A DNA stretch of 60,755 bases, filler included, from Sanchytrium tribonematis (lineage: Eukaryota), in NCBI GenBank assembly GCA_018985235.1. It is 5 parts of 5 records of this genome, joined end to end, with 100 filler letters (N's around TTAATTAATTAA, not from the genome) between each part and the next. Parts side by side here need not be neighbours in the genome. Positions count along the whole stretch, not along the records: positions 1 to 12,188 come from JADGIG010000228.1; positions 12,289 to 24,360 come from JADGIG010000229.1; positions 24,461 to 36,511 come from JADGIG010000230.1; positions 36,612 to 48,655 come from JADGIG010000231.1; positions 48,756 to 60,755 come from JADGIG010000232.1. One strand, 5' to 3'. Each line of letters opens with the position of its first letter. Position 1 is the first letter of the stretch. The translations under genes were made by a program, and so were the position numbers. The notes below the pieces were generated by a model. It did no database searches and was not told the origin of the DNA. It saw only the letters and a program-made list of their open reading frames with translations. This document shows, piece after piece, positions 1-60,755 of this stretch.

Positions 1-31
1 AATATGTAGATAGTCGTCATTTAAAGCCGGT

Positions 32-610
32 TTAGTTGTTTTCAAATATGTAGATATTTTTTCGACCTAATGAGGATCCTTCGGGGTTTGTAGGACTATT
101 TTGTATTTCAGAATCATGACTGAAATATTGAAGAACAGATTTTCTTCTCGTCACAGGTTTGACCTCAGAAGAAGTTGATGTTGTCGTTGTGGTTAAGGGA
201 ATATTAGTGGTTCCCTGACTTGGTGTGGTGCTTGTCTCTGATATCGTATCCTGTATCGGCCCACTCAATTTTCGAGACTCGGATGCCACACTTCCTCTTT
301 TTTTTTGTAGCCTAACCATATCTGGAGTGGGACAATCGTCGATTGATTTTTTCTCAAAAATATTTCCATTAAATATAATCAAACGTGGTTTATCCGTTAA
401 TACCAACCATCTTTGTCGAAGCAATGGACCTAGCTTTTGCTGTATACTTCCGACTTTAATTATTCTTTCATCTGACAAATACACAGAAAGCATGTATTGT
501 GAAACTTTATCTGTCAAAATTTCTTTTAGTTCTTCTGTGGTATCTGCTGCAGCGAGTGAGCTCTGCATAATTTCCCTATTTAGAACCGATTTTCTTCTGG
601 CAACAGACAT
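32..610 (-). CDS. Hypothetical protein with PDK1-type PH-domain-like segment and S/T-rich region
   Basis: 192-aa ATG ORF; IIKVGSIQQKLG...RQRWLVLTDKPRLII resembles the N-terminal half of PDK1-like PH domains. Confidence 0.5.
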   Translation of the reverse strand: MSVARRKSVLNREIMQSSLAAADTTEELKEILTDKVSQYMLSVYLSDERIIKVGSIQQKLGPLLRQRWLVLTDKPRLIIFNGNIFEKKSIDDCPTPDMVRLQKKRGSVASESRKLSGPIQDTISETSTTPSQGTTNIPLTTTTTSTSSEVKPVTRRKSVLQYFSHDSEIQNSPTNPEGSSLGRKNIYIFENN

Positions 611-658
611 TAATTTTTTTTATTTCGGGAAAGATGGCTTAAAAACACGTACTTCTAA

Positions 659-1972
659 TTAATATTTATTTTGGTTTCTCATAATTGACAATAGATGCTC
701 AGCATTCTTAGTTTTCTTATATTTAGAATCTCCCGTATCAATATGATACTCTGAATCTGTAAAAATCTTACTAAATCTTTCATCGCCAGTGTCAAGCGTA
801 AAATTATCTTCAGTTTCGCCAAGCATTCTTTGAGCTTCCAGTTGATCAATTTTTGAACTATCAAGCAATTTTTTAATTTTCTTCTTCTTCCATTTGCTCA
901 CACCATTTACTTTTGAAGACCTTAAAACATCCCGCATATCAAAATCTCCATTTTCTGGGATTTTATCTTCAGGCTGGTGATTAATTGATTTGATAGACAA
1001 TTCTTCTTCAATAGGCTTAAATTCAATATCTAATTTGAGTTCTGGGGACATCTTAGGGGGAGGCAGGATTTCGGACTCAAAGGCATCATTGACATCCATA
1101 TCGGAACCCGATGCAATCAAATCTTTCGCAGCATCTAAATCTCCATTCGATATTCGCTCTATTAGTTTTTTGCGATCAATTTCGTCGTCCCAAGTCAATT
1201 TAACATTTGAATGTTGCAAAGATTTTGTCTCGAAAGCTAAATTTTCATATTTGATAGGCCGACTTGTGCATTTATCGAAAATATGGCTCAAATCCTCTCC
1301 AAAATTTTCACAATCAGACACATATCTTAGATCAATCAAGTTTCCAGTCAATTCTAATTCTTGACCATCACAAGAATCAAAAACCTTCATAGCGGCATCT
1401 TTTGAACTGAAAGTGGCGATCGCGTAGTAGTATTTCATTCTTTCCAATTGGTATTTACGAAGTTGCACCATATCAAATGGCTCCTCTTCTGTTCCATTTT
1501 CATTAAAAATCGCATTAGGGGGTCCATTTTTTTCTTCTAATTCCATTTGGTTGCGTCCAAATTCAGAAATATATATAAATACGCTTTCTATTTCCTCCTT
1601 GTTGTCTACAAAACTCTGGAACAGAACAAACAAATCTTGTGCCTTGACATTTTCCCAATCAATATTAACTAAGGCAAGTCGAGAAGTAGGATCTCCATAA
1701 GTGATATCTTCTTGAAGTATTTCATCTACCTCCACTGCCTCTATTACACTTTCTATCTCTGAAGTTTCAGATTCAGTTGAATTGGAATCCAAATCATAGT
1801 CGAACTGCTTTTTCATAAATCCTGCTTCTTCATTTTTTCTGATTCCAAACTTGTCTGTCTTTGACATTTCATAGAACGAATTATCAAGAACTTTTTTAAA
1901 TCGCTCATCTAATTGCAATTTAGTTTCATTTGATTTCGGTCTTTGAAACCTTGCGTCTGTATTGAAACGCAT
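659..1972 (-). CDS. ESF1: Pre-rRNA processing protein ESF1 (compact, 437 aa)
   Basis: Motifs DERF, TSRLALVNIDWENVKAQDLFVLFQSF, LRKYQLERMKYYYA, IDLRYV, LTWD, and C-terminal NUC153-like DERFSKIF. Confidence 0.9.
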   Translation of the reverse strand: MRFNTDARFQRPKSNETKLQLDERFKKVLDNSFYEMSKTDKFGIRKNEEAGFMKKQFDYDLDSNSTESETSEIESVIEAVEVDEILQEDITYGDPTSRLALVNIDWENVKAQDLFVLFQSFVDNKEEIESVFIYISEFGRNQMELEEKNGPPNAIFNENGTEEEPFDMVQLRKYQLERMKYYYAIATFSSKDAAMKVFDSCDGQELELTGNLIDLRYVSDCENFGEDLSHIFDKCTSRPIKYENLAFETKSLQHSNVKLTWDDEIDRKKLIERISNGDLDAAKDLIASGSDMDVNDAFESEILPPPKMSPELKLDIEFKPIEEELSIKSINHQPEDKIPENGDFDMRDVLRSSKVNGVSKWKKKKIKKLLDSSKIDQLEAQRMLGETEDNFTLDTGDERFSKIFTDSEYHIDTGDSKYKKTKNAEHLLSIMRNQNKY

Positions 1973-2019
1973 TTTTATTGTATTACCCGTATAACTCCGT
2001 TATATCAGATGAAACCAAT

Positions 2020-3895
2020 TTATTTTATATTTAAGCGATCTGTATATTTAAAAAGGTCCTCAGCAAATCTACGCTCTTCCTTGGAAATGGCTGATTGCAG
2101 TAGCCACAATTGGACCAATTTTTTCCCATGAATATTGCATAGTGCAATCATGTAACGATAAAAGGGGTCTTTATAATTATTACAACCATATACATCAAAA
2201 TAAACTTCAAAGCTATCCAAATTGACACTTGTCATAAATTTCTGGTACAACTTGAATAATTTAGGGATCTGATCTTCCGGTCTATCAACTTTAAATGTGT
2301 TTGGTAAAAATTGATTAGAAAGAATATCCACGACGGATATAATTCCCGTAGGAGAGGTATTGGCTAGCTTCAGGAATGCGAATTCTGCATCTTCGAACTT
2401 CTTCAGTCTTTCAGAAACCAAGCCATAATGATACCACTCGGTCTGTTTAAATTGAGTATTAGGATTAGATTTGAGCTCGTTCTTGAAGCCAAAATACATT
2501 TTTAAATCTTCGTAAAGAAGCTATGTTAAAATAAAATACGATAAATAGATCATCGAGCCATCTTTCACACAATCTTTTGCTGTCTTCAGAATCTATCAAA
2601 TTTTGTTGCTCCATGACAAAAACCAAGTTTCTCAGCTCCAAAAAGCCGTCCCATGATAACTCTTCCACAACATTAACTAAAATTCCATAAGCTAATTTTA
2701 AGAATTTTGGCATAGATTGATATTGCCTTTGTTTTTTAAGATATTTGGAATCTGTGCCATCTGGAATTAATGTAAGTTCCTCTAAAAGATCTATGTTTTC
2801 TCTTATTGGGCAATATCTTGCGGAGGGTTTTAGTGTTCTATAGAATTCAATTTTCGGTTCATCGTCAAAATGAATCATTGGACAGGAATTCAAAACAATT
2901 AAAGCAGAGCCAAATTCTCTGAGTTTAATTAATATGGTTGCATAGTCGAGCCAAACTTTGGCATTTTGTGGCGAAATTTTAATAAGCATTTTTGATACAA
3001 TTTGAAGGCTTTTAAAATCACTTTTTGCCTTGAGATAGTGAAATTCAAAATGCAGCACACTCGATAGGTCTTCATGATTATTTCCATAGTCAAATATTTC
3101 AGCAAGCTCATTAAATGCAAGTTGCTCTTGCTGAGTGTTTATGAGACCCTGTAAGTAAGCAACCTTTATAAATCTATCGTAATACAATTTCGGTAGTCCA
3201 TATTTCGATCCTTCAATCCAATCTAACATTAAATCGTTTCGTCCCAAATCGTTTAAAATTTTTTTTATATAGAATAGCAAAAAATTCCCATCTTCCGAAT
3301 TGACCGCAAATGTAGTACTGGACTCCGAATACACATAATGGGCGCTCTTTAAGAACTTAATTATAGATCGTTCATCAGGAAAAACGTTTTCTCTAAAAAG
3401 AGGGCCCAAGGTGCTACTAACAGGTACATCAAGGGTGTAGGATCTTAAAACAGAAACAACATACAATTCATGCCAAAAAAGTTCGGAAAACTCCTCAATC
3501 TTTACTTCATGTCCTTGTTGATTAACTCCGTAGCTATGAACACCACCAGGTAATGAAACTTGAACTCTAACATCGACAGCACTAAATGGATTAAAAGTGC
3601 TCAATGTTCCCTTAATAACACTTTGATCCTCAAACCATGCCTTAATGTTTTGAGAATTTAAAATTCGTGCAATTGTTGCAGCCATAGACGATACGCTAGA
3701 ATTGTCCAGCCCTACAAGATGAAGAAAACAACTCTGTTTATAGCCATCAGTTTTATCTCCAGCCATTACATCTTTATCGCTATTAATAATATGCATATGA
3801 TCTGGTGGCCCCAGCTGCTTAAAACTGCTAATAAATTGACTACGAACTAACAACGATTCGCCAATACGGCCCTCAAATGCCGCAGCCATTGACAT
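2020..3895 (-). CDS. BCH1: Exomer cargo adaptor, ChAPs family (Bch1/Bud7-like); 2 exons, ~618 aa
   Basis: LGPPD, FNPFS..DVRV...PG, ALIVLNSCPM, RLCERWLDDLF; removing 2521-2539 joins ORFs 2465..3916 and 2020..2499 into WLDDLFI|LLYEDLK, restoring the family motif WLDxLFxxLYEDL. Confidence 0.88.
2521..2539 (-). other. 19-nt spliceosomal intron (gtattttattttaacatag), phase 0
   Basis: GT..AG; excision restores frame and the conserved ChAPs motif. Confidence 0.88.
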
Positions 3896-4045
3896 TTGCA
3901 ATTTTGTATGGAACAAGGGTGTGAATAATTAATAAAATTTAATTTATAAGTCAAGTCTTTTCGAATTGCTATGCTTTTGATGTTCAGTACATCATTGTAC
4001 GCGTAGCTTTTGTTTCACTGAAATAGAGTGGCTTGAAAATTTTGG

Positions 4046-6824
4046 ATGTCCAATTCTGTAGCTCCCCTAGAAATAAAAACATCTCTGCGGGGCTCTAAGC
4101 CTGATTTAGCTGTCGAAAAAGTAGTTCTTAAAGTAATTTTGCCTCGCGGTCAAACTACAGCTGTTGCTGTAAGTAAAGATGCCTCTTTTATGGAAATTTT
4201 GGATCGCGTTTGTCAAAAGAGAAATATATCTATAAATAAGCATGTATTGTTCATCAATATTCCTGAACAATTAAGTGGAGATGATGCAGATGAGGATGAG
4301 GAGCCTCAGATGGAAAGTATTTTGGTAGATCTAGTCCAGAAATTATCTGATTTTACAATTAAGAGTGTCGAACTATGTGAAGATTTACATGCTGAGATGA
4401 TTCAAATTAGACCTGACAACATCAAAGCAGAAGTTGTAGATTTATCCAAGAGTTTAGCATCACCCACAAAACTTATTCAAGAAAGAAGACAGTCTAGGCA
4501 GCAAGTGTCACCAACAATTATAAAACCAGTTCAAATACTCAAAGAAGACAAAGGTGTGATTAAATCGTTTTTCGGAAAATACTCTCCCACATCCACATCC
4601 ACATCTCCGTCCAGTCTCTCTAATAAAAAAAAGAAAGTTCAAAATGAGAAAAGGTCTGACTCAATCACCGAAAAACATAGTGAAGAGAAAGAAGGCTCCA
4701 GCTTTAGCACTCTTGGACGAGGAGGCATATTGGGGACTCTTAAGCGACAGCCAACTTTAGAACGTCGCAAAAATGATACTTCAATCTCGATTTCCAGCAA
4801 TCCAACTGGATTTGATAAGCTAGAACTGCAAGCAAATCAAATTGAAAACACTGATTCTACACACAACTCGATTGCACCGTGGGACGAGCCTGAAAAGCCC
4901 CAGCAGAATCAAATGGAGGATATTGCGCCTTTTGCTTTCCGACCACATACGCAAAGTTCCAGCTCTCAGCATGATCTATCGTTCTCAATAAAATCTAAAT
5001 CAGAGGAAAGCTCATTAATGGAGAAGGCGCATTCATTTAGGACAGTAGAATCCGAAAAGAATGATAGCGAATCACAAATTAACACTCCATTGGATGAAAA
5101 AAATTCCATTCACAGCATTCCACTTTCTGAGGATACTGCACTTAGTCCTGATTCTAAAGCTTCAATAAGGAAAAAAGCCTCAATGTCATCGATGACTTTA
5201 AGGAAACAAACTTTGACTAAAAAATCTAGGAGCGCGATTCAGCAATCTACTGACGTTTTCATTTTCGAAGTCAGCGATAATCAAGGTGTACCTCCAGAAT
5301 TACAAATTCCTGCCAACATGAAAATGGTTCGCATTTGCATCTCATTGTATGACAAAGACACCCAGATTGTTTTAAAATGCTCGCAGGAAACCATTGTGGA
5401 CGACATTTTAAAGCATCTTTGTGAAAAAAGGAATTACGATTACCAGATCCATAGTTTAGAGCCAGAAATTAATGACAATCCCTTGGAATTGGATAGGCCA
5501 ATATCTTATTACACTGAAAAATTTCAAATCTATGATTATGCCCTTATTAAAGGCGATAAAGAGTATACAATTAGATCTTACATGGATGGTGATAAAGAAG
5601 TAGCACTGTATCAAAAGTACAATAATGAAAATTCAATTTTAATGGCAGCGGCTCTCGACCGTATGATTGAAATATTGACTACCTCCGAATGCGATGACGA
5701 TTTTCTAGATACTTTTTTAATGTGTTATCGTAATTTCTTAAAACCTATTGAATTTTTCGACATCTTGCTTTCTAGATTTGATGCTCAACTTCCAGAAAAT
5801 GCCACACCAGAAGACATTGAGTATTATAGAGCAAATATACCAGTTTTACAGTCTCAAATTATGAAAATTTTCGACGTATGGATAGTCAAATATTGGTTTG
5901 ACTTCGCTGTGAATTCCGACTTGAAAAACGATCTAATTGATGTTTTAGATAGTCTCAGTGTGGATGCTGTACTAGGAGACCAAGCTATATCATTAATTGA
6001 GGCAGTCGCGTCTGAAAACGAAAAATTCGAAAATCTTGTCAACATTAGCAAGGCATCTAATAGTAAATCAAAGCAAATAGACAGCATGCTTATTCAATAC
6101 TCTTCAGATGAAGTTGCAGAGCAGCTTTCTCTAGTTAATTCGCAACTATATCAAAGTATTCATCCCATAGAATTTTTGAATTATATTTGGCGCAAAAAAG
6201 GTGAAGAGGAAGAATATCCTACTCCAATGTTAGATAGGTTTATATCAAGGTTTGATAACGAATCGTATTGGGTAGCCACAGAAATATGCGATACCAAAGA
6301 TTTAAAAAAACGGATTCAAATTCTCACCCAAATAATTTTAGTAGCAAAGAAATGCATAGATTTAAATAACTTTTTTAGCGCATTCAGTTTACTGGGCGGA
6401 TTGAGCATGCTTCCTGTTGAAAGACTTAAAAAAACTTGGAAAGGACTTAGTGTTGACACCAAAAAAGCATTTGAGGATGTACAAAAATTTTGCGACCCTT
6501 CAAAAAATATGAAAAGTTACAGAGATAAGTTAGGTATTGCTTTACCCCCAATTGTTCCCTTTTTACGTAATTTTCATTTATTTAGCCATTTATCTAAAAG
6601 ATCTAACTTTTCTTAATGATGGAAATGAAAAACGGATAAGAGGAATGTTAAATTTTGATAAATTTAGAATGATGCGGAGAACCGTTCTTGAAGTGATGGA
6701 GAGCGCCTTAATATGCTATCCCTTTATGCCGAGTCCTCATGTTCAAAATTATCTCAAAAAGCCAAGGATAGAAAAGGATTTTAAAGTTTTAAAGGAACTC
6801 AGCAAAATATTAGAGCCCCAATAA
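4046..6824 (+). CDS. Ras-family GEF (REM + CDC25 domains) with two N-terminal ubiquitin-fold/RBD-like segments; 2 exons, ~919 aa
   Basis: REM (FLDTFLMCYRNF), CDC25 (VAEQLSLV, SYWVATEI, LNNFFS, RLKKTW); removing 6567-6585 gives PPIVPFL|PIYLKDLTFLNDGN, the canonical motif. Confidence 0.9.
6567..6585 (+). other. 19-nt spliceosomal intron (gtaattttcatttatttag), phase 1
   Basis: GT..AG; excision fuses ORFs 4046..6616 and 6537..6824 and restores VPFxxxYLKDLTF. Confidence 0.9.
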
Positions 6825-7045
6825 ATTTTTTTAAAACATGACGAACGACTCATTTTAGGCCAAAAGTATCATGGTTTCCACTACTTCACATTCAACCTCA
6901 AATAATAATTTAGACAGTCAGCAGCAAATGATTCAGCATTTATTGGAAAGATCCATGGGACAAAGGAGACCACAGAATAGATTAAATGTAAACGCAGTAT
7001 TTAAGAGACGAAACGAAGAGAGGGTACTGCGCTAATAAATCGCAT

Positions 7046-10000
7046 TTATTGATATGATCTATATCCCTGTAATCTTTCTAATTCAATGGGAGACATGGCT
7101 CTTTCGCTTCCAGGAACGAACATAGCTGGGCCATTAAATTGTTGATTTTGCTGATGATTGCTTGGTACTGTTGTCACACTTGACATGCCCTGATTATTAT
7201 ATCCACCCCTGAAATAACTTTGAGTGTTGGGAACATCTGATTCCGAATCCAGATGGCCGTCTGTATTAGCGACACCAGCGCTTACCAATTGGTCGCGCAA
7301 CACAACACCTCTTTTCTGCAATTGTTTCCACTCTGCATATCTTTTCATTACTATTTTTGATGAGTCAAATAACCCTTCTTGTTCATCATGACCTCTATCA
7401 ATTCCTGCAATCAATCGAGTTTCACCCCAGCTAAATAAGTATATTATACGTGAAATCATCAAAGTGCCAAAATGCATAACTTGGTAAAACCAAATTCCAA
7501 ATGGGAAGACTCAAAAGATACACTAGCATCCAGCCAACGTAATTCCATCTTTTGGAAGTCATTGCTATTAGTAGAGCGGGTAAACCCAGAATCGCCGCCA
7601 AAAGGATTAATGGGATAACCGCAGGTTCCCAAATAATACTGCTTATGATAAGCCAAAATGTAAATATAATAGCAGCAGGAAGCACAACAGTCCCAACTAG
7701 TTCCATGAAAATCACAAACTGCATGCTTATACAAAATGTACCACACAAATCACTTACCAAGACTAATTCAAGTAAATTGTGCACTGTAGAATTAATCCAA
7801 CGCCTTCTTTGACTTAACAAAACTCTAAATTTATCAGGCACTTCAGTTTTACACAGCGCTTGTGGGATGAACATCATTTTTCTTCGAGGAAAAGTCTTGA
7901 GCATAATAGTGGTTAAAAATCGATCTTCGCCAAGCAGATATAAATTCTTCTTATGTAAGGTGTCTACGACATTCTCGCTGTATTGCTCTACAATTTCAGG
8001 ATTTCCCAAAATCGGTACAAAGAATCCATCTCCTTTTGGAGCTTTGATTCTATATGCGCAAAAACAACCAGGAAGACAAGTGACACCGCCAAATACACTT
8101 TCAAAGGCTTTGGCATTGTGATGAGCCAAATAATACTCAAATACTTGTATCATAGAAACCCAAGAAGACCACTTGTTGGAAATTCTGGTTTCGCCACACA
8201 ATCCAATGATTGCGTCATCTCTGGTAAAAGCGCTGACTAAAATTTTCAGCGAGCTTGCTTCTACACGAGTATCTGCATCAACCATAACACAAGCTTCGAA
8301 CTTGTCAGGATTATTGCGACACAAGTATTGTATTTTTTGAAATAAGTCATATTCCAAAGGTGTCATACGATCATCAAATGTCACTTTTTGCAAAAAATTC
8401 ATCAAAACGATTTGAGAATCTCTTTTACCTCTGTTACCAGGTTTAGAATTAGTTGCTTCTTCTGGTGTCCCTGTCTTAACTACAGTTATCATTGGTACCC
8501 TGTGATTAGCCGAATTATAATAGCCTGCAAATATCTTGGCCATGTTATGTCTTTTGCTACCTTCAGCAATACTCACATAACTGTAAGCCACAGGATCGTT
8601 TGGAAATGCAGGATCTAAATCCATCATTCCAACTGCAATTTCAGGAGTAGACCTTTCATTACCGCTTCCTTTGATGATACCATCACAAATAACTAAGATC
8701 AATTTATGCGTATCACTATAATCAGTACAAGCAAGCGATTCCAAAGTATTACGAAGCCCTTCTTCATCTTCTGAATACGCAGTAACAAGCAGGATTGTGT
8801 GCATAACTTCTTCCTGGTAGAACATTTCGGGGTGTGGCCAGGCTTGAGGAAACTCAGAAGACGCATCACTCATTACAGAATTACGCTTATCTAAGCTGGT
8901 CTGTGAAGGAGAATTCTTCAAGTCAAACGAGCTCATTCTATGTTTGTACTGACTATAAGCTCCAAACATGAGGCTCTGGGACTGTTGCCCTCTCTTTTGG
9001 AATTTTTGCCAATATTCTTCCTCTTGAAATTTTTTGTTCATAAAATATTCTTTTTCACTTTCTGATAATGGCTTTCCTATTCGAGCACTTAAAAACCATG
9101 CATAAAATATAGCTAAAATAAAGCGAATCAAAACAACTCCAATGATAAAAACGAGACTAACATATAATACAATGTTGGTGATTATGCAACCAGCAGTGTC
9201 CGTGTCAATCTGCGCGATTGTAAGCATTGACTCAAAACACTTTCCAATTTGTCTAGAATTATCATCTTTGTTAAGGTAAAATGTAGCGTCTTTCCCAATA
9301 AAGGAAGACTTGAAGTCGATAAAATTAAATCCGTTCAAGTTGCTTAGGTCAATTTTAGTATTTGAAATATTCAAAAGGTCAAATTTAGATGCATCAAGTA
9401 CAAAGTTGTTGTAAATAAAATAATTGCTAGAATCCTGAACTTGATCCCAGGGCATAAACACATTGACTGTTTTTCTCCACGACAAAACCTCTCCAAATGC
9501 GCCACTATCATGACAAGCTTCCTTTACATCCGAAATCTTGGTTGCTTTATTGACATCTGCACCGCCTATTGTGCAGGGAAAGATGGGAGTTGTTACTGCA
9601 TCCGTGCCAAATAACACCGAACAGGAAGAAGGATCCTGGAACATAAATGTCAAATCTCTTTGGGATGAACTGAGTCCAGATAATTCCCTCATATCTATCC
9701 CACCTCTAGGGAGTTTCGAAGATCCTCCAGGATGATTATATTGTGAAAAATCGTATCCTTTACCTCTAATAACTACCTCTGCACCATTTAAAGTATCAAA
9801 CGAGACTCGTAAAGGCGCAACTCCGCACACAGTTTGTTGAAAACCAAAAGTCAAAAAACCGACCAGCAAGGCCAGTAAAATAATAACGAAAACTAAGCTT
9901 ATTTTCTCTCTCCAGGCAATCTGCTGTCCTTTTGTAGGCAATCCGCATTTTCGTAAGCAACATAGAGGAATACAGCAAGTAACGCACAAGGCAAAATTCG

Positions 10001-10229
10001 ACCATATTCTTCTTGTCGCCGATATAGGCTGATCATAAAAATAGGTGCGCTTCATTGTTGTAGGCACTTTTCGCATTGTCTTAATATATTCTCCACTTTC
10101 TTGTTTTCTTTTAATACTTCGTTGGCGAGGAATTTGAGATCTACCTTTAGTTAAAGACCCGTTTAATTTGCTTACGAAACCGGGCTCTTGACTCGAATGC
10201 TCCAACGGTGCAAATTGATCGGAATTCAT
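7046..10229 (-). CDS. CHS3: Chitin synthase, division 2 (class IV/Chs3-like); 2 exons, ~1054 aa
   Basis: AWREK, KPGNRGKRDSQ, VDADT, QVFEY, TCLPGCF, LGEDRFL, SQRRRWINST; removing 7431-7449 gives WHFDDFT|WGETR. Confidence 0.92.
7431..7449 (-). other. 19-nt spliceosomal intron (gtataatatacttatttag), phase 2
   Basis: GT..AG; excision restores the conserved DDF(S/T)WGxTR motif. Confidence 0.92.
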
Positions 10230-10298
10230 TTTTTAAAAGTTTGAGTGCAAATGTTTTAAATTGAAAAACGATATCAAATATTATCCAATCAAATTACT

Positions 10299-11024
10299 TT
10301 ATTCACCATAAAACTTGCTTTTCAAGTCGACGATATTAACACCACGTTGAATTGAAATATCCTGTATAGATCGTTGAAACTTTAGAGCCTGCATCATTGC
10401 CTTCGACACATTCATGACGTTTGTACTTCCATGAACTTTTGATCCAATATCAAGAATTCCTGCACATTGGCAGATAGCATGTAAAACATGATTGCATCTA
10501 AGCCCATAACCAACTGGGACCGTCCTTAATTCTAAAAGTGTTGCCTTAAATCTCGTCGTTGCATCATGATATAATGTTCTATTTTGGAAGAGAGGCACGG
10601 ATACCAAATTATGGTACGCATCTGCCAAAGCCTTGGGAATCGCATCCCTTGGTTGTTTAGCTTTCCCAATACCTAACCCAACTAAGCCATTCTGATTTCC
10701 AATAACTGCTAGGACTCTAAAAGACGATTGTTTTCCACCCTTGGTAACACGCACAACTCTATCGACAGCCAGGACGTGTTTTTCGTAGTTCCATATTTCT
10801 TTCCGAATTAGGCCCTTGTCGCTTTTGTTCTCGTTGATAGGTTTCGGGAGTTCTAAGGTAAGATCTCTTCCGAAATCAACCATTGATCCTGGTGTTGAAA
10901 ACTTAAAATTCGGCAAGAGATTTGGTGGCAAATATTTTCCAAGCTTGAGATTCTGGTAATTAAAATTTATGTCTGTTTTCCATAAGTCATTTGGTGTCCG
11001 GATATTTGGAAGTCTTTTCAACAT
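10299..11024 (-). CDS. MRPS5: Mitochondrial ribosomal protein uS5m
   Basis: RVVRVTKGGK...VLAVIGNQNGLVGLGIGKA; GYGLRC...CAGILD; S5 N and C domains. Confidence 0.88.
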   Translation of the reverse strand: MLKRLPNIRTPNDLWKTDINFNYQNLKLGKYLPPNLLPNFKFSTPGSMVDFGRDLTLELPKPINENKSDKGLIRKEIWNYEKHVLAVDRVVRVTKGGKQSSFRVLAVIGNQNGLVGLGIGKAKQPRDAIPKALADAYHNLVSVPLFQNRTLYHDATTRFKATLLELRTVPVGYGLRCNHVLHAICQCAGILDIGSKVHGSTNVMNVSKAMMQALKFQRSIQDISIQRGVNIVDLKSKFYGE

Positions 11025-11263
11025 TCGAGGGGGTAATTAATTATCAAAATGTTCATAATCTGAGTAGCTTAGTCTCCTAACAAAATTGAACTTATGTCTA
11101 TGGATAATAAATGTTCAATCTTTATACCTAAGTTAAAAATTAAAAAGAAAATCTTACCATTTTGCATTTACAAGATAATGAAAAATATTATACGAATAAG
11201 TTTACTAATAATCTGACTCAAGAATAAATTGTTTCGATTATGAATCTTAGCTCAAGAGGATGA

Positions 11264-12067
11264 TCAGTTTTGAAGTATATCAGAATCCAGAATGTCAAAA
11301 ACATCGTACACGCAAGGCTTCTTACTTTCGAATAACGTTAGTCTAAAATCCTGATTTTGACCAGCGATATAACAATATGATCTTATAGGAGAATCATTAG
11401 AAGAACAGTCTTCAATAACGTTGAATGGCTGAAATATAGTAAGTCCGCTATATGTGCGAAGTTGTTCAACTGAACCAATTTCCGGAATATCCTTTGGAAT
11501 TAATTTGCTTTCTTGAAAGTGTATTGCATATCCTGATTCAATTTTCCAGGTATAATTGCCTGCGTCATAATGAATAATATCTCTAAGAGATTTTTGCACA
11601 AAGACTTTGAAGGATTCGGTGTCAGTGGAATTATACGATCTTCTAGATAAGGAACCAACCACCAAAGGCGTCCGCAAATCTGACGGAACTAAACGAAAAG
11701 CGGAAAAATTTGGGGGAACTAAGTAATTTTCAAATATCGAAAGATAGTTCTTTGTATTAATATTAAATTTCGCTGGATTATATGTAGGGTAAAAAGGCAG
11801 AATCTTGAATCCCGAATGACGCAATACATCATAATGATTCAGTCTAGACCATTTATGAAGCATTTTGATATAATTGCGTCCCTCTAACGCATTAATTTTA
11901 AAATCTGCAGTGATTTCATTTTCTTGAGGATCTAAATTCACATCAAGTGTTTCCTTCAAAGTATAACATGCCAATTTTTGTAACTCGTATGGCAATGGAA
12001 AGTTGGAAACACTTAATCGAGCAATATCGGCATTGACGTGCAACTTCGCGAAAGAGAAACGGAACAT
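11264..12067 (-). CDS. Hypothetical protein (267 aa), possible mitochondrial presequence
   Basis: ATG-initiated long ORF, MFRFSFAKL N-terminus; no family recognised. Confidence 0.55.
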   Translation of the reverse strand: MFRFSFAKLHVNADIARLSVSNFPLPYELQKLACYTLKETLDVNLDPQENEITADFKINALEGRNYIKMLHKWSRLNHYDVLRHSGFKILPFYPTYNPAKFNINTKNYLSIFENYLVPPNFSAFRLVPSDLRTPLVVGSLSRRSYNSTDTESFKVFVQKSLRDIIHYDAGNYTWKIESGYAIHFQESKLIPKDIPEIGSVEQLRTYSGLTIFQPFNVIEDCSSNDSPIRSYCYIAGQNQDFRLTLFESKKPCVYDVFDILDSDILQN

Positions 12068-12085
12068 TTTTTACTCCTTAATAAT

Positions 12086-12188
12086 TTATTTGACTTCCTT
12101 GATTAAACCTTCAAGTGATTCCGTGTAATCTGCAATGGAAGATTGCTCCGCAGTTTTTCTTCCTTTTTTAGTTAACATACAAGCAACC
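12086..12188 (-). CDS. C-terminal end of a gene truncated by the contig edge (possibly NHP2-like)
   Basis: Open frame VACMLTKKGRKTAEQSSIADYTESLEGLIKEVK* ending in TAA; only weak resemblance to the NHP2 C-terminus. Confidence 0.3.
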
Positions 12189-12288
12189 NNNNNNNNNNNN
12201 NNNNNNNNNNNNNNNNNNNNNNNNNNNNNNNNTTAATTAATTAANNNNNNNNNNNNNNNNNNNNNNNNNNNNNNNNNNNNNNNNNNNN
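12189..12288. other. Artificial contig-joining spacer
   Basis: 100 nt: N-run, TTAATTAATTAA (stops in all six frames), N-run. Confidence 0.98.
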
Positions 12289-13347
12289 TGCCAGTCATCA
12301 AAAAAGACTGCAAGACATATCAAGAAAGTAGTCCAGGATGTGGATTATGGACTTTATCCTATGCATACAGTTGCAATGGATGTAGTTGGTAAATTACCAA
12401 CAATAGAAACAGATGGACAAGAATATTCATATCTGTTAGTTATAGTAGATATTTTTACTCGATGGTGTGAAGTGATACCATTAAATGGATTAACAGGTCT
12501 TGAAACACTGGAAAAGTTTAAAAATGAATGGATCTCAAGATATGGATGACCACAAATGCTTTTGTTAGACAATGGAACTAACTTTACAGCAAACGAATTC
12601 AGAGCGTATTTAGATAAGGAGAATATCGAATATCATTTTACATCTCCAGGATATAAACCCGGAAATGGTTCTGTAGAGAGATTAAATTTGACAATATTAG
12701 ATTACGTCAGAGCAAATATCTTTGATGACAACTGGTTAGAATCACTAAACAAAATATTGCCAGTACTAAGATTTTCATATCGTAGGTCTATTGATACAAG
12801 CACTTATGAATTATCATTTGGGCTCAAAGCTGAGTGGGGAAGTAAAACTGTCTTAAATAGACATAACCACTTACTTACAAGATGGAATGACATTAACAAT
12901 AATGCTTCCTTAGAAAATTATGTGAATCGAGAAGTAACAAGAAAAAGACTGGAATCTAAAAAGCCAGCAATTCCAATTCAATTAAATGATATGGTATTAG
13001 TACCAAATCCAAATGACAAAACTAAAATTGATAAAGAATTTGTAGAACCATACAGGGTTGTAGAGATTTTGCCCTACGGAAATATACTAACGGATAACGG
13101 AGGCCGATTCAATCAAAACCAAGTTAAAAGAATACAAGATAAAATTACAAGTGGAGATGTAGAAAACATCAACGCTTTATACGAACTACCGATGACAAAA
13201 TCTGGTGGGAGTGTCGCATCCAACACGTTAAATCAAAGCGTAATTGGATGTTATTTAGATCAAAATGTTTTAATTAATCTAGTCAATTCAAAACAAGAAT
13301 TGTGTTCTTTTTGCGGTTTGAATATAAGTGACCATACATTTCTTTAA
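12289..13347 (+). mobile_element. Ty3/gypsy LTR retrotransposon integrase remnant (in-frame TGA at 12547-12549)
   Basis: rve core: VAMDVVG, LVIVDIFTRW, RYG*P..LLDNGTNF, NGSVERLN; GPY-like EPYRV. Confidence 0.9.
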
Positions 13348-13620
13348 TTGACTTATCCTTCTAACTTAGTGTCGCATCCAACACGTTAAATCAAAGCGTG
13401 ATTGGATGTTATTTAGATCAAAATGTTCTAATTAATCTAGTCAATTCAAAACAAGATCCAAGTCCTCTAATAAGGCTTGGATCCCAATCAGATGATGGCG
13501 CATGCTTAACTAAACAAAGCATGCGCTCTAAAAAAAGGTATATAAGCGCGAGGGCCTCATAAATAAATAAGTAATTTATTATTAATGACTTTTACTTCAA
13601 ATCTTCTCTTTAACGATATC
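13212..13620 (+). repeat. Probable 3' LTR region with duplicated 87-bp 5' end (13212-13298 and 13370-13456); right boundary approximate
   Basis: Purine-rich GGTGGGAG then TGTCGCATCC...; the 87-bp block recurs with 2 mismatches; TATATAA (~13539) and AATAAA (~13562) follow the second copy. Confidence 0.65.
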
Positions 13621-14698
13621 CATTGTGTAGATGATGGTGCATCTACGTCCACCAATAGTTGTGGAGCGAATTACGAAGAATGTAATTGCGCATGTTTGAT
13701 GGATATGGCCGTGTCAGGGCCACTTTACTTAGGCTGTTAATCTTTCTCCAAGTTTTGGCTTTTGCATTGGGCTTGCTATATAAATATTTGTCCCACAACC
13801 TGCCGCGTAATATCTGCTCTCTGTACTCATTTTAGTACAGCTGTAATCTATCATCCAAATGCATAGGAAATTAATTTTAACTTTCATTTTTTTATAAATG
13901 AGGCCTTGTACCTCATTCCTAACCTTGAAATAAATTTTTGCGGATTTTATAAACATTTGGATTCTCGACATTTCATTAGTCGAACATGTTAGCATCTGAT
14001 TGGCCAATTTCTTCTTCTCCCCAAAATTAAAGCTATTTTGTTATTTTGCAAATTTTTTTGCAAATCACAATGAGGAAAGCACGACAACAAGTAGTAAATA
14101 AGTGATATATTGGTATCATTACAAACCGTGCTCTCATCGACATAAGGATCCGAATCCATGTCTGATTCATAAATCTCCCTTTGAGGTAACTCCCAGCTTC
14201 AATATCTCCTGAGTGCGTCCCTGCTTCGTAATAGGTGAACACGTCACGAAATTGACCTGGATTTGGATTGACAAATCCAATTCCAAACCTACCGAAATTG
14301 TGCAGTTTTTCCGGATTTGGATTGACAAATCCGAACAATTTGGAAATCGAAGGAGATCTCCTCAAAACATCAACGTCGAAAAAATAAAGACGATTCTAAC
14401 TATGTACTTCTAAACAATCTAGACCTCAACTATCAGGTTATGAGACTACGTGATAAAGGGCCACTATATACCCGTTAATATAGTTGATGTACATCTAAAA
14501 TGATGTTTTACAGATTTTGTTTGGTTAAAATGTGGCTGGTGTACATTAGTTGCCTACTAATACATTTATTTAAGTCTCAAGCTAGATTTAGGCGTGAATT
14601 CAATCTTATTTATTTTTTGATTCACTTTAGTGTATTTGCTTCATTGATTCTTCAGACAGAATGCTTTTTGCTATAAATGTGCTGTACTGGGTATATTC

Positions 14699-15055
14699 TT
14701 GGATATGATGAGTGATAACACTAGAGGACCTAACATCACAACAATCCCTACTATTCCAGACATTCTGTTCCTAAATAGCGACAATGAATATTGTGTTAGT
14801 GCTTACAGGCTTTGCAAAGAAACATTATTAGAAAGATTTAAAATACTTGGTGATTCGGCCTATCCCACCAGACATTATATTGTAAAAGCCGCAACAGATA
14901 TTAGCCCTGAATCTGAAAGATCTGTAATAGAGAACTGTTTTACCCAATTGAAGCAGCAATGGCGAATACTCATGAAGTGACAAGGTTGTCATATTGATTC
15001 TGTTCCTGTACTAGTGGTTATATGTTGTAATCTTCTCAACTTGTATAAACGCTAA
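14699..15055 (+). mobile_element. PIF/Harbinger transposase (DDE_Tnp_4) C-terminal remnant
   Basis: ILGDSAYP...RSVIENCFTQLKQQWRIL, followed after a stop by a VICCNLLNL-like tail. Confidence 0.8.
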
Positions 15056-15074
15056 TTGTGACTAAGTAATTGAT

Positions 15075-15390
15075 TTATTCAATATTACTTTGCAACGTCT
15101 GAACTAACGATTCAAAACTTTCAATCAATGGTGAAATGTTGATTGAAGACACGATATCCATTTGTGATGATTGTTGGTCAGTTGTTCCAGAAACACTAGA
15201 CATAGAAGCAGCAGGTTCGGCTTCAGCAGATAAATTCAAGATTTCATTTACAAGAGCCATGCTATCAATTGCAGACAAGCCCTCATTTTCTCTTTGCAAA
15301 TCCATAAATAGTTCCCTCTCTTTTTTTTGCTTGTCCAAACGATTAGCAGTTGCAATCTCATTCAAAAGATGGCCAATTTGCTTCCGTTAG
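15075..15390 (-). pseudogene. Fragment convergent with the Harbinger transposase, possibly the element's second ORF
   Basis: Tail-to-tail arrangement typical of two-ORF Harbingers; no domain recognised. Confidence 0.3.
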
Positions 15391-15494
15391 TATAATGACG
15401 AAGAACTTGAGTCAGTAACATTAGGTTTTGGACAACGGTGCCATTGGTGCTTCAGTGAAGAAACTAATATTAGAAGTGCCAAGAATTTAAGTAC

Positions 15495-16612
15495 TCAAGG
15501 TGTAATAAAGGCAATGTAGCCGGTATGTTTTAAGTTTTCACGCATCCATTTAAGCACGCTTTTCTTAATATTATTTGGAATGAGGATTTGTTTTGATCCG
15601 TTCTCTATTGTTTTGCATAATAAAATGGTACTTTCAATTTTGCGGAAACAGACGTTTTTTGCTAAAAGTGATTGATATTTTGTCAATCTCTTTTTGTGCG
15701 TGTTGTTTATGATATTTTTCATTATTGAAAATTGTTGCCGTCATTTTGACTTCTTTGAATAAAGGATAATTGAAGTGGATAAATAATTGCCACGATAGAA
15801 AGTATTTTGAATTCCTTCTGAGGTGGTCGTCTCATTTTATGGGAGTAATTTGTACATTGTATTCTTCAATAATTGTTTTCCAACGAAGAACTCGTGGAGA
15901 TTGAAGTTTGTAGAATTGAATTCGATTTTTGTGATCTGTAAAGATCTCGATTTGACTGCCAAAAAGCATGTACCGTAAATGAATCAAGGCACTGATTTAA
16001 CCCCTTTTCGAGAGATGAGTATCTGGATCCAATATCCGTTAAAGTTTTGCTGTAAAAGTAAATAGGCTTTTCTGATTGTGTTACGACTACTCCAATGGCT
16101 TTATCCGAAGCGTCTGTAAACAACTGAAACTTGGAATTTGGATTTGATTGCAATAGAAGTGTAGTTGAAGGAATGCTGCTCTTCTTCCCATTCGAACTTT
16201 TGGTTCTTTCTGAGTAATTTTGTCGTTTTAGACATTAGAAGGGACGAATTCTTTATAAATTGACGAAAGTAATTGCATAGACCGCAAAATGACTGCAACT
16301 GCTTTTTGTTGTTTGGGGGTTAATATCTAATAAAGATTGAATTTTCTTCTGGTCGGGACGGATACCATCTGGAGATATTTCTAAACCTAAATAATCAATT
16401 CTGCGTCAAAAAAACCTGCACTTTTCAATTGCGAGTTTAAGACCAGCTTTGTAGAGAATCTCAAAAACTGTTTCGAGATGCTGCAAATGTCTTTCCATAG
16501 TTCTTTAGTATATTAATACATCACCGATATAAACATTTACAAAATTCAAGGGACTTAACAGTAAGTTCATTAAATTTTGAAAGACACAAGGTGCATTTGT
16601 CAAACCGAATTA
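15495..16612 (-). mobile_element. Degenerate Ty3/gypsy pol (RT, RNase H, integrase zinc-finger start)
   Basis: FGLTNAP, YIGD (decayed YIDD), SFCGLCNYFRQFI, FQLFTDASDKAIG, YFYSKTL; frameshifts. Confidence 0.88.
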
Positions 16613-17571
16613 CATTATAAATAAATATCTGGTTATATCCGCTCATCAGATCCAGACTACTAAAGTAAGTTGCAGACAACAACAACGTCAGTAGAAAACT
16701 TACTTTAACTCTTGTAAATTTATTTGGAAAGATGTGCTGTGTACAAATAACTCAAAAAGCTTCTTTTTTGCATCTTCTAATTTTTTGGGATTTTTGCGGA
16801 TCAGCTTACGTCGAGTACCTGTTGACAATGGTCAATTGTCATTTAAAAGTGCTACAAGTGCTCCAAGTAATGCCCTTGGATTTGATGGCTGGTTGATGGC
16901 TGGTTGATGGCCTTGGTTTGGCCAATTGTCACCGGTCTTGGGCCACTTAATGGCATGAGAACATTCTATTGGATTGGTCTCCAATGTATATTAGCAACAG
17001 CGGGTTGCTGTTGAGAGAGAAATTAATAAATTAACGATGAACAATAACAGTACCCTTATAAATTTCAATTGGTACTTTTGGCATTAATTTTACGTCCACT
17101 TTTTCTTTTTGAGTAGCTCCTAGTAGTACAACCTGAATAGTTCCAGTGTAATTCCTGTGCTGTTTATGACAATATTTAATCTGAATTGAGATGCATACAT
17201 GCCCATTTGTTCATCATGCCTATACAATCACATAGTGTGCTACAGCAAAATCCACAATAAACTTTAAGTCAGATATCGCAAGCAAGAGAAGCGATATGTT
17301 TGTTGTCAGACTTGTAAGCATGGGCGGTTAATTTGATTAATAAACTATAAATAAACTATTTATTTGAGCTGGATTGTTTAATATATACTTTTCTGCCTTC
17401 GCAGTAGTTAAAGAAGTATATGCTTGCTTATAAAACATTGTCTCGCAAAGAACAGTTCTTGATTTGGTGGAATATTGAATCAAATGTAAACGATTTGTGT
17501 TGCTCTTTGGAGATTTATTTCTTGAACTCCAAATTAAAACTTAATAAATAAATATTTATTACAATTATTTG

Positions 17572-18321
17572 TTACTGAATTACATTTTCATCAATACTTA
17601 GAAGAATACATAATAGATGCTTGTATAAATACATTTGCAATTTGCACCTCATTACAGGCATGTCAGTGGCCCCAAAATTCAATAATTCTACAAGTGTGTC
17701 GTTTGTTACATTTTGTATAGCATTTAAATTATCTACTTTTTTAACAAATACTTCAATAGCAGCTAAATTATAAGCTCCGCAGTCATATCCATTTGGTTGT
17801 AGCGGATTTCCAATCAAGTTTATAGTGTTGTATTGAACCGAAGAATTATATCTTTTTTGATGCTCAGTGTCAATAAATTCTCGTAGTTTTGTGAGTGTTC
17901 CATTGTCACGGCTTATATTGTTTTTCATCGAATTTGTCAAAACTATTGTATTAAGTATAAAGACTGCTGCACAATGATTTCCCTAGTGAATAGGAATAAC
18001 AAGCAAATCGTCTTCAAAGATATTTTCCCGTCTAACAATTGGGTCTCGCAGTTTAGTGGCAAAGTGCAAGTGTAGACAAAACACTCTAAGATCCTCTACC
18101 GACAACAAAAATGAATACGAATTGATTATGTCATCACAAAGCCAAGCTGTATTATCAAGAAATATAAAATCGATTCTTTCAACTGAAAATCTGCCAACCT
18201 GCAACGGAAATCGAAATTTTGGCAATGGTTCATCATTTAAATGTAGGTTTAAGCTTGGTGAAAGATTCATATGTAATAACCCTGCTATAGATTTGGGATA
18301 TTGATTTAGCTGTAACGGCAA
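17572..18321 (-). pseudogene. Ulp1/C48 SUMO-protease domain, decayed (in-frame TAG)
   Basis: WLCDDIINSY, LVIPIH*GNH, QPNGYDCGAY; the two ORFs are in the same frame. Confidence 0.75.
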
Positions 18322-18639
18322 AAAGTTGTGAATATTATTGATTATATTTTGCCTACTAATGATGTGAGAATCTAGTTTCGAGTCAACTAAGTTTTTGATA
18401 ATTTCAGAAGACTTCTTTTGTTTAACTTTTTGAATTTGGGAGATGAAGCTTTAGCCAATTCTTTAAATGCAGGTTTTGGTTTGACCTCAGTTTTTGCAAC
18501 TACATTGTTCTCATTTTATAACTCGGTTTGCATTTAAGGATCTTTCGAGTAAAATATCAATATTTTCGTCATCATATATCGTGGTAAATGTTTTCGAGTC
18601 TTTTTCTTCTAGATTTAAAAACATTACGTCATATGATGA

Positions 18640-20350
18640 TATATCCAGGACTTTCTCATTAGGTACAACAATCTAAATATGTTCAAGTTTTTTGACTATA
18701 CTAATTGCTACATAAAGTAAGCTTTTATCCTAATATTTAAAAATTTCAGATATTTTGTGAGCTGTCAAGGAATAAGCCAGTGCTATTGGAAATTGATGTC
18801 TGGTATATTTTTCATGGGTTTCTTCGGTTGGTGTAAAAGTAACTTCGGAATTTCCAATTGTGGTGGTGAATTTAACTAGTATTTCAGTCGCAGCGTTTAA
18901 TAAGGTGTTGTACTTAATGTCAGTAACTGTCCCAATTGATCCATTAACCAATCCTTTTTCAACGAGTAGATTTGCTAAAAAAATAACCCTACATCCGACA
19001 CATATCCCTAGAACCTTGTCCATTCTAAATTCAGACTCCAAATCTGGAGGAATGTTAGTTCCTGAAAAAGTTAATTCATATATCGTTTCTCTTCTAGCTG
19101 TAGCAAATTTGTTTAAGATCCTCTCATTATAAATTTTGGAATCATCTCTATGGGAAAATACAGCAGGTATGGCATCATTGGATAAGGAGGATACTATTCT
19201 ATCCTTGATACATTCGTTAAAATTTCCAAAGTCACTTTCCCTAATAGCTTGTATTGCTGCAGCTAGTGATTCACATTCAACTCGCAGGTTTACATTTAGT
19301 TCAAAGACTCGAAACTCTTCAATTTAAATAGAACTTTCCAAACTTGGCTCCTTAACTGGTTTAAGCTGGTCAAAGTCACCAACCATGATCAATTTCACTG
19401 TGGATTTACAATTAGTTTTTAACACTTTTGAATAAAAATTGGCCGATCATAAAAACTTCGTTTATAATTAAAAAATCTAAGAATTTGATAAAATTTAGTT
19501 TAGCAGAATGCTTTGGTGTTTGAATAAGCGACTGCCATGTGTCATTGTTTTTGTTCAAAACAAGTAATGAATGAATTGTGGCACCACCAATTAACATACT
19601 AGCTAGTCCTGTGGAACCGGCTGATACACAATTTGTTCCAGATTCTGGTCTGCTGCAAAATTGCGAGATGACATTACAAAGATAGGATTTACCAGTTCCA
19701 GGTCCGCCGTTTATCATAAAATACTTTTCTTTACTTTTGGTTATTGTTTCGTAGATATCATATTGCATATCATTGAGACTTGTAATTAATATTGGAGAAT
19801 TGGCTTTTGGATATATATTAAATATTCTCCTAATATCCAACTCATAAGAATTTTGATTGTTATGTACCTCATCAATTGAATCAATAATATTAGGAACAGA
19901 AGTCAATATATGATTAAGTTTATCTTTTGCATAGTTTCGAAAAGTAGATTTTAATCCAATATTTAGAATCTCTTTCACGTTATTAAAAGGTGTGTATAAT
20001 AGCAGTTGCTGAATCTTCTCCATCAAATTCATTTAAGAACGGATAGTGTCTTACAATACAAGGTTTTACTCGTTTTATTATCAACCCTGTTTTGTTTTGC
20101 TTTTTATAATATTTGTAAAAATCATACAAGCAAACTTCTTTTAGTTCTGGATTTTCATGGCAATCTCTTTCTAGATATCTATCCACAGCGTTAGACAAAA
20201 GTTTTCTGTTGAGTTTTGCTTTTCTTTTAGTATATCATTTAACTTTTTCAAGACTCGTTTATCCAATAAATCCCTTAAAATTCCAATCTGAATGACTTCA
20301 GTGGAAAATTCTGTAATTTGAAGTCCCATGGCGTAAAATATGACTTCCGG
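18640..20350 (-). mobile_element. Degenerate PIF1-type helicase of a Helitron-like element
   Basis: GGPGTGKS, STGLASMLIGGATIHS, IINEV (decayed DE), GDFDQL, NLLVEKGLVNGSIG, RHQFPIALAYSLTAHK; upstream linker with CLYDFYKYY. Confidence 0.8.
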
Positions 20351-20639
20351 AATTGAATTGGAAGAGGACTGGTGAGATCTTCATTTATCTTCATTCCACC
20401 TGGATTGTATTTGCTGGGCTAAACTAAATCTTTTTTTGACGTACTGTTTGGTGGGTGTTAAGATCAGTAAACTGTTTATTAAGGGATCATTTCCTTTTAA
20501 CTACTGGGCAAGGACTCACTCTACTTGCCAACTCCAATAGACCCACTCCTTGGGTCTAACTCATAACTTGCCCATACTTAGGTCATCTAATGCCCTTGGG
20601 TCATTACATCCCCATTTCTTCATGATCTGTCTCATCAAC

Positions 20640-20830
20640 AGTTAAGGGCTTTAAAGGGTGAGATGAACGCGTGTTCCAAAAGTTCATCAAACGCCATGCA
20701 GTCTAGGACATTCTCCAATGGCTGCCAACTTTTCTAGTTTAATGAATTCTCATATCTTGTATCACTCAATTCTTGATATGTGGCGATTATAATAAAGAAC
20801 ATGATGGGCAGAATGATCCCACGTTGGCAC
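20640..20830 (-). pseudogene. Possible chromodomain remnant of a chromovirus integrase
   Basis: Minus-strand SWQPLENVLDC resembles the chromodomain (S/T)WEPxEN motif; interrupted by a stop. Confidence 0.3.
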
Positions 20831-21226
20831 TAGGATTAGAGAATAGGGTTATTGGTGCTGCAAAATTAGATGGTACCAATCAAAGGAGGAGCAGGCGAAT
20901 AGCTGCGGTATTTAAGAGCAAATAGTTTTTAATAAATATCTGTGATTTCAATGTTATCACCGTGGCAACTCCATTTCTAACTATTCGTTTAAATCTGATA
21001 TCTTTTAGATGGTTTACGTATAACGTTTCATTACCTTTTTCCAATCGTTTTAAAAAATATTGAATTTCTGCAAGAACAATATCGGCCTTATTGGAATAAA
21101 TTGTTTTGGAGAAATCAGAGAGATGTTCTGGGGAAAATTAATCTCAGAAACCATCATCTCCTCCGCCTTTTGCTCAATTGCTTTAATCTTTTGGGTTAAT
21201 CTGCTGGGTACGCCACATTTATAGTG

Positions 21227-21694
21227 TTATACATTTTTTGTTTTTACATATAAACTTTTGTAGATTTTTGTCAATTTTTTTGTAGCAACCACTAATTTAA
21301 GAGCAGATCTTTTACGTATTGCTCCACAGGTATTGCATTGATATTCAAACAGCTCCAGATTCATTCCCTTTTTTCGATCCGCTGAAATATCTTTGACATA
21401 TTGAAAAATATTTTGCCTATGTTTACTTTTTGTAGATTGCTCGTTTATTGCAAAATCAACTGAATTTTTAGCCGGCTCATTGTTTAATTGTTCAGCATTA
21501 GTCAAAGGTAATACATTTATTTTCTTACAATCCTGAGTATTTGTTTCGAAACCTAAATCTAATTCATTATTTACACTTTTACTTTCATTAATTACCCTTC
21601 TACTTTCAGATTCAAAATATAAAATTTTGTTGGCCTCCGTCATTTCAAGTACTTGAATTTGATCATCTATTGATAGATCATAAAAGTAATCCAA
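21227..21694 (-). pseudogene. Transposon-like ORF fragment with CxxC (BED-finger-like)
   Basis: IFQY...YQCNTCGA; located in a TE-only contig. Confidence 0.35.
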
Positions 21695-22942
21695 ATCATC
21701 CGGGTTTTTATTAATATTTAAATTTCTGTTCGCTTCTTGAAAAGAGAGCGAGGTCTATCCATCTTCTTGATAGTTATCAAAAAAAATAAATTGCTTGACA
21801 TTTCGTCGAAAGCAGAACTATCCATGTTTCAAAAAAGAAATCAGTTTAGCATCAATTTAATATTAAATATAAAAATATTCAACATTAGTGCAACTTGTCT
21901 AGTTTTATGTAATGATAATTTTTATATGTGCTTTATTTGTAAACAAACCCTCTATTACGTTTGCATAACAAATCCGATTCAAGTTAAAAGTTTCAGCTAA
22001 AAATATGACGCTTTTCGTTTATGTTTTTATTTATTTATTTTATTTATTCATCTTTTATTCCTTTTTCCTTTGATTTATTTATTTATATATTGCCTTTAGT
22101 CCTTTGAAACGTTCACTTTTTTTGATGGAGATTGCACTGTTTCATCCTCGTCCTTCTCAAACAATTCTTTAGTAATTTATTCTTCTTCTTCCAAATTCAA
22201 ATTCTCCGCGTTTTAAATCTTCTTTTCTAACGGAGACTGTGACAAAGATCTGTAATCTTGAAGGCAAAACTTCAGATGACTCAGCACTATAACCAGTCTA
22301 GACCCCACTCCACCCTCAGAATTTTAATATTTGGATATATAAACTTCACCTACATAAATAACTGCCTTTCTTTTTTCTAGAAATTACATCATCTTTTTCC
22401 AACGCGGCCAAAGCGTTATATAGTAAAAGGTTCCGATTGAACCGGTCTTTTGCCATGTATAAACAACAACACGCATTTCCCAAATGGTTGTCATAACACC
22501 ATTAATTAATACTTCTTTGGGTGTTGGTTTATCAACTACTCTACCCATTGTAAAATTCAAAGGTAATCCAGACATAATTAATTTTTTAACTTGCGCTTTA
22601 ACATCTTCCTTGTCGCACAGTTTGATTTTAAATGGTCAATGAAATCAATAACTTAAAGTTTAATGGTTGACGATCTAGGTCAACACCAGCCAAACGAGCG
22701 CGACCTTGGGGTTTTTGGAATGACTCCTCAAAAGACAGGCCAAAATGTCACCTAGTCGCTTGCATCAATTGGTACCTGTAGGACTTAGGATAGCTTGCTT
22801 AGTAGCTAAAAGAATCTATCAATTGATTTTTAACCGTTTTTACCGCTTACGATAGAGTAATTACACCTTGTTACAAGAATTTGTCACAATTATTTTCAAC
22901 TTTATTTATTGATTTTGGCCCCCTTATATTTATGACATCGAG

Positions 22943-23889
22943 CTATGCTTTTGATAAATGATTAATCAGGTTTTCTCTATAGGAATCTTGCAAATATAAC
23001 CACAATTCTAAAACAGTTTCAACAATATCCTCACTTGTTTCGCAAACTGGTTCATGAACCAATTTATGTTTTAATAAATACCAGCAATTTTCGATTGGGT
23101 TGAGATCAAGACTTTTACTTGGCCAATTTTCAAGAATTAGATTATGATTTTCTAACCAATTAATGACAATACGAGCCTTATGAGGTTTAGCATTATCTTG
23201 AACAAAATGAGGCTTATAGCTGCACGCAACTAATTCAGGCTTTAGATGGGTTTTAAGTAGTTGCAAATATGAAATTTTGTTGACTGAACCATCGATAGCG
23301 ACCAGGGGACCGTGGAATTCCAAGCTGATCAACCCCCAAAAAATGACCCCAATTCCTTGACTGTGTTTTTTTTCTCGATCGAACTCGCTACGTCGTTCTA
23401 GTGACCAGTAGCCCAATTTGTGATTAAAAGGGTGGGATCGAATCATTACTTCATCACTAAACCAGAACTGGTTCCATTCTTCAGGTAGTAAACAAAAGAT
23501 TTTTCCACAATAAATTTTACGATTTAATTTATGTTGATGTGTCAACATGATTACCACTCTTTGTTGGTAATTGCGATGTTATTTTTGTCTAAAAAACGTT
23601 TCAGATTACATACGAAAACGGCAATTCCAGCTTTCGTATCATCATTCTCAGGCTATACATATCAGTATCTTGACATAGTTTTTTGATTCTAACACCATCC
23701 GCGCCCGTAATTACTGTATGCGGCTTTCAATTTTTGGAAGTATCTCGATTTCCACTTTCTTATTGCATAATACGAATAGTTATACTTGTCGCTAATGTAT
23801 TTCATCGATTTATTTTCTTCTAGCAGTGCTAGAATAACGATATGATCATCATTTGTCAGGTCGGTCGTTGTGACAAATCCGTGTAACAA
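22943..23889 (-). mobile_element. Tc1-family DD34E transposase remnant
   Basis: WFSDE, VQDNAKPH, then 34 residues, then DLNPIE; HTH-like fragment at 23689-23889; frameshifted. Confidence 0.88.
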
Positions 23890-24360
23890 CCTGTCCTTTT
23901 ATGCTTTTCCACTGTATCAATCAAGTGATGATCATCTTTTTTAACTAATAGTGTTGCTAGTCTAGGTACAAGATTTTATTTCGACACAAATTGCTTGGCG
24001 CTTTGAATGTTTCATCATTGATAGCTTCAAAATCCTGATTTACACAAGGAAGGATAATTTAAATACATAATAACCCTATTTAGTCTTATAATTGATTAAA
24101 ATCGTTTTCTATCAAGTACCTACTATTACGACAAATAAGTCCCAAGTTATGACAATCACGAAAGAGTTATTGATCAAGACGTTGTAATTTATTAAAATGC
24201 TTTTAGTTTATGATTCTGCTCTTCTAACCAATAGCCATACCAATATTTAGCGACAAATAAAGTGCTTAAATGCCAGAGTGCATGAGCATCGAGATAACCA
24301 ATATATGCGAAATCAAGCCACTCAAAAAGTCCTAAACAAAGTAAGGTGAACACCCCACTG

Positions 24361-24460
24361 NNNNNNNNNNNNNNNNNNNNNNNNNNNNNNNNNNNNNNNN
24401 NNNNTTAATTAATTAANNNNNNNNNNNNNNNNNNNNNNNNNNNNNNNNNNNNNNNNNNNN
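24361..24460. other. Artificial contig-joining spacer
   Basis: N-run with TTAATTAATTAA. Confidence 0.98.
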
Positions 24461-25042
24461 AATAACTTCAAGTTTAAATCCCTGTCTGCTCTGGATTTTC
24501 AAGAGTTTCTCCACATCTGGACTGCAGACAAGCAACCTAGATTGCTTGATAAAATCAAATCTATTGATTATGATGTTTGGTTTAACAGAACTGGCCTCCC
24601 TTCCATCGATCCAAAGTTTGCGAGAGACTATTTAGACGAAGTCACGACATTATCCGAGACTTGGATCAAAGATAAGAATTTTGATGGAATGGACGCCCTT
24701 TCTGTTTCTCAAAAAATCTATCTTATGGATTATTTGGTAGAACATGCTCCAGATGTTGATTTTGTTGAGAAATTAAATGACAAGTACAATTTTATCAGTT
24801 TCCCACCTGGGAATTTAGAAATTCAATTTAGATTTATCAAATTGGCACTTAAGCATAAATACGAGAAAGTCATTCCGTTGGCTGATACATTTTTGTCTTC
24901 ACAAGGAAGGATGAAATATGTTCGTCCACTTTATAGAACCTTCAACAAATCATTTCCAGACTTGGCGAAAGGTACATTTTCAAAATACAAAGGCAGATAT
25001 CACCCTATTTGTGCTAAATTAGTCGCACAAGATTTGAAATAA
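24461..25042 (+). CDS. LTA4H: Leukotriene A4 hydrolase / M1 aminopeptidase, C-terminal part (5' truncated by the contig edge)
   Basis: Open frame from 24461; WFNRTGLP, GNLEIQFRF, QGRMKYVRPLYR, YHPI...VAQDL. Confidence 0.9.
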   Translation, partial: NNFKFKSLSALDFQEFLHIWTADKQPRLLDKIKSIDYDVWFNRTGLPSIDPKFARDYLDEVTTLSETWIKDKNFDGMDALSVSQKIYLMDYLVEHAPDVDFVEKLNDKYNFISFPPGNLEIQFRFIKLALKHKYEKVIPLADTFLSSQGRMKYVRPLYRTFNKSFPDLAKGTFSKYKGRYHPICAKLVAQDLK

Positions 25043-25073
25043 GAGTCAATAAAAATATGAAACAATTTTGAAA

Positions 25074-25307
25074 ATGAATGTTAAGAATTTATACAAGCAG
25101 CTCTTATTTATTGGACGTGATTACCCTCAAGGGTACGCGTATTTTCAAAGAACATTAAAGAATGCTTTCTTGAAAAACAAAGATGCGACTGGTACGGAAC
25201 TTCAAAAATGCATTAGTCAAGCAATTCAATTTGAAAAAGACTTAAAGCTTTATTATAGCGTTAAAAAATATAGAAATATAAAAAATAAATATTACAGTGA
25301 AGATTAA
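25074..25307 (+). CDS. LYRM5: LYR-motif protein LYRM5/ETFRF1
   Basis: LYKQLLFIGRDYPQG...LKNAFLKNKD...KKYR. Confidence 0.85.
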   Translation: MNVKNLYKQLLFIGRDYPQGYAYFQRTLKNAFLKNKDATGTELQKCISQAIQFEKDLKLYYSVKKYRNIKNKYYSED

Positions 25308-26083
25308 GACTCAAAATCAATTTCCAGCTCATCCTCTGATAATTTTAATTTTTTGGCTAATTTTGCTTCCACCATTTCTTTCTGTTTTTTGAAAAAGGCT
25401 GTCTGTTCTAAAAATGGATTTGTAAAATTTTTGGGTCCAGATTTGGTGCTATGTTTTTTTATGATTTTTGCAGTTCTATCATTTTTCTGCGCAATATATT
25501 TAAAGAAATCAGAATTTGTCTTTTCTAATAATTCTGGATTCTTTGGCTTTTTTCGTACTTCCTCAAATTGGTATGCATTACCAGTAGTCTTAACGCTTTG
25601 TCTATTATTTTTGCTCTCATTAAGGGATTTTTTGAAATGGAAAGAGCATAGGGTATCTAATGTAAGCCTATAGCATTTCGTACATTTCTTATCTTCAATT
25701 CGCCCGATATTAATTATTGAATCAGGTTTTTTCACCATTAGATTCTGCTTCCAAATAGCACTTTTGAGTAAAATACAGTCACCAGGTGCTAATTTAACTT
25801 TTTTATCAAAATTTATAACCTTAATACCCACCCCCATCATATCTGTCAATTCAAATTCATTTTCTCTAATAAGTTGCACAACCCCAGTTGTATACCATTG
25901 CAAAACTGTCATCCGATTAATAGTCAAAAGCCTTCTCAATGGAATAAATTCTCCACTGAGAGCAACAGGATTATAGCCTTTTATCATTATTTGCAGTCTT
26001 TTGTCAAACACACCATCCGCGGGTTCCATTTGATCATTTTCTACCACCTCACAGGCGTCGATCAAGTCTTGAAGATTACTCAT
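25304..26083 (-). CDS. MCM10: Minimal MCM10-like replication initiation factor (OB fold + CCCH zinc finger)
   Basis: WYTTGVV, ELTDM, GDCILL, INIG...C..C...C.FH pattern of the Mcm10 internal domain. Confidence 0.6.
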   Translation of the reverse strand: MSNLQDLIDACEVVENDQMEPADGVFDKRLQIMIKGYNPVALSGEFIPLRRLLTINRMTVLQWYTTGVVQLIRENEFELTDMMGVGIKVINFDKKVKLAPGDCILLKSAIWKQNLMVKKPDSIINIGRIEDKKCTKCYRLTLDTLCSFHFKKSLNESKNNRQSVKTTGNAYQFEEVRKKPKNPELLEKTNSDFFKYIAQKNDRTAKIIKKHSTKSGPKNFTNPFLEQTAFFKKQKEMVEAKLAKKLKLSEDELEIDFES

Positions 26084-26219
26084 TTTCAAGGAGATTAAAA
26101 TCAGCCCAAATTATACAAATTTTTAAATTATTAAACGAATCTAGAGGTTCAGAATCCGTAAGAGCTGATTTTTAAGATTGATTTGGCGATTTTGTCAATA
26201 CATAAATAATGCCTGAAAC

Positions 26220-27971
26220 ATGGCCTTGCAATTTAATCATGAGCTGCCGCTACAAAGGTGCACAATTGCTTTTTGCGGAAAAGGAAGACCGGAATGGAGT
26301 CTTCTTGCCATAATTTTGGGTGCAAAAGTAACAAATTCCATTTCTATATTTAATTCTCATTTGGTTATGTTGGATTATGAAAGAAGTAAAAAAAAGCAAT
26401 TGGCAAAGAAATTAAAAATACAGGTCTGTGGAACTCAATGGCTGGTGGATTGCTTAGCTAGAAAAAGGTGCCAACCTATAAACATCAAATTACATGAAGA
26501 TGATATTTACAAGATTTCCACTTTAAAAGATTTTTCGTTTTATCTTCACAGAAAAGTCTTGAATTTAGAGGAAATCATATTATATGCCGGTGGGGTTATC
26601 AAAAATGACCTATCTGTTAGCTACGAAATTAGTGAAAACCCTTCAGAATCAATATATAATGAAAAGTGGATAAAGCTCTGCATTATTCATCAAAAAATTT
26701 TAAATCTGCCCATTGAAGCTTTTGAAATAGACGATGGACAGTTTGAAGAGCCTGAAAGAAAATTTGTTCCCAAAAAGTCGGATTTTGTTGATATTCAAAT
26801 TGAGGAAGATGAAAATTATGACATCGGACGTGACTTGAACGACATAATTGTATCTCAGTCCCAGCCGGCACTGGATTTACCTGTTGTCTCTACATTTGAA
26901 GAAACAACAATATCGCAAGACTGCACACCCATTCCAAACACTCTGATGAAACCAAGTGGAACTGGAATATTTGACTCGTTTGCATTTGTCTTTTGTGGCT
27001 TTGAAGCCAATTCTAGGCGGATTTACAGAGCGCATTTGCTTAAAAAGGGTGGGCATTGTTTTGCAATTTCTGATTTGAAGTGGACAAATCAGAGAGACAA
27101 TCAAGAAACAAGCCTTCGGACTTTATTAAGATACCTGAGAGATTTAAAATTTAAGTGGGTTTTGGTTTGGAGCTCAAAGTTGCCATACTCACTAACTACA
27201 AAGAAGTTTGTAATGAAATCTACTTCAACCACTACAGTTCAAGTGGTGAACGAGACTTGGCTAACAGATTCCTTGTCACAAAATATCTGCATGGATTTGG
27301 ACTCCTTCTCGTATAAGCCTTTTAAGTATGGCTTGCCTTTACCCGAATTTAAAGACAAAATTGTAACTGTCACCGGATATGACACAAAATATAGACTCAC
27401 TCTCAAGAGTCTCATCAAAATACTTGGAGCAACGTACGTAGATAGTTTCACTGATCAGGTACATTTTTTGATCGCACCAAAGCCTTATAATGAAAATAAT
27501 GCCAAAATGGCAGCAGCTACAAAATACAAAATTCAGATAGTAACAAAGGAATGGCTTAATCAATGTGCGAATACTGGAAAATTCGTCGAAACCAAGCCAT
27601 ATCTTATTGAACCCCCCATCGTAAAACAGCAAGCCGAACTTAAGATCACAAATCTTCCGCTTGATAAAATTACTCTGTATATTTCACCGGCTCTGGAAAA
27701 GTTCCGCACAATTGCGTCTAATTTAGGCGCAAAATTTGCTGCTCCAGAAAAATCTGATTATGTTCTGCTGGAGAGAGATTCAGAATTTGCAGGTGAACAT
27801 AGTAAAAGTGTATTCTTGGATCCACAATGGGTAATTGCATGTCAGAAAGCTAGGACTGCTGTTAATGTTGATCCGTTTCGGTGGGAATATAAAGAAATCA
27901 AGATCGACTCTGTCATTCCTAAGAAAAGGCAATTCGTGGAACCAATTCTCAATGATATCGATTACAAATAA
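26220..27971 (+). CDS. Multi-BRCT scaffold protein (TopBP1/Dpb11- or Rtt107/Brc1-like)
   Basis: About five BRCT repeats ending in W..C motifs (QWLVDC, KWIKLC, TWLTDS, EWLNQC, QWVIAC); VTVTGY...LIKILGA. Confidence 0.8.
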   Translation: MALQFNHELPLQRCTIAFCGKGRPEWSLLAIILGAKVTNSISIFNSHLVMLDYERSKKKQLAKKLKIQVCGTQWLVDCLARKRCQPINIKLHEDDIYKISTLKDFSFYLHRKVLNLEEIILYAGGVIKNDLSVSYEISENPSESIYNEKWIKLCIIHQKILNLPIEAFEIDDGQFEEPERKFVPKKSDFVDIQIEEDENYDIGRDLNDIIVSQSQPALDLPVVSTFEETTISQDCTPIPNTLMKPSGTGIFDSFAFVFCGFEANSRRIYRAHLLKKGGHCFAISDLKWTNQRDNQETSLRTLLRYLRDLKFKWVLVWSSKLPYSLTTKKFVMKSTSTTTVQVVNETWLTDSLSQNICMDLDSFSYKPFKYGLPLPEFKDKIVTVTGYDTKYRLTLKSLIKILGATYVDSFTDQVHFLIAPKPYNENNAKMAAATKYKIQIVTKEWLNQCANTGKFVETKPYLIEPPIVKQQAELKITNLPLDKITLYISPALEKFRTIASNLGAKFAAPEKSDYVLLERDSEFAGEHSKSVFLDPQWVIACQKARTAVNVDPFRWEYKEIKIDSVIPKKRQFVEPILNDIDYK

Positions 27972-27988
27972 ATTTGTTTCCCCTTCAA

Positions 27989-28852
27989 ATGACTTTCACT
28001 TTTCAAGACACCTTGAAAATCGCGGTCCCAAAGAAAGGACGTTTGTATGAGACTTGCATGGATCTATTAAAGGGTGCTGATATTAAATTCTCAAAAAAGA
28101 ATCGACTTGACATTGCTTATTGTACAAATTTGCCAATAGCTCTTATATTTTTACCTGCCAAGGATATTCCAGTGTATGTCGCAGATGGCAGTATTCATTT
28201 GGGAATAACCGGAAGTGATATGGTTCTGGAAAGTAGAGTAAAAGTTAAAGAACTACTTAAGCTTGGCTTTGGGAAGTGTCGCCTTGCAATTCAAATTCCA
28301 GAAAACAGCAGATTGGAACTAAAAGATTTAGACGGTAAAAGAATTGTTTCTTCTTTTCCAAATACTGTACAAGATTATTTTAAGAATGTGTTAAAATTAG
28401 ATGTGAACTGTAGTTACGTGTCTGGCTCTGTGGAGATAGCTTGTGAACTGGGACTTGCAGATGCCGTGTGTGACTTGATAGAAAGTGGAGACACTATGAA
28501 AGCAGCCGGCCTAAAGGAACTCCATACTATCCACAATTCAGAGTGTTTATTAATTTCAAATCCAAGTTCACCCTTTCAAGATCTAATTAAAACAATCACT
28601 GGAAGATTCCAAGGTGTCATTGATGCTAAAAAGTACGTATACTGCACATATAATGTTCCAAGAACTCATTTACAAGCTGCGAAGAACATTACTCCAGGAA
28701 GAAAAGCACCTACAATTGCACCATTAGAAAACGACTCTCATGTCGCGGTGTCTGTTATGATCGACCAAGCTAGGCAAGGTGAAATTATGGATAAACTCAT
28801 TGAAAATCAAGCCACTGACATTCTCATATTTGATATCCACAACTGTAGATGA
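27989..28852 (+). CDS. HIS1: ATP phosphoribosyltransferase
   Basis: IAVPKKGRL, DIPVYVADG..LGITG, LGFGKCRL, SGSVE, DLIESGDTM, TPGRKAPT. Confidence 0.95.
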   Translation: MTFTFQDTLKIAVPKKGRLYETCMDLLKGADIKFSKKNRLDIAYCTNLPIALIFLPAKDIPVYVADGSIHLGITGSDMVLESRVKVKELLKLGFGKCRLAIQIPENSRLELKDLDGKRIVSSFPNTVQDYFKNVLKLDVNCSYVSGSVEIACELGLADAVCDLIESGDTMKAAGLKELHTIHNSECLLISNPSSPFQDLIKTITGRFQGVIDAKKYVYCTYNVPRTHLQAAKNITPGRKAPTIAPLENDSHVAVSVMIDQARQGEIMDKLIENQATDILIFDIHNCR

Positions 28853-28866
28853 ATAAATCTGTAACA

Positions 28867-29040
28867 ATGATTTCCTCTATTCTTGCAACAGATTTAAAAA
28901 ATTTCTTTCACGTTTGTGGGTCGCCGTTTTTAAACGGAATTGCGTGGGGAAGTTTACTTTCATATAAAGAGTACATGCAGGGCCAAAGAAAACTAAAATA
29001 TTTACAAAAGAGGCGAAAGGTGTCTGAACTAGTGGTGTAA
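28867..29040 (+). CDS. Possible small membrane protein (weakly Mim1-like)
   Basis: SPFLNGIAWG resembles Mim1 LPFLNGMMLG; short and unverified. Confidence 0.25.
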   Translation: MISSILATDLKNFFHVCGSPFLNGIAWGSLLSYKEYMQGQRKLKYLQKRRKVSELVV

Positions 29041-29148
29041 TGCAGCGAATTAAATAAATCACATTGGACATAGAGCTCTGACAAATAAGAAGCAGAAAGT
29101 GCTATGAGCTTTGAGTCCTATTGTAGATAAAGTTTATTTTTTCAAACA

Positions 29149-29691
29149 ATGCAGTTCTCAAATCATAGATTTCTTTCAATCAAACAAATCTTGTGCTATT
29201 ACGGCGCATTTTTTGAGCCTACGACGCACTGTGAACCTCCAGCAACCTCAAGTTTAGTAATATACTATACTGAAAAGCCAGCCTATAGTGGATTGTCTGC
29301 ACCTTTTTCTTTAGACGATTTTCTATCAGAAACTAAAAAATTGGCTAACAAACACAATGTGAAAGTATATCAAGATCAATCTCTTACTCACAACAAGTTT
29401 GAATCTTCGAAGCAAATTCAATTTCGCAAACTGCAAGACAATGAAATTTCGCCAGCTAACGCAATCGTACTTAGCCCTTCACCAACTAGACTTCACAAAA
29501 GAGATTCCAATAACAATGGAACTAATAACAGTACTAATGACCAAACAACAGATATATCATCTGATTTTTCCATTTTTATATTTACGGTTTTTGGACTTAT
29601 CATTGCAATCGTGCTATCAGTTCAGCTAATTGCAACTGCAGCACCGCCTATTATAGGTCAGTCAAGTGGTGGTAGATTAAAAAGTGAGTAA
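29149..29691 (+). CDS. Membrane protein with C-terminal TM helix (Voa1/Ac45/BIG1-like architecture)
   Basis: Kex2-like KR site, NxS/T sequons, single C-terminal TM, terminal KSE; start codon uncertain. Confidence 0.5.
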   Translation: MQFSNHRFLSIKQILCYYGAFFEPTTHCEPPATSSLVIYYTEKPAYSGLSAPFSLDDFLSETKKLANKHNVKVYQDQSLTHNKFESSKQIQFRKLQDNEISPANAIVLSPSPTRLHKRDSNNNGTNNSTNDQTTDISSDFSIFIFTVFGLIIAIVLSVQLIATAAPPIIGQSSGGRLKSE

Positions 29692-29698
29692 ATGATTT

Positions 29699-32600
29699 TT
29701 ATTTCAATTTTTGCTCTTGATCGCAGCCGTAATACGAATCACATAGCAGATAAACTTTTCCTAAACTCTTGACATCAATTTGTAGCTTGACTTTCAACCC
29801 CATTTCGATTTCATTGCAATAATGAATTTGAGATCCATCGGCTACAAGAAGCCACCAGTGCTCAAATTTAGAGAAGTAGCCCTTGGAAATTGGAATCTTC
29901 CAGGATTCGTCTTCATCATCTCTTTCCAAAAAAACGCTTACTTTAAAACCATCATTGTCCTCTTTCCAATGACACTCCAACTCGATATTTGGGTACTTAT
30001 TAACAAAATCGGCTACAGCGCTGACTTGATTTTCATTCAAAGGCTTAAGCATTGTGTCACGATCCTCGTCTTCCATTTCCATGACATCGTAAATATTGTG
30101 GACCTTGAACTGGGAAAAATTCAATTGAGAATGATTTGGTATTTGCAAGAGGGGATTTGATAGATCGTTGGACTGTTGTGTTAGCATTTGCATTAGTTCT
30201 ATACTGGACATCAAAGGAATAGCAAATCCTTTTAAATGGCAGACTTGTATCATTGCATGAACATGTCTTTCCACATTATTCAGAATTGTTTTCAAAGAAT
30301 TTTCCAACTGATTTTCTAATTTAATTCTTTGAAGATAGCAGGTAATTAGCGCGAACAGCTTGTTTTCGTGTTGATAATATTCTCTTATCTGATCAGGCAC
30401 AGATCCAAGTTGCAAATGACTAAGAATTTCTAGAAGTGTACTTCGTTTTGTATCTCTTTTTATGTTCAAATTTATGATATCGATATTTGTATGAGTAATA
30501 TCATAATGATGTGCAATAGTGTAAAGAGGGGTCCATTTGGAATTCAACAAATACATTTGAGACAGCTCAGATTGCCCTTGTTCAACAAGCTCACTAAAGA
30601 AAACATTAATATCTTCACTAGTATAATATTGTGGATTTCTCCTACACCTACTAAACAAAAAAGACTTTGAAAGCTCACCAAGCAAAAAAGGTATTTCAAT
30701 TTCCGAATATTGCATTAATAATTGTTCAATGTTTGTATGCAAACGACTCTCAACTGGAAATCCATTCTCCATCAAAACTTTCTTTACAAAGTCCTTATCA
30801 GAATGCTGAATAATAACTTCATGGGTCGCAAAACTTGCTGCTCTCGTAAGTTGAGTAAAACCATCAACAAAAATCGAAACTGATGAAAACTGGGCAAAAA
30901 AATGATAAATGAACAACGGGTGGACCACAACATTGAATTTCGAAGATACCAGATTAAGAACCGCTTCAACATCTTCTGTAGTAAGGTTTGGGCTCAAAAA
31001 TAAAACTTTGTTGTCAAAGGCAGCGTTAAGGAGGTTACTGGTAAATATTTTTGAATGTGTGGCAGTTTTCAAAAACGATCGTACAACCACTTCAACTTCT
31101 TTAGTGATAACCAATCCGCTAGAGATATGTTTGATATTTGTTTGCTGTCTGAAATGTAGATTCAGAGGATTATGAAAGTGCAAACTCAAAGACATTGACA
31201 ATTTAGGGTCGCAATCTAAAAGATGACAAAAATCTCTATAGTTGGGAATGGGTTCACTCAAACATTTCAATTTTTTGGTATAATTTTGGCATTTAATTAA
31301 AAATGTTTCATATTCTGGTCGTAGATTTTGAACATTCAACGAAATAATTGATGTGAACTTAACAACGCTAAAGTTAAGTAATCTCTGTGCCTCCTCCACT
31401 GTTTTAATCATGACATCTAATTGCAAATTTGCTCTAGAAATACATTTCGATAAATAATCGAGCCTCGCCTTCAATTGCCTAGTATTAGTTGGCGAAACTA
31501 TCAAAATTTTAATATTGCTGTATGTTTCAATGTCATTCAATATAATAGAATCTATTATGAACGAGAAATATTTTGGATGGAGTGCAAATATACTATTACT
31601 TTCCTGTCTGATCAAGAAATCGAGTTGATCGTGAAGCGAACTCAGTTTGTAATGCGAACTGAGATAATCTAGATAATTGGATTGGAGTTCACTTTGTTCG
31701 ATATCCACGAGGTCGTCTTGAGCTTCGTCCATTTTATCACTCACTCTGATATTTGTAGGTATGGAAACCGGATTAATTTGTGATATGAATCTTAATGAAT
31801 GGATATGAAATAAAAAATACTTTGGTAATTCTTTACATTTGAATTGCAGTTCTTCTACAGTGTGTGAGTTTCTCAGTTTCACTTGCTTTGAACAGATAAT
31901 ATTCATTCCAATTGCATCCGTAACTACAAGATTATAAAACTCACGATAATGATGAACATCTGCATCATAATCAAAAAGCGGTTCAATCTCAATAATTAGC
32001 TTAAACCATTGTGGAGTTAACGGTTTCAAGTGACACACAATTTCAAAATTTGGAATTTTACGTATCCCACTGTAAACTATTTTAGCATCATTAAGACTAC
32101 CTAAGACTTCCGCCAGTTGTTCTACCTTAAATCGCTGAAGTCTTTGGAAGGAAATATTTTTCTTTTGTAATTTAGTCATTGTCAATGATGGAATATATGG
32201 AATCTGCTGCAAGACATTAATGGGCCAAATTTTTTTGTCAATCATTTTTGCTATATCTAGGCAACACTTGTATGGCATAAACCATTTAAAGTAGCTGCAA
32301 ATATCCGCCAAAGCTCTAAATATTCTTGAAGCCGACTGGCTTATAAAAATGAGATCGCTGCTTAGTGCAAATCCATCTAAAGCATTATTGGTAATGTATG
32401 ATTGTAAAAGTAAATTCACCTTACATAAATTGGAATCAAATCCCTCACGAACAGGAATTGGCACCAAGTCTAACAAACGCTGTAGCTCAATTTTTTCTTC
32501 CTCTCTGACTGGTATAAATCGAAATTCCTGACTCATACTAAAAATGCGAAATAAATCCACCATATTGAAATGAGGTTTAAGAAATTGATAATATGTAATT

Positions 32601-35038
32601 AAACTGTCAAAAGGCAAATAATAGTATGACGCTATCTTACCCAAGTCAGTTGACACGATGTGGGGAGACTTGTAGAATGCCATTCCACTTTTTTCCAAAT
32701 TGATAAATACAGAATGAATTATGTTTATGCGTCTTTGCATCAGAGTCGGATCCTGCTCGAGTTCCTCCAAAGGAATGTGGTAAACATGAGGAGATTTTAT
32801 CATTCTAACAAAAAGATAAGTGCGTAACAAATATTCTGCACCTTCAACTAAATTTCTTATATTCCCGAGAACGATTTCACTATTAATCACGTCAACAATC
32901 TTTGCAAAAAGCTGCGATTCTATTGGGAACTGACTGTTCAGAATGCATAAATAATATGGCAATTCATGATATTCCGTAATAACAACTCCTCTACCAAATA
33001 CGTCAAATCCTGGTCTCCCCGCTCTCCCAATCATTTGAAGACAGGCTTCATGACCAATTTCTTCAAATTGACCCCGCTCCGGATTATAAACTTTTGTCCC
33101 TTTGATAATACAAGTGTGTGATGGTAAATTAATACCAACTGCCAAAGTGCTAGTCGCTACCAGAACTTGAATATGTTTATCTGCAAATAAATCCTCAACC
33201 AATGTACGGTCACTTTTTGTTAGACCGGCATGATGAATAGCGAAACCAGCGCCTAATATTTTTTTGAGATGTGGATTGTCACATTCACCTACAACTGATT
33301 CCAAAACATTTCTCGAGTTTTCAGCTCCAGTAAACAATTTGCCGAGTGTGTTTCTCTCTATGGCATACTCAAGTAGTGTCTCTGCGGTTTTCCAAGTTTC
33401 TTTTCTAGAATGTACAAATATGATAACCTGATATTCACCCGCATCTTCCATTACTTTTTCGTACACAATTTCATTCATCAATTCCAATCTCTTAAATTTT
33501 TTTAAAGTAATACCTATAAACTCTTGCTGCAACGGACAGGGTCTATAAGAGGAATCAAAATAAAAAGTATCTTTTTCCGAACATCTTAAAAATGCACTTA
33601 CATCCATGTAGTTGGGCAGAGTCGCGCTTAATCCAATTATTCTGATGGAATACGATAACGACCTGGCAATTATGGTTTCTAAAACGGAACCTCTGATATC
33701 GTGTAGTAGATGAATTTCATCAACTATCAAAAGTTTTACCATATCGATATGCTCTGCTTCCATGCCTTTTCGGGTAATAATATCCCATTTTTCAGGAGTG
33801 GTGATTATAACATTGGTGTTTAAAATTTCTAGTTTAGACATTGCAGAGTCTCCGGTCAATTCATTCACTGTTAAACCCAGTGGGCTAAGTTTCACTCCAA
33901 AAGTATGAACTAGTTCCTGTACTAAAGCCTTAAGTGGGGCCACATAAACTATTTTAAATTCATCTTTGAGAATTTCGCCATTTATAGTATATCTTTGAAC
34001 TAATTCTAGCATGGCAAGCAACGAAATATTGGTCTTCCCACTTCCGGTTGGTGCGGCCACAAGCATATTGCCAGATGATTTAAAGCTACTATCAAATGTT
34101 AAAGTTTGTATTGTATTTAAATGTGTCATACTCGGAAAGCAGGGCTGGGCCCAAATGGGTAAATCTACAATTGGAATATGATGAATATTTTCTCTTTCGT
34201 GCTCCTTCATAGGGATATGAATTTCTTCATAACCCTGTTTTTGTTTCTTATAAGAACCTTGTGGAAGCTTGCAATTTTTGTTTGCTTGGAAATGACCTCG
34301 ATCTTTAAATATAAAGTCATTGAAATCTAGGTATTTGGTAGGTATGATTTCACTTATATTTCGTGGCTTGACATGCAAGTTAGCTAGTCTATCTTGTATC
34401 TGTGAAAGGTTTTCCAAAATAAACATAATAATGTCATTTTTTTCATAATTAAATATTTTAATTAAATGATTTTCCAACGACATAGGATTTTCACTTTTCT
34501 TTATAAGCTCTAAAATTTCGATTTTAACGTTTGTGTCAAAGATGCTTAATTTGGAATCTAATTCTCCTAATAGGTCAATTATTTCCAAGTCTTCAATATG
34601 GTCCTCTTCAACTACTTCCATTTCTTCCATTTCTTCAAAATCTACATTTACGTTTTCTTCAAGTTGTGCAGATTCACTCGTCCCTAAATAACTAATCATC
34701 TGCAAGACAATGGATTTGTGTTTTTCGACATCCTTGAAAATTTCTTTTAAAGTATCGTCAGTATGATGGATCATATTATAGGCCAACTCATGAAGATCAG
34801 AGCTTGGTAAATCCCCAACGTTTTTTACAATATACTGGAGCAGATGTGCATAGTATTGTCTTTGAATTTCTGTTTTAGGGTGATAATGCAAAGTGGCGTT
34901 TTCCAAAATTGTACCTCCTTTGGGTCCTGCTTGTGAGTGTGGCGTCGTCCTTGATTTCTTAACAGAATGTGCTCTGACTCCCATTTCTCTCATACTTATA
35001 TTTCCAATAATTGAATTGGCTCTTCCAGAATCACTCAT
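29699..35038 (-). CDS. BRR2: U5 snRNP RNA helicase Brr2 (1779 aa; degenerate second cassette)
   Basis: LPQGSYK...GYEEIHIP, APTGSGKT, TTPEKWDIITRK, DEIHLL, LSATLPNY, QMIGRAGRP, Sec63 domains, terminal CDSYYGCDQE. Confidence 0.93.
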   Translation of the reverse strand: MSDSGRANSIIGNISMREMGVRAHSVKKSRTTPHSQAGPKGGTILENATLHYHPKTEIQRQYYAHLLQYIVKNVGDLPSSDLHELAYNMIHHTDDTLKEIFKDVEKHKSIVLQMISYLGTSESAQLEENVNVDFEEMEEMEVVEEDHIEDLEIIDLLGELDSKLSIFDTNVKIEILELIKKSENPMSLENHLIKIFNYEKNDIIMFILENLSQIQDRLANLHVKPRNISEIIPTKYLDFNDFIFKDRGHFQANKNCKLPQGSYKKQKQGYEEIHIPMKEHERENIHHIPIVDLPIWAQPCFPSMTHLNTIQTLTFDSSFKSSGNMLVAAPTGSGKTNISLLAMLELVQRYTINGEILKDEFKIVYVAPLKALVQELVHTFGVKLSPLGLTVNELTGDSAMSKLEILNTNVIITTPEKWDIITRKGMEAEHIDMVKLLIVDEIHLLHDIRGSVLETIIARSLSYSIRIIGLSATLPNYMDVSAFLRCSEKDTFYFDSSYRPCPLQQEFIGITLKKFKRLELMNEIVYEKVMEDAGEYQVIIFVHSRKETWKTAETLLEYAIERNTLGKLFTGAENSRNVLESVVGECDNPHLKKILGAGFAIHHAGLTKSDRTLVEDLFADKHIQVLVATSTLAVGINLPSHTCIIKGTKVYNPERGQFEEIGHEACLQMIGRAGRPGFDVFGRGVVITEYHELPYYLCILNSQFPIESQLFAKIVDVINSEIVLGNIRNLVEGAEYLLRTYLFVRMIKSPHVYHIPLEELEQDPTLMQRRINIIHSVFINLEKSGMAFYKSPHIVSTDLGKIASYYYLPFDSLITYYQFLKPHFNMVDLFRIFSMSQEFRFIPVREEEKIELQRLLDLVPIPVREGFDSNLCKVNLLLQSYITNNALDGFALSSDLIFISQSASRIFRALADICSYFKWFMPYKCCLDIAKMIDKKIWPINVLQQIPYIPSLTMTKLQKKNISFQRLQRFKVEQLAEVLGSLNDAKIVYSGIRKIPNFEIVCHLKPLTPQWFKLIIEIEPLFDYDADVHHYREFYNLVVTDAIGMNIICSKQVKLRNSHTVEELQFKCKELPKYFLFHIHSLRFISQINPVSIPTNIRVSDKMDEAQDDLVDIEQSELQSNYLDYLSSHYKLSSLHDQLDFLIRQESNSIFALHPKYFSFIIDSIILNDIETYSNIKILIVSPTNTRQLKARLDYLSKCISRANLQLDVMIKTVEEAQRLLNFSVVKFTSIISLNVQNLRPEYETFLIKCQNYTKKLKCLSEPIPNYRDFCHLLDCDPKLSMSLSLHFHNPLNLHFRQQTNIKHISSGLVITKEVEVVVRSFLKTATHSKIFTSNLLNAAFDNKVLFLSPNLTTEDVEAVLNLVSSKFNVVVHPLFIYHFFAQFSSVSIFVDGFTQLTRAASFATHEVIIQHSDKDFVKKVLMENGFPVESRLHTNIEQLLMQYSEIEIPFLLGELSKSFLFSRCRRNPQYYTSEDINVFFSELVEQGQSELSQMYLLNSKWTPLYTIAHHYDITHTNIDIINLNIKRDTKRSTLLEILSHLQLGSVPDQIREYYQHENKLFALITCYLQRIKLENQLENSLKTILNNVERHVHAMIQVCHLKGFAIPLMSSIELMQMLTQQSNDLSNPLLQIPNHSQLNFSQFKVHNIYDVMEMEDEDRDTMLKPLNENQVSAVADFVNKYPNIELECHWKEDNDGFKVSVFLERDDEDESWKIPISKGYFSKFEHWWLLVADGSQIHYCNEIEMGLKVKLQIDVKSLGKVYLLCDSYYGCDQEQKLK

Positions 35039-35069
35039 GCAAATAGTAAAACACGGATTTGCTTTTTAA

Positions 35070-36511
35070 ATGTTAGCTTTCACCGACTATGAAGATACGT
35101 TTATAATCCAACAATTAGAAAACCTTTTACAAAACAAAGGCGATGCAAATATTAAAGACCTACTAACAGATCAGTTTGTTCAAAACATTGCAATTTCTGC
35201 AAGTGATAAATTTTCAATACATTCAGTTGATGACTATATAGAAAGAGTTCAACATCTTACCCTATTGGACCGCTTCAATCCTCCTGTTAAAGAAAATGTT
35301 TCATTTTTTGAAGGTTTTATGTCTAAGTTGACAAAATTTTATCCACAGACTCAAGAGCAGGGATCTGATAATCAAGAGAACGAAGATCTGAGTTCTGATG
35401 ATAAACTCATAGTGGAACATGTGGAGAATGTTGAATGCGATAGCTCGCTTCCTCAACCACCTATTCTTGCAACTCAACTTTTGGACTCGGATGACGACAA
35501 AACTAATATGGAATCAAATGAAGTTGTTGACTCAGAGAAAACTGAAGAAAATGTCGAAGAAATGGGATTTGAAAAGCTCTTTAAAATTTTGGAAGATTTA
35601 TATGGCAAAGATGGAGCAATGAAGCAATTCAGCGACTTTTTAATAGTTTCCAAATTTGATGCAGAAAAAATTCTATCGTCGTTTGATGGTTTAAGAATAT
35701 TGAATGCTTGTGTCAGACCGAAAACAAAGGGAATTTATTCCTTATTGTGGTATAATGTGAGATTGAAAATTCCAAAAGATTTACAATCAGAGATTAATTC
35801 AAGGCCCGATTTGATACCTTTTGTGATCAAGCTTCTCAAACAAGATTACGACTCCAATGATATAACGCGAAGGATTGTGAATTCTGATAAACTGATAAAA
35901 ACTCTGTGTGATTTGTATTGCTGTAAAATTAAGAAAAAAAATATCAGGGAAAAAATTAAGTTGTTGCCGTCTATTTCCACTAGTCGTAGAATTTTTAAAT
36001 TTTTGAGCGAAAGATATTTAAAATCTTTAAGAATGAACCCAAGAAGAATCACATATGATGATGTTGGCTTAATATCGTCTGAAAACAGTTTAGAAGAGAA
36101 ATTCTTTAATGAGAATGCATCTGTAAATACTATGAAATTAACAGATACTATATTTTCACCCATTAAAAGCTTCTCAGAAAATGAAATCAATCTTTCTAAA
36201 TCAACTGATAAACAAGTCATTACAATCGTCCAAGAAACTCCACCCAAGAAAGTAAGCTCAATTTTTTCTAAATCTAATTCGGTGAACAAAGTTGATCGGT
36301 CGATGAAAAGCGAAAATGAACAAATTTCGAGTCCATTAAAAACAAAAAGAAAGTCAGATCTCGAAAGGGATTCAAACAAAATTGATGCTAGACAGTCCAT
36401 ACCACATAATCCCGCCTTTGGAGACAAATTAAGATTACTTAAATCCAAATACCAGGATATCAACGAGGAAGAGATCTATAATAGATTACACCAATGCAAT
36501 TATAGTATCGG
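35070..36511 (+). CDS. Hypothetical protein, 3' truncated; possible Myb/Rap1-like
   Basis: Long ORF running into the gap; N-terminal FTDYEDTFII resembles Rap1-type Myb helix 1. Confidence 0.55.
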
Positions 36512-36611
36512 NNNNNNNNNNNNNNNNNNNNNNNNNNNNNNNNNNNNNNNNNNNNTTAATTAATTAANNNNNNNNNNNNNNNNNNNNNNNNNNNNNNNNN
36601 NNNNNNNNNNN
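36512..36611. other. Artificial contig-joining spacer
   Basis: N-run with TTAATTAATTAA. Confidence 0.98.
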
Positions 36612-37705
36612 GGTTCCCAGGGGACAATTCGCCAACAAAGTTAGTAACGACTCCCGAGGACACAAAGGTGGATCTTCAATCTATCTTAGCGCAAGTAAAA
36701 TCGCCAACCAATCCATCGCAGCCATCACTTTCAAACGTAAATCCGTTAAATTTAAACTCTGCTCCAAACGCGACTGGCCAGTTGGATCCTGCATTATTGG
36801 CTACTTTAATCCAACAACCTCAACTATTGCAGACATACACCAAATTATTGGAACAGCAGGTATTAAATAACTTAAGCCAACAGCAAATGCTTTTAGCACA
36901 ACCAAACATACCTATTCAGCAGCCGATACCTGCTCCACAAGCCCAATTTGATCCATCTAACCTCGCTTCACTGCAACAAAATTTAGCTCAAATGCATAAA
37001 AGACCTAACAAGCCCCAAACTCATCACAACTCACACCCGTATAAATTAAACTCTCCCCAAAATCCTCCAAATCACAGTTCCACAAATTCCAATGATTTAC
37101 TGCAGCAATTGGATCTTGCTACCATTGCTCAACAAAACTACACTTATACTCAAAGCGAGGGCGGGTGTGATGAGCTCCATATTCGCGTTCTTTCACGAAC
37201 ACTTTATGTTGGAAATTTTCCCGATTCTACCACTAAAGATGACTTGCACCATTTATATTCATCATTCGGCCCTGTAGACTCGATAATAATGACAATAAAA
37301 AAGAAAAATGCATTTGTAAAACTGAGAACTCGTGAAATTGCACAAAATGCTTTAAAGCAAACACATCTTAAACTTTATAAAAATAGAGAATTGAAGGTCG
37401 GATTTGCGTGTGGCTATGGTCCCAGAGACTCATTTGATTATCGACATGGTCATTCTGTGATTCCCTTAAAGAGATTAACAAAACAGGATCAAGAATGGTT
37501 GGTAAACACACCAATTGGTGGTATCAGAGATGGAAGATTGAGAGGAGGAATTACTGTAGAAGAGCCTCATATGAATGATTTTAAGAAGCAAGACTACACT
37601 CCTAAAGATGTCTTTGAAATGACGCACAATATTAAAACTAAAATCGACAATACAAGACCTCCAAAAGCGTCAGAAGATCCTCATTTAAATTTTGCCAGTA
37701 TCTAA
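36612..37705 (+). CDS. Nrd1/Seb1-like RNA-binding protein, C-terminal part (5' truncated)
   Basis: IRVLSRTLYVG RRM followed by GYGPRDSFDY..GHSVIPL.RLT..D..W...VEEP; Q/P-rich linker. Confidence 0.85.
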
Positions 37706-38177
37706 TAAATATATTGCATTCAAATTTTTATTTGATGCCTATGCTCTCATTCAATTACCTGCATTTATACTTTCAGTATTTCCATAAGGACCTATAATTT
37801 TGCCACGTAGCTAGAGTAGATCCTTTTCCACAGATTACAGCAAAATATAGATCAATTTCTAGTAATATGGAGATTACTACGTACTAGAATATGTTCAAAT
37901 GATTAACTGAAGTAATTCAAAAATTGCTCAAGAAATCACTCTGAATAAATATGTAGTGTATCATTGATGCATTCAACTAATTGCTGTGATTATATTTCTT
38001 ATTGAAATGATAACAGAGCTACCCGGTCAAGTTATTGTAGTTTAATTATACAAAAACCTCAAATAAAATTACGGAAAATTAATATTTTCTCCTTCAGTCT
38101 CGTTCCCAAGTCGCAACATCTGGAACTACTCTGATTTCTTTAAAAAACTGGTAAAATTGTGTTAAGCAAACTACCCA

Positions 38178-39083
38178 ATGTACAATGAAAGTCGAATAAT
38201 AGAAATGCCGTCACGACGATTAACTCAAATGTTTGAGCAAACTGATGTTTTTAATTTAACTATTGACGTGAATTTGGTAATTCGTGATTTAATCATGCAG
38301 ATTTTAGATGAAATGGAATATTATGGGCCAAATCAAATAAGAATTTATAATAATCCAGATGATATTAGAGTTGGATCATTTGCTCAAATTAACACTAATA
38401 TTCGTCATATCGATAGATTCTTTGCAGGAAGAAGCAACATTATTAGAAATTTGTCTTCCAGACCCAAAATGAATGGAGATCAATTTGTTAAAGTGGTAGA
38501 ATATCCAGACACGCAATTTAAAAAGTTATTTTTCAGCTTTACAGCGTCCGATCTTCAAAAAGCAAATGCTTCCTTATTACAAAAAATAGAAACTCCATTA
38601 GATTTCTATTCAAGCTGTAGCAGCACATCAAAACAACATCAATGCCTTGAAGTGATTGTTGAAGTCCGCCTTGTCAAGTCTATCAAATTTATTGGGGAGC
38701 AAGATGGGAATGCACTCAAAGATGATATCGCGTTTCTCGAAAGTAGCAATCATTACGAATACAAATGTGCGCATTATTACAAAAATCAAAATAACAACAA
38801 TATATCGATTGGTGGAGGTATGAATTATTTTTTCATTGGGAGCGAGCAGGTGTATAACTTAACTGAAGATATCACAAGCGGAACTCATTTAAAAACGATT
38901 GCGTCTTACACTTGGGTACCATTAACTGGTTCTACTTTGGAGCTGTACAACAAAGAGAACGACAGGAAATTAAGACCTACTGCCAAGAATATGATGACTT
39001 CAGAAAGTTCTGCTATAACTGATTTCGAGGGCTGCTATAAATCGAATTTGGAAACTTTTAACGTCCGCGTCAAGAATGAATAA
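38178..39083 (+). CDS. Hypothetical protein (301 aa)
   Basis: Long ATG ORF with stop inside AATAAA; no family recognised. Confidence 0.55.
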   Translation: MYNESRIIEMPSRRLTQMFEQTDVFNLTIDVNLVIRDLIMQILDEMEYYGPNQIRIYNNPDDIRVGSFAQINTNIRHIDRFFAGRSNIIRNLSSRPKMNGDQFVKVVEYPDTQFKKLFFSFTASDLQKANASLLQKIETPLDFYSSCSSTSKQHQCLEVIVEVRLVKSIKFIGEQDGNALKDDIAFLESSNHYEYKCAHYYKNQNNNNISIGGGMNYFFIGSEQVYNLTEDITSGTHLKTIASYTWVPLTGSTLELYNKENDRKLRPTAKNMMTSESSAITDFEGCYKSNLETFNVRVKNE

Positions 39084-39364
39084 AAGCGTAATGTTTTATT
39101 TATGCATCTTAAAAAGACGAGGTTCTTGTACAGAGCAGATAAACTCCATACTTTGCTTATTTTGCTCTGCGATTTACTGACTCTGCAATCATTCCAGAAA
39201 GGGTTCTTCACGTCTTTGCTAACACTTATAATTCCAGCCTTGGTTTCCAATAACAATTGGTGTTGGGCATCAAATTTTTAATTCAAATTCTCGAAATTTT
39301 GCTTGTTTTCCTCACTGCTTCTAACAAATTGCTCATATCATTATTTGATTTCCTCATTGAAACT

Positions 39365-40588
39365 CTATTGTAAATCACCTCTATCATAATATTCAAAGTA
39401 ATCCAAACCATTCTTCCTAACTCCTCTATGCCCGGTGAACATGGGTCGACAAAGAAATTTATCACTAAGCTTTGTAAATTTGATTGGTTTGCTTTCTTCG
39501 ATAGTATATTCTTTAAAAGGTACGAGATTTTTAGTAAAATTATTATGATTAAATCGCACATCTTTGAATATATCAAATTCATACGCTACTTTAACTCTGG
39601 GAACGAGCAATAATTTATCATAACCCATTTTAATGAAATCTAAACACAAAGTGGTACATTCACTTGCGCTGCACTCACCGGGAACTCGATGGCCATGTTC
39701 ATTCAAACCTCTTCTAAATTGTAATCCTTTTAAAAATGGTTTAATATCCAACATAATCATTCCATTCCAGATGCAAGAGACCTGTAATGGTATTTGGTTT
39801 AACCCATTCTCTAAAAATGGATCATCATCATTGTAAATTTGATCTAATGGCCCCGCTAATGGAATCAAACCATTCACATCTCTATGCACCCAATTGTCAT
39901 AGATACGAGGATACTTGAATTGCCTGTGCAATATATAATCAATGCCACTCACCATATGCGCCTTATTCAATTTTTGTTGATAAGCCAATTCTAAAATATC
40001 AGACATGCAAAAATAAACATCATTTATAAATAAAATAGACGAATAAGGTACTTTTTTATCAATCATTTTATAAAGTGGTCTCATTGCATCATTTCTAACA
40101 TGTACCAGGTAGTCTATTCGGTGCATATCAATTTCATTTAAATAAATTGGGCTTGTCGAAATATAATATTTAATATTTAGAGTATCTATCAGTGGAATAA
40201 ATAGACCTAATAGATATTTAGTGTAATCAGTTGAACCTGATTCATAAATTGATAAAAATATTTGATTTTTTTTATTTCTATTGATATAATTGACAAATTC
40301 AATCACGTTAAAAAGTAATTGAGGCAGAACATCTTGATTATTATGTAAATTGATGGCGATATAATAAGATTGATTTAAATGTGCATATCTTTGATGATTT
40401 ATAGATGGACATTGTGGAATATTTGGAAATGGCATTGAATTTGTAAATTGCTCATAATTAATGTGGTGGTATTGAATTTGAATATCTGAAAATTGTGGGT
40501 GTGGGTGTTGTAGCAGTATAGATGTGATTAAAAGAACAATAAATGTCAGATAAGGAGTTTCTAGAAAGATGTTAAAAATTTGAGACAT
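39365..40588 (-). CDS. CAP59/Cmt1-like alpha-1,3-mannosyltransferase (GT69)
   Basis: N-terminal TM; IAINLHN, LSIYESGSTD, RIDYLVHVRN.AM.PL, FINDV, YDNWV.RD, SCIWNG, ASEC, VPRVKVAY. Confidence 0.88.
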   Translation of the reverse strand: MSQIFNIFLETPYLTFIVLLITSILLQHPHPQFSDIQIQYHHINYEQFTNSMPFPNIPQCPSINHQRYAHLNQSYYIAINLHNNQDVLPQLLFNVIEFVNYINRNKKNQIFLSIYESGSTDYTKYLLGLFIPLIDTLNIKYYISTSPIYLNEIDMHRIDYLVHVRNDAMRPLYKMIDKKVPYSSILFINDVYFCMSDILELAYQQKLNKAHMVSGIDYILHRQFKYPRIYDNWVHRDVNGLIPLAGPLDQIYNDDDPFLENGLNQIPLQVSCIWNGMIMLDIKPFLKGLQFRRGLNEHGHRVPGECSASECTTLCLDFIKMGYDKLLLVPRVKVAYEFDIFKDVRFNHNNFTKNLVPFKEYTIEESKPIKFTKLSDKFLCRPMFTGHRGVRKNGLDYFEYYDRGDLQ

Positions 40589-40668
40589 TTTGGCCTACCT
40601 TGTGCCAAACCATGCTTTACTGAGATGTTCAGCCATTTAACATGCTGAGGCACATTGAAGTACTTTAT

Positions 40669-41655
40669 TTATAAAGAGCTACCATGAGAAGTGAGAGATC
40701 CAAGAATCTGAGAACCAATTTCTGGAATACCAGTAAATCGCGCAGCACCCGAAGAAGGTGTGGAAGAGGGTAATGGGATAACACCGGTTTGTACGTCATT
40801 TAAAAATACAGATTGTAAAGCTGTTTCAGTAGTCAATCTTTGTTCGGGTATATAATGAAGTAGACCATAAAGCAGATTGAAACCATTTTCGTCCAATTGA
40901 GGAAATAATTCACTGATATTTGTGGGTGGATATAGTGGAATGTCAGTGGGATAATTAACAAAATTAGTCACTCCGGGCCACGATTGATTTGTAGGTGTTC
41001 CCAAAGTTTTAAATATTAGTTTCAGTTGGTCTTTTGGATTGCTTCCAGGAAAAAGTGGTTTTGTCATTAATATTTCTGCAAAAATACACCCAACACTCCA
41101 TAAGTCGATCGAGTGAGTGTAATTCTTATTTCCTAATAAAACATCAGGTGCTCTATACCAAAGTGTGACCACTTCATTACTATAAACTCTAACTGGTATT
41201 CCGAAAGCCCTCGCTAATCCAAAATCGCCCAACTTTAATATTCCTTGCTTCGAAATTAATAAATTGCCAGGTTTTAAATCTCTATGCATGATTTTGCGAC
41301 TATGGCAATAATCCAGACCCTGAAGTAATTGAAACATGAATGATTTAACTGTACTTAATTCTATTTGACCAGAGTGATTATCGAGGTATTTCTTTAAATC
41401 AGTTTCTGCAAATTCGAAAACAAGAGTCAGTTTTCTTTCTGTATAAATGACATCGTGTAGTTTGACAATGTTTTTGTGCTGTAATTCTTTCAGTAAACTT
41501 ATTTCTCGAATTGCAGTGCAAGCAATTCCTTCTTCCTCGTTGTCTATTCTGATTCTTTTTAAAGCAACAAATTCGCCAGTGGATTTGTTCTGTGCTTTAA
41601 AGACGATTCCTATTGCACCTGAACCTAATTTTTCCAACTTCAAATATTGATTCAT
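40669..41655 (-). CDS. Cyclin-dependent kinase, CDK5/Pho85-like
   Basis: VALKRI, ACTAIREISLLKEL, HRDLKPGN, DFGLARAFGIPV..YSNEVVTLWYRAPDVLLG. Confidence 0.92.
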   Translation of the reverse strand: MNQYLKLEKLGSGAIGIVFKAQNKSTGEFVALKRIRIDNEEEGIACTAIREISLLKELQHKNIVKLHDVIYTERKLTLVFEFAETDLKKYLDNHSGQIELSTVKSFMFQLLQGLDYCHSRKIMHRDLKPGNLLISKQGILKLGDFGLARAFGIPVRVYSNEVVTLWYRAPDVLLGNKNYTHSIDLWSVGCIFAEILMTKPLFPGSNPKDQLKLIFKTLGTPTNQSWPGVTNFVNYPTDIPLYPPTNISELFPQLDENGFNLLYGLLHYIPEQRLTTETALQSVFLNDVQTGVIPLPSSTPSSGAARFTGIPEIGSQILGSLTSHGSSL

Positions 41656-41692
41656 TAATTGTTTGAGAGGGAGCAATTTCGCAAATCAAACA

Positions 41693-42199
41693 ATGGGGCT
41701 CACAATTCAGCGTACAAAGCACAACTTTGCCCAACTTGGACTGCAGTATTGGAACCAGTTTCAATTGGGACATGTACCTTTTAAGAAATTGCAGCTAATA
41801 TACTTTTTATCGCCAAAACCATTTGTTCCACCAAAATCTAATGATTGTCCACTCCATGAACTGAAAAAACAGGTTCTAAAACACGAATTGTTTATATCAA
41901 AAGACAAGCAAGTCACGAAGCTATTATTAGACGCAGATAACAAATGGATAACGCAGTGGAATGTAGATGAAGAAAAAGATGGATTTCTAAAGTACAAATT
42001 GATTAATTCGTTTCCATCTGCCAGAGAAATGAAGATTGATATGGAAGTCTTGCCGCCAAAATTATATACGCAACGTATCTTATTTGCTGTTCACTCAATA
42101 GAGGAAAAAGACGAGAAAGATTATTTTTCTCATCCCGTGCTTGGTTTTCATGCCTACGTTCAATCTCGTGCAAAATTTCAACCAACTAGTAAAAAATAG
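41693..42199 (+). CDS. Hypothetical ORF, possibly a detached N-terminal part of the downstream Crinkler-like gene
   Basis: ATG ORF divergent from the CDK gene; coding-like sequence continues at 42200-42414 with stops. Confidence 0.35.
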   Translation: MGLTIQRTKHNFAQLGLQYWNQFQLGHVPFKKLQLIYFLSPKPFVPPKSNDCPLHELKKQVLKHELFISKDKQVTKLLLDADNKWITQWNVDEEKDGFLKYKLINSFPSAREMKIDMEVLPPKLYTQRILFAVHSIEEKDEKDYFSHPVLGFHAYVQSRAKFQPTSKK

Positions 42200-42414
42200 T
42201 TATCTTTGATGCTTTTTCAAAAGAAAAATTGATAGATTATTAATCTTTATGCAAAAAAGACCCAACCGCAATCCCTTGGAACACTAGAAATCTGTGACTT
42301 TGAACGAAATTTATCAAATTAAAACACTAGATTATCCACCGAAGAAATAAAGTATATTCAGGCTCAACAAAGTATACATGATATCACGTTAACCTTGAAA
42401 GTAAAACAAGAAGG

Positions 42415-44163
42415 ATGAAAATTTTCGCAAAACTTCCATATCGAGAACAGGTTAAAGAACTAAATGTTACAAATGACAAGTGTATTACAATGAGAAGAGC
42501 GATTAAATTGAACTTTAAAGAATTCAAGCAAGTAAAACTCAAAGATATTTCATTTGACGAATTTGAGATAATAGGCAAATTACCAGCAGAATTCTTCAAC
42601 AATCATGGTAGTCCAGATAATGCATTTATAGTCAAAGTTAAATATATGTTTAGTAGCCCAGCCGAATATATTGAATTTTTTACACCTGGTAGCTACCTTG
42701 CACAAATTACCACATTGTTAAATGTTAACTTAAAGATTTATGTCCGAAATTGCTACAAAGAAATTTGGCAGTCTTTCAAGGATTATGAGTTGGAGCGGCA
42801 TAAAGATCAAATTTACCACCCTCAAATGATTGCCCGTGCTTTTCTAACAGGTACTCCAGGAATCGGACTAACTTCATTTCTACCCTTTCTGATCGACACG
42901 ATGTTGAAAGAGAAAAGGCAAGTCATGTTTGGATCTCGAGATCTTAAAGGGTTTATTTATTGGACATCAAAGGACACTTATAAACACATTAAAGAGGATG
43001 ATATCGAACCATATTTGACAGATAGAGACATTTTCTTTTTATTGGATTCAAGAGATTTATACAATACATTAGGTCCTTGTATAATTTGCTCATCACCAAG
43101 ATCAGATATTGCTAGTCAATTCCGCAAAACTGCATTAAAACTTTTTATGCCAGTATGGGAATGGCATGAGATTCAGTCTCTTCACCAGGAGGTTTATTTT
43201 GACAAATTCACTGTCCGTCAGCTTTATGCAAGATTTCATTTAATTGGAGGTGTACCTCGATATTTGTTTGAAAATCTACAAGAGATGGCTGCTACTATTT
43301 TGCATGATGCGCTCAAAGCGAGTGATAATTCCCATCTTCAAAGACTATTTGAATTCAAAGGCAAGAACGGAGAAGAGCCATCTCATCGATTGATTCACTT
43401 AAACAGCTCAATCGACACCGCACCACCCTGGGGTCAATATTCGTTATCATACGCTTCTGATTTTGTATCCACCATGGTCGCTTCCAAGTATCAAAAATTA
43501 AGAAATGATATGGTTGTTCAATGGCTAGACGAGACATCTGACATCGGAAAATCAGGTGGCTTACGTGGTAATCTATTTGAGACTCTCGGACATTTGCAAT
43601 TAAAAAAGGGAAATTTTGCGTGTAAAAGTCTCGAAAGTGATGGTGTCCAACAAACGATTGATATTCCATGCAAGAGTATAGAAATTATGGGTCAGCAAGA
43701 CATTTCTCAATCAGTCTGGGTGCCAAACATTTATTACAAGCCATTATTTAAATTCTGTGAATGTATTGATTCTTGGACAATCATTGATGGAGAGTTGTGG
43801 GCATTCCAATTCAAAGTGTCTTGTGATCACGATATATCAAATGCCTTGTACTGGTGCTTTTTGAATTGGAATCTGAAGCATCATGTGACTGTTGTGTATG
43901 ATGAGAATAAATTTAAAAAATATTCGAAAATGGATATCAAATTATCTGAAAAGAGTCCTTATGATAAAATAACAAAAGCACCACAAGGTTATGGCGTACA
44001 GCAACATGTTTTGCTATTGGATTGTGGTGGAAAATTCAGTATTGATGATTATTGGGAAATACAAAAGAAAGAATTAGAGCATGCTTTGGGAATGTTTGCA
44101 GATAGTGATGGCGACAATGTACAACAAGAGATTGATGCATTTAATAGTGTCATTTCCACTTGA
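42415..44163 (+). CDS. Crinkler/RHS-type protein: P-loop NTPase + PD-(D/E)xK nuclease-like domain
   Basis: LTGTPGIGLT, FLLDS, CSSPR, MPVWEWHEI, GGVPRY, GNLFE, CIDSW, AFQFKVS..H. Confidence 0.75.
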   Translation: MKIFAKLPYREQVKELNVTNDKCITMRRAIKLNFKEFKQVKLKDISFDEFEIIGKLPAEFFNNHGSPDNAFIVKVKYMFSSPAEYIEFFTPGSYLAQITTLLNVNLKIYVRNCYKEIWQSFKDYELERHKDQIYHPQMIARAFLTGTPGIGLTSFLPFLIDTMLKEKRQVMFGSRDLKGFIYWTSKDTYKHIKEDDIEPYLTDRDIFFLLDSRDLYNTLGPCIICSSPRSDIASQFRKTALKLFMPVWEWHEIQSLHQEVYFDKFTVRQLYARFHLIGGVPRYLFENLQEMAATILHDALKASDNSHLQRLFEFKGKNGEEPSHRLIHLNSSIDTAPPWGQYSLSYASDFVSTMVASKYQKLRNDMVVQWLDETSDIGKSGGLRGNLFETLGHLQLKKGNFACKSLESDGVQQTIDIPCKSIEIMGQQDISQSVWVPNIYYKPLFKFCECIDSWTIIDGELWAFQFKVSCDHDISNALYWCFLNWNLKHHVTVVYDENKFKKYSKMDIKLSEKSPYDKITKAPQGYGVQQHVLLLDCGGKFSIDDYWEIQKKELEHALGMFADSDGDNVQQEIDAFNSVIST

Positions 44164-46349
44164 AGACAGAGAATTGAGACGAGTTTATTGTTTGGATCCT
44201 TGTAGACTGCTAGATTTTAAATGGTAGGAAAATGTATAATATTACGAGTATTCAAATTCCGCTCCATCTTCCTTCATATCTAGTAACCAATAAAGATTTG
44301 AAAAAGAATTTAAATTCAAACTTTTATTGCTTCCATATCTCCCACCTTAAATTTCCTTAATCAAAAAATGGCAGTTATAAAAATTTATTGGCTATTTTGC
44401 ATATAATATCCTGCTTGTTCCCCTGCCACTTTCAACTCTACCGCGCTACGATTAGTTAGGTATTGTAAATAATGAAGTGGTTTAATTTGATAAACCACGC
44501 ATAAACCCACAAACATATTTTCAGCATAATTCAATTGATTTGTCCTATTTACATAGTCTATTAATATATCTACTATAGGGTTCAAAGTCTCAAATCCAAG
44601 TCTTCCCACTGTTATGTAATATAGAATTGGTTCTATATATTCAAAACCATTTGAATTTATATCAAATTTCTCCAAAATGTGGTTTATTATATTTTCAGAC
44701 TTGCTCAGATGACAGTGCATTTCATACTAGGTTAGCTGCGTCCAATTTATATTAAATCATTCGGGAGTTTTTCGGGTAATCGAAAGCTAAAATTACAAAT
44801 CGGGTCATAAAACAAACTATAAAAATGACTCAGAATGACGTGGCGGCGTCTCCTTGCGTTTCCTGTACAATCATGCCATCCCAAATTCTGGGGTCTTGTA
44901 AGTTGCGGTTCTTTATGTAATACGCTTAAGAAGAATCAGGTGACTTAAAATTTGTGAATTGTATACGAATGGACATTTAATTTTTTTGTCGCAGATTTTA
45001 GACAAAATTTGATAAGTCAAAGACACGATCTGTTCAAACAGAAGATGTTATGGGAAGTCAAGGCTATGGTGTAAATAAGTGAGAAATGAGGTGGTATAAT
45101 TGCCGATTTGTGAAATGATGTAAATTGCGGTCCAATCGCCAGTACACCTCCAACCTGGCAAATTTGGGATGTTTTGGTAGCAACCCAAGTTTGAAAAATT
45201 CGAGTTTGAAAGTTTTAAAAGTTTTTTCGTCCAAATGAAATTTTCACCCCTAAAACACCTCCGTTATATTGTACAATGAGTTAGATCATTAAAATCAAGA
45301 ACAATGAATGCCAAAAAGATACAAATCGTTTAATGTTTTCTTTCTAAGATGTTTTAATCTTTCGTGAATTTATCTTTGTATCTTGACAGACTTATGAGTT
45401 ATTCGCGATTTCATGGTCGCATTCCATTCATTGATTTTTGACGTTGCTCAATCGCTTCTTCAAATTTTCTCCAGCATCTCCCTAATTTCAAACATAAGAT
45501 TTTTAAGGGCATTTTGAGAGTCTGCCAAATTAATTGAAAGTTATTAAATGTAAATTAAAATCATTTGACTCCAACAGATATTTGAGAATATTCAAAAGTA
45601 ATTTTTAGATAAAGTTCTTGAAACTTAAAATGAGTTTGTCTATCCCATTTATTTTGAATTTGAAAGTTTATTTACTACTTTATCCAATGACCATTTCGAG
45701 CATGGATCTCTCTAATTCGCTTTGGCATACTGTTGACTAAACTTTCACGGTAAAAATCATCAAGTGTTTAATCACCATTTAGCTTGAAGGCAATGTCAAG
45801 TGTCGCAAACAGTCAAATCAGTAACTGATTGATTTCGCTCTGTGTTGGAACTCAATTTCAATCGCACTTGTGTTACCTGTGGAATAGCTTCTTCCTTCAA
45901 TAAATCTCTACTTAGATTATATTCTATCAATGACATCGGTCGCACTTGTTGTTCGCTTACAATCCTCGTATTTGCTAGATTAGCTACACCCTTCAGATTT
46001 AAATAAGGTCTTCTCTACAACCTCGAATAATCTCTCCGTAACAGTTCACATCTTCGTTTTCAAAGGTAAATCTTGACAAATCAATACCAATTATCCTACT
46101 AACGACTCAGAACATCGTTTATCCTTCTTTATCTTCGATCGAGGGGTTTCCAAAATGCCTTGAAATAAAATTTCTAATCGCCGAATATTTACTTTTTCTA
46201 GCAAATCGCTCGTTTGTAAAATACTTACAAATACATAGATGACTTTTCTCATAAATTGAATAGACGGAACTAGCTGCATACGTACCTCGCCACTATGTTT
46301 GTACTGTTAATCTAACCAAACAACTGCAGCTCTCGCCACATTTTGATGC

Positions 46350-46887
46350 ATTTCTAATTGCGAATCCTCCAATTTAATCTTTTTTGATACTTTTTCTTGC
46401 TTCGCAGTGCGTTGTTTGTCACATAGATAATCTTTTAATGTGTAATTTCTGAAGAAGGCGTACTACAGTCAATCAACTCAGAAGAAGGTGGTGTTTCTCG
46501 TGGCATTGTGTCTGCTTCTAATGCTAATTTGAACTCATATTCTCTAGTAAAAACATTCCAGGCTGCATCCCATTTTGGAAAAGCTGCTTTGGCTGCTTCA
46601 AAACCAGATCCTTAAGAACGGATTCGAAATGTTTTATGAAATTGAGCACGATAAGATACAATGCTATTAGAGATGTATTTGCCTGTGAGTCTGGTTCGGT
46701 CAAATGATGCGTCGTAAATGCGGTCGTCCTCCCACTCTGTTGCTATTTTATCTGCATGTTCGCCTTTAAGATTCCGATTGAATTTGTACTATTGAATTTC
46801 TGAAAGTTATCAGAATATTCTTGTAAAATGTCCGCCCACGAGCTCGTCGGGCACATTTGCGATTGATGGATCGGTCTCTTTTGCCAT
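46350..46887 (-). pseudogene. Decayed ORF (possible trihelix/Myb-SANT-like transposon accessory gene); 3' end approximate
   Basis: Frame from ATG 46887 stays protein-like through five in-frame stops (e.g. GSGFEAAKAAFPKWDAAW). Confidence 0.3.
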
Positions 46888-47052
46888 TTTGAATTTGTTT
46901 TATCCTTTATTTATTATGAAATACTCTTAAAATTTGAAATTTCATAATTCATTTCGCGCAATTATGAACTACCAATGGATAAACATCTCCATGTTTGAAA
47001 AACAATTTCATAATCCATGAAATGAATAAAAGAATGCACCCGGAGACCCAAT

Positions 47053-47334
47053 GTGAATTTATCCATCAACAAACCAAAACAACAATTGGCTTATTTAGCA
47101 ACAATTGTAAGAGTGATTAGAGATAAGCAATATGACTTGGTTGTAGATGGTGAAGAAGAGAAGACATTTAGAGCACATGCAGGGCAGTTTTTGCCATTTA
47201 CAAATGATTTGGCAACAGATTGTGATATTGAGAATGTTGAAGTGATTGCAAATCAATTGCATCATTTAAAGGCACGTGGTCGGTTCTTATTGGTGGAAAA
47301 CACGTGCTGCGACAGGGAGAAACTTGAAAAATAA
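47053..47334 (+). pseudogene. Retrotransposon integrase C-terminal (SH3-like) fragment
   Basis: ATIVRVIRDKQYDLV...AHAGQF pattern. Confidence 0.35.
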
Positions 47335-48019
47335 AAATGACCTGGTATTTAATGCAAAAGGTTCAGGTCCTTGTCAAATGTATCCATAATCTTCTAAACT
47401 TGGATTCATTTTGACATTTTCCCCTTGTTTCTTGCAATTTCCTTCTAATTTCCAATCTGTTTATCACTTTATCTAAGTTTTGCTTTAAGAATTTTTTTTC
47501 AGTTGCATCATTTGTAGAAAGATCAATTAATTTTCGGAATTGAAATCGTCGTTTCACCTTTAAATCTGTCTTCTTTCATATTTTTAATTACTTAAGTGGT
47601 AGTTTTCGAGGTTGTTTTCAAATTTTCGCAACTTTGGATGTGCCATTGCCATCAAATTCACTTTCGCTACTATCACTATTTAAATACATTTGTTGACTTT
47701 GTTGATTATAACCATTCTCATTTACATCAGATCGCATATTCATGTCAGCGTTTTTCATTTTAACTGGCTTTTTCCGATTAAATTTTAAATCAATTTGGGA
47801 AACAAATTCCTCTGGTAAGTAAGTTGCAAATATGGACTTGCTTCCATAAAAGTTTTTTTTTCTTGTATCTGTCACTATTTTTATAATAATATCTAGACTT
47901 TTTGATATTATTACGTGGCTCTAATGGGACACCTTCTGCAGATCTGGGGGTGAATGAAAAATGGGATTTCTTGGGATCATTGGGTGAAATGCAGATTGGC
48001 TTGAGTGTGCTTCGTGGCT

Positions 48020-48655
48020 CTAATAGGGGACAAAGTATTTCTCTATTTCCTCTGCATCCATGAACTCGGTGTCCAGAACTACAGATTGAATGGAAGTCGG
48101 CACTTTGGGTGCGCCATCATGAGAGGATTGGGGATAATAGCCATAAGAGTATGGCTGTGCCAACCAGGTGAGGATGGGGGGTTTAACAGAGAGTGAGTCA
48201 GTCTGATTAATAAATCGTTGCCCAAATAAAATCTTTAGATCTGCCACTACTTTGTTGGTGACCACCCAGATTTGAACTGGAGTGGGGTTTGGTAGTATTC
48301 CATCTGGAACGGAGCCATCACGTAGCCAAGACTACGCTCGCCTAGCCCGTTGGCCAGAAGGACAATGCGGCTTTCATCATGGATCATCTTTGGGATGAGT
48401 CCAAATGAAGACGTGGTGGCATAGGACATGATGTTGATTTCTGCCCCTGTGTCCAATAGTATGACAGCAGGTTTATGGTTGATCAGGCCTCTAAACATTG
48501 GTTTAGAAGAGAAGTCAGGAGTAGGTGCCTCTAAGTGATGTATGAAGTCACTTAAAGGAGGATAGGCAGAGTGGGATTTACTGAGGAATCGACAAGGTTG
48601 TGTCTTTGGAGGGCGTTGGCTCACTTTCTGTCGATGAACCAGCGCAGCGCCAAAG
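48020..48655 (-). mobile_element. LTR-retrotransposon aspartic protease remnant
   Basis: AVILLDTGAEINIM, LANG, frameshifted ILFGQRF; higher GC than flanks. Confidence 0.75.
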
Positions 48656-48755
48656 NNNNNNNNNNNNNNNNNNNNNNNNNNNNNNNNNNNNNNNNNNNNT
48701 TAATTAATTAANNNNNNNNNNNNNNNNNNNNNNNNNNNNNNNNNNNNNNNNNNNN
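48656..48755. other. Artificial contig-joining spacer
   Basis: N-run with TTAATTAATTAA. Confidence 0.98.
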
Positions 48756-50443
48756 GGTGGAAATTTGCCAAATATTTTATGATCTGATTTGATTCTCAAA
48801 GTTACCAAGGCTGGTGGTAACCCCATTTTGCCAAATGTACCATTCAAGTGATAGCCTGCTGATGAGAAATCAATAAATCTAAATGGGATGCCGGTGACTT
48901 GTCCTGCTGTATTACAAGTGGCGTAATCAGAATTGCAACAATTTTTGGTAATTTTTTCAAACACATTTGGAGCAATTACATCTGCATTCATGGCTTTTGC
49001 GAAGTCAACTACATAGTCACAATCCGATGGTGTACTTGATACTGCTTGTTTCAATTGATTACTAGTACATCCTGTGATATTTGCCAATGAATTTGCATCT
49101 AAGTAATTCATTGATAAATCACACGATTGAATATTCACTACTCCGTAATCTTTAATCAAAGATGTGAAATAGTTATTGAATATTGTCAATAACTTCAAAG
49201 TCAAGCCAGTAATATTCAAAGTACCACTCAATAAATTGTTTTCCATTCCCAAATATTGCAAACTTTTGCAATTAGTCACATCTATAGTTCCATTAAGTCG
49301 ATTTTCATCAACATACAAGGATGTCAATGTGTCTGGCATTGGAATCAATGGTCCACTGATAACATTTCTATAAATATAAAAACTGTTCAAATTTGTAGTC
49401 AAGAATTCTCCAACTACTCTGCTAATCAGGTTCTCAAATATCTCAAAATACGTCACAGCGGATGGAATCAAGGATACATTTAATGTACCATATAATTTGG
49501 CATTGTACAAACTCATTCCCGTCACTCTACCAGCTGTACATGTCATATACGGATATGTGCAACAATTTGAATTTAATCTTTGGAATTTATCAGGAGATGT
49601 CTCAGGCATGTGTAATTCTCGAGCCATTTGAACAATCAATGCGCAATCCTCTGGTGCAGTTTGAAGTACAGCAACACTGTTTCCACATTTTGATGTCAAA
49701 TTTGCAGTCGTAGATATATCCATAAATGGATTGTCAAGGACGGTGCAGTCAGTTGGCAATGTTCAAAAATATAATGCAGTAAAATTGTTGTAATTTGCGT
49801 AAATACTTGTAACTTTGGTTTTTAATGTCAAACTACCACTAAAACTGTTTCTTTCTAGCCCGATTAAATCAATTTTAGGTGGTAATTCTGGTAGGACATC
49901 AGTAAACAAACAATCAGCCAATCCCAAAAAAGTCAAATTCATTGGCCAATCAGGTAATTTGGTGACCATTTTATCAAATTTCAAAGTTGTGAGTGAATCT
50001 GGCCATTTCGTATCTTGAATCAATTTTGAGAATCCCAAATACACATAGTTCAAACTTTGAGGCATCTCAGTTACATTCAATGTAACATAGGATGTAGTCA
50101 TTTGCAAATATGTCATATTGAATGGAATCTCATTCATCAGACCACCATAAAATTGATTCGAGTCTAAAACTTGTAAATACGGAGGAAGTACATAAATGGT
50201 CGTATTTGGCTCTTTCACAGTTTGGTACGAAGAACTTTGCATCGAATATCCATTGGTACTTGTCCATCTTAACTCTGTGACCCTGTCATTTTGACAAGTT
50301 ATTCCCGGCGTGCTGCAACAATCTGCTTCCATTTGCTGGTAAATGGTGGTATATTTCTGTTTGAAATTCAATTGTCGTGCTAGTTTTAACACTACTGGAC
50401 AATCAATTGAGATTGACGTTGCAAGTAGCAACGCGATCAACAT
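48756..50443 (-). CDS. Secreted/surface LRR protein with three Cys-capped modules; one in-frame TGA (49763-49765); 3' truncated
   Basis: Signal peptide MLIALLLATSIS; DC...CC...TC...(R/Q)VT cap three times; plant-type LxxNxLxG repeats; both ORFs in the same frame. Confidence 0.75.
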
Positions 50444-50611
50444 TTTAGATGGGTAATTTTGATTCAATCACTTTTTTACTGTGACTGTCCAATCAAATAA
50501 AGAGCTCCATGCCAACTTTGAGAGAATATTTGACGTTGGAATTTGACATGGTATGGGAGTCGGTAGCAAGGAGATTATTTTTTATTTTTTGAAACCTAAC
50601 CATATTTGCAA

Positions 50612-51115
50612 ATGTTATTTCATTTCATCATTTATGACAGACATTGCGCACCAGTATTCACTAAAAAGTATTTCAATGGTGAATATAATGTCAATGAGAC
50701 AGATTTACAGAAATTAATGTTTGGATTGGTCATTTCTCTCAAAAATACCATGAAGAAATTAAATTCTGAATATATTTGTCATGCCACAGATACATTTAAA
50801 TTACACTATTTTGAGACAGCTACTGGATATCGATTTGTATTAACCACGTCTCCAAATGATTCATTTATGACAAGTCCGAATTCAGCAACCACTGAAAGCC
50901 ATTTACGACAAAGTTTACAGTATATTTATACGCATTATTTTATGCCATATGTCATACTAAATCCACAACAAAAGATTAGTGCGCCCACGATTACTATGAA
51001 AGAGAGAAAACAGAAATATAAAGCAGGAATCAATTTATTGGATATGAGTCCATTGGTGACTTGTTCATTATTTGAAGAGAAAGTGGATGTCTATTTAAAG
51101 AGTCTGAGGCTGTGA
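50612..51115 (+). CDS. BET5: TRAPP complex subunit Bet5/TRAPPC1
   Basis: FIIYDRHC, KLMFGLVISLKN, KLHYFETATGYRFVL, YVILNP. Confidence 0.9.
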   Translation: MLFHFIIYDRHCAPVFTKKYFNGEYNVNETDLQKLMFGLVISLKNTMKKLNSEYICHATDTFKLHYFETATGYRFVLTTSPNDSFMTSPNSATTESHLRQSLQYIYTHYFMPYVILNPQQKISAPTITMKERKQKYKAGINLLDMSPLVTCSLFEEKVDVYLKSLRL

Positions 51116-51142
51116 TTTAATTCAAAATTAATAAATTTGAGA

Positions 51143-51520
51143 TTATTTATTTGAAGAGGTAAATTTAGTAACAGCTTTAGTTCCTTCAGAGACAGCATGT
51201 TTAGCTAATTCACCAGGTAGAATTAAACGAACAGATGTTTGTACTTCTCTAGATGTGATGGTGGATTTTTTGTTGTAAGCAGCCAATTTTGATGCTTCAT
51301 TTGCAATTCGTTCAAAGATGTCACCTACAAATGAGTTCATGATACCCATAGCTTTGTTGGAAATACCAGTATCTGGGTGCACTTGTTTTAATACCTTGTA
51401 AATATAAGTAGAATAAGTTTCTTTTCTAACCTTACGTCTTTTTGCTGGTCCATCGGATGTTTTCTTTGCTGCCTTTGCTGGTGCCTTTCCTGCTGGTTTC
51501 TTTTCTGCTTTAGGTGCCAT
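51143..51520 (-). CDS. HTB1: Histone H2B
   Basis: [23 protein letters not shown]...[19 protein letters not shown]. Confidence 0.98.
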
Positions 51521-51754
51521 TTGTTAGTGATGCAGGGGTGTTTGCTTATAAACCATTTTTACAACAGATGATTGGTGCATATCTTGAAAAATACTAATAA
51601 ATTGATCTGATTGGATAAAAACAGGAAAAGTAAAAGAGATATGTGATTGGATGGTGTGTGGCCAATCAATAAAGGCGCTTACTTTTTGAGTTTTAAGCCA
51701 ATCAAATCACAGTTTGACCCTTTATAAACAGTTTGGCGCCCCCAACTATAAAAA
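51521..51754. promoter_or_regulatory. Bidirectional H2A/H2B promoter: five CCAATCA boxes, two TATA boxes, one E2F-type site
   Basis: ATTGG at 51571, 51610, 51646; CCAAT at 51662, 51698; TATA at ~51546 and ~51723; TTTGGCGC at 51732-51739. Confidence 0.75.
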
Positions 51755-52168
51755 ATGGCAGGAGCAGGAAAAGGAGGAAAGAAAGAAGCAGCAGGTGGCA
51801 AAACTAAATCAAGATCTTCAAAGGCAGGTTTACAATTCCCAGTTGGTCGTATTCACAGATTATTAAGAAAAGGAAACTATGCCCAACGTATTGGTGCTGG
51901 TGCTCCAGTTTATTTGGCAGCCGTATTAGAATACTTAAGTGCTGAAATTCTTGAATTGGCAGGTAATGCAGCTAGAGATAATAAGAAAACCAGAATTATC
52001 CCAAGACATTTACAATTAGCCATCAGAAATGACGAAGAATTAAACAAATTACTCGGAAATGTTACCATTGCACAGGGAGGTGTGTTGCCAAATATCCACG
52101 CAGTTTTATTGCCAAAGAAAGTCAAGGGAGCTGGAAAAGGACCAGCTGATGAAAGTCAAGAATATTAA
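51755..52168 (+). CDS. HTA1: Histone H2A with H2A.X-type C-terminal SQEY
   Basis: [17 protein letters not shown]...[16 protein letters not shown]...SQEY. Confidence 0.98.
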
Positions 52169-52223
52169 TAAAAAGAAATTGTTTTTTTTTATTTTTAGTG
52201 ATATTTTTTGAAACAATCAAATA

Positions 52224-53085
52224 ATGCAGCGACTTCCATTTGATCAGGAATTGCGTCAATTAAAAAAGATTTTAAAGCAATATGAGAAGGAATTCTTTAA
52301 ATTCCATCGTCGTAAACCATCCAAATCCGATTGGACATCCTGTAGAAAAGCCCAATATAAAAGATACGATTATCTCAAACAGCGCATTGAAAATAAAACA
52401 GAAATGACTGATTTAGAGAAATTAGAATACATACCCAAATTAGCATTCAAATCTATGGATGAACCACCCACTAGAATAGTCACAACGACTAAAATAGAAA
52501 TACAAGCCACGCCTCATAAAAATAGAGAATTATTGAGTGTCAATGAGGAAGATATATTCATCACACCTACTAAACAGGACTCTGCTGTTATTTTGACACC
52601 TATTAAAAGCCAAGAAATTGAATTTATTCCTTGTTATTCCACTGAGAAACAATTACCTCAAATTTCAATGGCAAGTTCCCCAACTCCTATTAAATCCAAC
52701 TTACTATTTAGAACACCTCGAAAATCACTTAATTTATCCATTTCCAATGATATTAATTGGGCGGATTTGGATTCACCTTCAAAACCATGTGAAAATATAG
52801 AATTCAAAATTCCCGATGAATTTCTGTCTAAAGAGCTTAGAGCATTTCAGAAAGAATCAACTAGTGATCATAATGATGTCTCTAGTGACTTTGCGCCATC
52901 AGATCAAGGTATTTTAAACTTAATTAGAAAATGGATCTCCTACAAAAAAGAGGAAATTAAATAAACGAGCCAAGGCAAATAGAGTCATTAAATCATTGAG
53001 GGAGACTGAGGATAACGAGGTTTCCATTGTAAATAATAGAAAAATGACTAAAGTGTCCAATAATTACGTCAGATTCAAATTATAA
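52224..53085 (+). CDS. SLD2: Sld2/Drc1 (RecQL4 N-terminus-like) replication protein; 2 exons, ~280 aa
   Basis: LKQYEKEFFKFHRRKPSKSD...YKRYDYLK N-terminal domain; many TP/SP CDK sites; removing 52909-52927 adds the C-terminal VSNNYVRFKL motif. Confidence 0.75.
52909..52927 (+). other. 19-nt spliceosomal intron (gtattttaaacttaattag), phase 1
   Basis: GT..AG matching the consensus; excision opens a 52-codon exon ending in the Sld2-like NNYVR motif and TAA/AATAAA. Confidence 0.78.
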
Positions 53086-53129
53086 ATAAAACTTAATTCG
53101 GAATCTTTTCAAACAAGTCGGATTTCAAG

Positions 53130-54082
53130 ATGCCATTTGGTAAAATTGATTTATATACTCCAAAGTACTTTTACACGTGTAGTTTGGGAGGAGCTTTATG
53201 TTGTTCATTGACTCATTTTATAGTCACGCCATTAGATTTGATCAAATGTAGATTACAAGTCAATTCAAGCAGATATCCCACATTATGGAGTGGATTTAAA
53301 GACATTATACACACTAAGCAAGTATTTAGGGGTGGATTGAGTACATTATTGGGATATGGAGCACAGGGTAGCTTATTATTTGGCAATTATGAAATATTAA
53401 AACATTACATTTCTGAGCATGTTGGACATGAAAATGCTCATAAATATAGACCATTGATCTATTTAGCATCTTCCTTCATAGCAGAGACTATTGGTGATGT
53501 CGCATTGGCACCATTTGAAGCCATTAAAGTGCGAGTGCAAACAAATGATACATTTCCAAATAAGTTGATACCTGGATTGTCAGCCATATACAAACAAGAG
53601 GGCATGAATGGATTCTACAAGGGTTTTATGCCATTATGGAGTAGACAAGTACTTTATACGATGAGTAAATTCGTGGCATTCGAGAAAATTGTAGAAAACA
53701 TTTATTTGAAATTGGGTCAAAATAAAGAAGATGTCAGCAAATCCAAGCAATTAGGTATCTCATTTGTAGGTGGGTATATAGCAGGTGGTATTTGGTACTC
53801 ATTTTAGTATTTTGCGCAGTAGTTAGTCACCCAGCAGATGTTTTAGTAAGTAAAATGAACACAATCACCAAGTTAAAGAATGAAAGTAGCACTCAATTAC
53901 TAAGCAGAATCATAAAACAGCCTCAATTTAGTATGTGGACTGGTATTGGGACCAGGATATTGATGATTGGCAGTTTAACTGCAATTCAATGGTTAATTTA
54001 TGATACATTTAAAGTGGCTGTGGGTTTGCCAACGACTGGCGTATACAAGTATGAGAAGCCAATCGTCGCAGTTGATTTCTAA
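53130..54082 (+). CDS. Mitochondrial phosphate carrier; 2 exons, ~310 aa
   Basis: TPLDLIKCRLQV, APFEAIKVRVQT, SHPAD; removing 53788-53807 gives GGYIAG|VFCAVVSHPAD. Confidence 0.92.
53788..53807 (+). other. 20-nt spliceosomal intron (gtatttggtactcattttag), phase 1
   Basis: GT..AG; excision restores frame and the conserved third carrier repeat. Confidence 0.9.
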
Positions 54083-54155
54083 TCGTGACCTAATAAATCG
54101 TGAAATATTTTCGCCAAATGGCGGTTTTAAACATCCACCCCTCAAACACTAGAAA

Positions 54156-54530
54156 ATGCCTTTACTTCCACTTGAATTCGACAGCTCATTTAAAATACTA
54201 CTACAGAAGTTGCTCCACAAGATTATTGCTCGTGACAAAATGGCATTGTCCTCCATTTTACACTTATCTCGTCGCACATGCATTGATTGCCATCAAAAAT
54301 TCCCACGCAACTTTGAGTTCTGTAGACATCGAGCTAGTGCTCATGGTCGCAGTATTGTATGTTCATTATGCAAAGTACACTTAAAGGGTGCCGTACGTAA
54401 AGACACAAGAATCTTGCATTTATTACGCTGTGATCCATTCATCGAATTATGTATCGAGTCAGGCATTACTGAGGATGAACACATCAAAGTATCAGCACAC
54501 GTCCATGGCAATCGTATATTCCTCATGTGA
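54156..54530 (+). CDS. Small Cys/His-rich (zinc-finger-like) protein
   Basis: C..C...H...H and C..C...H...C patterns; CCC motif upstream, AATAAA at the stop. Confidence 0.55.
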   Translation: MPLLPLEFDSSFKILLQKLLHKIIARDKMALSSILHLSRRTCIDCHQKFPRNFEFCRHRASAHGRSIVCSLCKVHLKGAVRKDTRILHLLRCDPFIELCIESGITEDEHIKVSAHVHGNRIFLM

Positions 54531-54550
54531 ATAAATCACCATAAAATACA

Positions 54551-54817
54551 TTATTTACTCAAATGTCGTTTTTTATCATCATGCACGACTTGATTGCGTA
54601 ATTCCAACAACATCATTTCAATATCATTCAATTTTTCCAGTTTCTTGACATGAAATTCTTTTAATTTCATCTCCTGTTCATTTTTCATTTTAGTAAAATC
54701 TTCATCTATTTGCAAATGCCATGGATATAATACTGTCATTTGAAATGTTAATGCAGTAGTCGCTACTGCAAAATTGATATATGGTAGCATTTTAGAAAAG
54801 AATGAATGTCGTGGCAT
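54551..54817 (-). CDS. Small conserved fungal single-TM + coiled-coil protein
   Basis: INFAVATTALTFQMTVLYPWH..IDEDF resembles a small uncharacterised fungal family. Confidence 0.65.
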   Translation of the reverse strand: MPRHSFFSKMLPYINFAVATTALTFQMTVLYPWHLQIDEDFTKMKNEQEMKLKEFHVKKLEKLNDIEMMLLELRNQVVHDDKKRHLSK

Positions 54818-55083
54818 TCTAATGAATAATTTCAAGTTTCAGGAATTCCGAGCTTATTGTAAATTGTTCGGAATTGTATTTATTGATACATAATTACTAT
54901 CAAATTCCCTCATCATTTGGAGAAGAGAGGAAAAGGTGAGCGAAGGAATCAAAAGGTTCATAATCATTCCTCATTGGTTCCAATATGACATCATTTGATC
55001 ATCAAGGAGAATAACGTGATGTAATGACTTTAAAATGATGCCATTTCCATTAGATTCGCAATTCCATACAATCGGCTATTTAT

Positions 55084-56751
55084 TCATTCATTTCTACTGT
55101 TTCTTTCTCTTGTGACTTCTCTTAGAATCTCTAAATATTGTTCAATTCTCAATGTTTCTTTTTCGATATCAACCTCCATTTGCTTTAATTCATACTCTTT
55201 CTGCTGCAATTCATAGTCCAATGCCTCATTCTGTCTCAATGGTATATCGTTTCTTTTAGTATGTTCAGAATGCCATTGATCCAAATCTCCCAATTTCTTC
55301 TGCATTTCATCAAATTTTGCTTCTACTTCTTTCAATTCCTCATTCATTTTTGTAATTCGATCTAATTCTTGCTGTGCCACTTTCTCATCATGTGATGGTA
55401 CATGAGATATCCCGCTGTATTCGGGATGAGATGCTTTTTGCTGTCGTTGTTTGGCAATATATAATTTTCTTTGTGTTTTCTTTAATTCTTTGTCCAAATT
55501 CTGCAATTTCTTGTTTCTCTCATTCGTATCTTCGCTACTGGATTGTCCCACGCCCTTGAATCTTCTATTTTTACCTATAGCTCTTGTTTTTTGTGGCGAT
55601 TTTAAATGATTCATTGGATCAAATCCATCATATTTATCGTCATCTTCATGCTCATCTGCACTGTCATATTCCTCTTCACTTTGCAGTTCAGCATCTGTCT
55701 CTCCTTGTTCTGCGGTATCTTTATTGGATGGATCGAATAATTGATAATTACGCCTTTTGGGCATTTCTTGTGATTCAATACCCTCATTGGTTGCTTCGTT
55801 CCCCATATTAATTTCATCAAGTGCTGCTTTTCTATCATTCTCAATTCTACGACGTTTTTCCTTTGATTTTTGAAATTTGTAATATTTCATCAATTGATTT
55901 ACCAAATCATTCAATTGTTGCTGTGATGTATTCGGAAATCTTTTGGCCAACTCATTCATTGCGAGATCAGGATTGGATAAATCTACATACTTGACCAAAT
56001 TATGCAATTGCTTACGACTCAGTTTATTTCCATTTGGAAATTGTTGCGATGCTATTCTTTTCGTTGTTTTCTTTTTAGCTTTACTCAATTTCTCTATTCT
56101 ATTGAAATTAGGTAATACAAACTTATCAAATGGTAATTCTGGTTCTTCTGGATCAGTTTCTTCATTTGGTGCCACCACATTATTTCCTTTATTTTCTTTT
56201 GGATCTAATTCTTCTTCAATTGAATCAGGTTCTTCGTTTCCAAAATGTTTGCTTCCCAGCTTTTGACTGACAGCTTTCTCTCGATTCTTCATTTTTGAAG
56301 ATTTTTTTGTCAATTGCATATATTTCTCTAATTTAATTCGCAAATCTTCTAAATACTGATCTGATATTTTAGGATATCTTTGTCGTAATATATCCTTTAA
56401 AGTTGATTCAGATTTACCAAAATCTATTTTAGCAAGATCTTCCAATAAAATTGCCATTTTTTTACGTTGTTCCTTATTCTTTAATTGATAAGCTGTTTGA
56501 CTTGCCAAGTCAGAGCCAGGTCGTCCATTTCTTTGTCGTATTGGATTTTCCTTGATGCGATTTTTACTAATTTGTTCGGATCTGGCTTGTGATTCTTTTT
56601 TGCGCTGTCTTTTATTTGAAATACCTTCAAGACGTCTTTTGAACAATCCCAATCCAAATGCAATCCAAAGTACAATCAACATCAAACACGGATATATGAA
56701 GATGATGTCATTTGTTTTGAAAATGACGCCATCCAGCAAATATGGCATCAT
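55084..56751 (-). CDS. N-terminal TM-anchored, charged coiled-coil protein with a duplicated ~50-aa helical module
   Basis: 555-aa ORF; hydrophobic N-terminus; internal repeat. Confidence 0.7.
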   Translation of the reverse strand: MMPYLLDGVIFKTNDIIFIYPCLMLIVLWIAFGLGLFKRRLEGISNKRQRKKESQARSEQISKNRIKENPIRQRNGRPGSDLASQTAYQLKNKEQRKKMAILLEDLAKIDFGKSESTLKDILRQRYPKISDQYLEDLRIKLEKYMQLTKKSSKMKNREKAVSQKLGSKHFGNEEPDSIEEELDPKENKGNNVVAPNEETDPEEPELPFDKFVLPNFNRIEKLSKAKKKTTKRIASQQFPNGNKLSRKQLHNLVKYVDLSNPDLAMNELAKRFPNTSQQQLNDLVNQLMKYYKFQKSKEKRRRIENDRKAALDEINMGNEATNEGIESQEMPKRRNYQLFDPSNKDTAEQGETDAELQSEEEYDSADEHEDDDKYDGFDPMNHLKSPQKTRAIGKNRRFKGVGQSSSEDTNERNKKLQNLDKELKKTQRKLYIAKQRQQKASHPEYSGISHVPSHDEKVAQQELDRITKMNEELKEVEAKFDEMQKKLGDLDQWHSEHTKRNDIPLRQNEALDYELQQKEYELKQMEVDIEKETLRIEQYLEILREVTRERNSRNE

Positions 56752-56755
56752 CTGT

Positions 56756-56796
56756 CATATCACATGACACATCACATGGTACATCACATGATACAC
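56756..56796. repeat. Three ~12-nt tandem units containing ATCACATG immediately upstream of the 555-aa gene
   Basis: catatcacatga cacatcacatgg tacatcacatga. Confidence 0.6.
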
Positions 56797-56815
56797 CAAA
56801 TGTCAAAATTACAGT

Positions 56816-58179
56816 TTATTTCAATCTCATCTTTAATTCTCTACTATATTTCCCATAATAATGTGAATACATGGGATAAATACTCATTAAAATCATCAAT
56901 GCAATAAAAATAGATGCAATTGGATCAAATATTAAATATCCGGTATAATGAATTAATAAAGTGGATATAATGACACCTAAATGAATTATAAATTACCAAC
57001 ACTGCCTAGGGTATCTGCTAAAATGTGTAGAAAGACAGCACGCATGTTGGAATGTTCATGGGAATGTTCATGAGAATGTTCATGGGAATGCGAATGATCG
57101 TGGCTATGGCTATGGCTGTGGTCATGTTCGTGATCATCGTGGTCGTTGTGGTGATGCGCATCATGTCCATGGTCATGTCCATGATCGTGTCCGTGTCCGT
57201 GATCATGTGCTTCATGAAAGAATACAACGCCAATTAAATTCACAATTAATCCACCAATACTGACCCCCAATAATCCATCTAAATGCATTTCTTGTGGATA
57301 AAACATCCTTTCAATGCCTTCCATGCTAATCATAAAACTAATCAAGACCAATAAAATGGAATTGATAAAAGCACCTAAAGATTCATTTTCATTGGTGAAA
57401 TATAAACCAATGCCTAATGCCAAACAATCAAAAAACATATGGATGGAATCACTAATTAAGCCTAATGAGTTGGTTAAATAGCCATAAATCATTTGGATGA
57501 GCATATATGAGAAATTTAAGAGGAGGAAAATAAATAATTTTTTGGAAGATTGGGTGTGTTTGAAATTGATGAGGAAATGATGGATAAAATGGATGATTAA
57601 GATGGTGGAGATGGATAAGATGTATAACGAATCATTTAGAAATAGTGTAGTTAATAAAATATGGATAATATTGGCAAAATGGATGGAAATAGGGGATAAA
57701 TTGGAATAATGTAAAATGAGAGAAATAGTGATTAAAAAAATCCAATCTTCTAATTCACCATAAAATATACGACAAATGGATTCAAATGCGATTAATATGA
57801 ATAAATAAATGTCATTTTGAGGGGATATTTGATCTTGAGAGGGAGATGGGGAAATTGGCAAATATTGTGATTTGAGATTGGTGTGGAATAGATAATAGGG
57901 GATGGTAAATATGATGAGATAATTGGATTCAAAGTACATGATGGTATAAATGAGGATAGAAATGAGTAAATAGGGTATTTTGGGTAATTTGATTTGCAAT
58001 TGTTTTAAATAATACATGGATAATATGTGAAATGGATTAGATAATGCACACATTAATAGTAATGGATCATCTTTGGAGAGATAGAGCCATGTAAATAGAT
58101 TATATGGGAAATGATGGGCCAAAGCAGAAAGAATGGCCAGTTTCATGGAGAAGACTGAAAATACTGAAATCTGAATCAT
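56816..58179 (-). CDS. CDF zinc transporter, Msc2/ZnT5/ZnT7-like; 2 exons, ~447 aa
   Basis: TNSLGLISDSIHMFFDC, His-rich loop, AVFLHILADTLGSV|GVIISTLLI...FDPIASIFIA after removing 56977-56996. Confidence 0.9.
56977..56996 (-). other. 20-nt spliceosomal intron (gtaatttataattcatttag), phase 1
   Basis: GT..AG; excision restores TM5-TM6 (HxxxD..GSVGVI, DP). Confidence 0.9.
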
Positions 58180-58215
58180 CGCAATGTGGCCCGATATTCA
58201 AGCCACAACAGAGAA

Positions 58216-58896
58216 ATGAAGAGACGACTCTTTATTAATAATTTCTGTAGATCTTGTGCTTGTTTTATTGGGTTCAACGCGTTCTTTATTTGTCTATTAT
58301 CTATTTATTTAAATGGATGCACTAAAACAAATGCTTGGTTGTTAATCTGTAGTATATTCACGATATTCGCATATATAGAATATAGTGATGTCTATTTACA
58401 GAATAAAATAGCTACTGATCAGATTTTATGGCTAGAAATTGTAATGGATATTTGTTTGAGTGCTTTTGAGTCAATGACGACGACGTATCCATTAGTGCGC
58501 TTCATGAGACAAAAAGGCGACTTGGGATACATTGTAGCATTGAGTACATGCATGTTTGTGGTATTATTTGCTCGATTATTGCATTACGATCAATTATTGA
58601 ATTATGAGGATTGGGTCATCTATATGATTTACTGCGTCATTGGAATATGCTGTTTTGTGAGTGATTTAGCATATATTAAAGTCATATTGCTAATTCATTC
58701 GAATAAAATAGCAAAACATGACAGAAAGCAAATGAATGTTTTACGGGTCTGCTACGTTTTAATGACATTAGCCATTGTAATTCAAACAATATCCATTGGA
58801 TTATCCATGTATCAAAAGACGACTGTGTTTTTGGGTGTGTCATTGGTAATTCTGATTTATTTAGGCATTAAGTGGCATTTTGACCGTTTTTGGTGA
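58216..58896 (+). CDS. Hypothetical multi-pass membrane protein (~7 TM)
   Basis: Series of hydrophobic segments; no family motif. Confidence 0.6.
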   Translation: MKRRLFINNFCRSCACFIGFNAFFICLLSIYLNGCTKTNAWLLICSIFTIFAYIEYSDVYLQNKIATDQILWLEIVMDICLSAFESMTTTYPLVRFMRQKGDLGYIVALSTCMFVVLFARLLHYDQLLNYEDWVIYMIYCVIGICCFVSDLAYIKVILLIHSNKIAKHDRKQMNVLRVCYVLMTLAIVIQTISIGLSMYQKTTVFLGVSLVILIYLGIKWHFDRFW

Positions 58897-59003
58897 TTTT
58901 CTCTTGTTATTAAACAAGAAATTAGAGAATAATCCAATGGAATTGGAGTCATTCCGCATTGTTGTTAGTGCTATTGATTAAATAAAAGATAACTATAGTT
59001 TAT

Positions 59004-59333
59004 TTACTTGTATTCTGGTGGGATCCGGATGAAATCTTTTGGATCATGTAATTTTTCCAGTTTATTCAAGTAATTTAGATTAGCATTGTAATCTACTCTA
59101 ACTTTTTCTAGTTGCTTCAATCTTTTTTGAGAGTTTTCCGCTTTGGTGACCCAATTTTGAATTTCAGCGTCTAAAGCTCTGATTTTGTTCCTGTATTCAT
59201 TGGCTTCTAGATTGCGTTTTAATATCAATCCTTGAATCTCTAATTTGATTTTACAATACGGAGTAACCACAGCCTCTGTGACATCAGGATGGCATAAAAG
59301 ATCAAATGCAAATAGGAGACTCAAAATCAACAT
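59004..59333 (-). CDS. Small secreted coiled-coil protein
   Basis: Signal-like MLILSLLFA followed by a heptad-rich region; stop inside AATAAA context. Confidence 0.55.
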   Translation of the reverse strand: MLILSLLFAFDLLCHPDVTEAVVTPYCKIKLEIQGLILKRNLEANEYRNKIRALDAEIQNWVTKAENSQKRLKQLEKVRVDYNANLNYLNKLEKLHDPKDFIRIPPEYK

Positions 59334-59616
59334 GGATTGGTTTGGAAATTGATGCGTTAAATAGCGTAAACTCAAGGCGATGTTGTCATTTTATGCCAAT
59401 ATTATGACTAAAATTGCCAATTTTGCCACTCAATGACGAAATTTGGCAATAATTGCGCAATATTAAACATTAAAATGGATCTGCTGCTCATTTAGAAATG
59501 ATGATTCTATATACTCTCTTATTCTCACTTATCCAATACTGCCACAACAGTCAAACTGTTGAGTTTGATATCAATGCGCCATTGGATTTAGCAAAATTGC
59601 CAAATGACGAATATAG

Positions 59617-60153
59617 ATGACGGTTTAGACTAAGTCAAGTCGAGTCAAGTCGAAAAATAAATAATCTGCCTTAAGTCGAGTCTGACTTGACTTGACTTAA
59701 GTCGCTAACTGAGACCTTTTTAAGTCGAATTTTTTGACGACTTTTATTAGTTAATATTGAGCTTTTATTAATTATTTTAAGCTGTATCATCGTCAGAATG
59801 ACCTAAAAGCTATCCGTTGTGAATAAGAGTGACAATAAAACCACTGTTTTAAATAATTCATTAAATAAAATTCAAGACTTTTGAGTTTGTGAAAATTTTA
59901 AATCAGAAATTAGGGTGTCTCTTATTTTCAACTTATTAAAAGTAAAACCCTAATACAAATAAATTACATATAAAACGAATAAGAATTAAAAATTGGGAAT
60001 TTTCAGTAAAATATAATCAATTTATAGGTCTATTTTAAATTGACTCCAGCTAGCGACTAAGTCAAGTTAAGTCAAGTCGAAAATTTAAGAGTCTGCCTTA
60101 AGTCGAGACAGACTTGACTTGACTTTTGACTTTTTTAGTCTAGACCGTCATGC
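59617..60153. mobile_element. MITE-like non-autonomous DNA transposon (~535 bp)
   Basis: Terminal inverted repeats ATGACGGT(T/C)TAGACTA; AAGTC/GACTT-rich subterminal blocks; AT-rich non-coding interior. Confidence 0.8.
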
Positions 60154-60679
60154 TTACATATTGAGTCAATATTTAGCTGTTTTACAAATTTGTTCATATA
60201 TTCTGATTCCTTAGGAAACGGCTTGACTTTCATTTTTTCTTATTTGTTATACATTCGCTTGGTTTAAATAGTATTAGAATGCTTTTTAATAGGTGGCTTT
60301 GATTTGTGCTAATTAATATCCAATCAAATTGTTTCACTTGAAACAATTGGCCAATTTATAAACAAAAGCGAATTAAAGATACCTGGCAATTTTTTATGAC
60401 CTGATTCATCAATTTTGAGTAATAAATTTTATTGAGGTACTGGAATGATGTCATAAGCATTGTGTTTTTTGCCCACATTTATCAATTTTTGCAAACCATT
60501 GTTATAGGTATTAAATTTTGTCATGTATTTACCAACAGCTTCTCTAATTTGCCCATTTTGCGTTTTCAATGCCTCTAATTTCAATTTCTTCTGGTCCAAA
60601 TTAAAATTCTGGTTTTGATCCTCTTCTGCGATTTTCTCAATCACCAAATCTTTAATTTGCTGCAATAAACATTCGTCAT

Positions 60680-60755
60680 TAAGCATGACGGTCTAGACTA
60701 AAAAAGTCAAAAGTCAAGTCAAGTCTGTCTCGACTTAAGGCAGACTCTTAAATTT
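60680..60755. mobile_element. Start of a second copy of the same MITE, in inverted orientation, cut by the window end
   Basis: Exact reverse complement of 60081-60156 (76 nt). Confidence 0.85.

Follow-up and report, generated by a model that had tools for sequence, protein, structure and literature searches.

Candidate 19-20-nt spliceosomal introns near the 3' ends of genes in a sanchytrid fungus

The window, by which we mean the whole stretch of 60,755 nucleotides analysed here, is made up of five ~12-kb pieces with linkers between them, and is gene-dense with a GC content of 34%. Six of its genes each contain one short segment running from GT to AG on the coding strand. On the minus strand, 19-nt segments are found at 2521..2539 in a ChAP (exomer) gene (2020-3895; phase 0, at 0.73 of the CDS) and at 7431..7449 in a chitin synthase gene (7046-10229; phase 2, 0.88), and a 20-nt segment at 56977..56996 in a cation-efflux (CDF) gene (56816-58179; phase 1, 0.88). 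The plus strand carries 19-nt segments at 6567..6585 in an RBD-RasGEF gene (4046-6824; 0.91) and at 52909..52927 in an Sld2/Drc1-like gene (52224-53085; 0.81), and a 20-nt segment at 53788..53807 in a mitochondrial carrier gene (53130-54082; 0.71), all three in phase 1; the carrier is presumably the phosphate carrier, as it had been labelled before. A sequence-only reading of the window had described these six segments as ultra-short introns, and all of them, four of 19 nt and two of 20 nt, lie exactly where it put them. Its claim that each frame is broken and mended by a single excision also holds: when the segment is kept a stop codon follows 3-24 codons past the junction, and when it is removed each of the six frames continues for 52-166 codons.

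The six segments share more than their length. All start with GTA(T/A) and end with TAG (the donors being GTATTT, GTAATT or GTATAA), and their interiors hold only 9 G+C in 92 bases (about 10%), against 35% GC in coding DNA. An A preceded by YYN occurs at -6 or -7 from the 3' end, which is position +14/+15, in every one of them, the ChAP segment having an A at both -7 and -6. The branch-point adenosine of U2-type introns sits in a YUNAY-like consensus, and at the sequence level a branch-like A in such a context is present in 6/6 segments, with compatible arrangements in two related RasGEF proteins discussed below (P0212 and P0214). The fixed position of this A was not part of the earlier reading, nor were the 3' clustering and the seventh candidate treated further on.

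In five genes the excision boundaries can be set by homologs or repeat register independently of any splice signal, and a GT donor and an AG acceptor stand at those boundaries in all five, as they do in the sixth. The five excisions, in ChAP, RasGEF, chitin synthase, the carrier and CDF, had been said to rejoin conserved sequence without a gap, and homologs, Pfam or repeat register agree. In ChAP, the motif WLDxLFx followed by xLYEDL is present in 83 of 84 non-sanchytrid homologs; in RasGEF, VPFL-P runs on without an insert in 28 of 31 non-sanchytrid homologs, and the two exons abut at Pfam positions 153|154. The chitin synthase junction is gap-free in an alignment of 16 sequences, and the CDF exons abut at Pfam positions 152|153. 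PDB searches gave no close relative covering the carrier junction, which was judged by internal repeat register: after the 20-nt cut repeat 3 is in register with repeat 1, a 23-nt alternative is off by one, and among the near alternatives the 20-nt cut alone gives the register. Sld2 is the least supported of the six. The recovery of its C-terminal motif could not be confirmed, exon 2 alone having no Pfam match at E<=1, and its junction rests on the motif and on a repaired frame that ends 45 nt before the next ATG. Sequence downstream of the junctions is conserved like that upstream, exon 2 and exon 1 showing respectively 53/60 and 70/80 identical residues for RasGEF against P0212, and 51/60 and 62/80 for chitin synthase against P0002.

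Over 23,889 nt of intronless coding sequence, a GT-AG pair of one given length falls at an exact coding position at a rate of about 0.003 per site, and any GT-AG pair of 10-60 nt whose length would mend the frame at about 0.028 per site; at such rates five exact junction coincidences are not due to chance. The motif alone, which was derived from the six segments themselves, is weak, being about 2-fold enriched with 9 matches of 19-20 nt window-wide against about 4.5 in shuffles. A relaxed form of it gave 35 candidates of 15-30 nt in 32 genes (38,330 nt), including in-frame ones of 15, 24, 27 and 30 nt and none of 18 or 21 nt; seven of the 35 lengthen a frame, all of 19-20 nt, namely the six segments and a further one at 58846..58864 on the plus strand. 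This seventh candidate, a 19-nt GT-AG segment with the same motif, lies close to the 3' end of a gene (58216-58981) for an orphan membrane protein, and its removal extends the ORF from 226 to 248 aa; a representative search with this protein gave itself and one weak partial match, with no full-length homolog. Two strict-motif 19-mers in a transposon-rich piece were rejected, one (12842-12860) as breaking an open integrase-like frame and the other (18609-18627) as giving no clear repair. No short GT-AG pair surrounds the in-frame TGA that separates two ORFs at 49763.

The earlier assignment of the window to an early-diverging fungus is borne out by its genes. The nearest relatives of its chitin synthase, ChAP and RasGEF are Amoeboradix gromovi and two ENA proteins per gene, with identities of 81-83% (catalytic part), 57-61% and 82-83%, respectively. 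In RasGEF and chitin synthase trees of 22 rows each, picked from the matches, the window and its three relatives form a clade of four rows with support of 100/100 in both; this clade is sister to the Blastocladiomycota in the RasGEF tree (100/97), and its position is unresolved in the chitin synthase tree. Sanchytrids are algal parasites and true fungi, sister to the Blastocladiomycota, forming a long-branched clade to which Amoeboradix gromovi belongs, and the sequences place the organism in the Sanchytriomycota as a sanchytrid distinct from A. gromovi. A scan of JGI metagenomes with the sanchytrid ChAP alignment as query gave 224 pattern matches, 0 of them confirmed, and a scan with the RasGEF motif gave two loci (L001 and L002), with no sanchytrid among them.

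The proteins of the relatives were called as plain ORFs, so that introns appear in them as breaks. In ChAP, the ORFs of 3/3 relatives part from the family alignment at the codon where that of the window does, and go on with Val (GTN). We therefore read back from each protein tail which GT-AG length would let it encode the next residues of the family, meaning that lengths in the relatives are deduced from protein and not from DNA. With the window as a control, 19 nt was recovered with a score of 48.9 (next 6.1); 19 nt also ranked first for A. gromovi P0125 (34.4 against 15.4) and for ENA P0124 (14.3 against 3.7, on four exon codons only), while P0126 stops too early to give a length. The RasGEF site is likewise common to 3/3 other sanchytrids: the seven extra in-frame residues of P0212 agree with what a 21-nt intron with GTA, an A at -6 and YAG would encode, and P0214 ends at a stop codon, the sole basis in this case, compatible with an intron of 20 nt carrying this motif as well, while the ORF of A. 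gromovi P0213 stops inside the site and gives no length. The deduced lengths are thus 19, 19, 20 and 21 nt, from 4/6 relative-by-gene cases (all but P0126 and P0213), and the 19-21-nt size class appears to be common to at least four sanchytrids at two sites. We infer that the ChAP and RasGEF introns, at least, were already present before the four sanchytrids seen here diverged. The chitin synthase intron is absent from 3/3 other sanchytrids; therefore not every position is old, and this site alone could be an intron gain, with loss in the relatives as the alternative, since neither tree settles how the four sanchytrids branch.

The RasGEF intron site probably arose before the phylum did. On the metagenome contig L002, which is chytrid-like, a GTAAGT donor occupies the position of the sanchytrid RasGEF intron, and further upstream this contig has two introns of 219 and 192 nt, both missing from the sanchytrid gene; L001, which is close to Anaeromyces, has no intron at this site.

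We consider it very probable, judging from sequence, that the six segments are genuine U2-type spliceosomal introns, shrunk to near the smallest size that a spliceosome can handle. The GTA(T/A) donor would be read by U1 and U6, the YYNAY element at +14/+15 would pair with U2 and supply the branch A, and branching would close a lariat of 14-15 nt. The acceptor would be the TAG 6-7 nt past the branch A, with no separate polypyrimidine tract, and the fixed spacing (intron definition) may offset the weakness of the individual signals. A sanchytrid ancestor would have lost most of its introns, kept some 3'-proximal ones and shortened those to 19-21 nt. The window itself encodes a protein of the spliceosome core: an intronless gene for the spliceosomal helicase Brr2/SNRNP200 (1779 aa) lies at 29699..35038 on the minus strand, with bit scores of 1151 to human Brr2, 926 to ASCC3 and 830 to Slh1. 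The accessible part of the A. gromovi annotation table lists Prp8, the U2AF small subunit, Cwc25, Isy1 and Brr2, and Hsh155 and Prp16 were not found by name among the rows listed (PMC8371127). An Rfam search of the window found nothing, and thus no snRNA gene. U12-type introns have the extended donor GTATCC and the branch element TCCTTAAC; no donor among our segments has ATCC, and this identity was rejected. Introners are recognised as almost identical copies at sites particular to a lineage, with direct repeats on either side, and were rejected as well, since none of the seven segments has a 4-nt end repeat and two of the sites are common to four species.

All six introns lie at 0.71-0.91 of the CDS, 156-498 nt upstream of the stop codon. 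When 29 gene starts were screened, three 5' candidates came up (16, 24 and 29 nt), all rejected as having no GTA start and 8-12 G+C. Fungi are reported to lose introns preferentially at their 3' ends (PMC8476143), and the introns first described in E. cuniculi show an extreme 5' bias (PMC6349667), so that the sanchytrid pattern is the reverse of what is known, and contradicts that expected from reverse-transcriptase-mediated loss (PMC8476143). The clustering may come about through a dependence on 3'-end processing (terminal-exon definition) or through a mode of intron loss in which the last one is left in place; a literature search on 3'-biased introns found no paper.

How far these features extend through the genome is a separate matter, and one alternative concerns scope rather than whether the six are introns, so that it overlaps with our preferred explanation: the short introns may be a minority in a genome that also has ordinary longer ones, and their 3' clustering a small-sample effect. 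The sample, 32 genes and not a whole genome, leaves room for this, and six uniformly distributed positions would all fall at or beyond 0.71 with P ~6e-4, a value that speaks against a sampling effect and that comes from a test made after seeing the data. Against it also stand the uniform size of all six introns (seven with the candidate) and of the four deduced lengths in relatives, the poor yield of the 5' screen, and the fact that none of the 32 genes needed a longer intron, as had been claimed from the sequence. We regard this alternative as unlikely, though it keeps a real share of probability. The opposite extreme, on which we place a little more weight while still doubting it, is that 19-21-nt introns, the smallest class on record for fungi, are the only ones spliced throughout the phylum Sanchytriomycota, and that they persist only close to the 3' ends of genes because its spliceosome can act on such an intron only when it is the last, through coupling to 3'-end processing. 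If true, this would be a reversal of the 5' bias of intron-poor fungi, and a natural test of what determines minimum intron size and of terminal-exon definition.

Much less credible is the view that the segments stay in the mRNA, where they would be passed by programmed frameshifting or ribosomal bypass, or that the truncated proteins are the real products. The short introns of microsporidia are reported to be mostly retained, with splicing at <20%, and sanchytrid splicing efficiency may therefore be low as well (PMC6349667); moreover, the 3' position would keep 70-90% of each protein intact. However, a simple frameshift would add about 6 residues within conserved motifs, and no such insert is present in those 28 of 31 RasGEF homologs, nor in 13 ChAPs from outside the sanchytrids whose alignment covers the junction. 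To produce lengths of 19, 20 and 21 nt at the one RasGEF site, three different shifts would be required, where a single splicing rule suffices; despite protein differences of 17-40% between the species, GT, AG and the A at -6 have all been preserved. We consider retention very improbable.

Even fainter is the case for excision by a non-spliceosomal route, be it Ire1/tRNA-ligase splicing of the HAC1 type or a tRNA endonuclease. HAC1-type introns are about 20 nt long, and the sizes seen here are close to that. Ire1-type introns (HAC1/XBP1) have CNG-CNG cleavage loops at both ends, and this motif is found at neither end in 7/7 segments; the AT-rich composition, the strict GT-AG ends, the branch-like A and the Brr2 gene of the window also argue for the spliceosome, and we give this route hardly any credence.

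No indel is present at any of the six sites, or at the seventh candidate, in the Logan contigs of the DNA run X1, which span them all, so that the possibility of assembly indels raised by the sequence-only reading has been addressed. The contigs cover 1279-11109 in one piece and match 52158-54917 and 56635-59052 without differences, with a depth of 44-128 at the six sites; X1 may be the source of the window itself, and the match is therefore a re-assembly check rather than an independent sample. A rival view, which takes the frameshifts for errors of assembly or amplification, or for lesions of pseudogenes, with GT and AG at their edges by accident, can draw on this possible identity of samples. 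However, the X1 contigs show no indel, the segments are insertions of 19-20 nt against homologs and not slips of 1-2 nt, exon 2 is conserved, and breaks at matching codons occur in three further species, known from separate data sets, which largely refutes this view and leaves it with a negligible probability.

With the six segments taken as very probable spliceosomal introns, their absence from existing descriptions can be considered. The literature search, whose coverage excluded subscription journals, found no prior description, in line with what had been supposed. In the accessible text of the sanchytrid genome paper (PMC8371127), the word 'intron' occurs only in the references, and once in the supplements within annotation text; the accessible parts of PMC10459994, PMC9616733 and PMC12592215 contain nothing on sanchytrid introns. 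It had further been proposed that gene finders miss these introns because of a minimum-length setting. That annotation missed them is supported by truncated proteins in public proteomes, but the proposed cause is not, since the methods text of the genome paper describes ORFs predicted with TransDecoder on genomic contigs (PMC8371127). EukProt holds run-off forms of ChAP, RasGEF, chitin synthase, the carrier and Sld2, and an exact look-up of the CDF run-off form found no match there; in the public proteome, five of the six genes are represented by the run-off form alone. Claims of domain loss and gene content in sanchytrids therefore need re-annotation. Tiny introns as such are already known. 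What is new here is the sanchytrid lineage, the sites common to relatives and the 3' clustering, and, going by their sequences, the 19-21-nt sanchytrid introns would be the shortest that we have found reported in fungi.

Other reduced parasites on the fungal side offer one comparison. As precedents, the sequence-only reading had named heterotrich ciliates and nucleomorphs, whose sizes stand, and had none near fungi, where the available text reports introns of about 25 nt in E. cuniculi and about 30 nt in R. allomycis (PMC6349667). Sanchytrids resemble microsporidia and Rozella in being reduced parasites with GT-AG introns, and microsporidia in being intron-poor, but the introns of those lineages are longer. 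Since sanchytrids are true fungi, sister to the Blastocladiomycota, and L002 has introns of 192 and 219 nt, the shortening was likely independent of that in microsporidia and Rozella. The independent miniaturisation proposed earlier for an early-diverging fungus is thus supported by the sanchytrid placement, by the DNA and protein tests and by the size class common to the relatives.

Among opisthokont parasites, myxobolid myxozoans and Dicyema are reported to have introns with a median of 22-27 nt (PMC13644364), and they share with sanchytrids a donor reduced to GTa, a weak A-based branch site and, probably, a retained U2-type machinery. They are animals, however, and their introns are somewhat longer with a broader range (classes from 20 nt were analysed); 3' clustering is not described in the accessible part of that paper. 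The sanchytrid size thus lies below that of microsporidia (~25 nt) and at or below that of myxozoans (median 22 nt). Mikrocytos mackini, also a parasite with uniform tiny introns, is reported to have introns of 16-17 nt and a spliceosome of 17-19 proteins (PMC10245619), but mikrocytids are rhizarians whose metabolic and transporter genes are described as intronless, whereas the sanchytrid introns occur in two transporter genes and a chitin synthase. The nucleomorph of Bigelowiella natans, with almost 900 introns of 18-21 nt in 283 genes according to the accessible text (PMC6009652), agrees with sanchytrids in size range, AU-richness and GT-AG ends. Its introns are dense, have no discernible branch A and belong to the relic nucleus of an endosymbiont, while those of the sanchytrid are sparse (6-7 in 32 genes, about one gene in five), have a positioned A and reside in the main nuclear genome.

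Ciliates offer a further comparison. Karyorelict introns have a reported mode of 17 nt (bioRxiv 10.64898/2026.07.09.736142), and the heterotrich Stentor coeruleus has introns of 15-16 nt with a 5' positional bias (PMC9505925). Like those of the sanchytrid, Stentor introns are GT-AG, AU-rich, start with GUA, have a branch A 6 nt from the 3' end and fall in a very narrow size range. The sanchytrid introns are 3-5 nt longer, with the A at +14/+15 rather than +10/+11; the distance from branch to acceptor is the same in Stentor, where the loop is 10 nt (PMC9505925); and in contrast to the 5' bias of Stentor, all six lie in the last 30% of the CDS. The two lineages being unrelated, the shared geometry of a branch A at -6 points to a common physical limit that would have been reached independently, and a lineage of true fungi would join the organisms known to lie near the lower size limit of spliceosomal introns.

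At the site of the 19-nt RasGEF intron, the chytrid-like metagenome contig L002 has a GTAAGT donor, 9 nt past which the contig ends. The RasGEF fragment that L002 carries on its reverse strand is chytrid-like and contains introns of 219 and 192 nt, both absent from the sanchytrid gene. The public model of the Nowakowskiella RasGEF protein (P0222) shows an Arg and three additional residues at the 19-nt-intron junction, and these extra residues possibly represent a mis-annotated intron at that site. A seventh candidate 19-nt segment with the full motif occurs at 58846-58864 (+ strand), in a gene for an orphan membrane protein and close to its 3' end; the ORF gains 22 residues if the segment is taken out, and for this gene we found no homolog against which the candidate could be checked.

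The ChAP, RasGEF and chitin synthase genes (2020-10229) appear to be syntenic in the other sanchytrids. One contig name is common to RasGEF and chitin synthase in Amoeboradix gromovi, and the ENA homologs are found on contigs of matching size (32751 and 11126).

The window consists of five ~12 kb pieces; an artificial linker of the form N/TTAATTAATTAA/N joins them at 12189-12288 and at three other junctions of this kind. In the gene-rich pieces most intergenic gaps are shorter than about 150 nt. The piece at 12289-24360, in which no host genes were seen, is composed of broken-up mobile-element ORFs, namely a retroelement RNase H, a DDE_3 transposase, and a presumably Helitron-like pair of Pif1 helicase and Ulp1 protease. 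Two leucine-rich, secreted-looking ORFs (48758-50467, - strand) lie in the same frame with a single TGA between them, and likely belong to a repeat family, since divergent copies are present in the DNA run X1. The divergent, intronless H2B/H2A pair (51143-52168) is likely multi-copy, because its X1 depth is three to four times that of its neighbours. An intact 582 aa ORF (42415-44163, + strand) has a P-loop-like motif and no Pfam match; we take it to resemble Crinkler-type proteins.

The Brr2 ortholog (29699-35038, - strand) is intronless, with a shorter N-terminal region and a weak PWI domain match (E 0.002), and encodes 1779 aa, as compared with 2136 in human Brr2.

What the first reader, a model, noticed from the sequence alone, without database searches (positions are those of the whole stretch)
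6567..7449. Intron consensus with a fused branch point and 3' splice site
Aligned at their 3' ends, all six introns begin GTA(A/T) and end TAG. A YTNA motif places an A at -6 in five of them (TTAAcatag, TTTAtttag, CTTAtttag, CTTAattag, TTCAtttag) and at -7 in one (CTCAttttag). No room remains for a polypyrimidine tract, and the lariat loop would be only ~14-15 nt. This parallels the branch-A position reported for Stentor tiny introns. It implies U1 and U2 snRNPs cannot bind simultaneously in the canonical way (inference).
Basis: partly seen in the sequence, partly recalled or inferred. Interest (0 to 1): 0.8.

Follow-up and report, generated by a model that had tools for sequence, protein, structure and literature searches.

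The report
19–21-base introns in sanchytrid fungi
Genes of this algae-parasitising fungus are interrupted by introns only 19–20 bases long, which public protein sets miss, and the cell likely cuts them out using an adenosine six bases from the intron's end, at a size where textbook spliceosome assembly would not fit.

Summary
Confirmed and extended. The window is a sanchytrid fungus: it groups with Amoeboradix gromovi, sister to Blastocladiomycota. All six introns exist (19–20 nt, GTA…TAG), two inside the given coordinates; a seventh is probable. Removing four of them gives junctions that align without gaps to homologues. The RasGEF intron is shared by 4 of 4 sanchytrids and sits where two other genomes have 57- and 63-nt introns, so it is an old intron that shrank. 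The six alone barely support A at −6 (shuffle P=0.12). But four introns read from relatives' run-on proteins (19, 19, 20, 21 nt) all force A at −6, and the motif extends to AYTNAY, a U-rich ordinary branch site. No RNA or lariat data exist here, so splicing and branch point are inferred. U1/U2 exclusion is untested; A. gromovi keeps U1-70K, U2AF and Dbr1 labels. Tiny introns are known (Stentor, Mikrocytos, nucleomorphs, Encephalitozoon ≥22 nt), and this scan noted 25–38-nt ones in Rozella and Neolecta. Four searches found no paper on sanchytrid introns; these are shorter than any fungal intron I found in print.

The parts
6567..6585 (+). 19-nt intron, phase 1, in the RasGEF gene; candidate branch A at 6580
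   Evidence: Pfam RasGEF positions 51-152 before and 154-181 after it; junction aligns without a gap to Blastocladiomycota and chytrid homologues; break at the same place in 3 of 3 other sanchytrids; 57- and 63-nt introns at this position in L012/L013 and L007/L010
4046..6824 (+). RasGEF gene (RBD, RasGEF_N, RasGEF), two exons; about 919 aa spliced, 856 aa in the public protein set
7431..7449 (-). 19-nt intron, phase 2, with an in-frame stop, in the chitin synthase gene; candidate branch A at 7436
   Evidence: Pfam Chitin_synth_2 18-489 before and 487-526 in the downstream frame; removal restores the conserved DDF-T-WG junction; absent in 3 of 3 other sanchytrids
7046..10229 (-). chitin synthase gene, two exons; 1054 aa spliced, 932 aa in the public protein set
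2521..2539 (-). 19-nt intron, phase 0, in a ChAPs-family (Chs5p-Arf1p-binding) gene
   Evidence: junction aligns without a gap to homologues; two close relatives (P0286, P0287) break at the same place
56977..56996 (-). 20-nt intron, phase 1, in a cation-efflux (Msc2/ZnT5-like) gene
   Evidence: Pfam Cation_efflux 99-151 before and 153-189 after; gap-free junction; absent in 2 of 2 sanchytrid relatives
53788..53807 (+). 20-nt intron, phase 1, in a mitochondrial carrier gene; candidate branch A at -7
   Evidence: third carrier repeat lies in the downstream frame; the 20-nt cut rather than a 23-nt alternative is chosen from the phosphate-carrier motif as recalled, not tested by a tool
52909..52927 (+). 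19-nt intron, phase 1, in a Drc1/Sld2-like gene
   Evidence: ORF joining and consensus only; downstream exon had no Pfam or NCBIfam match
   Evidence: 226 open codons before, 38 after, same consensus; no homology test succeeded
29699..35065 (-). Brr2 (U5-200K) spliceosomal helicase, 1788-aa ORF, shortened, second helicase cassette degenerate
   Evidence: 1157 bits to human Brr2 against 926 to ASCC3; no significant match over query 185-529 of the C-terminal half

Best explanation
These 19-21-nt GTA...TAG segments interrupt conserved sanchytrid genes at exact codon positions and are most likely removed by the major (U2-type) spliceosome, with the adenosine at -6 predicted to be the branch point. 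Shown: the segments, their lengths, the gap-free protein junctions after removal (4 of 7), the shared positions, and A at -6 in 10 of 11 introns of known length. Inferred: (1) U2 snRNA pairs with AYTNAY, a U-rich form of the usual ACTAAC site, and bulges the A at intron base 14-16; (2) the AG three bases on is taken as acceptor by distance, with no pyrimidine tract and probably no need for Slu7/Prp18; (3) the donor is reduced to GTAWTT without +5 G, so U1 and U6 would pair weakly and briefly; (4) because 14-16 nt cannot span the usual pre-catalytic geometry, assembly would be compact or stepwise (U1 leaving early, a short U2 helix), giving a 14-16-nt lariat loop opened by Dbr1. At least one intron is an old one that shrank from about 60 nt.
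For: Junctions: RasGEF, chitin synthase, zinc transporter, ChAPs; Pfam positions run on across three of them. Relatives: all 3 other sanchytrid RasGEFs break at the same codon, one with an in-frame 7-aa insert; 2 close ChAPs relatives break at the same codon. Back-translating the run-on tails allows one GT..AG length each for four of five (21, 20, 19, 19 nt) and forces A at -6 in 4 of 4, a pyrimidine at -9 and at -5 in 4 of 4, and A at -10 in 3 of 4; P(4 of 4 A)=0.007 at the window's intron composition. The orthologues are only 64-73% identical as proteins. The best U2-pairing A falls at -6/-7 in 5 of 7 window introns, ties counted (shuffle P=0.012). Same RasGEF position with 57- and 63-nt GTAAG introns in 4 of 13 scorable metagenome loci, two distinct sequences. 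Brr2 in the window. A. gromovi annotation has labels for Prp8, Brr2, U1-70K, U1A/U2B'', Luc7, Prp40, U2AF1, U2AF2, SF1/BBP, SF3B1, Prp5, Prp38, Yju2, Cwc25, Isy1 and Dbr1. Slu7 is dispensable when branch and acceptor are 9 nt or fewer apart (PMC10158995).
Against: No spliced read or lariat was seen, so every mechanistic step is inference. The six introns alone give P=0.12 for the A column after allowing any position. The four relative introns come from only two positions; counted as two independent sites P=0.08. Total U2-pairing score is no better than shuffled introns (P=0.27). A second A column exists (+10 in 6 of 7, -10 in 5 of 7). The A. gromovi tail stops early and fixes no length unless the intron is 14 nt. 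The Sld2 and unknown-gene introns have no homology test, and the carrier intron has a 23-nt alternative. snRNAs were not seen (0 Rfam hits in the window).
Confidence: 0.75

Rival explanations
1. The introns are real, but the branch point is the A near +10 (-10 in 19-nt introns), giving a 10-nt loop as in Stentor's 15-nt introns and a longer gap to the AG.
For: A at +10 in 6 of 7 window introns and at -10 in 5 of 7; it scores best or ties for U2 pairing in 4 of 7.
Against: In the 20- and 21-nt relative introns +10 is T while -6 stays A; -6 holds in 10 of 11, -10 in 8 of 11; an A four bases before the branch is what the usual ACTAAC site contains.
Confidence: 0.1
2. The introns are defined by their ends and fixed length only, as described for Bigelowiella nucleomorph introns; any nearby A serves, and the -6 excess is partly chance in U/A-rich sequence.
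For: Small sample; P=0.12 on the six alone; U2-pairing sum not above shuffles; 18-21-nt nucleomorph introns have no discernible branch A (PMC6009652).
Against: A at -6 forced in 4 of 4 relative introns of three lengths, with flanking pyrimidines; motif in 6 of 6 against 2 of 27 look-alikes; the three in-frame look-alikes I tested were coding sequence.
Confidence: 0.1
3. Donor recognition bypasses U1 altogether (as in Cyanidioschyzon, and perhaps Encephalitozoon), U2 binding first and U5/U6 reading the GTA.
For: +5 G in 0 of 10 determinable introns; no label for U1C, Prp39 or Prp28 in the A. gromovi table; U1 is absent or unidentified in those reduced spliceosomes.
Against: U1-70K is labelled in both sanchytrid sheets, and Luc7, Prp40 and U1A/U2B'' in A. 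gromovi. Missing labels are weak: 1 of 6 control genes (Prp19) was also unlabelled, and the table was made from unspliced ORFs.
Confidence: 0.12
4. The segments are not spliced: they are assembly errors, broken genes, or sites of ribosomal frameshifting.
For: No RNA confirmation; short microsporidian introns are often poorly spliced and some predicted ones proved false (PMC6349667).
Against: Same DNA in X1 contigs; seven segments of 19-20 nt share ends and consensus; exact restoration of conserved junctions; downstream exons conserved with relatives; a position shared with conventional 57-63-nt introns.
Confidence: 0.03

Closest known systems
Encephalitozoon cuniculi introns (Microsporidia; PMC3629993 and PMC2483917, passages)
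   Same: Fungal-lineage parasite, GT-AG, very short; putative branch consensus CTAAYTT, which would put the A at -6 if it directly precedes AG (that adjacency is recalled, not read)
   Different: 22-76 nt, 37 introns in all, strict motifs, U1 snRNA not identified. Here 19-21 nt, about 0.19 introns per coding kb in the window, degenerate branch motif, no +5 G, U1 proteins labelled in the relative; a separate lineage, sister to Blastocladiomycota
Stentor coeruleus tiny introns (PMC9505925, passages)
   Same: GUA start, U-rich body, UAG end, putative branch A at -6, snRNP machinery largely kept
   Different: 15-16 nt with a 10-11-nt loop, no strong branch consensus, ciliate. Here 19-21 nt, 14-16-nt loop, recognisable AYTNAY motif
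Bigelowiella natans nucleomorph introns (PMC6009652, passages)
   Same: Same size class (18-21 nt), GT-AG
   Different: No discernible branch A, about 3 introns per gene, endosymbiont remnant nucleus
Mikrocytos mackini introns (PMC10245619, passages)
   Same: Parasite, narrow length range, conserved intron sequence
   Different: 16-17 nt, rhizarian, spliceosome cut to 17-19 proteins with only U2, U4 and U6 snRNAs identified; the sanchytrid relative has labels for far more parts
Fixed branch-to-AG distance in Yarrowia, Trichomonas and Giardia (PMC2483917, passages)
   Same: Branch site anchored a few bases from AG, no 3' pyrimidine tract
   Different: Those introns are long (medians of about 100-200 nt for Trichomonas and Yarrowia in that paper's table) with a strict ACTAAC, so there is no donor-to-branch crowding
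Myxobolid and dicyemid short introns (PMC13644364, parts 1-2 of 3)
   Same: Parasites, donor reduced to GTa, old intron positions kept while the introns shrank
   Different: Median 22-27 nt; their A's move away from AG as length grows, whereas here the A stays at -6 from 19 to 21 nt

Membership tests
Major (U2-type) spliceosomal intron | GT...AG ends whose removal restores the coding frame at a conserved junction | tested here: met
   7 of 7 have GT-AG; gap-free junctions shown for 4 of 7, partial Pfam support for 1, none for 2
Major (U2-type) spliceosomal intron | Branch-site motif able to pair with U2 snRNA, near the 3' end | tested here: inconclusive
   A at -6 in 10 of 11 and position non-random (P=0.012), but pairing sum not above shuffles (P=0.27); U2 motif recalled, the organism's U2 not seen
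Major (U2-type) spliceosomal intron | Excised from mRNA as a lariat | not testable with these tools
   needs RNA or lariat reads
Major (U2-type) spliceosomal intron | Host encodes a major spliceosome | tested here: met
   Brr2 in the window; Prp8, SF3B1, U2AF, U1-70K, Dbr1 labels in the A. gromovi table, U1-70K and Dbr1 also in the 171 held rows for S. tribonematis. snRNA genes not seen
Major (U2-type) spliceosomal intron | Position shared with conventional introns of other species (supporting, not required) | tested here: met
   RasGEF site: 57- and 63-nt introns in 4 of 13 scorable loci. Not shown for the other six
Tiny-intron systems (Stentor, Mikrocytos, nucleomorph type) | All or nearly all introns of the genome fall in a narrow range under about 25 nt | tested here: inconclusive
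   11 of 11 measured introns are 19-21 nt, but only one window and four relative introns; no whole genome held; longer introns not excluded
U1-less reduced spliceosome (Cyanidioschyzon type) | Loss of U1 snRNP proteins | tested here: not met
   U1-70K, Luc7, Prp40 and U1A/U2B'' labels in A. gromovi; U1 snRNA itself not tested
Minor (U12-type) intron | Extended RTATCCTT donor and CCTTAAC branch (motifs recalled) | tested here: not met
   donors are GTAWTT-like in 7 of 7

The most novel reading that the evidence does not exclude
Sanchytrids carry the shortest spliceosomal introns in Fungi, a thousand or more per genome and all unannotated. They are handled by a spliceosome that keeps U1, U2AF and SF1 but has shed the factors that release U1 and reach for distant acceptors (Prp28, U1C, Prp39, Slu7, Prp18), so a weak donor passes from U1 to U6 without a helicase on a 14-16-nt loop. 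The lineage still gains new 19-20-nt introns (chitin synthase, zinc transporter).
Probability: 0.2. Interest if true: 0.8.

Novelty: new member of a known kind. Interest (0 to 1): 0.55.

Why it matters
How a spliceosome fits on an intron under about 25 nt is an open question, so far posed by ciliates, nucleomorphs and heavily reduced parasites. Sanchytrids add an independent case inside Fungi, with a readable branch motif, an intron position that can be matched to a 60-nt counterpart, and apparently a fairly complete spliceosome, so the adaptations can be traced against close fungal outgroups. In practice, the published sanchytrid proteomes were called as plain ORFs on genomic contigs (PMC8371127). 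Intron-bearing genes are therefore truncated or split (932 against 1054 aa, 856 against about 919 aa here), which bears on gene-loss claims and phylogenomics for this phylum.

Tried and rejected
No whole genome is held, so no genome-wide logo or snRNA search. Sequencing runs: no RNA holder listed; this says nothing about expression. Metagenome scan with sanchytrid chitin synthase N-termini: 0 loci. Scan with RasGEF: 47 loci, none sanchytrid; I examined the first 20, of which 13 were scorable, and left the 27 weakest unexamined. Rfam on the window: 0 hits. In-frame look-alikes at 57750-57770 (21 nt), 6063-6080 (18 nt) and 32077-32100 (24 nt) align as ordinary coding sequence and were rejected. 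Candidate 13240-13258 lies in an integrase-like ORF and adds only 4 codons: left out of all counts. Longer alternatives at the same sites (34 nt RasGEF, 26 nt zinc transporter) would delete conserved residues. PDB, Pfam and NCBIfam searches could not fix the carrier, Sld2 or unknown-gene junctions. A raw count of GTA..TAG by length shows no excess at 19-20 nt over simulated sequence: the introns are too few to show that way. Literature: 'sanchytrid+intron', 'Sanchytrium+introns', 'Amoeboradix+intron' and 'Sanchytriomycota+splic' listed no paper on these introns; searches for shorter fungal introns found none under 22 nt, but the library lacks most subscription papers.
Full report
What the window is. 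A gene-dense eukaryotic stretch of about 35% GC with fungal genes. The chitin synthase's best hits are three proteins at 69-72% identity, one of them from Amoeboradix gromovi, then Catenaria and Sorochytrium. A RasGEF tree of 24 sequences puts the window, A. gromovi and two unnamed metagenome proteins on one branch (100/100), sister to two Blastocladiomycota (100/98). So this is a sanchytrid other than A. gromovi. I did not match it to a species record.

The observation. Four are 19 nt and two are 20 nt. All start GTA(A/T) and end TAG, with A at -6 in five and at -7 in one. A seventh, 58846-58864(+), is probable. Contigs of DNA run X1, which may be the window's source, carry all seven without indels.

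Are they introns? For four, removal gives a junction that aligns without a gap to homologues: RasGEF and chitin synthase, zinc transporter, ChAPs. Pfam positions run on across the cut: RasGEF 152|154, cation efflux 151|153, chitin synthase 489|487. The carrier's third repeat lies in the downstream frame, but its 20-nt boundary rests on a recalled motif against a 23-nt alternative. The Sld2 and unknown-gene introns rest on ORF joining and consensus alone. Three in-frame look-alikes proved to be coding sequence.

Relatives. Their stored proteins behave like unspliced ORFs, so they run into any intron. All three other sanchytrid RasGEFs break after the same codon: two stop within 4-6 residues and one carries a 7-residue insert. 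Two close ChAPs relatives break at the window's codon. Enumerating all codon choices, each of four tails allows just one GT..AG length, given a homologous downstream frame where one could be read: 21, 20, 19 and 19 nt. The fifth (A. gromovi) stops too early to fix a length. At the same RasGEF codon, 4 of 13 scorable metagenome loci (two distinct sequences, organisms not placed on a tree) hold 57- and 63-nt GTAAG introns, each with a branch-like A about 15 nt from the end by eye; 9 of 13 have none, and some of those may be transcripts (first 20 of 47 loci examined). Four chytrid protein models also show irregularities at this site. The RasGEF intron is therefore old and has shrunk about threefold. 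By contrast the chitin synthase intron is absent from 3 of 3 relatives and the zinc transporter intron from 2 of 2: recent gain, or repeated loss.

Is the branch motif more than chance? On the six alone, barely: P=0.12 when any column may win, 0.034 with seven. The relatives are the real test. A at -6 is forced in 4 of 4, a pyrimidine at -9 and -5 in 4 of 4, and A at -10 in 3 of 4. That is P=0.007 for the A, or 0.08 if only the two positions are counted as independent. In all, 10 of 11 have A at -6 and one at -7. The motif reads AYTNAY, a U-rich version of the fungal WCTRAY consensus (PMC2483917, passages). The best U2-pairing A lies at -6/-7 in 5 of 7 (P=0.012), yet the summed pairing is not above shuffles (P=0.27), because U-rich RNA pairs easily. 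A rival A column at +10/-10 exists, but +10 is T in the 20- and 21-nt relative introns. The donor is GTAWTT-like; +5 is G in 0 of 10 determinable introns, while both long introns at the shared position have it.

The machinery. The window encodes Brr2, about 350 residues shorter than the human protein, with a degenerate second helicase cassette. In the eggNOG table of A. gromovi (PMC8371127 supplement file 4, 3,755 rows, searched by recalled KO and KOG numbers and by names) I found labels for Prp8, Brr2, Snu114, Prp3, Prp6, Prp31, Cef1, Prp38, U1-70K, U1A/U2B'', Luc7, Prp40, U2AF1, U2AF2, SF1/BBP, SF3B1, Prp5, Prp2, Prp16/22, Prp43, Yju2, Cwc25, Isy1 and Dbr1. I found none for U1C, Prp39, Prp28, Slu7, Prp18, Smu1 or Prp19. 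Prp19 was one of six controls, so a missing label is only a lead. The S. tribonematis sheet is cut at 171 rows, and three supplements could not be read; they may mention introns.

How it most likely works. Inferred, not shown: ordinary two-step splicing by the major spliceosome, with U2 on AYTNAY and the branch at intron base 14-16. The AG three bases downstream would be chosen by distance; Slu7 is dispensable at 9 nt or less (PMC10158995, passages). Human assembly needs about 50 nt between donor and branch, for simultaneous snRNP binding and to span two extended helices 15 nm apart (PMC6692369, passages). Here there are 14-16, so the canonical geometry cannot be copied. It does not follow that U1 and U2 exclude each other: the expected pairing sites touch without overlapping and U1 proteins are kept in the relative. 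A weak donor, early U1 release and a short U2 helix is my best guess (about even odds against simultaneous compact binding).

Comparison. It works like the tiny-intron systems of Stentor (15-16 nt, putative branch at -6; PMC9505925, passages), Mikrocytos (16-17 nt; PMC10245619, passages), the Bigelowiella nucleomorph (18-21 nt, no visible branch; PMC6009652, passages) and myxobolids (PMC13644364, parts 1-2 of 3). Within Fungi the nearest case is E. cuniculi, 22-76 nt (PMC3629993, passages; PMC6349667, part 1 of 4 and passages). Intron density here is 7 in about 36 kb of coding sequence, 0.19 per kb, against 0.01 for Microsporidia and 1.3 for Allomyces in PMC8476143 (passages; a different way of counting). 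Seven introns in about 27 genes would extrapolate to one or two thousand per genome; this is a rough inference from one window.

Novelty. The sanchytrid genome paper called ORFs with TransDecoder on contigs and does not discuss introns in its main text (PMC8371127, passages). PMC10459994 and the held part of PMC9010356 had no relevant passage. Four searches listed nothing on sanchytrid introns, and three (PMC10815200 passages) gave no fungal intron under 22 nt. The library is incomplete, so 'shortest in Fungi' is a claim to check. Earlier notes of this scan report 25-32-nt introns in Rozella and about 37-nt introns in Neolecta, none in sanchytrids; I did not test them.

Verdict. Real feature, observation confirmed, interpretation partly supported. 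A new, apparently unreported lineage of a known kind of system, at a record size for Fungi as far as I could search. Interest 0.55.

Noticed in passing
window 7431-7449(-) and 56977-56996(-): These two introns are missing from all sanchytrid relatives seen (3 of 3 and 2 of 2), and none of 39 environmental chitin synthase hits breaks at that site. Possible recent gains of 19-20-nt introns; no flanking duplication was obvious by eye.
   Followed up: partly
window 2521-2539(-): The sanchytrid ChAPs intron lies four codons upstream of a site where 7 of 10 truncated homologues from other organisms break: a near-intron pair, suggesting gain plus loss or sliding.
   Followed up: partly
window 29699-35065(-): Brr2 is about 350 aa shorter than human Brr2, with a shorter N-terminus and an unrecognisable second helicase cassette, though its last Sec63 unit is kept.
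   Followed up: partly
A. gromovi eggNOG table, PMC8371127 supplement file 4: No labels for Prp28, U1C, Prp39, Slu7, Prp18, Smu1 or Prp19. SF1/BBP appears as two adjacent ORFs on one contig, perhaps split by a tiny intron.
   Followed up: partly
Stored proteins of both window genes are truncated at the intron.
   Followed up: yes
window 12189-12288, 24361-24460, 36512-36611, 48656-48755: Four blocks of 44 N + 12 nt + 44 N with TTAATTAA beside the Ns look like artificial joints, so the window may be five pieces that are not truly adjacent.
   Followed up: no
window 12550-23578 and 47600-48700: Transposon remnants: integrase-like, RT-RNase H, Ulp1 protease next to Pif1 helicase fragments (Helitron-like), DDE_3 and gag-aspartyl protease. 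An intron-like 19-mer at 13240-13258 lies in the integrase-like ORF.
   Followed up: no
whole window: GTA..TAG segments of 18 nt number 31 against 17.8 in simulated sequence. The one in-frame case tested was coding; the excess is unexplained.
   Followed up: partly
window 1-12000 and 50500-52200: Run X1 differs by 13 substitutions and a 6-nt deletion at 4587, and shows variants and about threefold depth over the divergent H2A/H2B pair: a second haplotype or strain, and possibly extra histone copies.
   Followed up: no
window 59600-60755: A repeated element in both orientations, with high depth and an opposite-strand joint in X1; possibly transposon ends.
   Followed up: no
window 39365-40594(-): A CAP59-like (cryptococcal mannosyltransferase family) gene, E=2.5e-49.
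   Followed up: no
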